Of a stretch of DNA of 64,000 bases, positions 1 to 64,000 are shown piece after piece. The translations under genes were made by a program, and so were the position numbers. This DNA is from Mustelus asterias. Its lineage: Eukaryota. Each line of letters opens with the position of its first letter. Positions within the stretch are counted from its first letter, which is position 1. The notes under the pieces were generated by a model, which was not told where the DNA came from, made no database searches, and was given only the letters and a program-made list of their open reading frames with translations. The stretch covers positions 1,426,001-1,490,000 of the forward strand of contig NW_027590128.1 of assembly GCF_964213995.1 (NCBI RefSeq), read 5' to 3'.

Positions 1-84
1 AAGCCTGTTTTCATCCTCACTCGCCCTGCCTACGAGTCCCTCCTTAGCCTGCTGCAATGCTCCACTGAAGCCCCAAGGGTACTC

Positions 85-355
85 TTTAAAAATAAGGGGT
101 CGCACGTTTAGGAGAGGAAGAGTGGGGAGGTTTTCCTCTCAGAGGGTCATGTGTCCCTGGAAGTCCCTCCCTCAGAAGGCAGTGGAAGCAGTCTTTCAAT
201 ATTTTTAAAGGCAGAAGGAGCTAGATTCTTAGTAAACAAGGAGTGTGAAAGGTGATCAGTGTTGGCAGAAGCTTATAATGAGATCGGCCATAATCTTATT
301 TACTGGCAGAGCAGGCCGGAAGTGACCAACTCCTACTTCTCAGTAGCCTGTATGT
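85..355 (+). mobile_element. Degenerate CR1 LINE 3' fragment
   Basis: Resembles the 3' end (RT C-terminus and UTR) of the better-preserved CR1 copies in the window; boundaries approximate. Confidence 0.55.
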
Positions 356-867
356 TACTGTATACATATTAAAATTTCGCGGTGGCTTGGTAAGGCGCAC
401 GTGTAAGAGACGTAGCAAGAACTGTTCCTGGAATCGAAGATGAGCAAGTCGGGTTTACATTGCCAATTGTTAGGGTTTGGGATTCATTGTCTCAAAACCA
501 GAGTAAACATTTTCCGTGGTGACTTTCGAAAGAGAATGATTACAAAATCCAAAATATAACATGTCGAGGGACATGTGCCAACGGTTTTTTTTTAGCTCAT
601 TGAGATAGCAAGCATGCGCTCGTTAGGCCGAATTGCCTCGTTCTTTAATGTATGAACCGGATGGGTGACAGGATTGACTGGAGTGCAACACTTTCATTTG
701 ATTCACTAATAGTTGCTGCCTGAAGAATCGGTTAAACAGAAACTTGTTAATTCTTGGATTCTTTCTCAATAATTTTCATTCATTGGGCTATGAGTATTAT
801 TCGCAAGGCCAAAAATTGTTGCTAGTCCGAAATGCAAATTACTGCGGATTCTATAATCCAAAACAAA

Positions 868-1050
868 AACAAAACATTCTGGAATATCTCAGTGGGTCTG
901 ACAGCATCTGCGGAGAGAGAATAGAGCCAAAGTTTCGAGTCTCGATGACGATTCGTCAGGGCCATCCGGACTCGAAACGCTAACACTATTCCCTCTTCAC
1001 AGATGATGTCAGAGCTGCAGAGCTTTTCCAGCATTTTCTGGTTTTGTATT
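868..1050. mobile_element. Degenerate palindromic Penelope-like pLTR fragment
   Basis: Imperfect inverted repeat (aaaacattctgga...gacagcatctg / cagatgatgtc...tccagcatttt) with a decayed CTGANGA...GAAA hammerhead-like core on the minus strand. Confidence 0.5.
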
Positions 1051-1121
1051 GCTCTTGTTAATTGCCCTTGAACAGTACAGTTTGCTAATGGCCATCTCAG
1101 ATGATAGTTCACAGTCAACCA

Positions 1122-1440
1122 GGGGAGGGAATGGCGAGTAATATTATCGCTAGAGTATCAATCCAAAAACTCAGCTAATGTTCTGGGGTCCCATGTTTGA
1201 AACACAATCCAATAAAAATATCTGAAATTTCGAATCTACTGATGACAGTGAAATCATTGCCAATTGTCAGAAAAAAACATTTGGGTCACTATGTCCTTTG
1301 GGGAAGGAAATCTGCCGTGCTTACCTGGTTTGGCCAACACGTGAGTCCAGAGCCACATCAATGTGGTTGACTGTCAACTGCCCTCCAAGGGCAACTGGAG
1401 ATGGGCAATAAACGCCCATGTTCCATGAATTAATAAAAAA
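1122..1440 (+). mobile_element. tRNA-derived SINE (family B; 3' tail shared with the LINE at 8820-10790)
   Basis: Shared body ggttcactaatgtcctttagggaaggaaatctgcc and tail gggcaataaa...catgaat(aa)n. Other copies at about 2780-3070, 10911-11250, 19372-19745, 21740-22058 (-), 51756-52090 and 62237-62550. Confidence 0.6.
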
Positions 1441-1924
1441 ATACTGTGTGTCAGGAGTCACATGAAGCCAGTCGGTGTAAAGACCGCAGATTTTCTTTCT
1501 TAAGGCGGGGAAGCAAGTGATTTCGCTCGACTGGATTGAGGAGTTGGGACGGGGTGATACGAGGAAAGATCAGACAGAGTCCATTGGAGTACAGAAGATT
1601 GAGTGATGATTTTTTGAAACATATATGATCCTTTGGGCGGGTGGGTGGCGGGGGGTGGGGGGGGGGGGGAGGTGGGGGGGAGGGTCGGAGGGGTGATGGG
1701 GACAGCGGTGTGAGGGTGGAAGTTGACAGAATGTTTAACCTTTGCGGGACAGATAGGAAAGAGGGCGAAGAAGAGAGGAATTGTTTCTTCTCTCACATGC
1801 CTGTGTGCTTTTGGAACTGTCTTATGCAGAAATCTCCTGCAGCTTCAGTCGCTGGGAAAGTCTCTGAAAATATTCATGCTTGTCGACAATTGGCAACATC
1901 TGGCCTCTCACTCCTCCCCCCGCA

Positions 1925-2065
1925 CTGCTTAACTGCCACCTCGCTGCTGGAGTTTCCAGTCCCGGGTGATTAAACCACACGTTCTGGTCTTTGAGTAAAC
2001 TGAGAGGCTCAGCGACCTCTTGACTGAAACCGCACACTCGGCCCACATCCTGCTGCCGTTGGTCG
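1925..2065. promoter_or_regulatory. Candidate T-cell enhancer 3' of C-delta
   Basis: Motif cluster in non-repeat DNA: MYB TAACTG 1930-1935, RUNX AACCACA 1973-1979, TCF/LEF-like CTTTGA 1989-1994, RUNX AACCGCA 2028-2034, ETS CAGGATGT (minus) 2045-2052, MYB CAACGG (minus) 2056-2061. Confidence 0.35.
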
Positions 2066-2391
2066 CCTTGTCAACCAGACCCTGGTTCCCCCAGACCCTG
2101 GTTCCCCCAATCAACAGTAAACGCATGTATCATTATATCTCAACAGTTTCTATCAAAATAAGCAAGGCAAAGTCGATTAACCCCCCTACTGCCAACAAGC
2201 AAAAGAAAATCAACACCTGAGAGGAAATTCAGAGCATGAACATCAAGACTGAGAAGTTTAATTTGTGCCATTCCTGTTAGAGAGCTGGATCATTCCTCTT
2301 AAAATATCAAGTACAGGTTGAGAAGTCACACTAAAGTTTTATGGGTTTGTTGCTCGGGGGAGCGGTCTCTGGGCAAGTCATCCAGAGTCCT

Positions 2392-2720
2392 CGGCACAGT
2401 GGTTAGCTCTGCAGTGCCAGAGACACGGGTTCGATTCCAGCCTTGGGTGGCTGCCTGTGTTGAGTTTGCACGTTCTCGCGTGTCTGCGTGGGTTTCACCC
2501 GGTGCTCTGGTCTCCCTCAGTCCAAGGATGTGCAGATTGGGTAGATTGGCCATGGCAAAATGCACCTTTGTGTCCCACAGATGTGCAGGTTAGGTGGATT
2601 GACCGTGGGCAGAGAGGAGGGTCTGGGTTGATTTCTCTTTCGGAGAATCAGTGCAGACTCGATGGGCCGAACGGCCTCTTTCTGCAGTGTATGGTTTTTA
2701 CGATTCTATTATTATATTCC
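2392..2720 (+). mobile_element. HE1-type V-SINE
   Basis: tRNA-like head (ggcacagtggttagc...gggttcgattcc), V-domain (gtgtctgcgtgggttt..ccggtgctc) and CR1-like tail. Confidence 0.75.
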
Positions 2721-3364
2721 ATGGTGAACACGGGCCCAAAACCCATCATGATCAATTGTTCCTCCCTCCCCCTTCAGGGGTGTTGTAACGGCATGACGAT
2801 TAATCCAGAGAGCCAGGGCTAAAGCTTTGGACACACATGAGGATTGAATTCCTGCCATGGCAGTTAGAGAAATCTGAATTCAATAAAAGCAACCTGGAAT
2901 TCAACAAGCGAACCATGAGTCAATTGTTGTTAAAACCCATCTGGTTCACTACATGAGACTTCAAGTACAACACCATGGTCAATGCAACCCACCCGGTTCA
3001 ATGGTGATTCGGGATGGGAAATACATTCTGGCCCTGCCGGAAATGCACGTACCGCTGGGTGAAGCAACAAATATATTGTGTGTGGGAGTCACTGGCCTGG
3101 CTAACATTTATAGCCCAATGCAAATGGCCCTATTTACTGCTGCAGCCGATGTAGCTAAACCAGGCACAGGAGCAGCGTTTCTCTTTGGGTATTGGGAACA
3201 TTTTGGGATTCTTTTCGCTTTCCCAGCCTGTGGGGGTTAACTCTTCAATTCGTCATTCCTATCAGGAATTACCTTAACTCCTATTGTTTTTCGTTGTTAT
3301 ATTTTTCGGCGGGTTGGGGAGGGGGGGTGGGGCGGCAGAATAACGGTAAGACCACCAAAATAAA

Positions 3365-5612
3365 AGCGTGTCTGAATTGAGGACTGTGACAAGTGGTGTT
3401 CCTCAGGGATCAGTGCTGGGACCTTTGCTGTTTGTAATATATATAAATGATTTGGAGGAAAATGTAACTGGATTGATTAGTAAGTTTGCAGACGAAACAA
3501 AGGTTGGTAGATTTGCGGATTGGTAGATTTGCAGATAGCGATGAGGACCATCAGAGGATGCAGCAGGATATAGATCGGTTAGAAACTTGGGTGGAGAGAT
3601 GGCAGATGGAGCTCAATCCGGACAAATGTGAGGTAATGCATTTTGGAAGGTCTAATGCAGATAGGAAATATACAGTAAATGGCAGAACCCTTAAGAGTAT
3701 TGATAGCACAGGGATCTGGTGTACAGGTCATTGAAAGTGGCAACGCAGGTGGAAAAGGTAGTCAAGAAGGCATACGGCATGTTTGCCTTCATCGGCCGGG
3801 GCATTGAATTTAAAAATTGGCAAGTCAAAAATTGGCAAGTCCCTCATGGTAGGTTGGTGCAAAAGGTTGGATCTCATGAGATAAAGGGGGAGGTGGCTAG
3901 ATGGGTGGAGAACTGGCTTGGTCACAGGAGACAGAGGGTGGTAGTGGAAGGGTCTTTTTCCGGCTGGATGCCTGTGACTAGTGGTGTTCCGCAGAGCTCT
4001 GTATTGGGACCTCTGATGTTTGTGATTTATATAAACGATCTGGAAGAAGGTGTAACTGGGGTGATCAGTAAGTTTGCGGACGACACAAAAATGGCTGGAC
4101 TTGCAGATAGTGAGGAACATTGTCAGAGGCTACAGAAGGATATAGATAGGCTGGAAATTTGGGCAAAGAAATGGCAGATGGAGTTCAATCCAGATAAATG
4201 CGAAGTGATGCATTTTGGTAGAACTAACGTAGGGGGGAGCTATACGGTAAATGGCAGAACCATAAAGGGTGTAGATACGCAGAGGGACGTGGGTGTGCAA
4301 GTCCACAGGTCCTTGAAGGTGACGTCACAGGTGGAGAAGGTAGTGAAGAAGGCATATGACATGCTTGCCTTTATAGGACGGGGCATAGAGTATAAAAATT
4401 GGGGTCTGATGTTGCAGTTGTATAGAACGTTGGTTGGGCCACATTTGGAATACTGCACCCAGTTCTAGTCGCCACACTACCAGAAGGACGTGGAGGCTTT
4501 ACAGAGAGTGCAGAGGAGGTTTACCAGGATGTTGCCTGGTATGGAAGGGCTTAGTTATGAGGAGAGATTGGGTAAACTGGGGTTGTTCTCACTGGAAAGA
4601 TGGAGGATGAGGGGTGACCTAATAGAGGTGCATAAAATTATGAAAGGCATAGATAGGGTGAACGGTGGGAAGCTTTTTCCCAGGTCGGTGGTGACGTTCA
4701 CGAGGGGTCATAGGTTCAAGGTGAGGGGGGAGGGGGGGAGGTTTAATACGGATATCAGAAGGACGTATTTTACACAGAGGGTGGTGCGGGCCTGGAATGC
4801 GCTGCCGGGCAAGGTGGTGGAGGCGGACACACTGGGAACGTTTAAGACTTATCTAGATAGCCACATGAACGGAGTGGGAATGGAGGGATACAAAAGAATG
4901 GTCTAGTTTGGATCAGGGAGCGGCGCGGGCTTGGAGGGCCGAAGGGCCTGTTCCTGTGCTGTATTGTTCTTTGTTCTTTGTTGTTCTTTGTTCATGTTGC
5001 AGCTTTATAGAACGTTAGTTAGGCCGCACTTGGAATATAGTGTTCAATTCTGGTCGCTACACTACCAGAAAGATGTGGAGGCTTTGGAGAGGGTACAGAA
5101 AAGATTTACCGGGATGTTGCTTGGTATGGAGTGCATTAACTATGAGGAGAGTTTGGAGAAACTTGGGTTGTTCTCACTGGAATGACGGAGGTTGAGGGGT
5201 GACCTGATAAAAATGTACAAGATTAGTAGGGGCATTGGCAGAGTGGGTAGTCAGAAGCTTTTTTCCAGAGTGGAAGAGTCAATTACTAGGGGGCATAGGT
5301 TTAAGGTGCAATGGGCACGTTTCAAAAGAGATGTACGAGGCAAGTTTTTTACACAGAAGGCGGTGGGTGCCTGGAACCCGCTGCTGGGGAAGGTAATGGA
5401 AGCAGATACAATTGTTAGTTTTAAAGGGCGTCTGGACAAATACATGAATAGGATGGAAATAGAGGGATATGGTTCCTGGAAGGATAGGGGGTTTTAGTTC
5501 AGTCGGGCAGCATGATCGGTGCAGGCTTTTTGGGGAGGCGGGGGCGGGCGGGGGGAGGAGGTGGGGCAAAGGCCCTGTTTCTGTGCTGTAATTTTTTTTG
5601 TTCCTTGTTCTT
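3365..5612 (+). mobile_element. CR1 LINE (outer copy, RT region) interrupted by a second CR1 at 3842-4993
   Basis: RT motifs [10 protein letters not shown] and KFAD; the outer sequence resumes at 4994 (atgttgcagctttatag). Confidence 0.9.
3842..4993 (+). mobile_element. Young 5'-truncated CR1 LINE (inner copy)
   Basis: ORFs 3719-4468 and 4490-4906 carry RT motifs (SKFADDTK); 3' (ttctttg)n tail; near-identical to 52499-54602. Confidence 0.92.
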
Positions 5613-5859
5613 TGTATTGGACTGGCCGTCGAGCGAATGAACCTCAGCCCTGAGACCAGGGGCTTCAAACCTGTGGACTTTCAATTGTTGGAGTTCAAAA
5701 AATAAATTGGCTCCAATTGGCAGGATCCGCCATGGGGAGCCGGTATCCTCATGATGGGCTGAGTGGCCTCCATTTGTGCTGCGCGACTACAAGAGCTCTC
5801 TGTCAACCAAACCAAATGCATGTCTTCCCATTGCGTTAACAAAGAAGCAGAAGACACCC

Positions 5860-6498
5860 TTCATTAAAGACTGCAATTTTATTCAATATTATAAGCGATG
5901 CATATGACAAAATAACAAGGTGACAGATATGCACAAAGGTGTGGTTAACGAACCAGAAGAGCATAAGACGGAGGAGCAGAAGTAGACCATTCGGCCCACC
6001 GGAGCTGTTTCGCCTTTCAATGAAATCATGGCTAGTTTGATATTATCCTCAACTCCACTTTACCACCTTAGCCCCATAACTCTCGCTTCCCCTGACTAAC
6101 CGGATGATCTTAAATGTGTATGAACGCCCCATTTGTGAAATAACCTGAGAGCAATAACCTGATTTTAGGCTAAGCCAGTGGCGAGATGTTCAAAAACTCT
6201 TGCTCATCTTACTTGTGAAATGCCGTGTAATGATAAAGCTCTGCACAGTGGCAAGTGGTGGCTCGATTATCTCTAAGGGTCCAGATGTACAGGCTGGGGT
6301 TTGGTGCCTCCGGGGCACTGGGAGGAAAATCTGGAGTCCAAGATCAAGTACGGGAGAGAGAATATCTCCTTGGCAACAATCTAAAAGCAGGTGGCATCCC
6401 ACTAACCGCCTGATATTCGCTCTGATCGACTTCCTTTGATTCAGAGGAGTAACTCCAGGCTGCCAAACTCACCCTTCCCTCCACTAGCTCTTGAAATA
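5860..6498 (-). other. TRDC: TCR-delta constant gene exon 4 (3' UTR) with polyA signal
   Basis: Pyrimidine-tract acceptor ...gtgtttctttcttag at 6500-6499; AATAAA on the minus strand at 5883-5878; follows the GT donor 1 nt after the TM stop, as in four-exon TRAC/TRDC genes. Confidence 0.65.
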
Positions 6499-7750
6499 CT
6501 AAGAAAGAAACACAGAGATTGATTAAAACTGAGCGGATCAGGTAGGGGTCATTTCAAAACCAGCTGACCTGTTCGCCATTCAAATCTAACTACTGAGTTA
6601 TCGAGTTTGATGAAAATCCGATCAGACCCTTGCTGATTTAATGTATCTTACGCTCTTAAATTGCATGCATTAAAATACAATGTTTAAAATAACTACCAGA
6701 GTAAAACAACCAAAAGGAACATGTGAGGTGCCATTACCTAGATTGCCCTGTAAAGGGCTGCCATTGTCACTATGGGCTGAGTGGCTGCTTTCTCTGGAAT
6801 AGGATTCTACTATTCTCAGCAAAGAATATAAAAATCGAAGTTCTATATGTCCTAAAATTGAAAATGCTGTTTTCAAAAATGTCTCCGACACTAATGCAGG
6901 CAGAAACCATATAAATGTTAGCTCCACGCTGTTGCTGAAATGCATAATTGAAATGTTTATGTAGCATAAGCAGCAGAATTCATGCAGAACCACGAGTTTC
7001 AAATCAAAATAACAGTGGAAAAAAGTTACCGAAATGAGGATCTTTAAAAGTTAAGTCGTCATTTAAAACAAGCGAGATTGAATTGCTTGAAGCGGAACTT
7101 CTGATCAGGAAGCCTCTGGATTTTGATGCCCCAGTCAATGAGTTCACACCTGAATCCATTTCATTGTCCAATGCAGTTCTGTTTCGAATGGAAGGAGCAA
7201 CAGTAAGTCATCAAAGCAACATCAAAGAGTCAGCAAGCAAAGAACACATTGTATCTTTAGGGTCTCCATTAACATTCTCCAATAATATTCTCAGAAGCCA
7301 CTGCAAGTGCACAAGAACCCTTACAGTGCAGAAGGATGCGATTTGGCACATAGAGTCTGCACCGACTCTCCGAAAGAGCCACACAGCTCATGACCAAGGG
7401 ATGGGAGTAAAAAGTTAGGCGAGTCAGTGACACGCATAATTAAACAAAACTCTGGAGAGGTTTAAGAAGTCAAGGCTGCGATTGGGAGCGGGAGTAGGGG
7501 GGCGGAGCGGGAGTAGGGGGGCGGGGGCGGGGGAGGGGGGGGGGTGGTGCGGTGGCAAGGGAGGGATGAAAAGCGATGAGGATGGGGCACTGGAGTAAGA
7601 GTTTGTTTGTCTGAATGCATCCAAGTTAATGCTCACTCCACGGGTTAGTTTCAGCGTCTGCCTTAACAGTGGCCTCGCGAGATCCCGTCAATGGACATTG
7701 TTCATCACAGTTTGTCTTTCTTGGCACGCATCCAGGTGACCGACCTTACC

Positions 7751-7860
7751 TCAAAATAGCCACACCCTGGCCGTCATCATGACATTAAAGACAATGCTCT
7801 TGAAAAACAAAAGTCTTAGCCCCATCACCGTCAAAGACAAAAAGTTCACCCTCAGTCGAT
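7751..7860 (-). CDS. TRDC: TCR-delta constant exon 3 (transmembrane/cytoplasmic): (D)RLRVNFLSLTVMGLRLLFFKSIVFNVMMTARVWLF*
   Basis: AG acceptor at 7862-7861, phase 1; delta-type VNxxSLTVxGLR motif with intramembrane Arg and Lys; TGA 7753-7751, then G and donor gtaagg. Confidence 0.93.
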
Positions 7861-8269
7861 CTGCCAAAATAAGACAAACAAATGATAGATCTGGTTAATG
7901 GATATATCATTTTGAATTGAAAAACAACTGTATACCACTAATGTGATATTTTTTCCATTATCTAACTGCTTGACTTTCGTCCGTCTGTCCATCCCTGTCC
8001 GTCCGTCCGTCTGCTTGCCTGTCTATCTATCTTTATCTCTCTTCCACTCTGAATTTCTCTCTCTCTCTCCCCGCCTCTCCTCTTCTCTCGCTATCCCCCT
8101 CGATTTATATATCTCTCTCCCTCACTCTGTGTGACAATCTATCTTTCTCCCCATCTCACTATATGTCTATCATTCAATCTCCGGGTCTGTATCCGTGCCT
8201 ATTTGTCCACTTATCAATCTGTCTATTTGCAAGTATTTTACTTCGATAAATGTTGAAGAAAGCACATAC

Positions 8270-8332
8270 CGTTTTCCGTGTCACTTGATTCTGTCGAGAA
8301 ATCATTTCGACTTGTAGGGCATTTAGGTTCAT
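8270..8332 (-). CDS. TRDC: TCR-delta constant exon 2 (connecting peptide): (D)EPKCPTSRNDFSTESSDTEN
   Basis: 63-nt phase 1-1 exon bounded by ...ccttccag and gtatgt; contains the interchain Cys. Confidence 0.88.
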
Positions 8333-9244
8333 CTGGAAGGGCAAAAAAGACATTTGACTTATTAAGTGAGCGAGTGACATTACTGGAACCATGTTTGGTC
8401 TCAGGATCACTTTGAATAATGTTGTCATAACCAATAACCACGAAGAAAGTAAGAATCAAACAGCACGATTGGACTTGTTCACTTGATGATTCACAACGGA
8501 GCAACATTGGTAGCTCTGCCATTTAGTTCGGCCCAAATCTGAGTTCAAAGAGTGCAGGGTCGATTCCCCATCAGGGATTAAAACCCAGGATCCAGGGCCG
8601 ATCCATCAGTGCAGTATTTCACTGTCTTCCGAAGAAGTCATGAATCCGAGGCCTGATTTCAGCTCTGCAGTGGATTAAATGATATCAGGGCATTTCTCCA
8701 GAGGAGCGGGGTTCTCCAGTGCCCTGGTTAGTATTTAATACTTTCGTAAATTCGGTGCTGCACCAGCAGCTGCGGCTCCTGGACACTGCCCTGAATTATA
8801 ATAGTTCGCTCTTATTATTTTTATTCACTTACGGAATGTGGACATCGCTGGCAGGTCAGCATTTATTGCCAATCCCTAATTGCCCACTTCAGAAGATGGT
8901 TGTGAGTCTCCTGCTTGAACCTCTGCAGTCTGTCAGGTGTAGGTACACACGCAGTGCTGTTAGGGAAGAAGTTCCACTATTTTGACCCAGCCACAGTGAA
9001 GGAACTGCCGATACATTTCCAAATCAGAATGCTGAGTGACTTGGAGGGGAACGTCCAGATGATGGTGTTCCCAGGCATCAGCTGCCCTTGTCCTCCGAAA
9101 TGATAGCGGTCGTGAGTTTGGAAGATTCAGCGGAAGGAGACTTGGAGAGTTACTGCAGTGTATATTGTGGATGGCACACACTGCTGCCACTGTGCATCGG
9201 TGGTGGAAGAAGTGGATGTTTGTGAATGGAGTATTTAATGCTCG

Positions 9245-9545
9245 AGCGGCACAGTGGCTAGTACTGCTGTCCCCACCCCTCCCCACAGCGGCAGGGACCT
9301 GGGTTCAATTCCCGGATTGGGTGACTGTGCAGAGTCTGCATGTTTTCCCCGTGTCAGCGGGGTTTGCTCTGGGTGCTGCAATTTCCTCCCACAGTCTGAA
9401 AGGTGTGCTGGTTAGGTGCATTGGCCATGCAAACTTTTTCATCAATGCACCCGAACAGGCGCCGGAGTGTGGCGACTAGGGGATTTTCAAAGTAACTTCA
9501 TTGCAGCTTTAATGTAAGCCTACTTGTGACACTAATAAATAAACG
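9245..9545 (+). mobile_element. V-SINE (HE1-related, alternative tail)
   Basis: tRNA head and V-domain; tail cccgaacaggcgccggagtgtggcgact...aataaataaac shared with the copies at 17364 and 50707. Confidence 0.7.
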
Positions 9546-9747
9546 TTTAATCAAGCGGAGCTGCTTCGTCCTGGATCTTGTCAAATTTCTAAGTGTTGTT
9601 GGAGTTGCACCCATCCAGGCAAGTAGAGAATACATTACCACAATCATGACTATATCTTGTGGATGGTGCAGATGATTTGGGGGTTCAGGAGATACGTTAC
9701 TCACCATAGGATTCCCAACCTCTGACATGCTCTTGCAGCCACAGCAC

Positions 9748-10387
9748 TTACAAAGAACAATGAACAAAGAACAGTACAGCACAGGAAACAGGCCCTTCGG
9801 CCCTCCAAGCCTGTGCCGCTCCATGGTCCAACGAGACCAATCGTTTGTATCCCTCCATTCCCAGGCTGCTCATGTGACTATCCAGGTAAGTCTTAAACGA
9901 TGTCAGCGTGCCTGCCTCCACCACCCTACTTGGCAGCGCATTCCAGGCCCCCACCAGCCTCTGTGTAAAAAACGTCCCTCTGATGTCTGAGTTATACTTC
10001 GCCCCTCTCAGCTTGAGCCCGTGACCCCTCGTGATCGTCACCTCCGACCTGGGAAAAAGCTTCCCACTGTTCACCCTATCTATCCCCTTCACAATCTTGT
10101 ACACCTCTATTAGATCTCCCCTCATTCTCCGTCTTTCCAAGGAGAACAACCCCAGTCTACCCAATCTCTCCTCATAGCTAAGACCCTCCATACCAGGCAA
10201 CATCCTGGTAAACCTTCTCTGCACTCTCTCCAATGCCTCCACGTCCTTCTGGTAGTGCGGCGACCAGAACTGGACGCAGTATTCCAAATGTGGCCTAACC
10301 AGCGTTCTATACAGCTGCATCATCAGACTCCAGCTTTTATACTCTATACCCCGTCCTATAAAGGCAAGCATACCATATGCCTTCTTC
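9748..10387 (-). mobile_element. Young CR1 LINE 3' fragment
   Basis: ORF 9748-10371 is the RT C-terminus (RPHLEYCVQFWSP); near-identical to the 3' part of 52541-53647. Confidence 0.92.
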
Positions 10388-11256
10388 TTATATGGATAGT
10401 CCAGTCCAGTTTCTGGGCAATGTTAACCCTCAGGATGTTGATGGGGGGATTCAGCTATGATAATGCCAGTAAATGCCAAGAGCTGATTGTTAGCTCCTTT
10501 CCTGTTGAAGGTGGTCATTGCCTGGAACATGTGTGGCACAAATGTTATTTGCAGTTTCTCAGTCAAAGCCGAGATATTTTCCAGCTGTTGCTGCATTTGT
10601 AATGCACTACTACAAGATCTGAGGTGTCATGAATGGTGCTGAAAATCGTTCAGTCATCAGCGAACATCCCAAATTCTGACCTTATAATGTATTGAAGGTG
10701 ACTGATAAAGCAACTGAAGCTGGTTGGGCCTGAGACACTGAGGAACTCCTGCAGTGAAGTCCCCAGACTAGAATAATTGACCGTCAATCATTAGTCAGCT
10801 AATCTTTCAAAAAGACTACATTTTGGGTGACGATGACACCGAGAGTCCTTCGGTTGTTAAGAGGATGGATAATATTTAGTGGACGTTCTTCCTATCATAA
10901 AACACTCTCAGAGGAGGCAGTGGCGCAGTGGCATTGTCACTGGACTAGTACTCCAACGACCCAGGATATTGATCTGGGGATGCGTGTTCGAAATCCACCA
11001 TGACAGATGCGAAATTTGATTATTTAAAAAAATGGAATTAGAAGTCTAATGATGACCATGAAATCATTGTCGATTATCGTTAAAACTCATCTGGTTCAGT
11101 AATATCCTTTAGAGAGGTAAATCTGCCGTCCTGGCATTGTCTGGCCGGCAAGTGACTCTTAAATGCCCTCTGCTGAAGGGTAGTTTAGGACTGGCAATAA
11201 ATGCTGGCCAAGCCAACGGCACCCACATCACATGAACGAAAATAAAATAAACTTAC

Positions 11257-11568
11257 CAATTTCAGCTGTGGGCGGGATGTTTACTGAGTAATTTTGATTA
11301 TCGTGAAATGCCTTGCACGTGATGTTTGGCGATTTCTCGGATTGGGGGAAAGAGAGAAAACCCGAGCTCCTGTAGTACCCACTCTCCAATAGGACACTGG
11401 ATCTTGTCACATTGGCCTCCTTGCCGGATCCCGTGCAAAGGGAGAGCTTGATTGTTTTGGGGGAGAAGTCCGAGGCCAAGCAAACGGCAGCTGTGTCGAT
11501 GTCGGTTGTTCCCGGTGGCACTGGCGGGTAAAAAATGTTCAATTTTGGGATTTTCGGGTCTTTCGCCT
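11257..11568 (-). CDS. TRDC: TCR-delta constant exon 1 (Ig C domain): AKDPKIPKLNIFYPP...AAVCLASDFSPK...NITCKAFH...TAEI
   Basis: 312-nt phase 1-1 exon (ttccag / gtaagt); C1-set VCLASDFSP and ITC motifs; splices in frame to the hinge and delta-type TM exons. Confidence 0.92.
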
Positions 11569-11766
11569 CTGGAAATTTATGAAATAAAAGGAAAGAATCA
11601 GAATCCAACAGGATGACCTCCTCCAACCTGCCGCGCCATTCGATTAGACCGCATTTTTTCTGTGTCTTAACCCTATATAAGTTTCTCCATTAATTTACCG
11701 AATGCTGAGACTGGATAAGCTAGGGCTTTTTGCCTTCGCAAAGAGAAGGCTGAGGAGTGACGCCTC

Positions 11767-11927
11767 TCTCTCTCTCTCTCTCACACATGCACACATACAC
11801 ATGCACACATACACATGCACACGCACACATGCTCAGGCACATCAGCAGACACGCATACATGCACAGACACATATGCACACAAACACGCACACACACACCA
11901 AACACACAGACAGACACACACACACAC
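11767..11927. repeat. (CT)n/(CA)n-rich simple repeat
   Basis: Visible directly. Confidence 0.85.
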
Positions 11928-13967
11928 ATGGGTGAGATCCTAAATGAAGATTTCTCATCAGTATTTACTGTTGAGAAAAGCATGGATGTGAGGGAACTTG
12001 GGGAAATAAATAGTGATGTACGTATTACAGAGAAGGAGATGCTGGAAGTCTTAAAGCGCATCGAGGTAGATAAATTCCCGCGACCTGATGATGTGCATCG
12101 TTGGATATTGTGGGAGGCAAGGGAGGAATTTGCGGGACTCCGAGCAGAGATATTTGAATCATCGTTAGTCACAAGTGAGGTGCTGAAGATTGGAGGGTGG
12201 CAAATGTTGTGCCTTTGTTTAAAAAGGGCTGCAGGGAAAAGCCTGGGAACTATAGGCCAGTGAGCCTCACATCTATGGTGGGTAAGTTGCTGGAACGTAT
12301 TTTGAGAGACAGGATCTCCAGGCATTTAGAGATGCAAGGACTGGTTAGGGACAGTCGGCATGGCTTTGTGAGTGGAAAATCATGTGTCACAAATTTGATT
12401 GAGTTTTTGAAGGGATAGCCAAGAAGGTCAGTGCAGTTGATGTTGTCCACATGGAATTTAGCAAGGCCTGTGACAAGTTTCCACATGGTAGGTTGTTCGT
12501 AAGGTTAAATCTCACGGGATCCAGGGTGAGGAAGATAAATGGATACAAAATTGGCTTGACAGAAGCCAGAGGGTGGTTGTAGAGGTTGTTATTCAAACTG
12601 GAGGCCTGCGACCAGCGGTGAACCTCAGGGATCAGTGTTGGGCCAAGGTTATTTGTCATCTATATTAATGATTTGGATGAAAATATAGGAGGCATGGTTG
12701 GTAAGTTTGCAGGTGACACCAAGATTTGTGGCATAGTGGACAGCGCGGAAGGTTATTTCGGATTGCAACGGGATCTTGATCAATTGGGCCAGTAGGCTAA
12801 CGAATGGCCGATGGAGTTTAATTTAGACAAATGCGAGGTGAGGCATTTTGGTAGATTGAACCAGGGCAGGACTTACTCAGTTAATGGTAGGGCGTTGGGG
12901 AGACTTACAGAACAAAGAGATCTAGGGGTACAGGTTCATAGCTCCTTGAAAGTGGAGTCACAGGTGGACAGAGTGGTGAAGACGGCATTCAGCATGCTTG
13001 GTTTCATTGGTCAGAACATTGAATATTGGAGTTGGGACGTCTTGTTGAAGTTATACAAGACGTAAGGCCACACTTTGAATGATGTGTACAGTTCTGGTCA
13101 CCCTATTATAGAAAGGATATTATTAAACTAGAAAGAGTGCAGAAAAGATTTTCTAGGATGCTAACGGGATTTGGTGGTTTGAATCATAGAAACCCTACAG
13201 TGCAGAAGGAGGCCATTCGGCCCATCGAGTCTGCACCGACCACAATCCCACACAGGCCCTACCTCCACATACTTTACCCACTAATCCCTCTAACCTACGC
13301 ATCCCAGGACTCTAAGGAGCAATTTTTTTAACCTGGCCAATTAACCTAACCCACACATCTTTGGACTGTGGGAGGAAACCGGAGCACCCGGAGGAAACCC
13401 ACGCAGACACGAGGAGAATGTGCAAACTCCACACAGACAGTGACCCGAGCCGGGAATCGAACCCAGAACCCTGGAGCTGTGCAGCAGCAGTGCTAACCAC
13501 TGTGCTACCGTGCCGCCCTATTGAGTTATAAGGAGAGGCTGGATAGATTGGAACTTTTTTCCCTGGAGTGTAGAAGGCTGAGGGGTGATCTCATAGAGCT
13601 CTATAAAATAATGAGGGGCATAGATCAGTTAGATAGTCAATATCTTTTTCCAAAGGTAGGGGAATCTGAAACTAGAGGGCATAGGTTCAAGGTGAGAGGG
13701 GAGAGATACAAAAGTGTCCACAGGGGCATTTTGTTCACACAGCGGGTGGTGAGTGTCCGGAACAAGCCGCCAGAGGTAGTAGTAGAGGCAGGTACAATTT
13801 TGTGTTTTAAAAAGCATTTGGATAGTTACATGGGGGTAAGATGGATACAGAGGGATATGGGCCAAATGCAGGCAATTGGGGCTAGCTTAGGGCTTAAAAA
13901 ATGGACGCCATGAAAAAGTTGGGCCAAAAGGCCTGTTTCCATGTTGTAAACCTCTATGATTCTATGA
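11928..13967 (+). mobile_element. CR1 LINE (decayed ORF2)
   Basis: Fragmented ORFs (PGNYRPVSLTS, MEFNLDKCEV, LERVQ) and (tctatgac) tail; same subfamily as 33490-34590 and 41870-43570. Confidence 0.88.
13184..13518 (-). mobile_element. HE1-type V-SINE inserted in CR1
   Basis: Reverse complement begins gggcggcacggtagcacagtggttagcactgc...gggttcgattcccgg; V-domain intact. Confidence 0.85.
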
Positions 13968-14097
13968 CACTATGACACACACATGCATCTCGAGGCAGGC
14001 ATACCGCCCCCGGCCCCCCTACACGCACACATACACAGACACACACTGAGACATTGAGAGACACACACACCCAGAACCACACACAAAACACAGACAG

Positions 14098-14444
14098 ACT
14101 GGATTTGGGGACCAAATAAAATATTTCCAACCTTGCTGATGAGCACAACTAATGGTGAGGAGGATACAAGGAGGACTTGAAGGGAATTGGGACAGGCTGA
14201 GTCAATGGGCAAGAACATGGCAGATGGAATAAAACTGAATATGTGTGAAGTTATCCATTCTGGCAGAAAAAAAAGACATCAGAAAGGCAGAGTATTTCCT
14301 AAACAGTGCGAGATTGGACAGGGTTGTTGCCAGAGAGAGCTGGATGTCCTTATTCATGGGTCACGAAAAACTAGCATGTCGGCACAGCAAGACACGTGGA
14401 AGGCAAATGATACATATTTGTCTAATCAAATAGGAGCGCGAGAG

Positions 14445-14484
<40 letters not shown>

Positions 14485-15340
14485 CCATGATCTGTTTGAA
14501 AGTTGGAGCATTATTTTTGGGCCAAATGGCCTACTCATGCTCCTTTGAGATTGAAATACATTTGCACGCCGCAGACACTCACACAGACAAGCATGGACGT
14601 ACAGGCACACAGGCGTACACACACACGCACAAACACACACACAAATCGAGAGACACTCAAACTGAGGTATTGAGAGGCAGACATGCCCAGAAACAAACAC
14701 AGAGATTGGAACACAAGCAGAAACTTGATGTGGGGACCAAATAAAATAATTCAAACCTTGTTGATGGCACAGACATAATGGAGAGGAGGATGCAATGGGG
14801 GCTTCAAGGAGATTTGGACAGGCTGAGTGAATGCGCAAAGACATGGCAGATGGGATAAAAAGTGACTAAGTATGAAGATTTCCACTATGGTTGGGGAAAA
14901 AGAAACAGAAATACAGAATATTTTCTATATGGTGCGAGGTTGAAAAGAGTTGACTTCCAGACAGACCTGGTCACTAAACGCTAGCGGCAGGTACAGCAAA
15001 CAATGAGGAAGGCAAATGGTACGTTTGTGTGTCACCAAATATTAATGTGCGTGTGCGTGTGTGTGTGTGTGCTTGTGTACGTCTGTGTGAGTGTTTGTGT
15101 GTGTGCTTTTGTATGGGTGGGTACGTGTGTGTGTGCCATAATCAGTTTGAATGTTCGATCTTTATCGATGGGCCAAATGCCTGCTCTTATGTTGCTTCGA
15201 GGCTTGAATACTTAAATACGCGCAGACACTTACACAGACAGGTATGGACATACAGACATGGAGGCGTACAAACACACACACATAAACACACACACACACT
15301 CAAACGCACATACACACACACATATACCTATACAGAATGA
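14098..15340 (+). repeat. Diverged tandem duplication, about 620 bp per unit (CR1 remnant plus TG/CA tracts)
   Basis: Units start near 14098 and 14722, both with ggggaccaaataaaata.tt.caaccttg.tgatg and the same downstream order. Confidence 0.65.
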
Positions 15341-16129
15341 TATGCAGTTTAGTTGTATTTATTAAGACAATGCGATAGAATGTGATAGAATGCTGAATAT
15401 GCTAGTTTGCAAATGACACAAAAACAGCATTGTAATTAGCGTAGCTGGAAGCACCGATTTGCAAAGAAATATTAATAGTTTGTGAATGGATAAAACTAGT
15501 GGATGTTTTCAGTGCAGGGAAATGTAAGCTAGAATTGAATGTAAGATTTAGAATTGAAAATCAAAGAACCATGTTGTTTATAAATGTCTATATGCTAAGA
15601 GTAAGGATTGATCAACGAATGTCTTTATTCAAATTCTTTAGACAGGTGAAGAAGACAGAAAGCACAAACACTGAGAGACCGAAAAATATATTCGAAGCTT
15701 AGTATTCATGTTTGAATGTGAAGATCTGAGATCATGATTGAAATAAAGAGTCCGCAATCAGAACCGGCAACATTTATGTTCCGTTTTTCATAAAATTACA
15801 AGTCAGCATTTAAAAATTCCTTGAATAGAGCAGCAGGAGAAGAAATTTTACTCTGTAAGCAGTATGTATGTTGAGAGTACTCGATTAACAGTGTAAATGA
15901 TGTTTAAATCTAAAACGCTGGAATTTAGTTAAGGAGTGACTTAATCATACCCAAAAGGAGAGGGTTGATAAACAGGAACAGTTGCTGCTGGTTGGGGAGT
16001 CCAAGATTTAATCAAACAGGATTTTAGACGATGTTTAATGTTTAAGACTTTCAGGAGCGAAACCAGGAAGCATTTTGCCTCACTTTCCTCCATTAAGACA
16101 TTTCCTAAATCCAACCCTTTTTTGACGAA

Positions 16130-16665
16130 ATCTAATATTGTGGGCAGTTTTGGTCTCCTTATCGAAGAAAGAATACATTTGCAATAAAAAGAGTGCAGAA
16201 AAAGTACACCAGAATGATTCTTGGAATGGCATGATTGTCCTTTTAGGGGAGATTGGGCGACTGCATCTGTATTCACTGGAGGTTCGAACAATGAAAGGCG
16301 GTGTCATTGAAATATACAGAATTCTAGCAGGCACGGACAGACTGGATGCAGGGATGGTGTTTCCTTTGGTGGGGTCTAGAACAAGGGGTCAAAGTTTCAG
16401 TGTACAGGGTTGGATATTTAGGTCTGAGATGAGGAAAAATGCCCTCACTCAGAGGCTGGTAAAACTGTAGTTATCTACCGCAGAAGTTTGTGGATGCGAA
16501 ATCAGAGAATATATTTTAAATGGAAATATATCACTATACTCTTAAGGTGTCAAAAATTATGAGGAGAGGGCGAGTATGGTGTCGAGTTACAGGGTCAGCC
16601 ACGGTCGTGTCGAATGGCAGAGCAGGGTCGAAGGGCCGAACGGTCTACTCCTGCTCTTATTTTCT
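16130..16665 (+). mobile_element. Old CR1 3' fragment
   Basis: ORF 16138-16470 resembles the RT C-terminus; CR1 3' UTR gaagggccgaa..ctactcctg. Confidence 0.65.
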
Positions 16666-17363
16666 AACTTTCTCTATATTTTATATGTCCGTGCGGGAAA
16701 GTGCTGGGTAATGCCACTGAATATTAATTATTTCATAAAGCCCACAAAACGAAATGAATCTAATTGATTTCTGGCTCTGTAACATGCTTATGATTGAAAC
16801 TATCCTTAAATAGTCTTCATTCAACATTATGGGATGGTGGTAGCGAAGTGGCGATGTCATTGGATTAGCAACGCAGAAACCAAGGCTAATTCCCTTAAAG
16901 AAATGAATTCAATGCCCACCCCAGCACTTGATGTAATTTCAATTCAATTAATCGAAATCTAGCCTCTAGTAAAAACTATGGCAACCATCGTCGATTGCCG
17001 TTAAGAAAGCCTTGTCGTTCGATGGTTTGCATCTTATCATTGCAGCAAAATAAAATTGGACATGGTCTCAGACGAAAGATTACTTCAGATCCTATGCTTT
17101 TCGGGGTAATATATTAGCATGGATAGAGAATTGCCTAATCGATAGGAGACAGCGAGTTGGGAAAAGAGGAGTATTTTCAGGATGGAGTGCCACAGGGATC
17201 AATGCTCCGGACACAATTGTTTACAATATACATTAGTGACTTGGACGAGGGAAGTGAATGTGCTATTGCCAAAATGGCGGCTGAGAGTAGACGAGGTGCG
17301 TATGGTAGTAAATGTGCATTTAGTTCAACAATGTCCTTTGGAGAAGGAAATATGCCAGCTAGC

Positions 17364-17651
17364 GGGGGCGGCGTGGTAGGACAGTGGTTAGCTCTGCTAC
17401 ACAGCGCCAGGGACCCGGGTTCGATTCCCAAATTGGGCCACTGTCTGTCTGGAGTTTGCACGTTCTCCCCGTGTCTGCGTGGGTTTCCTCCGGTTGCTCC
17501 GGTTTCCTCCCACATTGTGGTTCTGGTTAAGGTGCACTGACCCGAACAAGCGCCGGACTGTGGCGATTAGGGGAATTTCACAGTAACTTAATTGCAGTGT
17601 TTAATGTAAGTTTTACTTGCGACTAATAAATAAACTTTGAACTTTGACTTT
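17364..17651 (+). mobile_element. V-SINE
   Basis: tRNA head with box B gggttcgattccc and V-domain. Confidence 0.8.
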
Positions 17652-18823
17652 GGATTCAAGAAGCAATGTAGTGGGCCCTGAAATTGTCCAGTGGGAAATT
17701 AGGAATGCCCACATCCAAGGAATAAAAATAAAGTTTTTTTTAGTCCAATATGACATTACAAATATGACAATATGACATTGGATCTACAAAGGTTGGACAC
17801 TGCAAGTTTAGGAGCAGCTGAACTGGATATTCAGCCGTGTAAGTTCATTATATCGGTGCAATGTCCTCAATTGCCTTCCCACATGATGCTGGCTCCCTGT
17901 CCATCACACAGCAGATAATGATATTAAGTAAGCTTATCCTTACTGGTCACGACCTTCACCGCTGAATGTGGATGTCTCAGTGTTGTAATTAGTAAATGTA
18001 CAGGAACAATTTCCAAGACAGAAATTTTGCATTGCAGCAGTTGCATCATATTTACCTCACAGAGTACAGAAGAAAAACATTTAATTTGCATTATTTCGGG
18101 AGTGCTGTATACAAAGTTCACACGAAGTCAAGCCAAGAATGCACACATCGTTTTCGTATGAAGTGAAGTGTCACTGACTTGCAGAGATTACAGGACCATA
18201 TAGGCAGGCTGGTCAGATAGGCAGAGCAGTGGCAAATGGAATTTAATCCTGAAAAGTGTGAGGTGATGCATTTTGCGAGGAGTAGCAAGGCACGGGAATG
18301 CATAATGAACCGGAGGATGCTAGAAAGTGCAGAGGACTAGAGGGACCTTGTCTCGCAAGTCCAAAAATCATTTATGCCGTAATATATAAGGCGACAACCA
18401 AGTGCTGAAAAATGAAACTGGAATAGAGAGGGGCTAAATGGCTGGAGCAGGCACAATGGGCCGCAGGGCCTCTTCCTGTTCTGTAAAACTCAATGACTAT
18501 GACTCTACTGTTCCTAAAGCAAGAGCTATGGGCCTAATGGTCTCCTCCATTGTTGTAGGATTCTAATAATCTGCTGTTTGTAAATTCTGACCCAGAGTTG
18601 TCAGAGGACATTTTAATTTTTCACTCCTTAACCCACACCACTTCCCATCCCCATCCCCCCCTCCCCACGCTCTCCCCGCCCCCCGCCCCCCCCACCCCCT
18701 GGCTCTCCCAACCAATACAACAGCAGCTATTACAGGACGAAGATTCTTTACAGGTGTATTAGAATCGGACAATACTTTCTTAAACTATAACCAGACATAA
18801 ATGCAGAGAATAGCTTCGCTTAC

Positions 18824-18883
18824 TGGGTTCGACAGTGAGTTTTATTCCACTGCCAAAGATAAGCTTTCTGATTGCAAAGTGTG
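18824..18883 (-). other. TRDJ: J segment J8, HFAIRKLIFGSGIKLTVEP; heptamer variant CATAGTG, probably non-functional or weak
   Basis: FGxG motif, donor gtaagc; RSS catagtg (18884-18890), 12-bp spacer, acaaaattg (18903-18911). Confidence 0.88.
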
Positions 18884-19924
18884 CATAGTGATACCAGATG
18901 GTACAAAATTGACATAACCCCATGAATAGCAATGTTAGGATTGTTTTTCATGACGAGGTTTTTGAAATTCGATTTGCTTCCACAGCCGGTTCATCTGCGT
19001 TGATGCAGGATGGCGGCAGGATCGAGAACCGGGGCTCATTGCCAAAGGATATGGGACTGACATGAGGAGAATTTCTTTTTCACCAAGTGAATGAAAATCC
19101 CGTGCAATTCACAATTACAAAGCAGTTGAAGCCAAAGCATTATGCTTCCAAGAAAGAATTAAATATGGCTCTTGGGCTAAAAGGATAAAAGGATATGAGG
19201 GGAAAGCAGGAACAGGCTATTGAGTTGGATGACCAACCTTGGTCATAATGAATGGTGGAGGAGGCTGGAAGGGCCGAATGGCTTACTCCTGCTCCAACTT
19301 CCTATGTTTCTATTTCCACTCTCCCATTAAACTTAAGTTCCTTTGCTCGAATGTTTCAAAAGCCCATGAGTGGCGGGATGATAATGCCACTGAAAAAGTA
19401 TTACAGAGGTCACGACAACACATTTGGCTACGTGCGTATAAATCCCATCATGGCATCTGGTGGAACTTCAATTTGATTAATAAAATCTGGAGTTGAAATC
19501 TAGTCTCAGGAATGGGACCATGAAACAATTGTTGATTCTCTTCAGGACTCGACAGAATCACTAATGTCCTTCAGGGAAGGAAATCCCACATGTCCTGTTC
19601 TACTTGTGACTCCAGACCAAGAGCAATGTAGTTGGCTCGCAACTGTCCGTCTAAAACTGAGAAAGTCACTCATTTCAAAGGGCAATTAGGGATGAATAAC
19701 AAATGTTCGCCTTTCCAGTGACGCTCATAAGTGTAAATGCTAAAACAGCATTCGAAAGAGGCATCAAAGGCACATCAGGGCACTTTCCATCCCTCAGGAT
19801 TTTATTCTTTAAACAGCTATGAGAACCCTATTTCTGTTGGAATTATCCACCGAAGCCATCAGTTTGTCTATCAGTACAGTTGTTCTATCGTAACTGTAAG
19901 ACCCTCTATGTGTTTTTTGCCAGA

Positions 19925-20760
19925 GCGGCTAATAAAGCATTCTGGGCTTTATTGATCGAGGCATCGAGTACAAGAGCAAAGAGGTTATGGTGAACTTATA
20001 TAAGACATCCAATTAAACCTCAATTGGAATATTGTGAAAAGTTCTGGGAACCATACAATAGGAAGGATGGGAATGCGTTGGAGGGAGTGAAGTAAAGGTT
20101 GACAGGACGGTTGCCGGGATGAGCAACTTCAGTTTGAGAATAACTTGGAAATGTTATGAGAATATGAGTTATGAGGTATGAGAATAGGTTGGAAAGATTG
20201 GAACTGTTCCCTTGGAGGGAAGGTTAAAAGGAGATTTATTCGAGCTGTTCAAAATCACGAGGGGGCTGGTTACAGTAGAGAGGGAGGAGATGTTCCCTCT
20301 CGCAAAAGGATGGAGAACGAGAGGGCAGAGATTTAAAATGATTTCCAACAGAGGAAAAAGTGAAATGAGAAAATAACTTTTTTACAAACCGATTGGTTCT
20401 GTCATGCAATGCATTGCCTGGAAGTGGGAACAGCTGTTCCCCTTAGTTAACCGGTCAATAACGAGGGATATAATTTTAAGATGAGTAGCAGGACGTTTAG
20501 GCGGGATCTGAGGATTTGAGAAATTTGTTTTTGACCCTGAGTGTGGTGGATGTCTAGAATGCACTGCCTGGGAGGGTAACAGAGGCGAGGAAACTCTCAA
20601 TATTTAAGCAGTAGGTGGATGAACAGTTCAAATGTTGTAACATTCAAGGTTATGGGCCAAGTGCCAGAAAGTGGGATTAGTGTAGATTTTGTGTCGTTTT
20701 ATTGGTGGAGATTCGACGGGCTGAAGGGCCCCATCTCTGCTGTAAGAGATTTGATTTTGG
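19925..20760 (+). mobile_element. Old CR1 3' fragments
   Basis: Decayed GIEYKS, LEYC and GDL motifs plus 3' UTR gggctgaagggcc. Confidence 0.6.
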
Positions 20761-21071
20761 AGTTTAAACAGAACAATGATGCTTGCTCGTCTCCCCCCTT
20801 TCTTTTGGGTTAACTCTCTGGATGGAATCTTCCTATCCCGTTAACAGGACACAATTCTGCTTCTCAGTTCAATACCATAATACCAGGGCCCTCTAATGCC
20901 TGGGTAAGCTTAGCTTGATCAAAACTGACTCAAAACCGTGCAATCTCTTCGTCTGCATGCCACATATTATATTGGCACTCTGCCTAACTTGACTGGAACA
21001 CTTACAACAGAAAACTAGATCACAGAGGAGATGTGGAATGAAAGAAAAAGAAACACTGACTTCACACTCAC

Positions 21072-21121
21072 TTGGTACAACTGTCACCTGGGTGCCGCTG
21101 CCGAACGTTAGCTTATCGTAG
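21072..21121 (-). CDS. TRDJ: J segment J7, functional: YDKLTFGSGTQVTVVP
   Basis: RSS cacagta (21122-21128), 12-bp spacer, acagaaacc (21141-21149); FGSG; donor gtgagt, phase 1. Confidence 0.93.
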
Positions 21122-22199
21122 CACAGTAACAATTGCTCAGACAGAAACCTTCTATTGAGATAGCTGTTTCAGATTTCAGGCAGTTCACGGCAAAGGCAAA
21201 GCTGGAATAGTCACTGATTCGCTGCAGGTAACAGATATTGCATATCTTCCCCTTCGCACCATCAAAGGCTAAATTGGCCGAATACCCTCCTTGGATGCTC
21301 TAAGATTCTATCAACGTGAAGAATTTCTGAGCCAAGGTAGCCACTAGTCAAAGATAGCATCCACATCCTCCCCTGCAACAAATATATTTAGCCTCTGAAC
21401 ATAGGTTAGGAAACATAGGAACAAGGGAAGGCTATTCAGCCCTTTGCGCCTGCTGTGCCAATCTCTGAAATGCCTTAACAGAAATTTGCAACATGGCCTA
21501 GCCAGTGACGCCTCAACCCCTGGCAGAAAAGAAATACGATTCAAATGATAGTATTTAATTTGTTAACTAAGCTTTCCCTCCTTACAGATGCTGCCTGACC
21601 TGCTGGGGGTTTTCCCAACATTATCTGTTCTTATTGTCATAATCCTGTTAGATTTCGAAGAGGTAAGTCAGTTGAGTCTGAAAGATGCGTTTACGTTTCG
21701 TTGAATCAACTCGGGCTCATTTTCCAAAAGGGAGAGATTTTGTATTCATTCATGGGACATGGGCAACGGGTGGCTGACCAGCATTTATTATTCATTCCCA
21801 ATTGCCCTTGAGAGTCAACCAAATTGCATATGTAGGCCAGGTCAGATCAGGATGGCAGATTTCTTTCTCTAAAGGACATTACTCAACCAGGTGGGTTTTT
21901 CCAACAATGGCTTTCTTTGTCGACAGTAGATTCTTAATTGCAGATTATTGAATTCAAATTCCACCATCTGCCGTGGCGAGATTTGAACGCGGGTCGCCAG
22001 AAAACTATTGAGTTCCTGGATTAATAATCTAGCGATAATACCACTAGGCCACTGCCGCGACCCAGTTCCACCACCTCACAATAATGCAAGGTCACCCAAT
22101 GAAACGAATATGCCAGGTGGTTGGGAACTTATGTAAGGAGTCAGGGAAGGAGGGAACAAGGACAAAACATGATGTAGAAAAGGAAATAAGAAAAATGAT

Positions 22200-25123
22200 A
22201 GGCAGAGAAACCAAGGACAAAATTCAAAAAGGGCTATAGAGAAAAGTACTGGGAGCGAGGCAATCAATGTTAAAAAGATAAGCTTAAAGGCTCTGTGCCT
22301 TAATGCGCGGAGTATTTGCAATAAAGGGAATGAACTAATCTTGCAGATAGATGTAAACGGGTATGCTATAATTGGAATTATGGAGACATGGCTGCAGGGT
22401 TCCCAGGGATGAGAACTGAATGTCCCAGGGTATTCAGTAGTTAGGAAGGACAGGCATAAAGGAAAAAGTGGTGGAGTGGCACTGCTGGCTAAAGAGGAAA
22501 TTAACACAATAGTGAGAAAGGATATTAGCTCTGATATTGTGGCATCTGTGCGGGTAGAGTTGAGAGATACCAATGGGGCAGAAAACATCAGTGGGTGTCA
22601 TATATAGACCCCGAAACTGCAGTGGTGATGTTGGAAATGGCATTAAACACGAAATTAGAGATCAATGGTGATTTTAATCTGCACATTGATTGAGCAACTC
22701 AAATTAACCACAATTAGAGGACGAATTTCTGGAGTGGATACGGGATGGTTTCCCTGACCAATATGTGAAGGAACCAACTAGGGAGCAGGCCACCTTAGAC
22801 TGGGTGCTGTGTAGTGACAAGGTAATAATTGCCAATTATTAGCTGTGCGAGACCCCTTGGGGATGAGTGATCATAGCATGAGAGAATTTTTTATCAGGAT
22901 GGAGAGTGAAGTAGTTGACTCAGAGACTACAATGCTGAATCTTAATGAAGGAAACTATGAGGATATGAGGCGTGATTTGGCCTTCATAGATTGGGGAGAC
23001 ATATTTAAAGGGATGACAATGGATAGGCAACGTGAAACATTCAAGGAACGCATGGGGGAACTGTAGCAACTGTTTATCCCTGTCTGGCACAAAAGCAAAA
23101 TCAGTAAGAGCGTCAATCCATGGCTTACAAAGGAAATTAGAGATAGTATCCGATCAAAGGAAGAAGCATACAGATTGGCCAAGAACAACAATAAGACTAA
23201 GGATTGGGAGCAGTTTAGAATTCAGCAAAGTACGAAGGGATTGATTAACAAGGGGAAAATGCAGTCCGAAAGTAAACTTGCAGGGAACATAAAGACTGAC
23301 ACTAATACTTTCTAAATGTAGATCCCCTACAGACAGAGATGGGGGAATGTATAATAGGGGACAAGGAAATGACTGACCAGCTGAATACATACTTTGGTTC
23401 TCTCTTCACAAATGAGGACACAAATCAGATACCAGAAATGTTGGAGAATGCAATATTGAGTAAGAGGGAAGAACTGAGGGAAATCAACATGAGTAGAGAA
23501 ATGTTGCTGGGAAGATTGATGGGATTGAATGTGGATAAATCCCCAGGGGTTGATAATCTACATCCCAGAGTACTTGAGGAAGTGGCTCTAGAAATAATGG
23601 ATGCATTGGTGGTAATCTTCCAGGATTCTATAGACTCTGGAAGAGTCCCTGCAGATTGGAGAGTAGCTAATGTTATTCCAATATTCAGAAAGGGTTGTAG
23701 AGAGAAAACAGGGAATTATAGACCAGTAAGCCTCACATCGGTAGTGGGGAAAATTCTCGAATCCATTATCAAGTACTTATAGCGGAGTACTTTGAAAGCA
23801 GTGGCAGGATCAGACAGAATCAGCATGGATTTATGAAGGGGAAATCATGCTTGAGAAATCTGTTGGAATTCTTTGAAGATGTAACGAGTAGGGTTGACAA
23901 GGGGGAGCCAGTCGATGTGGTATATTTGGACTTTAAGAAATCGTTTGGCAAAGTCCCGCATAAGAGATTATCGGGCATATTTAAAGTGCATGGAATTGGG
24001 GAACTGTATTTAGATGGACAGAAAATTGGTTGGCAGAGAGGAAATAAAGAGTAGGAATTAATTTGCCATTTTCAAATTGGCAGGCAGTATCTTGTGGAGT
24101 GCCACAGGGATCGGTGCTGGGACCCCAGCTATTCACAATATGTATTAATGATTTGGACGAGGGAACAAAATGTAACATCTCAAAGTTTGCAGATGATACC
24201 AAGTTGGCTGGGAGGGTGAACTGTGACGAGGATGCAGAGATCCTTCAGCCTGATCTGGACAGGCTGGGTGAGTTGTCAAATCAGTGGTAGATGCAGTATA
24301 ATTTGGATAAGTGTGAGTTTATTCACTTTGGAAACAAAAACAAGAAGGCAGATTACTACCTGAATGGCTCTAAATTGGGGGAGGAGAGTTTGCATCGAGA
24401 CCTGGGTGTCCTTATTCAACAGTCGCTGAAGTTAAGCATGCAGGTGCAGCAGGCAGTAAAGAAGGCAAATGGTATGCTGGCCTTCATTGCGAGTGGTTTT
24501 GAGTACAGGAGCAGGGATGTGTCATTGCAATTATAGAGGGACTTGGTGAGGCCGCACCTAGAATATTGTGTGCAGTTTTGGTCTCCTTTTCTGAGGAAGG
24601 ATGTCTTTGCTCTCGAGGTACTGCAGCGAAACTTTACCAGGCTGATTCCGGGGATGATGGAGCTGATGTACGAGGAGAGATTGACTAGGTTAGGACTGTT
24701 TTCGCTGGACTTCAGACGAATGAGGGGGGAATCTTATGGAGACTTACAAAATTCCGATAGGACGAGACAGCATAGATGCAGGGAGGATGTTCCTGATGAT
24801 GAGGGAGTCCAGAATCAGGGGTCACAGTCTGAGGATTCGTGGTGGACCATTTAGGACGGAGGTGAGGAGACATTTCTTCACCCAAGGAGTGCTAGCTTGT
24901 GGAATTCATTACCCCAGGAAGTAGTAGATGCCAAAACATTGAATGTACTCAAGAGGCAGCTAGATATAGCACTTGGGGCGAATGGGATCAAAAGTTATGG
25001 GGAAAAAGCAGGATTAGGTTACTGAGTTGGACGATCAGCCGTGATCGTAATGAAGGGCAGAGTAGGCTCGAAGGGCCGAATGGCCTCCTCCTGCTACGAT
25101 CTTCTACGTTTTTATGTTTCTAT
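22200..25123 (+). mobile_element. Long CR1 LINE with decayed ORF2 (endonuclease plus RT)
   Basis: APE N-terminus (LCLNARSICNK...GIMETWL) near 22280, RT motifs to about 24950, 3' UTR with (tttctatg) tail; multiple stops and frameshifts. Confidence 0.9.
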
Positions 25124-25377
25124 GAGGCACCCATCAATGCCTGTCACATTGCTGAGGCCTAAAGATTGGCCTGCCACCTGCAGCATGTCTAAATAAGCAT
25201 TGAGACCTGAGCTAGCTGTCTCCCTATCTTCTTGAAGCTCATCTTACAGGCAGAATGCGTTCAATTGTATTCCATGTAATACTTTGTATCGTTGTCTACT
25301 TGCTATTTGTCAGACACCATATAGCGAAAACATAATCTGCATGAAACAAAATGAATGTAACTTCCAATCGTACTCAT

Positions 25378-25438
25378 TTGGCACAACAGTTAACTGGGTG
25401 CCTCTGCCAAATATGAGCTTCACTGTATCATCATAATG
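25378..25438 (-). pseudogene. TRDJ: J segment J6, HYDDTVKLIFGRGTQLTVVP, with mutated splice donor (ATGAGT)
   Basis: RSS cacagta (25439-25445), 12-bp spacer, acataaacc is intact; donor GT changed to AT at 25377. Confidence 0.88.
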
Positions 25439-26019
25439 CACAGTACAAAGAGCACAGACATAAACCTTCCATTGGAGTGAAGATGCAGCTGTCATTTAGC
25501 GCATGATGAATCACACTCATTAATTCGAGGGCAGAGCAATATATACAAAGTTCACATTAGGAAGAGCCCTTGAGACCCTTGAAGGAAACTTCAGCTACTT
25601 AAATTCTAACCAGATCCAAACTGAAAATTTTAAATGTCTTATTCGGTTGAATAGTGAATGCGTTGCTCTGCCAAAGATAAGTTTTAAAGTTTTGGTGCTA
25701 GAACATCTGTACACAATGTGACAAAAAATTAAACCGAACCAGATGAGCCGAAATATAAGATTTATTTACATTTTATTTCTCCTGAGTTTGAGTTTTGAGT
25801 TCAATTTCAGCTTCTGCTGACTTCAATAGCCAGGGCAGGTTATATCTTGAAAGAAAAATATTTCCCCATCCACCAATTTAAATGCAATTCCCTCTTCCAG
25901 CCTGTTAGCTCCATATGACATATATTTCTATCCACTTTACAAATGGGAATTTAATTCTCAGTAAATATTGTTCAGATTTTCTGCGTCCGCAGTGCTTCAC
26001 TTTTTGTGAGGGTGCTTAT

Positions 26020-26079
26020 TGGGTTCCACAGTGACTTTGGTTCCAGTGCCAAGGTTCAGCCTTTCATCGGCGGGGGTGA
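26020..26079 (-). pseudogene. TRDJ: J segment J5, TPADERLNLGTGTKVTVEP; donor ATAAGC, weak RSS
   Basis: LGTG instead of FGxG; GT changed to AT at 26019; RSS cactgtc, 12-bp spacer, aaacaaatc. Confidence 0.8.
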
Positions 26080-26677
26080 CACTGTCGTTCCAGATACTAA
26101 ACAAATCGGTTACTCTCTTGGGAACAGTAATGACAGAGGTCTTGCTTGATGTTTTAACTATAGATTAGGATTCAAGTTGCAAGAGGAAAATGCAACTGCA
26201 ACTCTCCCTGAAACCACTCCCCAACGAATTCCAATTATATTTGATTTTCTCTATTTCACAAAAGCACAACACATAGCTAGAGGTTTAACGTTCCTTCCAT
26301 GCAGCGTTTCATTAACTTCTCTCAACTCTCTTGCCATGTTAGTCCCCCCAGAATGCGTCATCTCACATTTTCAGAGTTAAATTTCAATTTTCCACTGCTC
26401 TGCCCATTTGATCAATCCCTCTGTATCGTACTGCAATTGAAGGCTTTCCTCCTCACTATTTACCACACCACCACTTGTTGTGTTATCTGTGAATTTACTA
26501 ATTATATCCCGTGGATCGCTATCTCTCTACTTAACTGTCTAATGATACGTTGATCTACTTAACAACTTATTATTAAATTGAATTAATTAATTATTTTCGC
26601 TCTTTGTCACCATTTGTTGGACACGGGTTCAGCAGAAAAGTCCATCGAAGGATGCAGAGAAATCAGCTGGCACTTAC

Positions 26678-26751
26678 TTGGCACAACAATCAATTGGATT
26701 CCGTTGCCAACGGTGAGTTTCTAACTACCGTCATAGTAATAAGCGCCGTGA
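26678..26751 (-). pseudogene. TRDJ: J segment J4, HGAYYYDGS*KLTVGNGIQLIVVP
   Basis: In-frame TAG, VGNG motif, donor gtaagt; heptamer cacattg with no recognisable nonamer. Confidence 0.78.
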
Positions 26752-27398
26752 CACATTGCCAGTGGAAAGTTATCAATGCATAAGGTCATTCAGTTTCTGG
26801 CTAATACACATAGCAAGGAAACTGGAACATTGCCTAATGGGCGGGATGCCTTGAAAGCTGCCATGGTGTGCGAAGAGTTCATCTTAACATTGATTTACCA
26901 CCAACAGAGGAACAATGAATCTTATACGATTGTATAACACGAAGGACATCTAACCCCAAATTCCCTTACTGCACCCAGTGGTGCACAAAGGCAGAATTAA
27001 TCTGCTTCCAGAGCTAGCTATTTTTGGAACAGTTCGCTATACTGTTGCCAGGGGCTTAGAGATTTAGGAAGCCACGCTCCATATCAAACGTGGCTGAGCA
27101 GGAATCGCTCCCACTCTTACCACCAGTGTTGGGCTGCGTTATGAACTCAGCTTCCTTGGCCATTAAGTACATTGATTAGAACTCGAACCCGACGTTTCTG
27201 GCTCAGAGGCAGAGACTTTAACACACTACGCCACAAGACCTCCTCAAATTATTAATGGCCATTATATTACCCCTCCTCCCCAAAAGTCGATACTGATTGA
27301 AAAAAAAACACGATATCGTAACTTATATATTCGAACTGTAACTTTCAATTATCCCCCTACTGTAAATAGATCAGGATGGAAAATAGTTGAGGACTTAC

Positions 27399-27458
27399 TG
27401 GGCTTCACAGTGAATTTTGTCCCTTTGCCCAAGACAAGCTTCTCAGTTTGGTAGATAG
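27399..27458 (-). pseudogene. TRDJ: J segment J3, IYQTEKLVLGKGTKFTVKP; heptamer AACAGTG
   Basis: LGKG motif; donor gtaagt; RSS aacagtg (27459-27465), 12-bp spacer, acaaaacat, lacking the essential first C. Confidence 0.83.
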
Positions 27459-27541
27459 AACAGTGATAACGGCTACCACAAAACATAGAACCAGCCACAT
27501 GAACACAGGGCTAGCTTACATTCAGTTTAAGTTAATGTTAC

Positions 27542-27600
27542 TCGTCTTAATTAGCTTCTCTCCCGAACCAAATGTAACAGTTTCCTCCTTCCCGCTCCCT
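27542..27600 (-). pseudogene. TRDJ: J relic J2, GSGKEETVTFGSGEKLIKT
   Basis: FGSG, FR4 one codon short, donor gtaaca, heptamer-like cacactt at 27601-27607, no good nonamer. Confidence 0.6.
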
Positions 27601-28748
27601 CACACTTAGTTACTACGTTTTTCACAATTTTAAAAGGCACATTATTGGATCAATAAATCGACTGTGCTTCATATTTTCCATCTCCCCTGATATCTCTCCC
27701 TGAGCAGAAGTAGGCTATTCGGTTCACCATTCAATGAGATCATGGCTGATCTGATGTGATAATCCTCAACTCCATTTTCCCACCGTATGCCCATCACCCT
27801 CAAATTCCTTGTGGATTTAAAATCTGTCTATCCCAGGACTGAATATTATTAACGACAGCCCTCTGCGGTAAAGATGTCCACAGATTAGGAACCATCCGAA
27901 AGAAGAAATTCTTCATCATCTCTTTCTTTAAATGGACAACCCCTTACTCTAGGATTATGCCTCTGGTCCTTGACTCTCCCACCAGGGAATAAAATAGAAG
28001 TCTACAGCACATCAAGGGTCCTGCGGCCCATCGTGTCTGCCCCACCAAAGGTAAACCAGCTGACTTTTCTAATCCTATTTTCCAGCACTTGGCCCATTGC
28101 CGTTTGTGATATGGCATTTCAAGTGCATATCCAAATACACCTTAAATGTTGTGTGGGTTTCTGTCAACACCAGCCTTTCAGGCACTGAGTCCCAGGCTCC
28201 TATCGCCCTTTGGGGGAAAAGTTCTCTTCACATTCTCTCTAACTCTCCTACCCCGCACTTTAACTCAATGCATCGCCCCCAAAAAGCACTGCTCATTGAT
28301 CCCTCTATTATGGGGATAGGTGTCTTCCTGTCTACTCTATCTCTGTCCCTCATTAGGCTGAAACAACTTTTACAGTGCTGTCTATCTCTATGGCTCTATG
28401 ACTCTATCGGGATGTTCCTCTTTTAACTATCTATCAATGTATCATTTAATTGCATTACACACAATCATTTCAGCAATACATCTCCTTGCCAGCTACCCAG
28501 GTGGGTTTTCATGATAAAGGCCAGTTAAATGTTTTAAGGAAACAATCCTGAATTGTGGAAACAATAAAGTTCTCATTGCTCTATCTCAATGCCCAGTGAA
28601 GCTGCTCTTTGGATTCCCAATGAGAACTGCTCACCCGTTCCATACAACAACAGTGATAATTGAAATAACACAGCGATTGTATGTCTCAATGAAGTCATGG
28701 AGGGAAAGTAACATGTTGAGTAATCATTATCCAGGATTAGTTACTTAC

Positions 28749-28809
28749 TGGGTTTCACAATCAGCCTGCTTCCATTGCCAAAGATGAGCTTTCTAGTCTC
28801 TCCATGTTA
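28749..28809 (-). CDS. TRDJ: J segment J1, apparently functional: HGETRKLIFGNGSRLIVKP
   Basis: RSS cacaccg (28810-28816), 12-bp spacer, acaagatcc (28829-28837); FGNG; donor gtaagt. The terminal TAA at the coding end needs trimming during joining. Confidence 0.88.
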
Positions 28810-28877
28810 CACACCGTTTGATTCCATAACAAGATCCATTGTGGTCTCGTCCACCTTTCTCTGTCCTTCTGCCGTGT

Positions 28878-28939
28878 AAGAAGTTTAACAACACCAGGCT
28901 AAAGTCCAACAGGTTTATTTGGTCGCAAAAGCCACACAA
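28878..28939. mobile_element. 62-bp Penelope-derived insertion with 12-bp target-site duplication
   Basis: cttctgccgtgt at 28866-28877 and 28940-28951; the insert matches the element at 30412-30658. Confidence 0.8.
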
Positions 28940-29106
28940 CTTCTGCCGTGTCCCAGTGGGGGTGGGTCAGTAATGGTGTACGCTCGGTGGGGATGGAAGG
29001 CGGTGGTGGGGAGTGGTGTTGGGAGGGTGCTATTGAGAGAGTTTGGTTTTCTCCCGTGGTGCTGGGAGGTTATTGTACGGGCGTTAAGAGAGATTCAAAT
29101 ACTGTG

Positions 29107-29419
29107 GTCCCAGATGTGCTCCGACTCAGTGCACAGTAATACACAGCGGAATCGCTCAGTTCCAGTTTGGAGATCTTTAACCAGCTGATTTTCTCGGCAG
29201 ATTCGATAGAAGCAGAAATTCTCCCCCCGGCAGCATTTTCTTTATTCTCCTCTCCTGAAGTGTGTTTCTGCAGCAGGTATTTCAGAGCCTGCCCTGCGGA
29301 CTGACTGTACCAGTGTACTGTGTACTGACAGAGACCTGAATATTCACAGCTTAAAGCAACCGTGTCACCAGCAGCAGAGGTTTGGAGAGGTGGATTCTTA
29401 GACACCAGGGAACGAGAAT
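29107..29419 (-). CDS. TRDV: Leaderless supporting TCR V-delta of NAR-TCR: DSRSLVSKNPP...LSCEYSGLCQYTVHWY...DSAVYYCALSRSTSG
   Basis: Open V exon with phase-1 acceptor; extra Cys in CDR1; RSS cacagta (29106-29100), 23-bp spacer, acaataacc (29076-29068). No leader exon seen upstream; the NAR-J donor is in phase. Confidence 0.92.
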
Positions 29420-30411
29420 CTGGAGGATAAAAAAAGAAACAGCGTTTTCTTCTGTGGTTCAGTCACTGTTTACCAGGGGAATGTGTCAATTGCGGGAGTA
29501 GCTCAGTTTTATCCGGTGTTATTATTATTTTAAATCTGATGGAACTGTATTCACTGTTATTATTATTGTAAACCAGTGGAAAATGAGGTTTTCTTTACAC
29601 AACAAGATCCAACGGTCTGGAATGCAATGTCAGAATGATGGTGGGAGCTGAATCAGCAGTGACAAACACACGGGAATAGTCAAGCGCTGGAACAGGAATA
29701 AAATAGGGTTATGGGGAAAATTCATGACTGAGGGGAAGAACTGGATTTCACTTATAAAGGGCTGCATCTACTCGAGGGGCCGAATGTCACCCTTTTGCAC
29801 TCTATGATTCAATGATGTATGTTACATTTCACTTTCTATTTCCCTTCCTAAGAGACAAACACGAGGGAACATTTTATTATCAGTGAGGCAATCCGTTCCA
29901 AGTGACTAACCCAGCTGCGCTACGTCGAAGCGCACAGCAAGATCCAACAGGGAATGACTGTGATTCATCAGCTCCAATGGGGATGGAATGATGTTGAACA
30001 TCGGTGCTCAAATGTCATTCCTTTATATCTGTTTAACACTTCCCGGGAATCTCTGTTTATTCATCTGTTTGGTTTTCTTCTGCTATCTAACTATCAGGAA
30101 CATCTTTTTCTCTTTACTTGGAAATATTTACAGTCAGTTTTATTTTGTTTCAACATTTATTTTGCGCTGTTTGGGTTCGTTGCAATCGTGGAAAGTTCTC
30201 CCAAAGTCTCTCAGTTGTCAGTTGGGTTTATTCTGTTCAGTTCCTGCAGTGGTTTTACAGTTACTCACTGGGAACTGCCTCTTCTGGCTCTCTGACAATT
30301 TCAATTCTTTTTTTGCTCTTTAACTGATTCTCTTCTGCTCTCTCTGGGCGGAATTTTTTCTCAGTTTTACGTTGTATAGAAACTGCAGAAGAGGAACAGG
30401 CAATACACCCG

Positions 30412-30658
30412 TCATGATGTGGAGATGCCGGCGTTGGACTGGGGTAAACACAGTAAGAAGTTTAACAACACCAGGTTAAAGTCCAACAGGTTTATTTGGT
30501 AGCAAAAGCCACACAAGCTTTCGGAGCTGCAAGCCCCTTCTTCAGATGAGTGACTCACTCACCTGAAGAAGGGGCTTGCAGCTCCGAAAGCTTGTGTGGC
30601 TTTTGCTATCAAATAAACCTGTTGGACTTTAACCTGGTGTTGTTAAACTTCTTACTGT
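30412..30658. mobile_element. Penelope-like pLTR fragment forming a 209-bp palindrome
   Basis: Arms 30450-30553 and 30555-30658, 1-nt spacer, two mismatches. Related fragments at 28878, 36095, 37397, 38541 and 43895. Confidence 0.8.
30559..30596 (+). ncRNA. Minimal type-I hammerhead ribozyme motif (mirror copy on the minus strand at about 30512-30549)
   Basis: CAC-CUGAAGA-A-GGGGC[UUGCA]GCUCC-GAA-AGCU-U-GUG: catalytic core, stem II and palindromic AGCU stem III, as in Penelope pLTR hammerheads. Confidence 0.6.
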
Positions 30659-31837
30659 AGATAAACCCGACCAGCCTCACCCGTCAGAAATCTAATTGAT
30701 CATTTCTATCCAGCTCACTCTGTCGGTCTATTCTGTTCTCCCTTCAGTATTTTCGAGTCTTCCCATAAATGTACCACTCGCCTCTGCTCCAAACAGTCAA
30801 TGTGACAGCGAGATCCACATTCTGGCTCTCCCTGTTTGAATTTATTCGAATTGATATATTTATTTTCTCCTGTAAATGACAACTGTCAGGAAACAAAGGT
30901 AGTTTAACTAATCTCTTCAGTGTTTTTGGACATTAGAAATAAAGTATAGGTTTAAGTCAGTTTAGTTTAATATTTCAGTATAAAAATGGTAAAACTCCAG
31001 TTATATTCATTTCAAACAAAAATGTTTTCATGTGTGGGGGATTTGGTTTCATTTTAAATTATGCCTCTTTTGACGGTGGAAAATGAGGAAAGTGATTGGT
31101 TATGTGGAGGATGTTTAGAGGAATGTCAGGTACAATTTCACTAATTTCAGTAACTGATTTCTCTATTGAAAAATACAATCTAGAACTAAACAGGGTATCT
31201 AATGTCTGAAGTCCGTTGTCTCTTTTATTCTATTTGTCTCCCGGGACAGGTATTGGATGAACTGTTGCGGTTAAATGAACTGTCCGCAGTGGCACTGATC
31301 TCATTCAACCGGTAGCTTCTTCATATTACACGGCAGGGACTGCAGTCTACTGCCCAGGATAGAGCTCTGCGATCCCACTGCCGGGCTGTTCGAGACAGGC
31401 AGATCTCCCTCGGTCACAATTAACACCGAAGGTGGATTCCAGAGTGCCGATAATTTGTTATAAACTATCAGGATTGTGAAAGCCCTTGATATGGATGTTA
31501 ACCCCGATGTGCCCGTTAAACTAATAATGACCCAAATACTGTCAACCCTCACATCACAGCCCATCCACCCCCCACCCCTCCACTTCCATCCCCACAACCA
31601 CCACTATCCCTACAGCGCTGACCGCCTTCTGCATCAGGTCTCACACTCGCTTTCCCCAGGGCTGACTTGGATCGACTCCCAAATCACGTCCTGCCCCCAA
31701 ATCAAAATCTGTAACGGATCTGTAAACAGATCCTTATCCGTATCAATTGGACTGAAACGATACAGATCACGATAATAAAATGACGGTGAACGTTAAACGA
31801 GACATTTTGTAACACGGCGGGGTTTGGAGTCACTTAC

Positions 31838-31890
31838 CGGCTGTGACAGTCACCACCGTCCCTGATCCATCGGCTTCATACCAGGTCGGA
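31838..31890 (-). CDS. NAR-TCR J segment: PTWYEADGSGTVVTVTA
   Basis: IgNAR-like DGxG motif; RSS cacactg (31891-31897), 22-bp spacer, acaagaacg; donor gtaagt, phase 1. Confidence 0.9.
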
Positions 31891-32266
31891 CACACTGATA
31901 CCGATCTCAGTCTCCCCGTACAAGAACGACCGACTACTCAACTTGACGGGAAATCATCACAGTCATTTGGAAGTTCCCATTATTCGGGGGATTTAAATCA
32001 ATAAATATTATTCAATGTTTTGAAGTCTCTGTCAGTTCAAACTGTTCTTTTTGAGGCCCCGCGTTCTCAGTAAATATCCCCAGGTAGGAGATAGTCGCTT
32101 CATATTAACCGAGAAAAATATCAAAGAAAGATGTGAGTGATGGAAAGTGCAATGTAATTAATCCAGATTGCAGCGCTAATAACATCAACCCATAATTCTC
32201 TCTCTGGGCCCTGAGAATGTATAAGGTAATTGTGCACAGGTATTTGCTCAGCTCCTTTTCACTGTG

Positions 32267-32283
32267 ACTCCCCCAATCATTTA
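32267..32283 (-). other. NAR-TCR D segment (TAAATGATTGGGGGAGT) with 12/12 RSSs
   Basis: Plus strand: ggtatttgc (32239-32247), 12 bp, cactgtg (32260-32266), D, cacagtg (32284-32290), 12 bp, atcaaaacc (32303-32311). Confidence 0.88.
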
Positions 32284-32675
32284 CACAGTGTTATAATTCA
32301 GCATCAAAACCCCATATACTGTGTGAGATGTAGGGACATTAATTAAACAGCGGGGACTGCGGTTCCCAGTTCCAGCTGAGAGACGATGATCCCATCTTTT
32401 GTTTGGGTTTGTAAGGTGGGATCAGTCATTTCCATTCTTCGTTCATCAACGCCAATCCCGGAAAGATATCAGCTTCCGCACACACTTCATGTTTATAACA
32501 CTCAGAATGTTAACGGTAATAATCAAATCCTCATTATAAACTTGACTGTGGGATTGACGGTGTGCGATGGAACTGTGCGGGTGTCAGGGAAGATTAACTC
32601 CGCTTTTTCATTTGTTTATGTGAAAATCTTCAGTGAGAGTTTTAGTATGGCGGGAAGCCAAGACCCATCACTGTG

Positions 32676-32964
32676 TTGTCGCCTTTGTAATGAGCTTTAC
32701 AGTAATAGGTGGCGGCGTCTTCAACTCTCACATCCCGAATTTCCAACGAAAATGTCTTTGTTGCTTTATTCACCGACACAACAAATCTCCCTCCGTCGGA
32801 GACCCGCTCCCGCTTTGTCCCAGCCTGTATTTGTCTGAAGAATTCCGCCCTCTCCAAAGCACGAGCAAAGAATCCACCATAGAAAACACAGGTGATGGTG
32901 AGGGACTGACATTCCTTTCTGGTCACCGCTGCCGGGCTCTGTACCACTGACTGACTGAAAGATC
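32676..32964 (-). CDS. NAR-TCR V exon (IgNAR-like): SFSQSVVQSPAAVTRKECQSLTITCVFYGG...EFFRQ...GGRFVVSVNKATKTFSLEIRDVRVEDAATYYCKAHYKGD
   Basis: Short V lacking CDR2/C'-C''; vNAR-like GGR..SVN..K.FSL.I.D..VED..TYYCKA; extra FR1 Cys; RSS cacagtg (32675-32669), 22-bp spacer, actaaaact. Confidence 0.92.
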
Positions 32965-33112
32965 CTGGAAATTAAATACAGAGAGTTTAAAGGCCCATCA
33001 GAGCTGAACCACACAACGGGGCTAAAACTCCAGACAATGTCTGTAATTGGGATGGACTGGGGCAGCTTTCTATTCAATTCACACAATGTAGTTTAGTGTG
33101 ATCAGTACTCAC

Positions 33113-33155
33113 TGGGTAAACAGACACACAGGCTGAAAACAAGAAGGATTCCCAT
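33113..33155 (-). CDS. NAR-TCR leader exon MGILLVFSLCVCLP
   Basis: ATG at 33155, hydrophobic peptide, donor gtgagt in phase 1, 148-bp intron to the V exon. Confidence 0.88.
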
Positions 33156-33489
33156 CGCTCTGCTGCCCGGAGCTGATGGTTTATATGACGGGGAGCTGGA
33201 GACTGCAGAGCTGGACTGCTCTGGGACACTGGATCTCAGAGCTGAACTGAAAGACATCAGGCCCGAACGTCGTCAATTTAGGCCACGCCCATTGTTTAAA
33301 ATAAATCTCGAGAATCTAAAGGTGGCGGGAAGCTATGAACATTCAGTCGAGGTTCCATAGTTATCGCTGCCTCGGAGCTCCCGACCCCAGAATCTCGTCC
33401 CGCGACCCCTCTGGCTGTTGCCACCCAGAGTTTGGGAATGTCCCTCTTTGTCAAAAGCAAGTAAGATTCTTATTCTTTTATTTTTTTTC

Positions 33490-34590
33490 AGTGTCCAAGT
33501 GCAGAGATGGCAGTTAGGGCCGTGATATGTTCCTCCTGCGCGATGTGGGAGATCAGGGAACTTTCTAGTGTCCCTGGCGGCTATGTTTGCGGGATGTGTG
33601 ACCAGCTGCAGCTCCTCACAAACCGCATGGTTCGGTTGGAGCAGAAGCTGGAAACACTCTCACGGGATCCAGGTTGAGGTTGCTAAATGGATACAAAATT
33701 GGCTTGATGACAGAAGACAGAGGGTGGTTGTAGAGGGTTGTCTTTCAAACTAGAGGCCTATGGCCAGCGGTGTGCCTCCGGGAATGAGTGCTGGGTCCAC
33801 TGTTATTTGTCATTTATATTAATGATTTGGATGAGAATTTAGGAGGCGTGGTTAGTAAGTTTGCAGATGACACCAAGATTGGTGGCATAGTGGACAGTGA
33901 AGAAGGTTATCAAGGATTGCAATGGGATCTTAATGAATTGGGCCAGTGGGCTGGTGAATGGAAGATGGAGTTTTATTTAGATGAATGCGAAGTGATCCAT
34001 TTTCGTCGATCGAACCAGAACAGGACTTACTCACTTAATGGGAGGGTGTTATGGAGAGTTATAGAACAAAAAGATCTAAGGGTACAGGTTCATAGCTCCT
34101 TGAAAGTGGAGTCTCAGGTGGACAGAGTGGTGAAGAAGGCATTCGGCATGCTTGGTTTCATCGGTCAGAACATTGAATACAGGAGTTGGGACGTCTTGTT
34201 GAAGTTCTACAAGACATTGGTAAGGCCACATTTGGAATACTGTTTACAGTTCTTGTCAACCTATTATGGAAAGGATATTATTAAACTAGAAAGAGTGCAG
34301 AAAAGATTTACTAGGATGCTACCAGGACTTGATGGTTTGAGATTAGGGTGCTGGGGAGTAGGTACAGAGGAGATGTTCGGGGTAAGTTTTTCACTCAGAG
34401 GGTGGTGGGTGCGTGGAATCGGCTGCCGGTAGTGGTGGTGGAGGCGGATTCTATAGGTTCTTTGAAGACACCTTTGGATAAGTTCATGGAAGTTAGTAAG
34501 ATGGAGGGTTATAGGTAAGCCTAGTAGGTAGGGACATGTTTGGCGCAACTTGTGGGCCGAAGGGCCTGTTTGTGCTGTAGCTTTTCTATC
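33490..34590 (+). mobile_element. Internally deleted CR1 (ORF1 N-terminus joined to the RT region)
   Basis: ATG at 33507 encodes MAVRAVICSSCAMWE...YVCGMCDQLQLL (CR1 ORF1 zinc finger), then jumps to RT sequence at about 33660. Confidence 0.8.
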
Positions 34591-34611
34591 ATCCATTTTT
34601 ATTTTAAATGT

Positions 34612-34756
34612 TCACACACACACAATCCAAGACCAACTCACATACCCAAACATACACACACGCACATTCAGACAAACACACAAGTTCTGAAACAAGCAGA
34701 CACAAGCAAACTCGCAAACACATACACAAACACACAGCCAAATGCACCTCTGAAAA

Positions 34757-34790
<34 letters not shown>

Positions 34791-35850
34791 ACGAGCACAC
34801 ACACACACACACACACAGACAAACAAACAGTCACGAGCACGCACACACACAGGGTCTCAGAAAAACCGATACAGGCAAACTCGCACGCATAGGCACATAC
34901 ATGGATATACACGCTCAGACACACACAGACACACACATACTTTCTCTCTCTTTCTGACACACAGACAGGCTGTCAGACAAGCACACACACACATACAGAC
35001 AACCACACAGACACAAACACACACACGCATTCAGACAAGTACAGACAAACACACACGCAAACACACAGTCAGGCAAATACAGGCACACATTTCTCAGACG
35101 AACAGACACAGGAAATCTTGCAAACACACAGACACACACTCTCAGAAAAACACAGGCATACACATGCACTCACAGACAAACACACAGTCATAAGCACACA
35201 CTCAGACAAACACACACAAGCAAACTCGTGAACATAGACATATAGAGAGAAAAACTCAGACAAACACACAAAGAAAACATATGCTCTCAGACATGCATGC
35301 ACACAGACACACACACACACACGCTGACAAACATACAGAAACAGACCCACACACCGATGTCCTATCAAACGAACACGCATATGCATACAAATTCACTCTG
35401 ATGCAAGCACACAGATAAGCACAAACTCTCAGACAAAACACACACATTTAGACACAAGTCGCAGTCAAACACTCAGACATACATACAATCACAGAAAAAC
35501 ACACACGCACAAACACACACACAAACACTCAGGCAAACACAGTCACGCACACAGCAATACATGCACACAGTCAAACATGGGCACACACATGATCTCAGTC
35601 AAACAACATAGGCAAACTCGCAAACTCACAGACACACACTTTCAGCATAACACACACACATATATACACACATGACCAGACAAGCAAACATACACAGGCA
35701 CACATCCACACACACACAGCCTCAGGCAAAACAGTCACACGATTGCAGACAAATAGACACAAGCAAAGTCGCACACATGGACACATACACATAAACACTC
35801 AGACAACAAACACAGACACACACACTCTCAGATAAACACAGAGACAAACC
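34612..35850. repeat. CA-rich low-complexity tract, about 1.2 kb
   Basis: Visible directly; source of spurious His/Thr and Val/Cys ORFs. Confidence 0.9.
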
Positions 35851-37299
35851 AAAAAAATCAAGATGGCGTCGGACCGTGGCTACTTGTTGCAAGCTGTGCC
35901 CATCATCTCTCTGATGCTATCTTTTACTCTTGGTCTATGCTTTTAAAACGATATTCTAACTCTTTTGAACTCTATAACAATGTTTTAATTAAATTGATCT
36001 TTCTCTACATCCTAGCTATGACTGTATCATTACATTCTGCACTCGCTCCTTTCCTTCTCCATGTACGTGTAATGCCGTGTTTGTAAAACCTACCTCTCCA
36101 CTCACCGAACGAAGGAGCAGCTCTCCGAAAGCTCGTGATTCCAAATAAACATCTTCGACTTGAACCTGGCGTTGTGAGACTTCTTACTGTTCTCTATGAA
36201 ATGTATGCTTTCTCTGTATAGCGCGCCAGAAACAATACTTTTCTCTGTATACTAATACATGTGACAATAATAAATCAAATCAAATAAAACCAAAAACATA
36301 TACTTTCAGAAGAACGCACACACACACGCACACACACACACAGACACACACACGCACACACACACACAGCCACACACACACACTATTACGGGCAGTCTCA
36401 CAAACGCAGAGAGACAGAGACCATAAAGTGTTGATGTCAATTTCACTTTAGTCAACCTGCTGGGCACAACAGCAATAACGGAAGCAAACTTAAAACCGGT
36501 GTGTGAGTTTTATTGTGAAATGAGATCATGTGTAAATGTATCACCATAGCCCAGGTTGGGGGTGTAATTGATAATTTATCTGCTGTCTGTATCCCTGAAC
36601 AAATGTCAAATTGGAGAGGTTATCAAGTTTGTATTATAATGTAATGATGTGAAACATGTGGGAGAAGAATTGGAGTGATAAAGGGTGGAAAACAAACTGG
36701 GGGAATGAGACTGAAGCTGCTGTGCAGACTGAATAGTTCTTGTTGTGTGAATGGAGGGACACATGTTGGGATGGATGGAGGGAGGAAGGGATGGACGGAT
36801 GGATGAATCGAGAGTCCGATCGAGGGAAGGAGTGATGGATGGAGGGATGAATCTGAGAAGTAGAAGATTAGATTTGAAGAGCTTCCCAGTGTCACTGAAC
36901 AACTGAACTTGGCGAAGTCATTGGGTAGAGACTATGCTTGCTGCTGTTTCCCCTTCGGGCGCCAGGGGCCACTTGACCACTCCCTGCAGCTGCTGCTGCT
37001 GCTCCTCACAGTGTCACATCTTGGCCCCACCCTGGACTAGGTGCAGCTCTTTGGCGGAACACCAGGAGCCAGAGGCGGGGAAGGACTGGCTGTCCTATTT
37101 CGGTGACGTCACCACCAGCCCCTACCCCCACCGTTTATTTTAAAGAAAAAAAAACACTGTTCAGAAATGGAGAAGGTGACCGAAATTCTGTCCCAGACAC
37201 GCCACCGGGAGGTGATTTATATGTAAATAAAAATACAATTGTTAATTTAATATAAAAGATGCCGAAGGCGAAACTGCACATGCGCCTTATGTTCTCTGC

Positions 37300-37815
37300 G
37301 AGAAGATGGATACAGAACTGGGGCTTGGCCATAGAAGACAGAGGGTAGCGGTAGAGGGGTGATTTTCTGACTGGAAGGCTGTGACGAGCCATGATCGTCA
37401 TGATGTGGAGATGCCGGCGTTGGACTGGGGTGAACACAGTAAGAGTTTTAACCTGGTGTTGTTAAAACTCTTACTAGCCATGATCCACAGGGATCAGTTC
37501 TGGGACCTTTGTTGTTCGTAGTATATATAAATGATTTGGAGGAAAATGTAGCTAGTATGATTGGTACGTCCACAGACCACACAAAAACTGGTGGAGTTGC
37601 GGAGAGTGAAGAGGATTGTCAGAGGATACAGCTACAGCAAAATATAGACCGGTGGAGACTTGAGCGGAAAAATGGCAGATGGAGTTTAATCTGGACAAGT
37701 GTGAGATAATGCATTTTGGAAGGTCCAATGCTTGTCGGAATTATACAGGAAAGGTAGAATCCTTAGGAATATTGACAGGCAGAGAGATCTGGGCGTACAT
37801 ATCCACCGATCACTG
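37300..37815 (+). mobile_element. CR1 RT fragment containing a Penelope-derived insertion (37397-37475, TSD agccatgatc)
   Basis: RT motifs ([10 protein letters not shown]); 10-bp direct repeats at 37387-37396 and 37476-37485. Confidence 0.75.
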
Positions 37816-38423
37816 ATAACATCGAAGGACAGTCGCTGAGTGACAAAATCTCCAAGGTTCAAACCCGAACAAAAGAAATAAGACGATAGTGAGTTTAAAT
37901 TTACGATTCAATCCATGCTTGCGAGCTAAGAGAAAATGTGCGACATGTTTTGTCCACGATTCCCTGTCTGGTGAGGTGACTGCGAGTCAATGGAAGAACA
38001 TTGAACTGGGATATAATTAATCTCCTTATAAGGGCAAGGTGTCCTCTGGCGTTGATCAAATCAGAAGAAAGTCCTTATCTAGTTATGGTAAGGCAGAGAT
38101 TCTGGTCCGTAAAAGGTGTCAGGAAACAACAAAGCTCGAAAGTTACGCTCGAAATGACAGTGGCATTGTGGGGAAATTCAGTAATATTCGCAAAAAAGCA
38201 TTCTGATCACACACTCGCTGTGTACCGACTGTGATCAAATGGACCGAGAAACGGAAAGGGGAGATGGGAAAGGGCTGGCCAATAATTGATACAGACGAGG
38301 AAATAACACCAGAGACAAACTGTCAGCTGACGAACCACTAACTCACTCTGGTGAGTGCCTTCGCTCGGAATTATAATACATTTCTGTTACTCTCACTTAT
38401 TATTTCTGCTTTTCGGTGTGAGC

Positions 38424-38437
38424 GCGCCCTCTGCTGA
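38424..38437 (-). promoter_or_regulatory. CTCF-binding motif TCAGCAGAGGGCGC with upstream module-like TGATAGTTCC
   Basis: Close match to the CTCF core consensus; about 25 bp beyond the RSS nonamer remnant of the V pseudogene at 38491-38868. Confidence 0.6.
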
Positions 38438-38490
38438 TCACTAACTGGAACTATCAGTGCGGCGCTTTTGTCCGGGATGCGCTCTCTGCA

Positions 38491-38868
38491 GCAGAAACAC
38501 AAGGCGGTATCGGAGAGAAGCGTCCTGGTGACATTTGAGGTGTGGCTTTTGTGGCTTTTGCTACCAAATAAACCTGTTGGACTTTAATCTGGTGTTGTTA
38601 AACTTCTTACTGTGTTTACCCCAGTCCAACGCCGGCATCTCCACATCATGACATTTGAGGAACAGTGTTCCTTTGTACAAAGTGGACAATATTGTTTCAC
38701 ATCCTCCGAGCTATAAATCCTCATTAATTATCTCGGAGTTTCGCCCGGATACCAGAACAGAATAGGGAGAATAGCTGTCCGAGTATTTACAATCCAACAT
38801 TATGCTCTGTACTTGGAGAACCCTTAATTCAGATTGATCCTTGGACACAGAATCATCACTATTGGTTT
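38491..38868 (-). pseudogene. TCR V pseudogene disrupted by a frameshift, deletions and a Penelope insertion (38541-38648)
   Basis: ttgcag acceptor, then TNSDDSVSKDQSELRVLQVQSIMLDCKYS.../ILFWYPGETPR*LMR.../NVTRTLLSDTALCFC; paralogous to the V at 47533; TSD tgacatttgagg; nonamer-like acaaaagcg at 38471-38463. Confidence 0.75.
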
Positions 38869-39949
38869 CTGCAACAAAACACAGAATGTATCAAATATCT
38901 GGGAGTGAAAATAACACTTGGAACAAATATTCCCCATGTTTTAGTTCGTATTTGTCTGTTTTGCTGCAGCTGTTTCTCTGATTGTATCTTCCTCTAAATC
39001 TATTCCTGATTCATTCATTTATATCACCGGTTCTTGCTCTGCTTAACTCCAGGTCTCGCCTCCATTTCCAATTATTCAACACCTCTTGTTTTCTTCCCAT
39101 ATCTCCACCTACATTTCTCCCTTGTCTCTCCCTTACAGGTTTCAAGAACAAATATCCCGCATAATGGACCATCAGCTGGTGCTCAGGTCCACCGTAATGT
39201 TTTGATACTTTGAAAAAATCCAAGTGGTCATTTTACATTCCACTCCATGGAAGTACTCCAGAATGTGATGCATGTTGCTGTTGTAAGGAGTGAGATTAAT
39301 CAACAACTTGCAACCAATACACATCGTGCAGATCATGTATATCCAACGCCCAACATATCGACAGACATGTCAAACACTCCCGCATTAATATCAAATATTA
39401 ATTTCCACACCAAATGCCGTTATTAGTCATTTCCTTGGATATAACGAAACACAGGAGGGATTGCAACATTATACCGACGGGAATGTTCTCGGTGCCAATA
39501 TGAAATAATGGATGTCGAGGTGTACATATGATAGGGGAGATCTGAAATAAAAACAGAAAATTGCTGGAAAGACTCTGTGGAGAGAGAAACTGAGCTAAAC
39601 ATTTGCGACTTTGAAGCTCCGAGTTGGCTGAGCAAAGGAGATAATTCTGCCTTTTACTGAAAAGGATATATGAAAATTTTGTCCCAAGGCAACTTATCGA
39701 AAACCACACATCAGTGTTGCATTTCTACTTTGTCCTCGGTGACGATATGTAAGGTATTTACCATGGAAGTTATATACATGATTACGTATTCCATTAAACC
39801 TTAATTGACGCCATTCTCCTTTAATATTCTGGATCCAGGGAATGCAGAAACCAGGAAAAGGCAATTAGTGGAATTGCAGCTTCACGTTTTGATTTTAAGT
39901 GAGTATTTTTTGGAGAGTGTTGACCATAAAAAACAACTTTCTTTTGCAT

Positions 39950-40250
39950 GGACAATTATCGGTGGAGTGTCTGCGATCTCTCAATCACAGCAGATATTAA
40001 CACAAGAGTGACAATCGATTGAAATCCAATGAAATACAATCACCTGATGCCCTGAGAGCATCCGCTCGTTCAGCATGCAACAGAACCGTGGCCTGAAATT
40101 TGTCATTTCATCTGTTAGCAGAAACACCACAGACTCTTCAAACTCTTCATTCACTCAACAAGAACTTTGTCCAGTCCTAATGGAGACAGCACATCGGTAT
40201 CAGGCGTTGGGGTGTGTTACTGTGTCAGTGAGTCACTGAGACACAAAACC
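39950..40250 (+). pseudogene. Highly decayed inverted V relic
   Basis: One frame reads GVSAISQSQQILTQE*QSIEIQ*NTIT*CPESIRSFSMQQNRGLKFVI, with stops or Ser at the expected G, C and W positions; ends VGVCYCVSE followed by a collapsed RSS cactgag-acacaaaacc. Confidence 0.5.
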
Positions 40251-40304
40251 CGAACGGAGCAGATAAACTATCCATTTATATCCCGAGGTGATGAGAAGTC
40301 TTTT

Positions 40305-40955
40305 ATAGAACATAGAACATAGAACATTACAGCACAGAACAGGCCCTTCGGCCCACGATGTTGTGCCGACCTTCATCTGAAACCAAGATCAAGCTATCCC
40401 ACTCCCTACCATCCTGGTGTGCTCCATGTGCCTATCCAATAACCGCTTAAATGTTCCTAAAGTGTCTGACTCCACTATCACTGCAGGCAGTCCATTCCAC
40501 ACCCCAACCACTCTCTGCGTGAAGAACCTACCTCTGATATCCTTCCTATATCTCCCACCATGAACCCTATAGTTATGCCCCCTTGTAATAGCTCCATCCA
40601 CCCGAGGAAATAGTCTTTGAACGTTCACTCGATCTATCCCCTTCATCATTTTATAAACCTCTATTAAGTCTCCCCTCAATCTCCTCCGCTCCAGAGAGAA
40701 CAGCCCCAGCTCCCTCAACCTTTCCTCATAAGACCGACACTCCAAACCAGGCAGCATCCTGGTAAATCTCCTCTGCACTCTTTCTAGCGCTTCCACATCC
40801 TTCTTATAGTGAGGTGACCAGAACTGCACGCAATATTCCAAATGCGGTCTCACCAAGGTCCTGTACAGTTGCAGCATAACCCCACGGCTCTTAAACTCCA
40901 ACCCCCTGTTAATAAAAGCTAACACACTATATGCCTTCTTCACAGCTCTATCCAT
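40305..40955 (-). mobile_element. CR1 3' fragment
   Basis: ORF 40389-40955 is the RT C-terminus; (atagaac)n tail. Confidence 0.9.
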
Positions 40956-40959
40956 TGGT

Positions 40960-41790
40960 ATATGTTCATCCTAAGCAACTCTGTACCGAAGGACTCTGTG
41001 CTCTCCGGGCTGTTCCCAGGGACACAAACCGAGACAAGCACCAATTGCTGTTGGAAAATCTTCAACTCGGTAAAATATACTCTTTGCCTTCTCGAAACTG
41101 GTTGATCTTCATGTGCAAAGAATTGTCCTCGATCGAGTGTTGCAGACTGGCACATTCCAGGGCGCAGGACTACCTGCTGAGGGACGCACTAATCCTTGGG
41201 GCAGTTGCTGCAAAGGCGCAAAGGGGAAATCCCCGCTGACTGAGACCATTCGGCCCTTGTGAACTGAGGGGAGCAGAACTCATTCTGAGCCCTTCTTGCT
41301 GTAGGGCTCACATTGACTGAATGCAGTGAATATTACACGTCTCGCAATTCTATTGAAGCACCTCAGAGTGCACATTGTTCAACGTAGACAATCTAAATGA
41401 CAACGTCCTTCCTGTATTGACGATCTTAAAATATGTATTATGTTCCATTGATTGTACTGAACATCTTCATTGCGCAACAATACCTTTGAAGAAATCTTCA
41501 GTATCACTGCACTTTCTGAAATAACCATTTTGCAAAGTTTTGTAATGTTTCATTGAATGTGTTGAAGCACGTCAACGTGCAAAATTATCTGTGTACGAAA
41601 CCTAAACGTCAATGCACTTTCTGTAAAGACTATTCTGAAACGTTCTGTAATGTTCCTTTAATTGTACACAGAGTGCAACAGCTTCATTGTCGAAAACTTG
41701 AATGTTATTGCACTTGCTGTTATGGCCATTTTGAAATATTGTGTAATGTACTTTCAGATATTTTATGAATAAGTTTTATTTTGCAAAAAA
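40960..41790 (+). mobile_element. L1/Tx1-like LINE 3' end (ORF2 C-terminus and UTR)
   Basis: CKELSSIECCRLAHSRAQDYLLRDAL..GA.AAKA resembles L1/Tx1 ORF2 C-termini (from recall, not searched); ends with aataag..ttattttgcaaaaaa. Confidence 0.5.
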
Positions 41791-41869
41791 CACAGCGTCC
41801 CAGTCATTGCGAGTACACAATCCCCACAGCTGCCGCTGCTCCCTTCAATAAGTTGTGAACTACTGGTGA

Positions 41870-43570
41870 ATACAAAGAGCTTCTACAAATACATAAAGAG
41901 CAAAAGAGTGACAAGGGAGAAAGTAGGGCCAGTTAAGGATCAACAAGGTCATCGATGTGCGGATCCATAAGATATGGGTGAGATCCTAAATGAATATTTC
42001 TCGTCAGTATTTATTGTTGAGAAAAGCATGGATGTTAGGGAACTTGGGGAAATAAATAGTGCTGTCTTGAGGAGTGTACATATTACAGAGAAGGAGGTGT
42101 TGGAAGTCTTAAAGCGTATCAAGGTAGATAAATCCCCGGGACGTGATGAAGTGTATCCCAGGACATTGTGAAAGGCTCGGGAGGAAATTGCGTGTCCCCT
42201 AGCAGAGATATTTCAATCATCGATAGTCACAGGTGAGGTGCCTGAAGATTTGAGGGTGGCAAATGTTATGCCTTTGTTTAAAAAAGGCCGAATGGTCTCA
42301 TTGAAGAAAAGCCTGGGAACTACAGGCCAGTGAGCATCACACCTGTGTTGAGTAAGTTGTTGGAAGTATTTTGAGAGACAGGATCTACAGGCATTTAGAG
42401 ATGCAAGGACTGATTAGGGACAGTCAGCATGGCTTTGTGAGTGGAAAATCACGTCTCACAAGTCTGATTGAGTTTTTTGAAGGGGTAACCAAGAAGGTAG
42501 ATAAGGTCAGTGCAGCTGGTGTTGTCTACATGGCCTTTAGCAAGGCCTTTAACAAGGTAGCGCATTGTAGGTTGTTGGATGAGGTTAAATCTCATGGAAT
42601 CCAGGGTGGGTAGCTAAATGGATACAAAATTGGCTTGATGACAGAAGCCAGAGGGTGGTTGCAGAGGGTTGTTTTTCAAACTGGAGCCTGTGACCAGCAG
42701 TGTGCCTCAGGGATCAGTACTGGGTCCACTGTTATTTGTCATTTATATTAATGATTTGGATGAAAATATAGGAGGCATGGTTCGTAAGTTTGCAGATGAC
42801 ACCAAGATTGGTGGCATAGTGGACAGTGAAGAAGGTTATCTCCGATTGCAATGGGATCTTGATCAATTGGGCCAGTGGGCTGACGAATGGCAGATGGAGT
42901 TTAATTTAGATAAATGTGAGGTGATGCATTTTGATAGGTTGATCCAGGGTAGGACTTACTCGGTTAATGGTAGGGCGTTGGGGAGAGTAATAAAACAAAG
43001 AGATCTTGGGGTACATGTTCATAGCTCCTTGAAAGTGGAGTCACAGGTGGACAGAGTGGTGAAAAAGGCATTCAGCATGCTTGGTTTCATTGGTCGGAGC
43101 ATTGAATACAGGAGTTGTGACGTCTTCTTAAAGTTGTACAAGACATTGGTAAGGCCACACTTGGAATACTGTGTACAGTTCTGGTCACCCAATTATAGAA
43201 AGGATATTATTCAACTACAAAGAGTGCAGACAATATTTACTAGGATGCTACCGGGGCTTGATGGTTTGAGGTATAAGGAGAGGTTGGATAGACTGGGACT
43301 TTTTTCTCTCGAACGTGGAAGGCTTAGGGGTGACCTTATAGAGGTCTATAAAATAATGAGGGGCATAGATCAGCTAGGTAGTCAATATCGTTCTCCAAAG
43401 TTAGGGAAGTCTAAAACTAGATGGCATAGGTTTAAGGTGAGAGGGGAGAGATACAAAAGTGTCCAGAGGGGCAATTGTTTTTACACAGAGGGTGGTGAGT
43501 GTCTGGAACAAGCTGCCAGAGATAGTAATAGAGGCAGGTACAATATTGTCTTTTAAAAAGCATTTAGCCT
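41870..43570 (+). mobile_element. CR1 LINE, RT region
   Basis: ORF 42669-43556 contains VPQGSVLGP and KFADDTK. Confidence 0.92.
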
Positions 43571-44167
43571 GTTGCTTGAGTAAGATGGGTATAGCATTTG
43601 TCTGTATAGCATGCAAGAAACAATACTTTCCACTGTAAAACAGTGTATGTGAAAATGATAAATCAAATCAAATCAAATCAAATTTACCCAAACCCAAGAC
43701 AATTCCTCCTTTACATCTTTTGAAACAATATTCAGTTATTTAATTCAGAAAAACAATGAGAGAAATAAAACCTGAAATAGAGGCATTCATTCTAATGAGC
43801 ATTTTCTTAAATTTTAAACTATGATGACGGATTGCGATATTGAGAACGCGGAAAATATATTGTACTGAGCTGGTGCTCACAGTTTGTCTGATTCTAGGAG
43901 CTGCGCTCCGAAAGCTGTGGCGTTTGCTACCAAATAAACCTGTTGGACTTTAACCTGGTGTTGTGAGACTTCTTACTGTCATGAATTAGAGCCGAAAGGA
44001 GCTCTCGGCTGGTTGGATGAATCCAGAGTAAAGAGCCCAGGAGCGTATTGGATTATCACCTGATGACGCTGTCAGGAATAAATCAACTTGTGGATTGTGA
44101 TATCCAATCAGCTCTTTATTCTCTATTCAGTGCTCTCCACTCTTCCGACCATAGGTGCTGCAGGGTG

Positions 44168-44192
44168 TGACGTCAGACCGGCCACAGCCAAT
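44168..44192 (+). promoter_or_regulatory. V promoter: CRE TGACGTCA plus CCAAT
   Basis: CRE 44168-44175 and CCAAT 44188-44192, about 90 bp upstream of the leader ATG at 44267. Confidence 0.6.
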
Positions 44193-44266
44193 GCTCTCAG
44201 CTTTATCTTGTTCGATCTTCTGCAGCTGTCGGAGAAACAAGTCCCTGGAATCCAGGAGCAGCAGCA

Positions 44267-45301
44267 ATGCGGCTCCGCATTTTCTCTCTGATTTGGGTGA
44301 CATTCATTGTTGGTGAGTTTAACACCTTAAAAATGAGTTATTTTCTGGAGGGATAAAGTTGAAAAGCAGGACATTCATGTTATACAGGTATTGGACATGC
44401 CGTAGAACACAAATGAATTCTTGCGAGTGGTTTTAGTCTTTTGAAAATAGATTCGAAAAGCACACTGCAACGGCGATTTCGAGAAATGGTACCAGGATTG
44501 GGAGATGAGAGCTATCAGAATGCAAGATTGTGATTAACTTTGCGACTGACGAAAAAAACCTGACTGATTTATTTACAATTATAAAGAGGATTGGTGCGAT
44601 GGACGGGGAGAGGATGATTCCACTTGTGGAAGGATTCCAAATATACGTCCCATAATTCCAAGAAACAAAGAGATCGACTGGGAATCGGAGAGAAACATCT
44701 TTAGAAAGAGTTCGGTAGAATGTGACTCATATTAACACAATGAACACTTGAGTAGAGGAGCAAAGACTAATTTCAAGGTAAACTGAACTAAACAGCTGAG
44801 GAAGAAACGGACAGATGCATTGAGAAGAGGCGAGAGGGAGGAGTCTCCTGGGGATTGTAAACGGGAACATAGATCAGTTGGACAGAATATGGTATGATTC
44901 AATCCATATTTTTATGTTACACTGTCAGTGAATTTTCTCCGTTCGTTCAATTGAACTTTTAATCAATATTTTTCCTTTCTTTAACCGTGTGTTTCAGTTC
45001 TGAGCGATGGAGATTCTGTCACTCAGCGGGAATCCTCACTCACACGGACAGAGGGAGAAGATGTCACTTTAAACTGCACCTTTACCGACGAGGCGTATTA
45101 TTTATTCTGGTATCGTCAATACCCAGACAGACAGCTCGAGTTTGCAGTCCGGAGAGACAAGAACGGCGGTTTTGAATTAAAGGCGGATTTCGCACGGACC
45201 CGGTTTTCTGATTCAGTCCAGCAGGCAGACAATTTGTAGAGATTGACCATCTCGGAGCTGCGGCTGTCTGACACTGCGGTCTATTACTGTGCACAGAGTC
45301 T
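44267..45301 (+). pseudogene. Inverted TCR V alpha/delta (leader 44267-44312, V exon 44998-45301) with a single nonsense codon
   Basis: Leader MRLRIFSLIWVTFIV; exon GDSVTQRESS...VTLNCTF...LFWYRQYP...DNL*RLTISELRLSDTAVYYCAQS; TAG at 45237-45239; RSS cacagtg (45302-45308), 22-bp spacer, accaaaact. Confidence 0.9.
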
Positions 45302-46299
45302 CACAGTGATGTCAACAAGCGAATACTCGTACCAAAACTGCCGCAGTTTTCTGGATCACAGCTGCTGTCTGCTGAGAGCTGTTTCTAACAGCGGGACACA
45401 CACTAACTCGTCAATACATTCCTGTGAACACAAACCAGACCACAATTCACACAAACACCATCCAAAATCGTTCACAGATCACTCCCTTCACTGTGCGAGG
45501 GAAGAATTAGCTGTTGTTTATTTGGGATCACCAGGAACTCAGCACGAGCATTGAGAATACAAAATGCTGCAGGTAGCCTTGAACTAGTTGTACCCTTGTT
45601 CTGATGTTTCAAAGAACACTCGGGGCAAAGGAACCAATAATGTTTGGTTTGATATGTCAGTCAATAGTGTAAACTGATGTTCGCCTGCTGAGGCAAATCC
45701 TAATAATGACAGCAGCCTGATTAAACATCTCTCAATGGTACCGTAATTAATCAAAAATATCAACAGGGAATCGAAGAGAAACTCAATTGGAAAGAGTTCG
45801 GTAGAATGTCACTCATATTAACACAATGAACATTTGACATACATTAAAACTAAAAATTCTTAACATTAAAGGTACAAAAGTTGATTTCAATACATGATTA
45901 GAACCCGATGAGCAATTATTGATAAGAAAATTATCTTTAAGAACAGGTTTAGTTTGCTCCAGACACTGCAACATTTGGCAAGAAAATCGACTGAATGCAA
46001 AAACCTAATTAAGAACGTCAGAAAGTTTGTGCAGCACAGCTCGGGATGAGCAATAAATACAGGCCTAGCCAGCCACGCCCACATTCGGGAATAGATTTCT
46101 TTAAAATTCTGCTGAAATCACCAGAGGTGTTTTGGGAAATCTTTATGTTCAGGCAATGATTTTGCTCTCCCTCTCCCCCCGCCACCTGCACTTCCCTCAG
46201 TATTATATAGCTGTTGCTAAATTTCCCTGTTGTGCGACTTCTTTTAACGGCTGGAACACAATATCAAATACTTTTCTCAGCATTTCCATCGCAATCTAC

Positions 46300-46720
46300 G
46301 ACGCGGTATAAATTAAATTATAAATTATCCAGACACATTGGAAGTATGTGGGGGCTTTATCCCGGTCCTGAAGGTACAGCTGTAAATCATATGAAGCAGC
46401 AATGGTCGAATAGCTGAAAATAATGGCAATCGATTCTCCTTCCAACTTTATCGCAGTAACCAGCCCCTGAGGGACAAATTCTGCACCACTCACCCTGCAA
46501 AAGAACAGATATACGAAATTTAACGATTGTTTTTTACCACTCTGTAAGAAATAATGTGATCACGCTGATTGATTTCTTTTAAGAAATACCTGGAAAGGAC
46601 AGTTAAAGGGGAAGGTTTCTACCTCAGCATCGCGAGCAAGCTGGAGATTGCGCAATTTGGAAAATTACCAACTAAAATAGCTGAAGCTGTGAGGAATGTG
46701 TAAAAAGTAACACACAGCAT
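46300..46720 (-). pseudogene. Decayed TCR V pseudogene (leader 46669-46720; V exon from 46494)
   Basis: Leader MLCVTFYTFLTASAILV with donor gtaatt; exon VSGAEFVPQ...KLEGESIAIIFSYST..SYDLQLYLQDRDKAPTY has lost the Cys and Trp, is out of phase with the leader, and has no clear 3' end; CRE at 46927-46934. Confidence 0.7.
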
Positions 46721-47532
46721 GTTCACAGAGTTGATGCGGGATCTGAACTCAGTGAGTTGAAGCTCAATTGTTTTATTTCAGAGTTCAGAAGAAGTTGAGT
46801 CATATCCGACCTCAATAGCTATTGGTTCATTCCTGACAGAGCCAGCGGGAGATACCCAATCAGCTCACAGCTCCTTTGTCCTATATTTCATCCAATCAGC
46901 TCCGACTGTCTTTGTTCTCCAATCCATGACGTCAGAGCGAGATGCAGGGAACCAGTTGAATCGGTTCTCAGAACAATGAACTGGACAGAAGAACATCAGA
47001 GAATAGGGAATAGGAGCTGGAGTGGACCATTTGCTCCTTCATTAGGGCCTGCTCCGCCATTCAGTAAGATTATTGTTGATCTACCGCACAATCACCTTCC
47101 TGCACTACCTCCATATCGGTTATTTCCCTGAATATCCGCAAATCTATCAACTGCCTTCCTAGAAAGCAAACAACTGTATGGCTACCGCTCTCTTTGACAC
47201 AGAATGTGCACTAAAGCGAATGTGTGCATTTTCACCGAGATGACCTTTGAGATATGAAGCTGATAGGTTTTATTTAATGTTACAATAACAGCACCAGGGT
47301 CTCCGATTCAGAGTTGCTCGTAAACCACGGAAACTACTATAAAGCGAGATTTTACATAAACTGACAGACATTCCGCACCAAAAAGTGATCTTTCGGACTC
47401 ACTGATCTGTATAATATGATTTCATTTATATTAGCAGTTCACAACCCAGCTCACAGACCTGATTGAGTGAGAGGAAGGGAGATTGCCTTTGTTGGTTTTT
47501 GTACGGATTGACTGTGCCTCTGTAACAGTGTG

Positions 47533-47839
47533 GGGTTCAGCGCACAGTGATACACGGCAGAGTCAGAGACAAGGACCCCGGTGATATTTAATGGAGCTGT
47601 TTTCTTGTCTTGGTCCAAATTAGCAGAAAACCGATCCGAAAAATCAAGAGATTTATCCCCCTTCCCGTTGCCGTAACTTTTCAATAAATATCTCGGAGCT
47701 TCTCCAGGGTACAGGATGTACCAGAAGAGAGTTTGGTCAGCGTATTTTGCTTTATAACTGCAGTTCAAAATTACCGTCTGTCCTTCCTGAACCGTTAATT
47801 CAGGCGGCTCCTGGGAAACTGAAGTTTGGCCACTGGTTC
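47533..47839 (-). CDS. TRDV: Intact TCR V alpha/delta exon: GTSGQTSVSQEPPELTVQEGQTVILNCSY...LFWYILYPGEAPRYLL...DSAVYHCALN
   Basis: Open frame; RSS cacactg (47532-47526), 23-bp spacer, acaaaaacc (47502-47494, consensus nonamer). Confidence 0.9.
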
Positions 47840-48201
47840 CTGTAACAACATATAGAATGTGTGAGAAATCTGTTTGTAAATATAACCCATGAAACACACA
47901 CTGAGGTACGTTCGCGGCCAGGTGTCCCTGGAGAGGGAGCATGCGGTGTCCACGGGCGAGGTTGACGCTTTCCGCGCCCGCTGGGCACCGCAGGGGTTGG
48001 GGTGCATTATTGACCCTAATAATCACATTTTAATTTGATGTTTTTAAGTTTCCTTTGTACTTTGATTTCTGTTCGGGCTGTTCCCCCTCCTTTTTGGGGA
48101 GCTGCCCCTTTTACTTTGTCCTGATTTAATCTGAGTTTGTTTACTTGGTTTGGTTTGACCTAAAAAGAGGACACACACTGAGGACTTGAGCTCAGACTCA
48201 C

Positions 48202-48247
48202 CGGTCAGCATGACCACTATTATCAGTAAATCACACAGGGAACACAT
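48202..48247 (-). CDS. TRDV: Leader exon of the intact V: MCSLCDLLIIVVMLT
   Basis: ATG at 48247, donor gtgagt in phase 1; CCAAT (minus, 48388-48392) and CRE 48407-48414 upstream. Confidence 0.85.
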
Positions 48248-48939
48248 GGATCCTGATTGGACAGTAAACAGCCACACTGTTTAAAATATGTTGCTGTTTC
48301 TCGTCTTATATCACAGAGTCAACTCAGATCAGAAGCAGCTTCAATTATTGGGAAGCTGCGGGGATGGGGTCATTTTTCAGTGCTGCGATTGGCAGTCTTC
48401 CTGAGATGACGTCAGCTGTGGACCAATCACTGTTAGTAGAGGAGTAAACTCAGCTTCAATCACTTTCCATCCCCGGCTGTGTGCATCTTTCTCACCCTCT
48501 TTCTCTCTCCATGGAAGTTTTATAACATTATCAGTTATACTGGCTCTTTGTCGGTTTAACTCTCTTCCTTTCGAACTCAATGTCCCTGTTTTTTGCATGG
48601 ACTTTCTCTGTATCTGAATTTGAAAGTGTAATGAATAAGTTAGATTTATTTATTCCGCGGGTATATATAAGTGCATCCACTGCATGAACATAAATAGTAG
48701 TTGCTGTTTTAAGTGTACCGGGGATATGTAGTCACCCAACTCCAGTTTGTCGGTGCAGGGTTGAAGGGGCGAAGGGCCTATTTCTGTGGTGTAAATTTAT
48801 TTGTCCCACATTGAGATGCGGTTCCACCGGGGTTATTTGTTTCCCGGGAAAGCAATGATTTCAATCAGTCATTATTTCAATCCAGAAACTTCAAAATGTG
48901 ACAACTCTGGGAGTGCCTTTGATCCTAGACCACATTTGG

Positions 48940-49400
48940 CTTATGAGGAGTGACTGAGTAGATTGGGACTATACTCATTGGAATTCAGAAGAATGAGTGG
49001 AGATCTTATAGAAACATAAAGATTATGAAGGGAATAGATAAGATAGAAGCAGGGAAGTTATTTCCATTGTCAGGTGAAACAAGAACAGCGCTGATTGTCA
49101 TGGCCTCAAAATAAAGGGGATTTAGGACTGAGTTGAAGAGAAAATTCTTCACCCAGAGGTTTTGAATCTGTGGAATTTCCTGCCCAGTGAAGCAGTTGAG
49201 GCTACCTCATTGATTATTTTTAAAGACAAGAATAGACACATTTTTGAACAGTAAATAAATGGAGGGTTATGGTGAGCGGGCGGCTAAGTGGAGTTGAGTC
49301 CACGAAAAGATCAGCCATGATCTTATTGAATGGTGGAGCAGACTCGAGGGGCCAGATGGCCTACTCCTGCTCCTTGAGCTTATGTTCTTATGTCATGTTC
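48940..49400 (+). mobile_element. CR1 3' fragment
   Basis: YEE.L..LGLYSLEFRR motif and CR1 3' UTR. Confidence 0.75.
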
Positions 49401-49693
49401 TTATTAAACAGATCTCCACTGACAGATAGGCATCTGATACAGAAAGATTAAAAGTACAGATTGATGGAGTTATTCGCCCGGGCGCTCTGCGGGTTTGTGT
49501 GATTGGTATGGGAAATGATTGGATTTGATCTGGGAGTAATCTGAGCGACAAATATTACACTTACTAAGTGGAAGTCATTGACCTCAGGGATGGAAAGCCA
49601 CTCAGATGAAGCTGCACTGACGGATTCATTCTATGAACAGTTTCTCTGTAATTCAACGTCATGGGTTTCCATGACAACAGACTCTTGATTCTG

Positions 49694-50177
49694 GGTCTCA
49701 TTGCACAGTAAGTCACGATTCTGTCTGTCAGCTTCAAACCTTTCTTGGACAAGAGAAAAGTGCTTTGTTTCAGGTTGAGATTCCCGCTGAAGTGTTCAAA
49801 GCCGGGAGCCTTATCGGTAAACCCATAACTACTGTTTCTGAGCAGATATTGAGGGGCTCGGTGTGGATACTGGCGATACCAGAACAGGTAATTTTGTTGT
49901 GCAGCTGTACTCGATACAGAGTAACAGCAGGGAATTCATGAATGGTCACCCTCTGCTGCTTGGATTACCGGTACTGACTGGGACACTGAGTCACCATTGG
50001 TCATCTCTGAAAATAACAACGGACACAAAGCGGGTTAGGTGGAATAACAACAACGGAATAAAATCGCCTAGAGATGGAAATGGGCAATGAATATGGTGAT
50101 TGATGGATTTCAGAGGTTTAGAATGACCGACCTGTGATCAGGACAAGAACCAGAGTCAGATAGAGTTTCACCCCCAT
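49694..50177 (-). pseudogene. TCR V pseudogene (leader 50132-50177; V exon 50006 to about 49694)
   Basis: Leader MGVKLYLTLVLVLIT; exon GDSVSQSVPVIQAAEGDHS*IPCCYS...YLFWYRQYPHRAPQYLL...LKLTDRIVTYCAMRP; TGA at 49938-49936; RSS degenerate; CRE 50269-50276. Confidence 0.85.
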
Positions 50178-50706
50178 GGTTCCAGTCTGGACTCCAGAAA
50201 CAGAGACAGTGATCACTGACTATACCAGACCTGCAATTAGAGAAGTGGAAACAGCCAGGGGGATGCAATGACGTCAATGCGATTCCCTCTCTCCGCCCAT
50301 TGTCACATTTTCAACCAATCGCTTCCTCTCGAAGGGGATCGTGATGTTTCATAAGTGATGAGAGAGCGCCCTCCCGTAGACAGCACAGCCGCATATTGGA
50401 AACAGATACACACACAGCCACGTGCAAAGGCCAACACATAAAGATATATAAAACCATCCAGATATATACCCAGACACATCAATTCCGACGTTCCTAGTCA
50501 TTAAGGCAGAAAGCAGAAGTTTTCTGGAGATATTTGACACATATTGGTCTGAGTTGCTGACGATGACGGTATGTGAATAACTCCACCTTTCGTGTTTGCT
50601 GCAGGCCTCGTATCCAGCACCGAATCAACACAAGCATCGACAGAAAGACAAATAAAAACTGTGAAAGATTCCCAAACCGATCCACTCAAACATCGATACA
50701 GGATAG

Positions 50707-51000
50707 CATGGCGGCATAGTGGTTAGCGACGGTGCAATACAGCGCCAGGGACCCGGGTTCAATTTCCGGCTTGCTCTGTGTGGAGTCTGCATATTCTCTC
50801 CGTGTCTGTATGGGTTTCATCCGGCTACACCGGTTTCCCCCCATAGACCGAAAGACTAGGTGAATTCGCCATGCTAAATTATCCCTCAGTGTACCCGAAC
50901 AAGCGCCGGAGTGTGGCGACTCGGAGATTTTCACAGTCGCTTCATTGCAGTGTTATTGTTAGCTTACTCGTGCCAGAAATAAATAAACTTAAACTTAAAC
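50707..51000 (+). mobile_element. V-SINE
   Basis: tRNA head and tail shared with the copies at 9245 and 17364. Confidence 0.75.
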
Positions 51001-52498
51001 AGAGATCATCATTGAGGAAGAAAAGCAAAGAGATTAATTAATTAATTAATTAATTAATTAATAGACAAAAGAGAAATGCAGTCTTTGACAATGTTAAAAA
51101 CGTTGGACCTTCCAGAGTATGCTTTGTGAAAAGGAATTCCCTGAGGTTATGTCAGTGCAGCAACAAATACCAGACATGCTAGCAAATATAATACAAGACA
51201 TTTACACGTGGTTCATTATATACAAACGCACACGTAAAGAACGGTGTGGCACAACACCAGTGTAAATTGAGAAACTGCAATGACACCCTATCTTTCTAGT
51301 GAGTGCAATGTGCTGTGTAATATTGATTAAATTAGTCCTCTCTTTCAACCTCACTCAGTTGACAGTTTGTTGAAACATCGCCCCTAATGTTTGAACCAAC
51401 TATTTCGTACTTAAAAATCTTCAAAGGCGCTTTACAATCAACGAATCTGACATCAAGCACAGTGACACTGTAATGAAGGAATTATTATTTACACAGAGGG
51501 AGGCTGAAAGGTTTAATTATTTATCCGAAAGTTTTATCAACCTGGCATTATCACGAATAAAGGAATGGAGGAATCGGGTATTTTCCAGATGATTTCAATT
51601 TGGATTAATAATGAGACGAACATCGGTTCACAAATTATCACCATATTATAACACCTCCCTTTGACATGTCGAGGAGCAGTTCTAATTAAACTCAATATTA
51701 ACCTTCTTCTTCGGAGTAGCCAGTTTCATTGGACCATGAAATGCAAACGTACAGTGGAGGCGATGGTGTAATTGTATTATCGCGAGACAATGAATCCAGA
51801 AGTTCAGCTAATCTCCTGGGGACCAGGGTTTGAATACCGCCACGGCAAGTGATGGAATCTGAATTCATTTTTAAAAATTCTGGAATTGGGTATCTACTGA
51901 CGACCATGAAACTATTGTCGATTGTTTGTTTAAAAAAAACATCTGGTTCACTCAACCCTTTAGGGAAGGAAATCTGTGTCATTGCCTACACAGCAATGTG
52001 GTTGATTCACAACATTTCCCCAAGAGCAAATAGGGATGAGCAATAAATTCTGCCCAGCCACTGATTCCCATGTCCCACGAATGAATACAAGAAGGTTCAC
52101 AGTCTAAACCTCCTTTATCATAGAGCCTGCAATTTGGATGCAAGCTCCTCCGTTAAATGCTCTGTCGTATGAAGTGTTGCCTCCAGGCAACGATATTTCC
52201 TGCAATCCCAACTGTCACCTGTGGTACCAATAAACTGATGCTATCGGATATTTTTGGCCACATCTAAAGTCCTGGAGCGCCATCCAGTGGAATCCAGTCG
52301 AAAGCCTCTTCCTTTCTATGCAAATATTGCGACATGATATTTTATAGAATGATTATTAATGCTGGTTTATTATTACTGCTCTCTTCTTATCCTTTCTTCT
52401 CCCATTTGGAACTGTTGCTTATTTGCATAACGTCTGCGATTAATGGTTTCAGGTTGCTGGTATTCAGTGTCATAATGCGTGTTTATTTTATTCATATA

Positions 52499-54602
52499 GG
52501 GCTCTGTATTGGGACCTCTGTTGTTTGTGATTTATATAAACAAGGGATACAAGGAGAAGTGGCTAGATGGGTGGAGAACTGGCTTTGCCATAGGAGACAG
52601 AGGGTAGTGGTCGAAGGGTCTTTTTCCGGCTGGAGGTCTGTGACCAGTGGTGTTCCGCAGGGCTCTGTACTGGGACCTCTGCTATTTGTGATATATATAA
52701 ATGATTTGGAAGAAGGTGTAACTGGTGTAATCAGCAAGTTTGCGGATGACACGAAGATGGCTGGAATTGCGGATAGCAAAGAGCATTGTCGGGCAATACA
52801 GCAGGATTATAGATAGGCTGGAAAATTGGGCGGAGAGGTGGCAGATGGAGTTTAATCCGGATAAATGCGAGGTGATGCATTTTGGAAGAAATAATGTAGG
52901 GAGGAGTTATACAATAAATGGCAGAGTCATCAGGAGTATAGAAACACAGAGGGACCTAGGTGTGCAAGTCCACAAATCCTTGCAGGTGGCAACACAGGTG
53001 GAGAAGGTGGTGAAGAAGGCATATGGTATGCTTGCCTTTATCGGACGGGGTATAGAGTATGAAAGCTGGAGTCTGATGATGCAGCTGTATAGAACGCTGG
53101 TTAGGCCGCATTTGGAGTACTGCGTCCAGTTCTGGTCGCCGCACTACCAGAAGGACGTGGAGGCATTGGAGAGAGTGCAGAGAAGGTTTACCAGATTGTT
53201 GCCTGGTATGGAGGGTCTTAGCTATGAGGAGAGATTGGGTAGACTGGGGTTGTTCTCCTTGGAAAGACGGAGAATGAGGGGAGATCTAATAGAGGTGTAC
53301 AAGATTATGAAGGGTATAGATAGGGTGAACAGTGGGAAGCTTTTTCCCAGGTCGGAGGTGACGATCACGAGGGGTCACGGGCTCAAGCTGAGAGGGGCGA
53401 GGTATAACTCAGACATCAGAGGGACGTTTTTTACACAGAGGGTGGTGGGGGCCTGGAATGCGCTGCCAAGTAGGGTGGTGGAGGCAGGCACGCTGACATT
53501 GTTTAAGACTTACCTGGATAGTCACATGAGCAGCCTGGGAATGGAGGGATACAAACGATTGGTCTAGTTGGACCAAGGAGCGGCACAGGCTTGGAGGGCC
53601 GAAGGGCCTGTTTCCTGTGCTGTACTGTTCTTTGTTCTTTGTTCTTTTATAAACGATCTAGAAGAAGGTGTAACTGGGGTGATCAGTAAGTTTGCGGACG
53701 ACACGAAAATGGCTGGACTTGCAGATAGTGAGGAACATTGTCAGAGGCTACAGAAGGATATAGATAGGCTGGAAATTTGGGCAAAGAAATGGCAGATGGT
53801 GTTCATTCCGGATGAATGCGAAGTGACGCATTTTGGTAGAACTAACGTAGGGGGGAGCTATACGATAAATGGCAGAACCATAAAGGGTGTAGATACGCAG
53901 AGGGACCTGGGTGTGCAAGTCCACAGATCCTTGAAGGTGACGTCACAGGTGGAGAAGGTAGTGAATAAGGCATATGGTACGCTTGCCTTTATAGGACGGG
54001 GCATAGAGTATAAGAGTTGGGGGTCTGATGTTGCAGTTGTATAGAACGTTGGTTTGGCCGCATTTGGAATACTGCGTCCAGTTCTGGTCGCCGCACTACC
54101 AGAAGGACGTGGAGGCTTGAGAGAGAGTACAGAGGAGGTTTACCAGGATGTTGCCTGGTATGGAAAGGCTTAGTTATGAGGAGAGATTGGGTAAACTGGG
54201 GTTGTTCTCACTGGAAAGACGGAGGATGAGGGGTGACCTAATAGAGGTGTATAAAATTATGAAAGGCATAGATAGGGTGAACGGTGGGAAGCTTTTTCCC
54301 AGGTCGGTGGTGACGTTCACGAGGGGTCATAGGTTCAAGGTGAGGGGGGTGGGGGGAGGTTTAACACGGATATCAGAAGGACGTATTTTACACAGAGGGT
54401 GGTGGGGGCCTGGAATGCGCTGCCGGGCAAGGTGGTGGAGGCGGACACACTGGGAGCGTATAAGACTTATCTAGATAGCCACATGAACGGAGTGGGAATG
54501 GAGGGACACAAAAGAATGGTCTAGTTTGGACCAGGGAGCGGCACGGGCTTGGAGGGCCGAAGGTCCTGTTCCTGTGCTGTATTGTTCTTTGTTCTTTGTT
54601 CT
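52499..54602 (+). mobile_element. Young CR1 (outer) containing a nested young CR1 (about 52541-53647)
   Basis: The outer copy breaks after ...tttatataaac and resumes ttataaacgatc (short TSD tataaac); RT ORF 52740-53567; two (ttctttg)n tails. Confidence 0.9.
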
Positions 54603-55339
54603 TATATGAATACTTCCATCTTTCATAAAGTTGTATTAATAATTTGTTCTGAATAGAATCTTTTCATCGCCCCAACCAGCAAAGACTCATAACAACTAAA
54701 ATGTATGTGTGTGTGGTGTGTGTTTACTGGTTATCAGCAAAGCGTGTTATTAAGTCCAAAGGTTAAGCACAGATAGAATTAAAATCTCTCCCTACAATCT
54801 GGTGTCACATTATTGGACAGGTGAGGTATAGGTGTGATGCAATACACATCTCCCTCTACATTATCCAATCACTCATTCCCAGATTCAGTAGAGCACGCGT
54901 TAGAAAAGAAACGGTCGCCCTGACCAACGTGAGACCTCCCGATCTTGGGGAAAGTACATTGAGATGGGGAGTCAGACCACTGAAGGTAAAAGTAAAAGAG
55001 AGAGGGAGGGTCGGCCCTTGGCTGCGTGGGACGGCAGACATGATGAGTAATAGAGATTCGAGCAGAAAGAAACTTTAATTTTCAACTGGAACCATTCAGA
55101 GAAGGTCTTCTGAACTCGCATGCTGGCCGTTCATCCTTCTCTCTCTGAAGTTGATATGACAGGTCAGCAACTCAAATCTCAGGGCTGAACTCCAGGACAT
55201 TAGAATGAAAAGATCTCAGATTCAGGAATGTCGGAAAATACAAAGGACCAGACCAGAATCCCCAGGAGATGCTCATATCATCCACAACCTGTGGAAGAAC
55301 ATGGTGAGATGGAGGTGGATGGAAAGGCCTTTGACCCTG

Positions 55340-55730
55340 TAATCCACATTTAAATTAGACCTACCAAAATGAATCACCTCACATTTATCAGGGTTAAACT
55401 CCATTTGCCATTTTTCAGCCCAGCTTTGCATCCTATCTATGTCTCTTTGCAGCTCTCCACATCATCCACTACTTCACCAATCTTGGTGTCATCAGCAAAT
55501 TTACTGATCCACCCTTCAGCCCCCTCCTCTAAGTCATTAATAAAAATCACAAAGAGCAGAGGACCAAGCACTGATCCCTGCGGCACTCCGCTAGCAACCT
55601 GCCTCCAGTCCGAAAATTTTCCATCCACCACCGCCCTCTGTCTTCGATCAGATAGCCAGTTACCTATCCAATCGGCCAACTTTCCCTCTATCCCACACCT
55701 CCTTACTTTCATCATAAGCCGACCATTATA
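55340..55730 (-). mobile_element. CR1 RT fragment
   Basis: ORF 55437-55736 with [10 protein letters not shown] and KFADDTK. Confidence 0.85.
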
Positions 55731-57175
55731 AAACATATATGCTCATATTTTAAATGTAATTTATGTATTGAATGACTTATTGTTCATTTCAACCAAAAGC
55801 AAGTCACTGTAAGGTATGATGATAAATCGAAGAGTTGAGAGCCAATGGCCTGGGAACCTTAGTAGTTGCAGAATTAATATCTAAAAGTTTCTGGCGAGGG
55901 AACGCATTTTGCAACTTTATGAATGGGGACATTCAATGTTTAGACATAGAATAGATCGTACTGGGACTCAGGATCACGTGTCTATCCAGTTTTGGAAATG
56001 AGCCGGTGGGAATGTTCATTTTGACCTCCTCACACAGAGATACCTGCCCCGTAAGTTTTATATTGTCTGTAGTTAACGACAGTATTGGTCATCTCAAATT
56101 ATCCCACAACACGAGTCATAATTCGGAAATTTGCAATCGATGATGTGCTTATGTGAAATACACCTCAGTCTCTTGGATTCACCCCATGGTTTCACATCTG
56201 TTCTGTATGTGTTCTCTATCTAGCTTGTGGTTTGCCTGCCTGGGAAGTATTTCATCGGACGATATATAGAGAGATACACTCTGTTAACCCACGCTGCAGC
56301 GACACTGATAGAGTTTTTAAGGGACAGTGTATAGGAAACTATCTTCTGCCACATGCTGTCCTGCATCGGCCTCTAATGAAGGAGCCGTTGCTGTTTAGAA
56401 TTACCTGAAACTCGTCAGTGACAGACCAGTCTATGCGTGAAATCACCGCGGTTCTCCTCATTATTCATTCATTCTGTATCTGGATTTTATCATAAAAAGG
56501 CAGACATGACGGTGTATTTACACGTGTGGGTCACTGGGTGGCGCAGTGACTCTTTCACGAAAGGGAATTGAGTTCAACCACATCCCACACATGACTGGGG
56601 AAAATCCCTGTCTGGGAAAGAGGGGAAACCGTATAATAGGGAAAATGGGGCGGAGTGGATGTGTTTTGGAGAACGGAATTAAGCCAAGCCAGAGATGGTT
56701 AAAATTTCATTCAATATTTATTTTAAAAATTGAGAGAATATTTTACAGCAACATTATTCTTTTAAAGTTAGAAAAGTGAACATAACGATTGAGCTTCACA
56801 TGGAGAACAGAACAGATGCACAAGGAATCCGTCAGTATCTGTACATCTGTTACATACACCAGAAAGAGAAAACAGGACCTTAATAGAAAGAGGAATTATC
56901 AAATGTGAATAAGGAGTGAGAAAAGTTTCTTATTTATACATGATCTTTAAACTACGGGGAAACTATTAACCACAATTACATTATAACAAAAAATGCCTCG
57001 TACATTTCACACTGAAAACTGAATTAACGTCTATGATTGCCTCAGTTACGGATTCAGAATGATAAACTGAGAGAATTTTACTGATAGAGTCACCGAGAGC
57101 AGATATTGTATTTGATCCACACAGAGATCTTGATAATCAGCTGAGGGAAATCTGCAGCTTCCAAAATTCAACCCA

Positions 57176-57184
57176 TCATTTGAT
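57176..57184 (-). CDS. IGHM: IgM TM2 exon (IK*), followed by 3' UTR with AATAAA at 56722-56717
   Basis: tctttcttttacag|ATC AAA TGA gives a K-I-K cytoplasmic tail. Confidence 0.82.
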   Translation of the reverse strand: MK

Positions 57185-57324
57185 CTGTAAAAGAAAGATA
57201 CAATAATGAAGCAGATGTTGATGATGCGGGACATTAATGTTAGAGTTTTTAATCAGCGAAACATTGAGAATTTTTTCAAATCCATTCTGCCAGTTTGGAA
57301 TGTGAGTGAATTGAATCATCTCAC

Positions 57325-57452
57325 CTTCACCAGAGTGACCGCAGTGCTGTAGAAAATGCTCAGGAAGAACAGCACGATGAATGTAGAAGCGGTTGTCCAG
57401 ATGTTGCTGTTATCATCCTCATTGTCGTCAATCCAGACGCGGTCGGTGGAGT
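57325..57452 (-). CDS. IGHM: IgM TM1 exon: (D)STDRVWIDDNEDDNSNIWTTASTFIVLFFLSIFYSTAVTLVK
   Basis: CART motif WTTASTFIVLF.LS.FYS..VTL.K; AG/GT boundaries; phase-1 start. Confidence 0.93.
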
Positions 57453-58019
57453 CTAGGGGACGGAGACCAGGAACTGAAATTAGATTACTTTATTTCTCCA
57501 GGTGATCTTATTGTTACTTTTATGTTCCCCGTTCTCCTTTTTAAGCTGTTCATTTAATCTCGAATTTAATTTTCAATGTATATCTACTGTTAAATTCAGG
57601 ACACTCAGTAACCGATCTCCGTAACTATTTTCACACCTGATCTTTATTGACATTCCTTGGACAGTCCATGTCAGAAAACACTGAAGATGTTTAATTGAGT
57701 ATCAGTTTATTTTTGAACTATTTGCCACTATCCCTTATTGAACAATGTTATGACTGATATCGAGGAACGTTCACTGATCAATGATTGTTTTCACAGATGG
57801 TTACTGATTTATAAACTAAATGTTGTTGTTTAAGAGTTGGGATGTAATTTCCGATCTGTGCTTCTTTATGGTGGAAATAGATCATGAGCTTAATTCAGCT
57901 TCTCAACGTGTTTGTCTGTTCATTGTACATTTGGATAGTTAATCTGTGGATATGTGCATTAAAAAATCACCTTTAAATTTTACATTCATCATTTGCCTAC
58001 CATTTGTATTTAAGATCAT

Positions 58020-58869
58020 GCGTTTGTGTGCGTGTGCATGAGCATCTCCTGGTCTGCATTATTCTTGGCTCTGAGTTAATATGTGTGCAACAGTGTTAAG
58101 GTACTTGTTCATTTGCCTATGGTTGTTGATTTGTGAAGTTGTCTGCATCTGTGTGTATATTTTATTCTTCTGTCATTGTGTATGTATGACTCTATTATTG
58201 TGTGAAGTCTATGAATATGTATTAATGCCATTCTTAATGGGCGCACGTGTGTTTATGCCTATTGCTATGTGTTAATTTCTGTGACTCTAGTAATGTTTGT
58301 TTCCCTTTCTGTGTGCGTCTGTCTCTCCGTGTGTTTCTGTGCATGTCTGTTAACAGGTCAGTACATGTATATACGTGTTGATAGTTCTTTATAACGGTGT
58401 GTTGATGTATGTTTGTGTTTCGATGTGTAGTAATGTGTGCTATGGTGTTCTGTTCTGTATGAGCATGTTCATGTTTGCGTCCACATGTTTGCGTGTAAAT
58501 GTTTTGCAGTCTGTTCATCTATATGCAGTCTGCTAATTTGTTTATATATATTTCCATGTATGTTTGTTAATGTGTATAACATTGTGCGTCTTTATATCTA
58601 TATTCCTGTCAGCGTGAATGTGTGCTAATATATGTATTTATTTGAGATGATGTATGTGCTTGTCTATTTATGTGGGTCTGCATGCGTGTGTATCTGTCTG
58701 TATTGTGTCTCTGCATGTATGTGTTTGTATTTGGGACTGTGTACCTACTCACGTATGTGAATGTGTATGTACTTGTGTGTTTTATGTGTATATGTGTGCG
58801 TTTGTACATATTTGATTATCTACGTATGTTGTTGTTTTAGTGACTGTACAAGCGCGAGTCTATGTATCC

Positions 58870-58926
<57 letters not shown>

Positions 58927-59430
58927 TGTGTGTGCCTATGTATATTTGTGTACGGATGTATTTATGTATGGGTGTATTTTTGTGTGGGTGTATTTGTGTC
59001 TGTGTGTATTTGTGTGTGTATTTTCGTTTGTGCCTGCGTTGTCCATGAGTGCATTTGTGTGCGCATTCTTGTTTCTCTGCATGTGTGTACGTTTGTGCAA
59101 GTATTGCATGTACCTATGGTGTGTGAAAGTGTATCTGTGTGTATGCATGCATCTGTGTGTTCTGTGCATGTGTATGTGCTGTGTATGTGTGCTTCTATGT
59201 CTGTATTTGAATGCGCCTGTCCGTATTTCTGTATATGTGCATGCATTTGTGTGTGTGTATTTACATGTGTCTTTCTGCATTTGTGTGAATATTTGTGAGT
59301 ATGTGTATTTGTGCGTGTATTTGTGCATTTGTGTCGATGTGTGTGTGTGTCTGTGTGTGTGTGTGTATGTGTACGCCCATGTGTGTATTTATAATTGTGA
59401 CAGTTCTGTGCGGTATTGTCAGTGTGTGTA
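58020..59430. repeat. TG-rich low-complexity tract including (TG)n(AG)n
   Basis: Visible directly. Confidence 0.9.
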
Positions 59431-59748
59431 TTTTTTAACTGTTGCTTCAAGTTTCACCGGCAATCATTAACTGAACATGATCCAAACAATATGAATAATA
59501 GAGCACATTTTCAGTGTTTGCTGTATAAATTTCTTTTATGTGAGTGGCATGGTGATATCAGGAGAGCGAATGAAATAATTCATTGATGCATCTCAGAAAC
59601 CTCAGTGACAGAACAGTGAAAACCGGGGAGGATTCTATTATTTGTTTAAATTTGTATCATGGGAAATCAATTCCAGCACATGATTAACAGGAACAAGAGT
59701 GTGGCAACATTTTAAAATTATGTTGCATAATTATATATGTATATAAGT

Positions 59749-59799
<51 letters not shown>

Positions 59800-60605
59800 T
59801 GTATATGTGTATTATATACTTCAATGACACTTTGATAATGATACTTCAAAATCTGCAGCAAGTAAACGGAAGCTAATTTGTACTGTTGACAACTGAGTCC
59901 TTATAGTAGAGAGCCGTTCCCTTCCAAACACGCTACTCGGGGAGAGTGAGGAGAGTGAGCTCATAGTTTCCTACTCTCAACCTGGTGAAGCAATGTCCCT
60001 GATGGTTCTAACCACTGAGGAGGTGGAGGTACAGTGGATTAAATAAGGCCATTCCTCCTCTTTTCATTGAGGAAGTGGTGGTACATGGGTTAGCTACTGC
60101 TCCTCCCCTCTCTTTGTTGGGTGAGTAGGAATCCGGTATGTTCACAATTTCATTCTCCCTCTCTCTGATGGGGGGATTATTGCTCCATGTTTCTGTGTGA
60201 CCCTCACTCCAGTGGGTGTGGTGCAGCAGCTTAAATATGACATCAATGCGTAAAGGCATGGACAACGAGAGAAGCAGGAACACCGAGATCTAAATGTTGT
60301 GTTCGTTTGTCAGAAATGTTCAAATTGTCGGATTTTTCCTCAGGGAGGAAAGTCGGTGAAGATATTTTGCAGAATCATGTAATGAATGTGCTCTACTCTG
60401 TCTCGAACACAGGGTGTACCTGAGCTGGGTGCACTGGTTCAACAAGACTTGGGCCTGAGACCTGAAAATATCTGACTCAAACCAAAGATATCTAATGGAA
60501 GTAAAACTGAAAAACAATCAATTAAGCGTTTGGCTATTTCATTTATCGTTAGAGGAAAAATATTTTATTATTTTTATTGAAGTTTTTAATGTTCGCGAAT
60601 GATTC

Positions 60606-60997
60606 TCATTGACATGAATTAACGGTGTCCATCAGTGCAAGGGAAATGTTCACAAAACTGGGTTTACCGCTGGATTTGTCAACTGTTCTGTTGATGATCT
60701 TCAAGGGGATGGCTTCATGTCCCACCACACAGGAGTAAGAAGCACCGCTGGACCACTCCTCTGCTGCAATGGATAACAGGCTGTACATGAAGAAGGAGCT
60801 ATTCCCGTTCTCCGCGACCACCTCGGTGTTCCTGTAGTTCCCAGGATTCACCGGCTTGTCGTTGACAGTCCATTTGACGAAAATCTCTCGCGGGGAGAAA
60901 CGTCTCACTAAGCAGCTGAGGGAGACGAATCTCTGAGCGGAGACTTCTTCTGTCGAGGGCAGGAGGACAGAGACGAACGGTTCCCGCGGATTTGGAT
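60606..60997 (-). CDS. IGHM: IgM CH4 plus secretory tailpiece (...[24 protein letters not shown])
   Basis: Open exon; internal membrane-form donor G|GTAAAC after 60668; tailpiece with NIS site and penultimate Cys; AATAAA at 60578-60573 and 60569-60564. Confidence 0.95.
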
Positions 60998-61492
60998 CTG
61001 CAGAAAAAGTACAATAAATGTCAATAAACTGGAGGATTCTGGAGACAATGAAACTGCTGGCTAGGGATCAGAAAAATGTGCTTCGCTTTCGATTTTAAAT
61101 GTTTCCATTTTTGACTTCCAGCTTGGAGGAGAGTTGAACGCAATTGTTTTCTCAAATAACTCAGCGGGTTGGACTGGAAAGTTTCAGAAAGTTTACAGCA
61201 CTCAATCAGGCTCTTCGGCCCAACTGATCTGCTTTTTTATTGGTTTTCATGCTCCACATCAGGCTCCTCTCTCCTTATTCGATCTAAATCCAATAACATC
61301 GCCTTCAGTTCACTTTTCATTCATCAACACATCAAATATCCCCGTAAAAATATCTGCAGGACCAGAGTCTTTAGTTAGTGGAGTTTCCACTCAGGGGACA
61401 CCATTAATGCACTGAATACTAAATATTGACCAGTCCACTTACACTGGAAATAGACACAGTGACGCATTTATTGCTTCAATCTCTCAGCTCAC

Positions 61493-61801
61493 CTGTTTCC
61501 TTGTGGATGGATTTTCTTAAAGGAGTCGGTAGATCCTGATGGCTCACCACGCAGTGAAACACAGCCGCACTCAGCCAGGCTTCTGTCGAGATGTTTAATT
61601 TGCTGACCACGCTGTCAGGATCCGCTCCTGGCTTTTCGGCAATCTCTGATTTCAAATACTTCCTGTCTCGGATCCAGGACACGTTGACTCCATAAGGAGC
61701 ATTAGAAATGATGCAGGTTAAGGTGACTGTTGCCTCCAGTAAGACCTGTTCTATTGGTGGTGGCTGTATCGTCACTGTTTGATCTTGGCACTGGGAAGGA
61801 T
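61493..61801 (-). CDS. IGHM: IgM CH3 exon
   Basis: 309-nt phase 1-1 exon; [27 protein letters not shown]...[13 protein letters not shown], characteristic of shark IgM. Confidence 0.95.
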
Positions 61802-62713
61802 CTGTAAATGACAAATGAAAATCAACCCAAGTTCCCTCTTCAGAAGCAGGACAGTAGTATTCACCCTAAAGGAGAAAAAGTCGCCTTCGAGATATCAACC
61901 TCTAAGTATCGCCTTTAAACTTCTATAGACGATGGAAAACCAGCTTGTTCTGTGAAATTATTCTCTTTATTAAAATATTTTAGCAGCGGTATCATTCTCA
62001 TGAATCAGCATTGCAGCATTCCAAACCATGCCCCAACTCGGGAACACAATACTTGTCATTGATTTATTATTAGGGTGAATGCACTTTCCAACATTTAACC
62101 CCTCCGCTGTGACCTGTGAAACAGTCCAACACCAACTGTTTCTCCAAATCTTACCAGCCGTCTCAGGAAAAAAGCTGACATCAAGGCCGCCTCGCTCACT
62201 ATGTTACTTCAAAATAGAAAGAAACACTCTTTCAAGGGGAGGCAGTGGTATTGTCAATGGACTTGTAATCCAAGAGACCGAGGACAAGACTCTAATTGAA
62301 GAGACACGGATTCGAATCTTACCACTGCAAATGGTGAAATTGGAATTCAATAAAAATCTATAATTAAAAGTCAAATGATCATCATGAAGCCGTTGTTGTG
62401 AAAGCCCACCTGGTTCACGAATGCCCTTAAAAAAGTAAATCTGCTGTCTTTATCTGGCCTGGCATGCATGTGACTCCAGATCCACAGCAATGTGGTTGAC
62501 ACTTAAGTGACCTCAGGGATGGGAAATAAATGCACATCTCATGAAGGAAGAACAGAAATTGCTGTTGTGATGAAATTCTGAATGGGGCAATAATGCAGCA
62601 AACCACATGACAGTAAATTAGAAGTTGTTCTGTGCTTTGTACTAACTTTAATAGATCCCTAATTCCGATTAACATCGGAATGGTATATTTTATCCTCGGT
62701 TTGAGTCTCTTAC

Positions 62714-63025
62714 CCAGAGATCCGCTGATGTTCTGACTCTGAGTGAATTCTTCATGAGTGACCTGGCAGGTATAGACCGCTTTGCTGATCCATTCCTGAG
62801 CGGAGACTGTCAGCCGACTGCTGGCCGAGAAGTTCCCATTCACTTGACAGGCGGGAGAGGTGACAATTCCTGAATCCATGGGTTGTCCATTCTTCAGCCA
62901 CTTCACCGTCATTGACTTTGGCCGGAAATCGATGATTGAACAGACGATGGTTGCAAATTTTCTGCTGGTGATTTCTTCACTGGAACTCACGGTGAGGATA
63001 ACGGTTGGGGTGATAACGATTGGGC
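62714..63025 (-). CDS. IGHM: IgM CH2 exon
   Basis: 312-nt phase 1-1 exon; [29 protein letters not shown]....KWLK...VYTCQVTH, characteristic of shark IgM. Confidence 0.95.
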
Positions 63026-63129
63026 CTTCAACAAACAAATGTTCAGACGTTACTTGAAGATTCAATTGACATCAATTAAAATTAGTTCTTTTATTTTAGC
63101 AAAATAGCTGCCGATTTGAGAATTATATC

Positions 63130-63860
63130 CATGGTTTGGTTGAATTGGCAGGGAAATGGCGAATGGAATTCAACCGTCAAAAGTGCCACACAATGCATTT
63201 GGGGAGGGAAAACAAAGCAAGGCAATAAACTGGAATGTTAAGAGGGATTGAGGAAATGCAAGACCTTAGAGTGCACGTCCACAGGTCCTTGTAGATGGTA
63301 GGGTAGCTGGAAAAGTTGATCAAGAAAGCATATCGGATTAGTTTCTCTGTTATGTGAGGTATTGAATACAAAAACAGTGATGCAATGATGGAGCTGTATA
63401 AAACGCTAGTTAGGCCACGTTTGGAGTTTGCTGTACAGTTCTGGTCACCACGTTGCAGGAATGACGTAATGACTCTGGAGAGAGATGAGGTTAACAAGGA
63501 TGTTGCCAGGGCCTGAAAATTGCAGCCTTGAGGCGAGATTGGACAGGCAGGGATTTTTCTCCTTGGAAAAAGAAGAGGCTGAGGCGTGACGTAATTGTGG
63601 TTCACAAAATTATAAGGGATGTAGGCAGAAATAATTCATTCCCTAAGTGGAGGGCTCAATTACCAGGGAGCATGCTCATTTAAAAGGTCATTACGTCTGC
63701 ATCTCAGGTGCTTTAACCTGCATGGCTACGGCGCAAGGGCTGGAAAATGGGCTCAAAATGTCAGGCTAGTTTATTCGTTCTCCCTTTTCGCCAGAACAGA
63801 CATGATGGGCTAAATGGCCTCATTCTGCACAGTAACAGTCCTGTTGTTCTTTGGTTCTGA
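63130..63860 (+). mobile_element. Old CR1 3' fragment in the IgM CH1-CH2 intron
   Basis: Decayed WRMEFN and LYKTLVRP..E.AVQFWSP motifs. Confidence 0.7.
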
Positions 63861-64000
63861 ACAACTTTTCAGTCAGTAGACACTGACCTGGATTTTGCAT
63901 AATTCAATTTTTTTCAGTGTACTACAAATCAGTTATAACTAAAGCCTTATACAGTTCAATCACAGCGTTCCTGTCTTGCCCAAGTTCCACAACACTTACA

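Follow-up and report, generated by a model that had tools for sequence, protein, structure and literature searches.

A structurally intact NAR-TCR delta unit in Mustelus asterias, probably one of a family of duplicated C-delta modules

The window, i.e. the whole stretch of 64,000 nucleotides analysed here, probably represents a structurally intact cluster-type TCR-delta unit, one of a family of duplicated C-delta modules and not a piece of an alpha/delta translocon. All the parts of a three-domain TCR-delta chain, from leader, NAR-V, D and NAR-J to supporting V, Js and C, were read in order and with matching phases on about 27 kb of the minus strand, as the original prediction had claimed. The layout of the unit is [leader - NAR-V - D - NAR-J - leaderless supporting V - J array - C-delta]. 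Features given below are on the minus strand unless marked (+).

The NAR cassette and the supporting V

The leader exon of the NAR-TCR chain (33155-33113) was read directly on the minus strand; it has its ATG at 33155 and a phase-1 GT donor at 33112-33111, and RefSeq model XP_078058183.1 (P0006) begins with its translation. The NAR-V exon (32964-32676) encodes an IgNAR-like V domain with a Pfam V-set match and an extra Cys in its first strand. Among solved structures it comes closest to shark VNAR domains (E 2e-19), and on this similarity the distal V domain is related to IgNAR V, as in NAR-TCR. It is bordered by a 22-spacer RSS (32675-32638; CACAGTG, 22-nt spacer, ACTAAAACT). The NAR D segment (32283-32267, 17 nt; 32239..32311 including RSSs) has a 12-spacer RSS on either side, and NAR-J (31890-31838; 31838..31928 with RSS) has a 22-spacer RSS upstream and a phase-1 GTAAGT donor. 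This combination of spacers (V 22, D 12/12, J 22) permits V-D-J joining of the cassette, another property of NAR-TCR.

Instead of a leader exon, the supporting V (29419-29107; Pfam V-set, E 4e-13) starts at a splice acceptor (AG 29421-29420, phase 1). This acceptor (29420) matches the phase-1 donor of NAR-J (31837), making an in-frame splice possible. A supporting V with an acceptor in place of its leader, spliced to NAR-J, is what we take to be a defining feature of NAR-TCR. The exon also displays an additional Cys in CDR1 and a long germline tail past its YYCAL motif, and is followed by a 23-spacer RSS (29106-29068; CACAGTA, 23-nt spacer, ACAATAACC). A relaxed D scan on both strands of the window detected no D between the supporting V and the Js, the sole D-type element being the NAR D. 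Since no D precedes the Js and J1 lies only about 230 bp beyond the RSS of the supporting V, the second domain must result from a direct V-J join, the sole option in cis. Rearrangement of the supporting V with D-delta, which counts as a defining NAR-TCR trait in a single passage of PMC5931798, thus has no counterpart in the layout of this unit.

The RSSs of the unit fit the 12/23 rule. A strict scan of the whole window returned 11 heptamer sites. As chance control, 100 dinucleotide-preserving shuffles of the window gave 3.0 +/- 1.8 sites and never more than 8. Of the 11 sites, 9 adjoin a V, D or J coding segment found independently.

J segments

The predicted J array was indeed present next to the cassette, with nine J-like segments (28809 to 18824) in place of the eight announced. 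Two are fully canonical. J1 (coding 28809-28749; 28749..28837 with RSS) has an FGNG motif, a phase-1 GTAAGT donor and a 12-spacer RSS, and the same J peptide forms the link from V to C in P0028, a paralogous model. The other (coding 21121-21072; 21072..21149 with RSS) combines FGSG, a phase-1 GTGAGT donor and a 12-spacer RSS. Lesions were found in the remaining seven. In the last J (18883-18824; 18824..18911 with RSS), coding sequence and donor are intact and the heptamer reads CACTATG, the base triplet adjoining the coding end being altered. The others are located at 27600-27542 (weak RSS, atypical motif), 27458-27399 (LGKG, heptamer ending in GTT), about 26741-26678 (in-frame TAG, VGNG), 26079-26020 (LGTG, AT replacing the GT donor), about 25711-25650 (FGRA) and 25438-25378 (good RSS and FGRG, AT replacing the GT donor).

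The constant region and its copies

Exon 1 of C-delta (11568-11257, phase 1 at both ends) encodes an Ig C1-set domain (Pfam C1-set). Exon 2 (8332-8270), also present in P0006, encodes a connecting peptide with the interchain Cys, and exon 3 (7860-7750) a transmembrane segment with conserved Arg and Lys and a short tail ending at TGA 7753-7751. These three coding exons were read directly; the fourth of the four C-delta exons initially proposed is a putative untranslated 3'UTR exon (6498 to about 5860), drawn from two elements, the acceptor used by P0006 (AG 6500-6499) and a poly-A signal (AATAAA 5883-5878).

The motif CLASDFSP of exon 1 matches the trdc signature CLXXXFXP and mismatches the trac signature CLXTD, as both are given in a passage of PMC10322711. 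Of the 22 library matches of this exon, two, from Hypanus and Leucoraja, bear the name "T cell receptor delta constant", and no alpha constant occurred among the 18 of the 22 whose names were looked up. By its sequence, the constant region of the unit is of TCR-delta type, again as in NAR-TCR.

The original prediction suggested that this may be a second C-delta locus and proposed counting the paralogues. This count gave 13 M. asterias RefSeq models carrying C-delta, on 12 contigs and of at least four sequence types. The unit does not hold the sole C-delta, and 'second' understates a module that is repeated: NAR-V, supporting V and C-delta are combined in 6 of the 13 models, which identifies the unit as a repeated module. 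Paralogous models also draw on the same J types, pointing to duplication of the whole module; P0028, for instance, is a chain of NAR-V, NAR-J, supporting V, a J1-type J and C. The C-delta type of the window is 83-89% identical to the other types (83-93% among the four), and one C type alone spans six to seven contigs. In other sharks, the same search gave one to two C-delta models per species. The classical alpha/delta translocon holds one C-delta per genome, and M. asterias does not conform to this. RefSeq models are computed, with pseudo-introns bridging unrearranged segments, and are no proof of transcripts. P0006 is made of the window's own exons and is 100% identical to C exon 1.

Together with P0028, the C of the window type forms a distinct lineage (support 99/97). 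Exon 3, the transmembrane exon, is almost invariant among all aligned shark C-delta sequences, including the M. asterias copies, which suggests purifying selection.

Surroundings of the unit

A conventional TCR alpha/delta-type V that looks intact (leader 48247-48202, exon 47839-47533; 23-RSS with a perfect nonamer) lies 14 kb upstream of the unit, in the same orientation. It could use the Js and C of the unit, and the proposed specialisation of the locus for NAR-TCR stays conjectural. An inverted V pseudogene (44998..45340, (+)) has a 22/23-spacer RSS and an in-frame TAG at 45237-45239. LINE and SINE fragments fill the introns.

Predicted assembly and expression

From this organisation, we infer the following course of rearrangement and expression. 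In a thymocyte, RAG would join NAR-V (22-RSS) to D (12/12) and D to NAR-J (22-RSS). In a separate event, and without any D, it would link the supporting V with its 23-RSS straight to a J with a 12-RSS; the likely partner would be J1, at a distance of about 230 bp, or else the J located at 21.1 kb. Transcription would start at the NAR-V leader, and phase-1 splices would follow at the junctions leader/NAR-VDJ, NAR-J/supporting VJ and J/C exons 1-3. The chain predicted to result has three domains, namely NAR-V, V-delta and C-delta, and a transmembrane segment of CD3 type, and would presumably pair with TCR-gamma.

Alternative explanations

The window could lie where the V array of the sole classical alpha/delta translocon ends on its 3' side, with the cassette near J-delta/C-delta and with J-alpha/C-alpha further downstream, according to the layout 5'-trdc-(traj)n-trac-3' described in PMC10322711. 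Passages of PMC5931798, PMC6795676 and PMC12227049 place NAR-TCR in the TCR-delta locus and treat shark TCR genes as translocon type, and just 5.8 kb past C-delta are visible in the window. These 5.8 kb, downstream of the poly-A site, hold no J, J-alpha-like segments included; D-delta is absent from the window, the contig is a 1.8 Mb scaffold, and with at least four diverged types of C-delta spread over 12 contigs of one species, a sole ordinary locus is very improbable. It is somewhat easier to conceive, though still unlikely, that the unit is a real duplicate now silent or dying, its open frames left from a recent duplication. Lesions in seven of the nine J-like segments, the stop codon in the inverted V and the repeat insertions in the J-C and NAR-J-to-V introns suggest that the unit may be decaying. 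Against this stand the intact state of all that a single productive chain requires (including two canonical Js, the three C exons, the phases and the RSSs), the distinct C lineage shared with P0028 and the transmembrane exon kept invariant.

Multiplicity or compactness could also have been produced by the assembly, from haplotigs or mis-joined near-identical repeats. Many C-delta contigs are small unplaced scaffolds (0.03-1.8 Mb), and contigs aligned over the cassette differ by 1-2% from the window. P0028 and the window are 99% identical in NAR-V and 96% over the whole C region, their C being two residues apart outside an alternative end; some C-delta copies, such as P0028, may represent the other haplotype instead of paralogues. 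However, two haplotypes cannot yield four C types, or a single type spread over six to seven contigs. The four sequencing runs found all consist of DNA-like contigs. Of the words sampled from a 4.55 kb cassette stretch, 71% and 68% were present exactly in runs X1 and X2, respectively, and all the joints seen involve a single SINE family, either inside one copy or from copy to copy. None of the listed contigs bridges the supporting V and J1, because of the SINE between them. An artefact of this kind is, of the explanations considered, the one to which we give the least credit.

Comparison with known systems

Reading the window as one member of a family of C-delta modules invites comparison with other receptors. 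NAR-TCR was reportedly described in nurse shark by Criscitiello, Saltis and Flajnik in 2006. As in the unit, the nurse shark supporting V is leaderless and an additional pair of cysteines occurs. To our knowledge, T-cell receptors with three domains are known in two forms, NAR-TCR and TCR-mu. In passages of PMC5931798, PMC3457774 and PMC12227049, NAR-TCR is presented as an IgNAR-like V, equipped with a separate D and J, atop a spliced-in supporting V-delta, followed by the TCR-delta constant; a passage of PMC5931798 adds that the V domains are each assembled independently by V(D)J rearrangement and assigns the genes to the TCR-delta locus. As far as these descriptions go, the unit shares with nurse shark NAR-TCR the distal IgNAR-like V with D and J, the supporting V, the TCR-delta C and the three domains. 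It differs by a supporting V without D and with a J at about 230 bp, by its own J array and C-delta, and by the whole module being multi-copy.

The closest analogue of the unit, and no family member, is the platypus TCR-mu cluster, given as [V1-Dn-J1-V2-J2-C] in passages of PMC7615758 and PMC3457774. As described there, both have the same segment order, a second domain made by D-less V-J joining, more than one cluster in the genome and a chain of three domains whose distal V is unpaired. The likeness is one of layout only, namely the order without a second D, since homology to VH or C-mu was not found: TCR-mu has VH-related V genes and its own C-mu, whereas the unit has a NAR-type distal V and a delta-type C. 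The same two sources, in the parts concerned, treat NAR-TCR and TCR-mu as convergent. If true, a shark [V1-D-J1-V2-J2-C] with a D-less second domain would extend the convergence of NAR-TCR and TCR-mu to the level of gene organisation.

Duck TCR-delta2 uses antibody-type V genes in a two-domain chain and is one extra locus rather than a family. We know of no NAR cassette in it. A passage of PMC5278385 describes it as a second avian C-delta-bearing locus outside the classical alpha/delta locus, and in that respect, an additional C-delta-bearing locus apart from the classical one, it resembles the unit.

On a wider reading, to which we would give about even chances, TCR-delta of M. asterias was rebuilt in the style of shark antibodies, as a family of clusters alternating with IgM clusters. 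Each TCR-delta cluster would be self-contained, possessing a V or NAR cassette, a J array and a C-delta of its own. NAR clusters would have lost D-delta, leaving the supporting domain as a low-diversity V-J scaffold, and would constitute an independent shark version of monotreme TCR-mu, i.e. TCR clusters in a lineage described as having a translocon. If true, a TCR locus would be capable of the arrangement in multiple clusters known from shark antibody genes. The differences in C-delta exon 1 type offer a handle on dedicated NAR constant genes, cluster-specific T-cell subsets and exclusion among delta clusters.

The elasmobranch antigen-receptor complex is described in passages of PMC12227049 as IgH miniclusters linked to TCR alpha/delta, the latter being a translocon. 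Its main text, in the parts considered, includes neither several C-delta genes nor NAR cassettes owning a C, and M. asterias differs on both points. The likeness lies in the IgM constant gene found at 60.6-63.1 kb of the window, beside TCR-type Vs. This neighbour bears on the origin of Ig-TCR chimeric rearrangements in cis; it has the same orientation as the unit, from whose cassette it is separated by TCR-type V segments.

Organization of the NAR-TCR delta unit

Direct reading of the sequence placed every part of a NAR-TCR delta unit on the minus strand. The leader exon (33155-33113) stops at a GT donor placed behind a codon's first base. It is followed by the NAR-V exon (32964-32676), on whose 3' side CACAGTG is separated by a 22-nt spacer from ACTAAAACT. 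Next come a D element of 17 nt (32283-32267), with a 12-spacer recombination signal (RSS) on each side, and a NAR-J segment (31890-31838) with a 22-spacer signal upstream and a GTAAGT donor in phase 1. The supporting V exon (29419-29107) begins at a phase-1 splice acceptor, lacks a leader of its own and is followed, 3' of 29107, by CACAGTA, a 23-nt spacer and ACAATAACC. When the window exons were each searched singly rather than as a joined chain, the closest solved structures for the NAR-V exon were shark VNAR domains (E 2e-19), and the supporting V, as well as the conventional V lying upstream, was assigned to the Pfam V-set. Extra cysteines were found in the first strand of NAR-V and in CDR1 of the supporting V. 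These two residues may form an interdomain bond, as is reportedly described in a 2006 paper on NAR-TCR.

A strict RSS scan of both strands returned 11 heptamer sites in the window, versus 3.0 ± 1.8 sites (maximum 8) in 100 dinucleotide-preserving shuffles, and nine of the 11 adjoined an independently found V, D or J coding segment. The remaining two, at 42704 and 45399, had no coding segment alongside and were set aside as chance occurrences. The original prediction of a complete unit was borne out by the parts and phases read directly and by RSS sites above the shuffle level.

An open frame at 30001-29911 (minus strand) was considered as a leader for the supporting V. It opens with an ATG, and its phase-1 GT donor matches the phase of the supporting-V acceptor, but it was rejected for want of a hydrophobic signal-peptide core. 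The exon matching it is the first exon of one paralogous RefSeq model (P0032), the frame being conserved between copies; this first exon is probably an annotation device.

J array and predicted assembly of the second domain

Nine J-like segments were found between 28809 and 18824 (minus strand). The first, J1 (28809-28749), is fully canonical, with a 12-spacer signal, an FGNG motif and a phase-1 GTAAGT donor, as is the segment at 21121-21072; a third (18883-18824) is intact in its coding sequence and donor, with a heptamer altered in the base triplet beside the coding end. The other six are lesioned by replacement of the FGXG phenylalanine, an in-frame stop, a weak signal or an AT in place of the GT donor. 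This last lesion occurs twice, with AT at the exact donor site of two separate J segments (25376-25377 and 26018-26019, minus strand).

A relaxed scan of the whole window, in which a heptamer and a nonamer were sought on both sides with any spacer combination and on both strands, recovered the NAR D as the only D-type element besides chance pairings at two V-segment ends. As there is no other D and J1 begins approximately 230 bp beyond the supporting-V RSS, the second domain can be assembled in cis only via a direct 23/12 V-J join. The supporting V carries an unusually long germline tail 3' of its YYCAL motif, which would bring CDR3 to normal length although no D contributes. The unit most likely functions as a self-contained cluster of doubly rearranging NAR-TCR-delta type, its second domain being produced by V-J joining. 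The nearest layout is that of the platypus TCR-mu clusters, described in PMC7615758 as [V1-DN-J1-V2-J2-C] with a V2 used without D.

Constant gene and its RefSeq model

C-delta exon 1 (11568-11257, minus strand, as are the following exons) belongs to the Pfam C1-set, and both of its boundaries are in phase 1; it therefore continues the reading frame from either J1 or the J at 21.1 kb. Exon 2 (8332-8270) codes for a connecting peptide that contains a cysteine, and exon 3 (7860-7750) for a transmembrane segment with the conserved Arg and Lys, ending in TGA. A putative untranslated exon 4 (6498 to about 5860) was placed solely by the RefSeq acceptor and a poly-A signal (AATAAA, 5883-5878).

The top solved-structure matches of exon 1 were antibody heavy-chain constant domains, which could not separate delta from alpha, and the assignment was consequently based on a peptide signature and on named relatives. 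Exon 1 carries CLASDFSP, which agrees with the trdc signature CLXXXFXP but not with that of trac, both published in PMC10322711. Among its 22 relatives in a library-wide protein search, one protein of Hypanus sabinus and one of Leucoraja erinacea bear the name "T cell receptor delta constant", and no alpha constant was found among the 18 of the 22 whose names were checked.

One library protein was 100% identical to exon 1, namely XP_078058183.1 (P0006), a M. asterias model that is 385 aa long and comes from a contig of 1,795,720 bp. It is composed of the window leader, NAR-V, part of NAR-J, the supporting V and the C exons, skips J and uses an alternative donor within exon 3. Because it is a computed model with pseudo-introns across unrearranged segments, it does not constitute transcript evidence. 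The alternative donor is a GT at 7764-7765 (minus strand), from which the model splices to the 3' exon; this predicted event replaces the last four residues.

C-delta paralogues in Mustelus asterias

The original prediction raised the possibility of a second C-delta locus, specialised for NAR-TCR, and called for a count of C-delta paralogues. A library-wide exon-1 search, complemented by two public gene models as queries, gathered 13 M. asterias RefSeq models with C-delta, distributed over 12 contigs. Eleven of these contigs measure 34 kb to 1.8 Mb; the twelfth, of 20.4 Mb, holds two models. Six of the 13 models (P0003, P0006, P0028, P0029, P0030 and P0031) also contain NAR-V and a supporting V. 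C-delta is thus multicopy, and this part of the prediction stood. The unit may not serve NAR chains alone: an intact conventional V oriented like the unit (leader 48247-48202, exon 47839-47533, minus strand; 23-RSS with a perfect nonamer) is located 14 kb upstream and could use the same Js and C.

Pairwise identities distinguished at least four C-region types. The window type comprises P0006 and P0028 (96% identity, with two residues differing outside the alternative end of P0006), type A comprises P0029, P0003, P0031, P0077 and, approximately, P0030 (95-100% within the type), type B comprises P0005 and P0074 (99%), and P0032 stands alone. The window C region is 83-89% identical to the other types. 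In a C-region tree of 17 sequences (one of 18 rows having been dropped), the ten Mustelus rows fell on one side of a branch with weak support (60/86, 58% of bootstrap trees), and the window-type pair was well supported (99/97). Branches were at most 0.07 within Mustelus versus 0.46 to catshark.

One explanation for the closest model, P0028, is that it represents an allele of the window unit. It has the order NAR-V, NAR-J, supporting V, J1-type J and C, and its NAR-V is 99% identical to that of the window; its supporting V, however, is only 91% identical, and the window supporting V is 96% identical to that of P0029, of type A. Such a mosaic speaks against a simple allele, and the combination of NAR-V, supporting V and C suggests, at the level of sequence, exchange between units by gene conversion or recombination. 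The paralogous models also have the same three J types as the window, which points to duplication of whole modules. Judged by these comparisons, M. asterias has a family of duplicated C-delta modules to which the window unit belongs.

Four runs of one study (X1-X4), stored as contigs, contained 42-71% of the words sampled from a mostly non-coding stretch and hence represent DNA; no run is listed as RNA. Of the 30 bins between 27300 and 33290, all were covered by contigs from X1 and from X2, and 28 by those from X3 and from X4. Difference-free contigs were present at 27300-28752, and the longest contigs over the cassette showed 1-2% differences, which fit a near-identical second copy such as the P0028 locus. 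Within 27300-33290, the interval from the supporting V to J1 was bridged by no listed contig. The only joints, at 28.9 kb and 30.3-30.7 kb, fell inside copies of a single SINE family or connected one such copy to another. SINE-like copies form a near-perfect inverted pair at 30460-30640, inside the intron that separates NAR-J from the supporting V, and a third lies at 28895-28960, on the stretch from the supporting V to J1; contig depth at these copies was thousands-fold over the flanks and is not readable as copy number.

Shark TCR genes are described as having a translocon arrangement (PMC6795676). Neither several C-delta genes nor a cluster-type NAR-TCR in a shark turned up in the literature library searched.

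Occurrence in other sharks

A search started from P0006 retrieved 77 proteins at E 1e-10 among 3,390 candidates. Matches outside Mustelus were mostly models of about 220-380 aa covering some 55-60% of the query, approximately the length of NAR-V plus supporting V, and often many of them were located on one chromosome-scale contig. A search restricted to the C region returned 14 proteins among 140 candidates: at least eight from M. asterias in addition to the query, at least two from Heptranchias perlo, at least one each from Scyliorhinus canicula, Pristiophorus japonicus and Rhincodon typus, and one further protein. These counts are lower bounds, drawn from proteins of 176-560 aa sharing short words with the query, and annotation varies by species.

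A basking shark model (P0012, Cetorhinus maximus, 707 aa) has a J directly after the supporting V, then further V domains and C-delta. As J is read straight after the supporting V in this model, V-J adjacency may be older than Mustelus.

Genomic neighbourhood

An inverted V with an in-frame TAG was found at 44998-45301 (plus strand). Like the TCR unit, the IgM exons for the constant domains CH2, CH3 and CH4, the last with the secretory tail, are on the minus strand; they occupy 60606-63065, some 13 kb upstream of the conventional V, which places an antibody cluster directly beside the C-delta unit. [quoted passage not shown]

Reverse-transcriptase fragments of one LINE family were scattered over the introns and spacers of the unit at 9748-10371 (minus), 12197-13913 (plus) and 22845-24854 (plus), with further fragments at 33788-34432 (plus), 40389-40955 (minus), 42669-43556 (plus) and 52334-54474 (plus). 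Long TG/CA microsatellites were also present in introns and spacers, at 11.7-12.0, 14.0-15.3, 34.5-35.4 and 58.2-59.5 kb.
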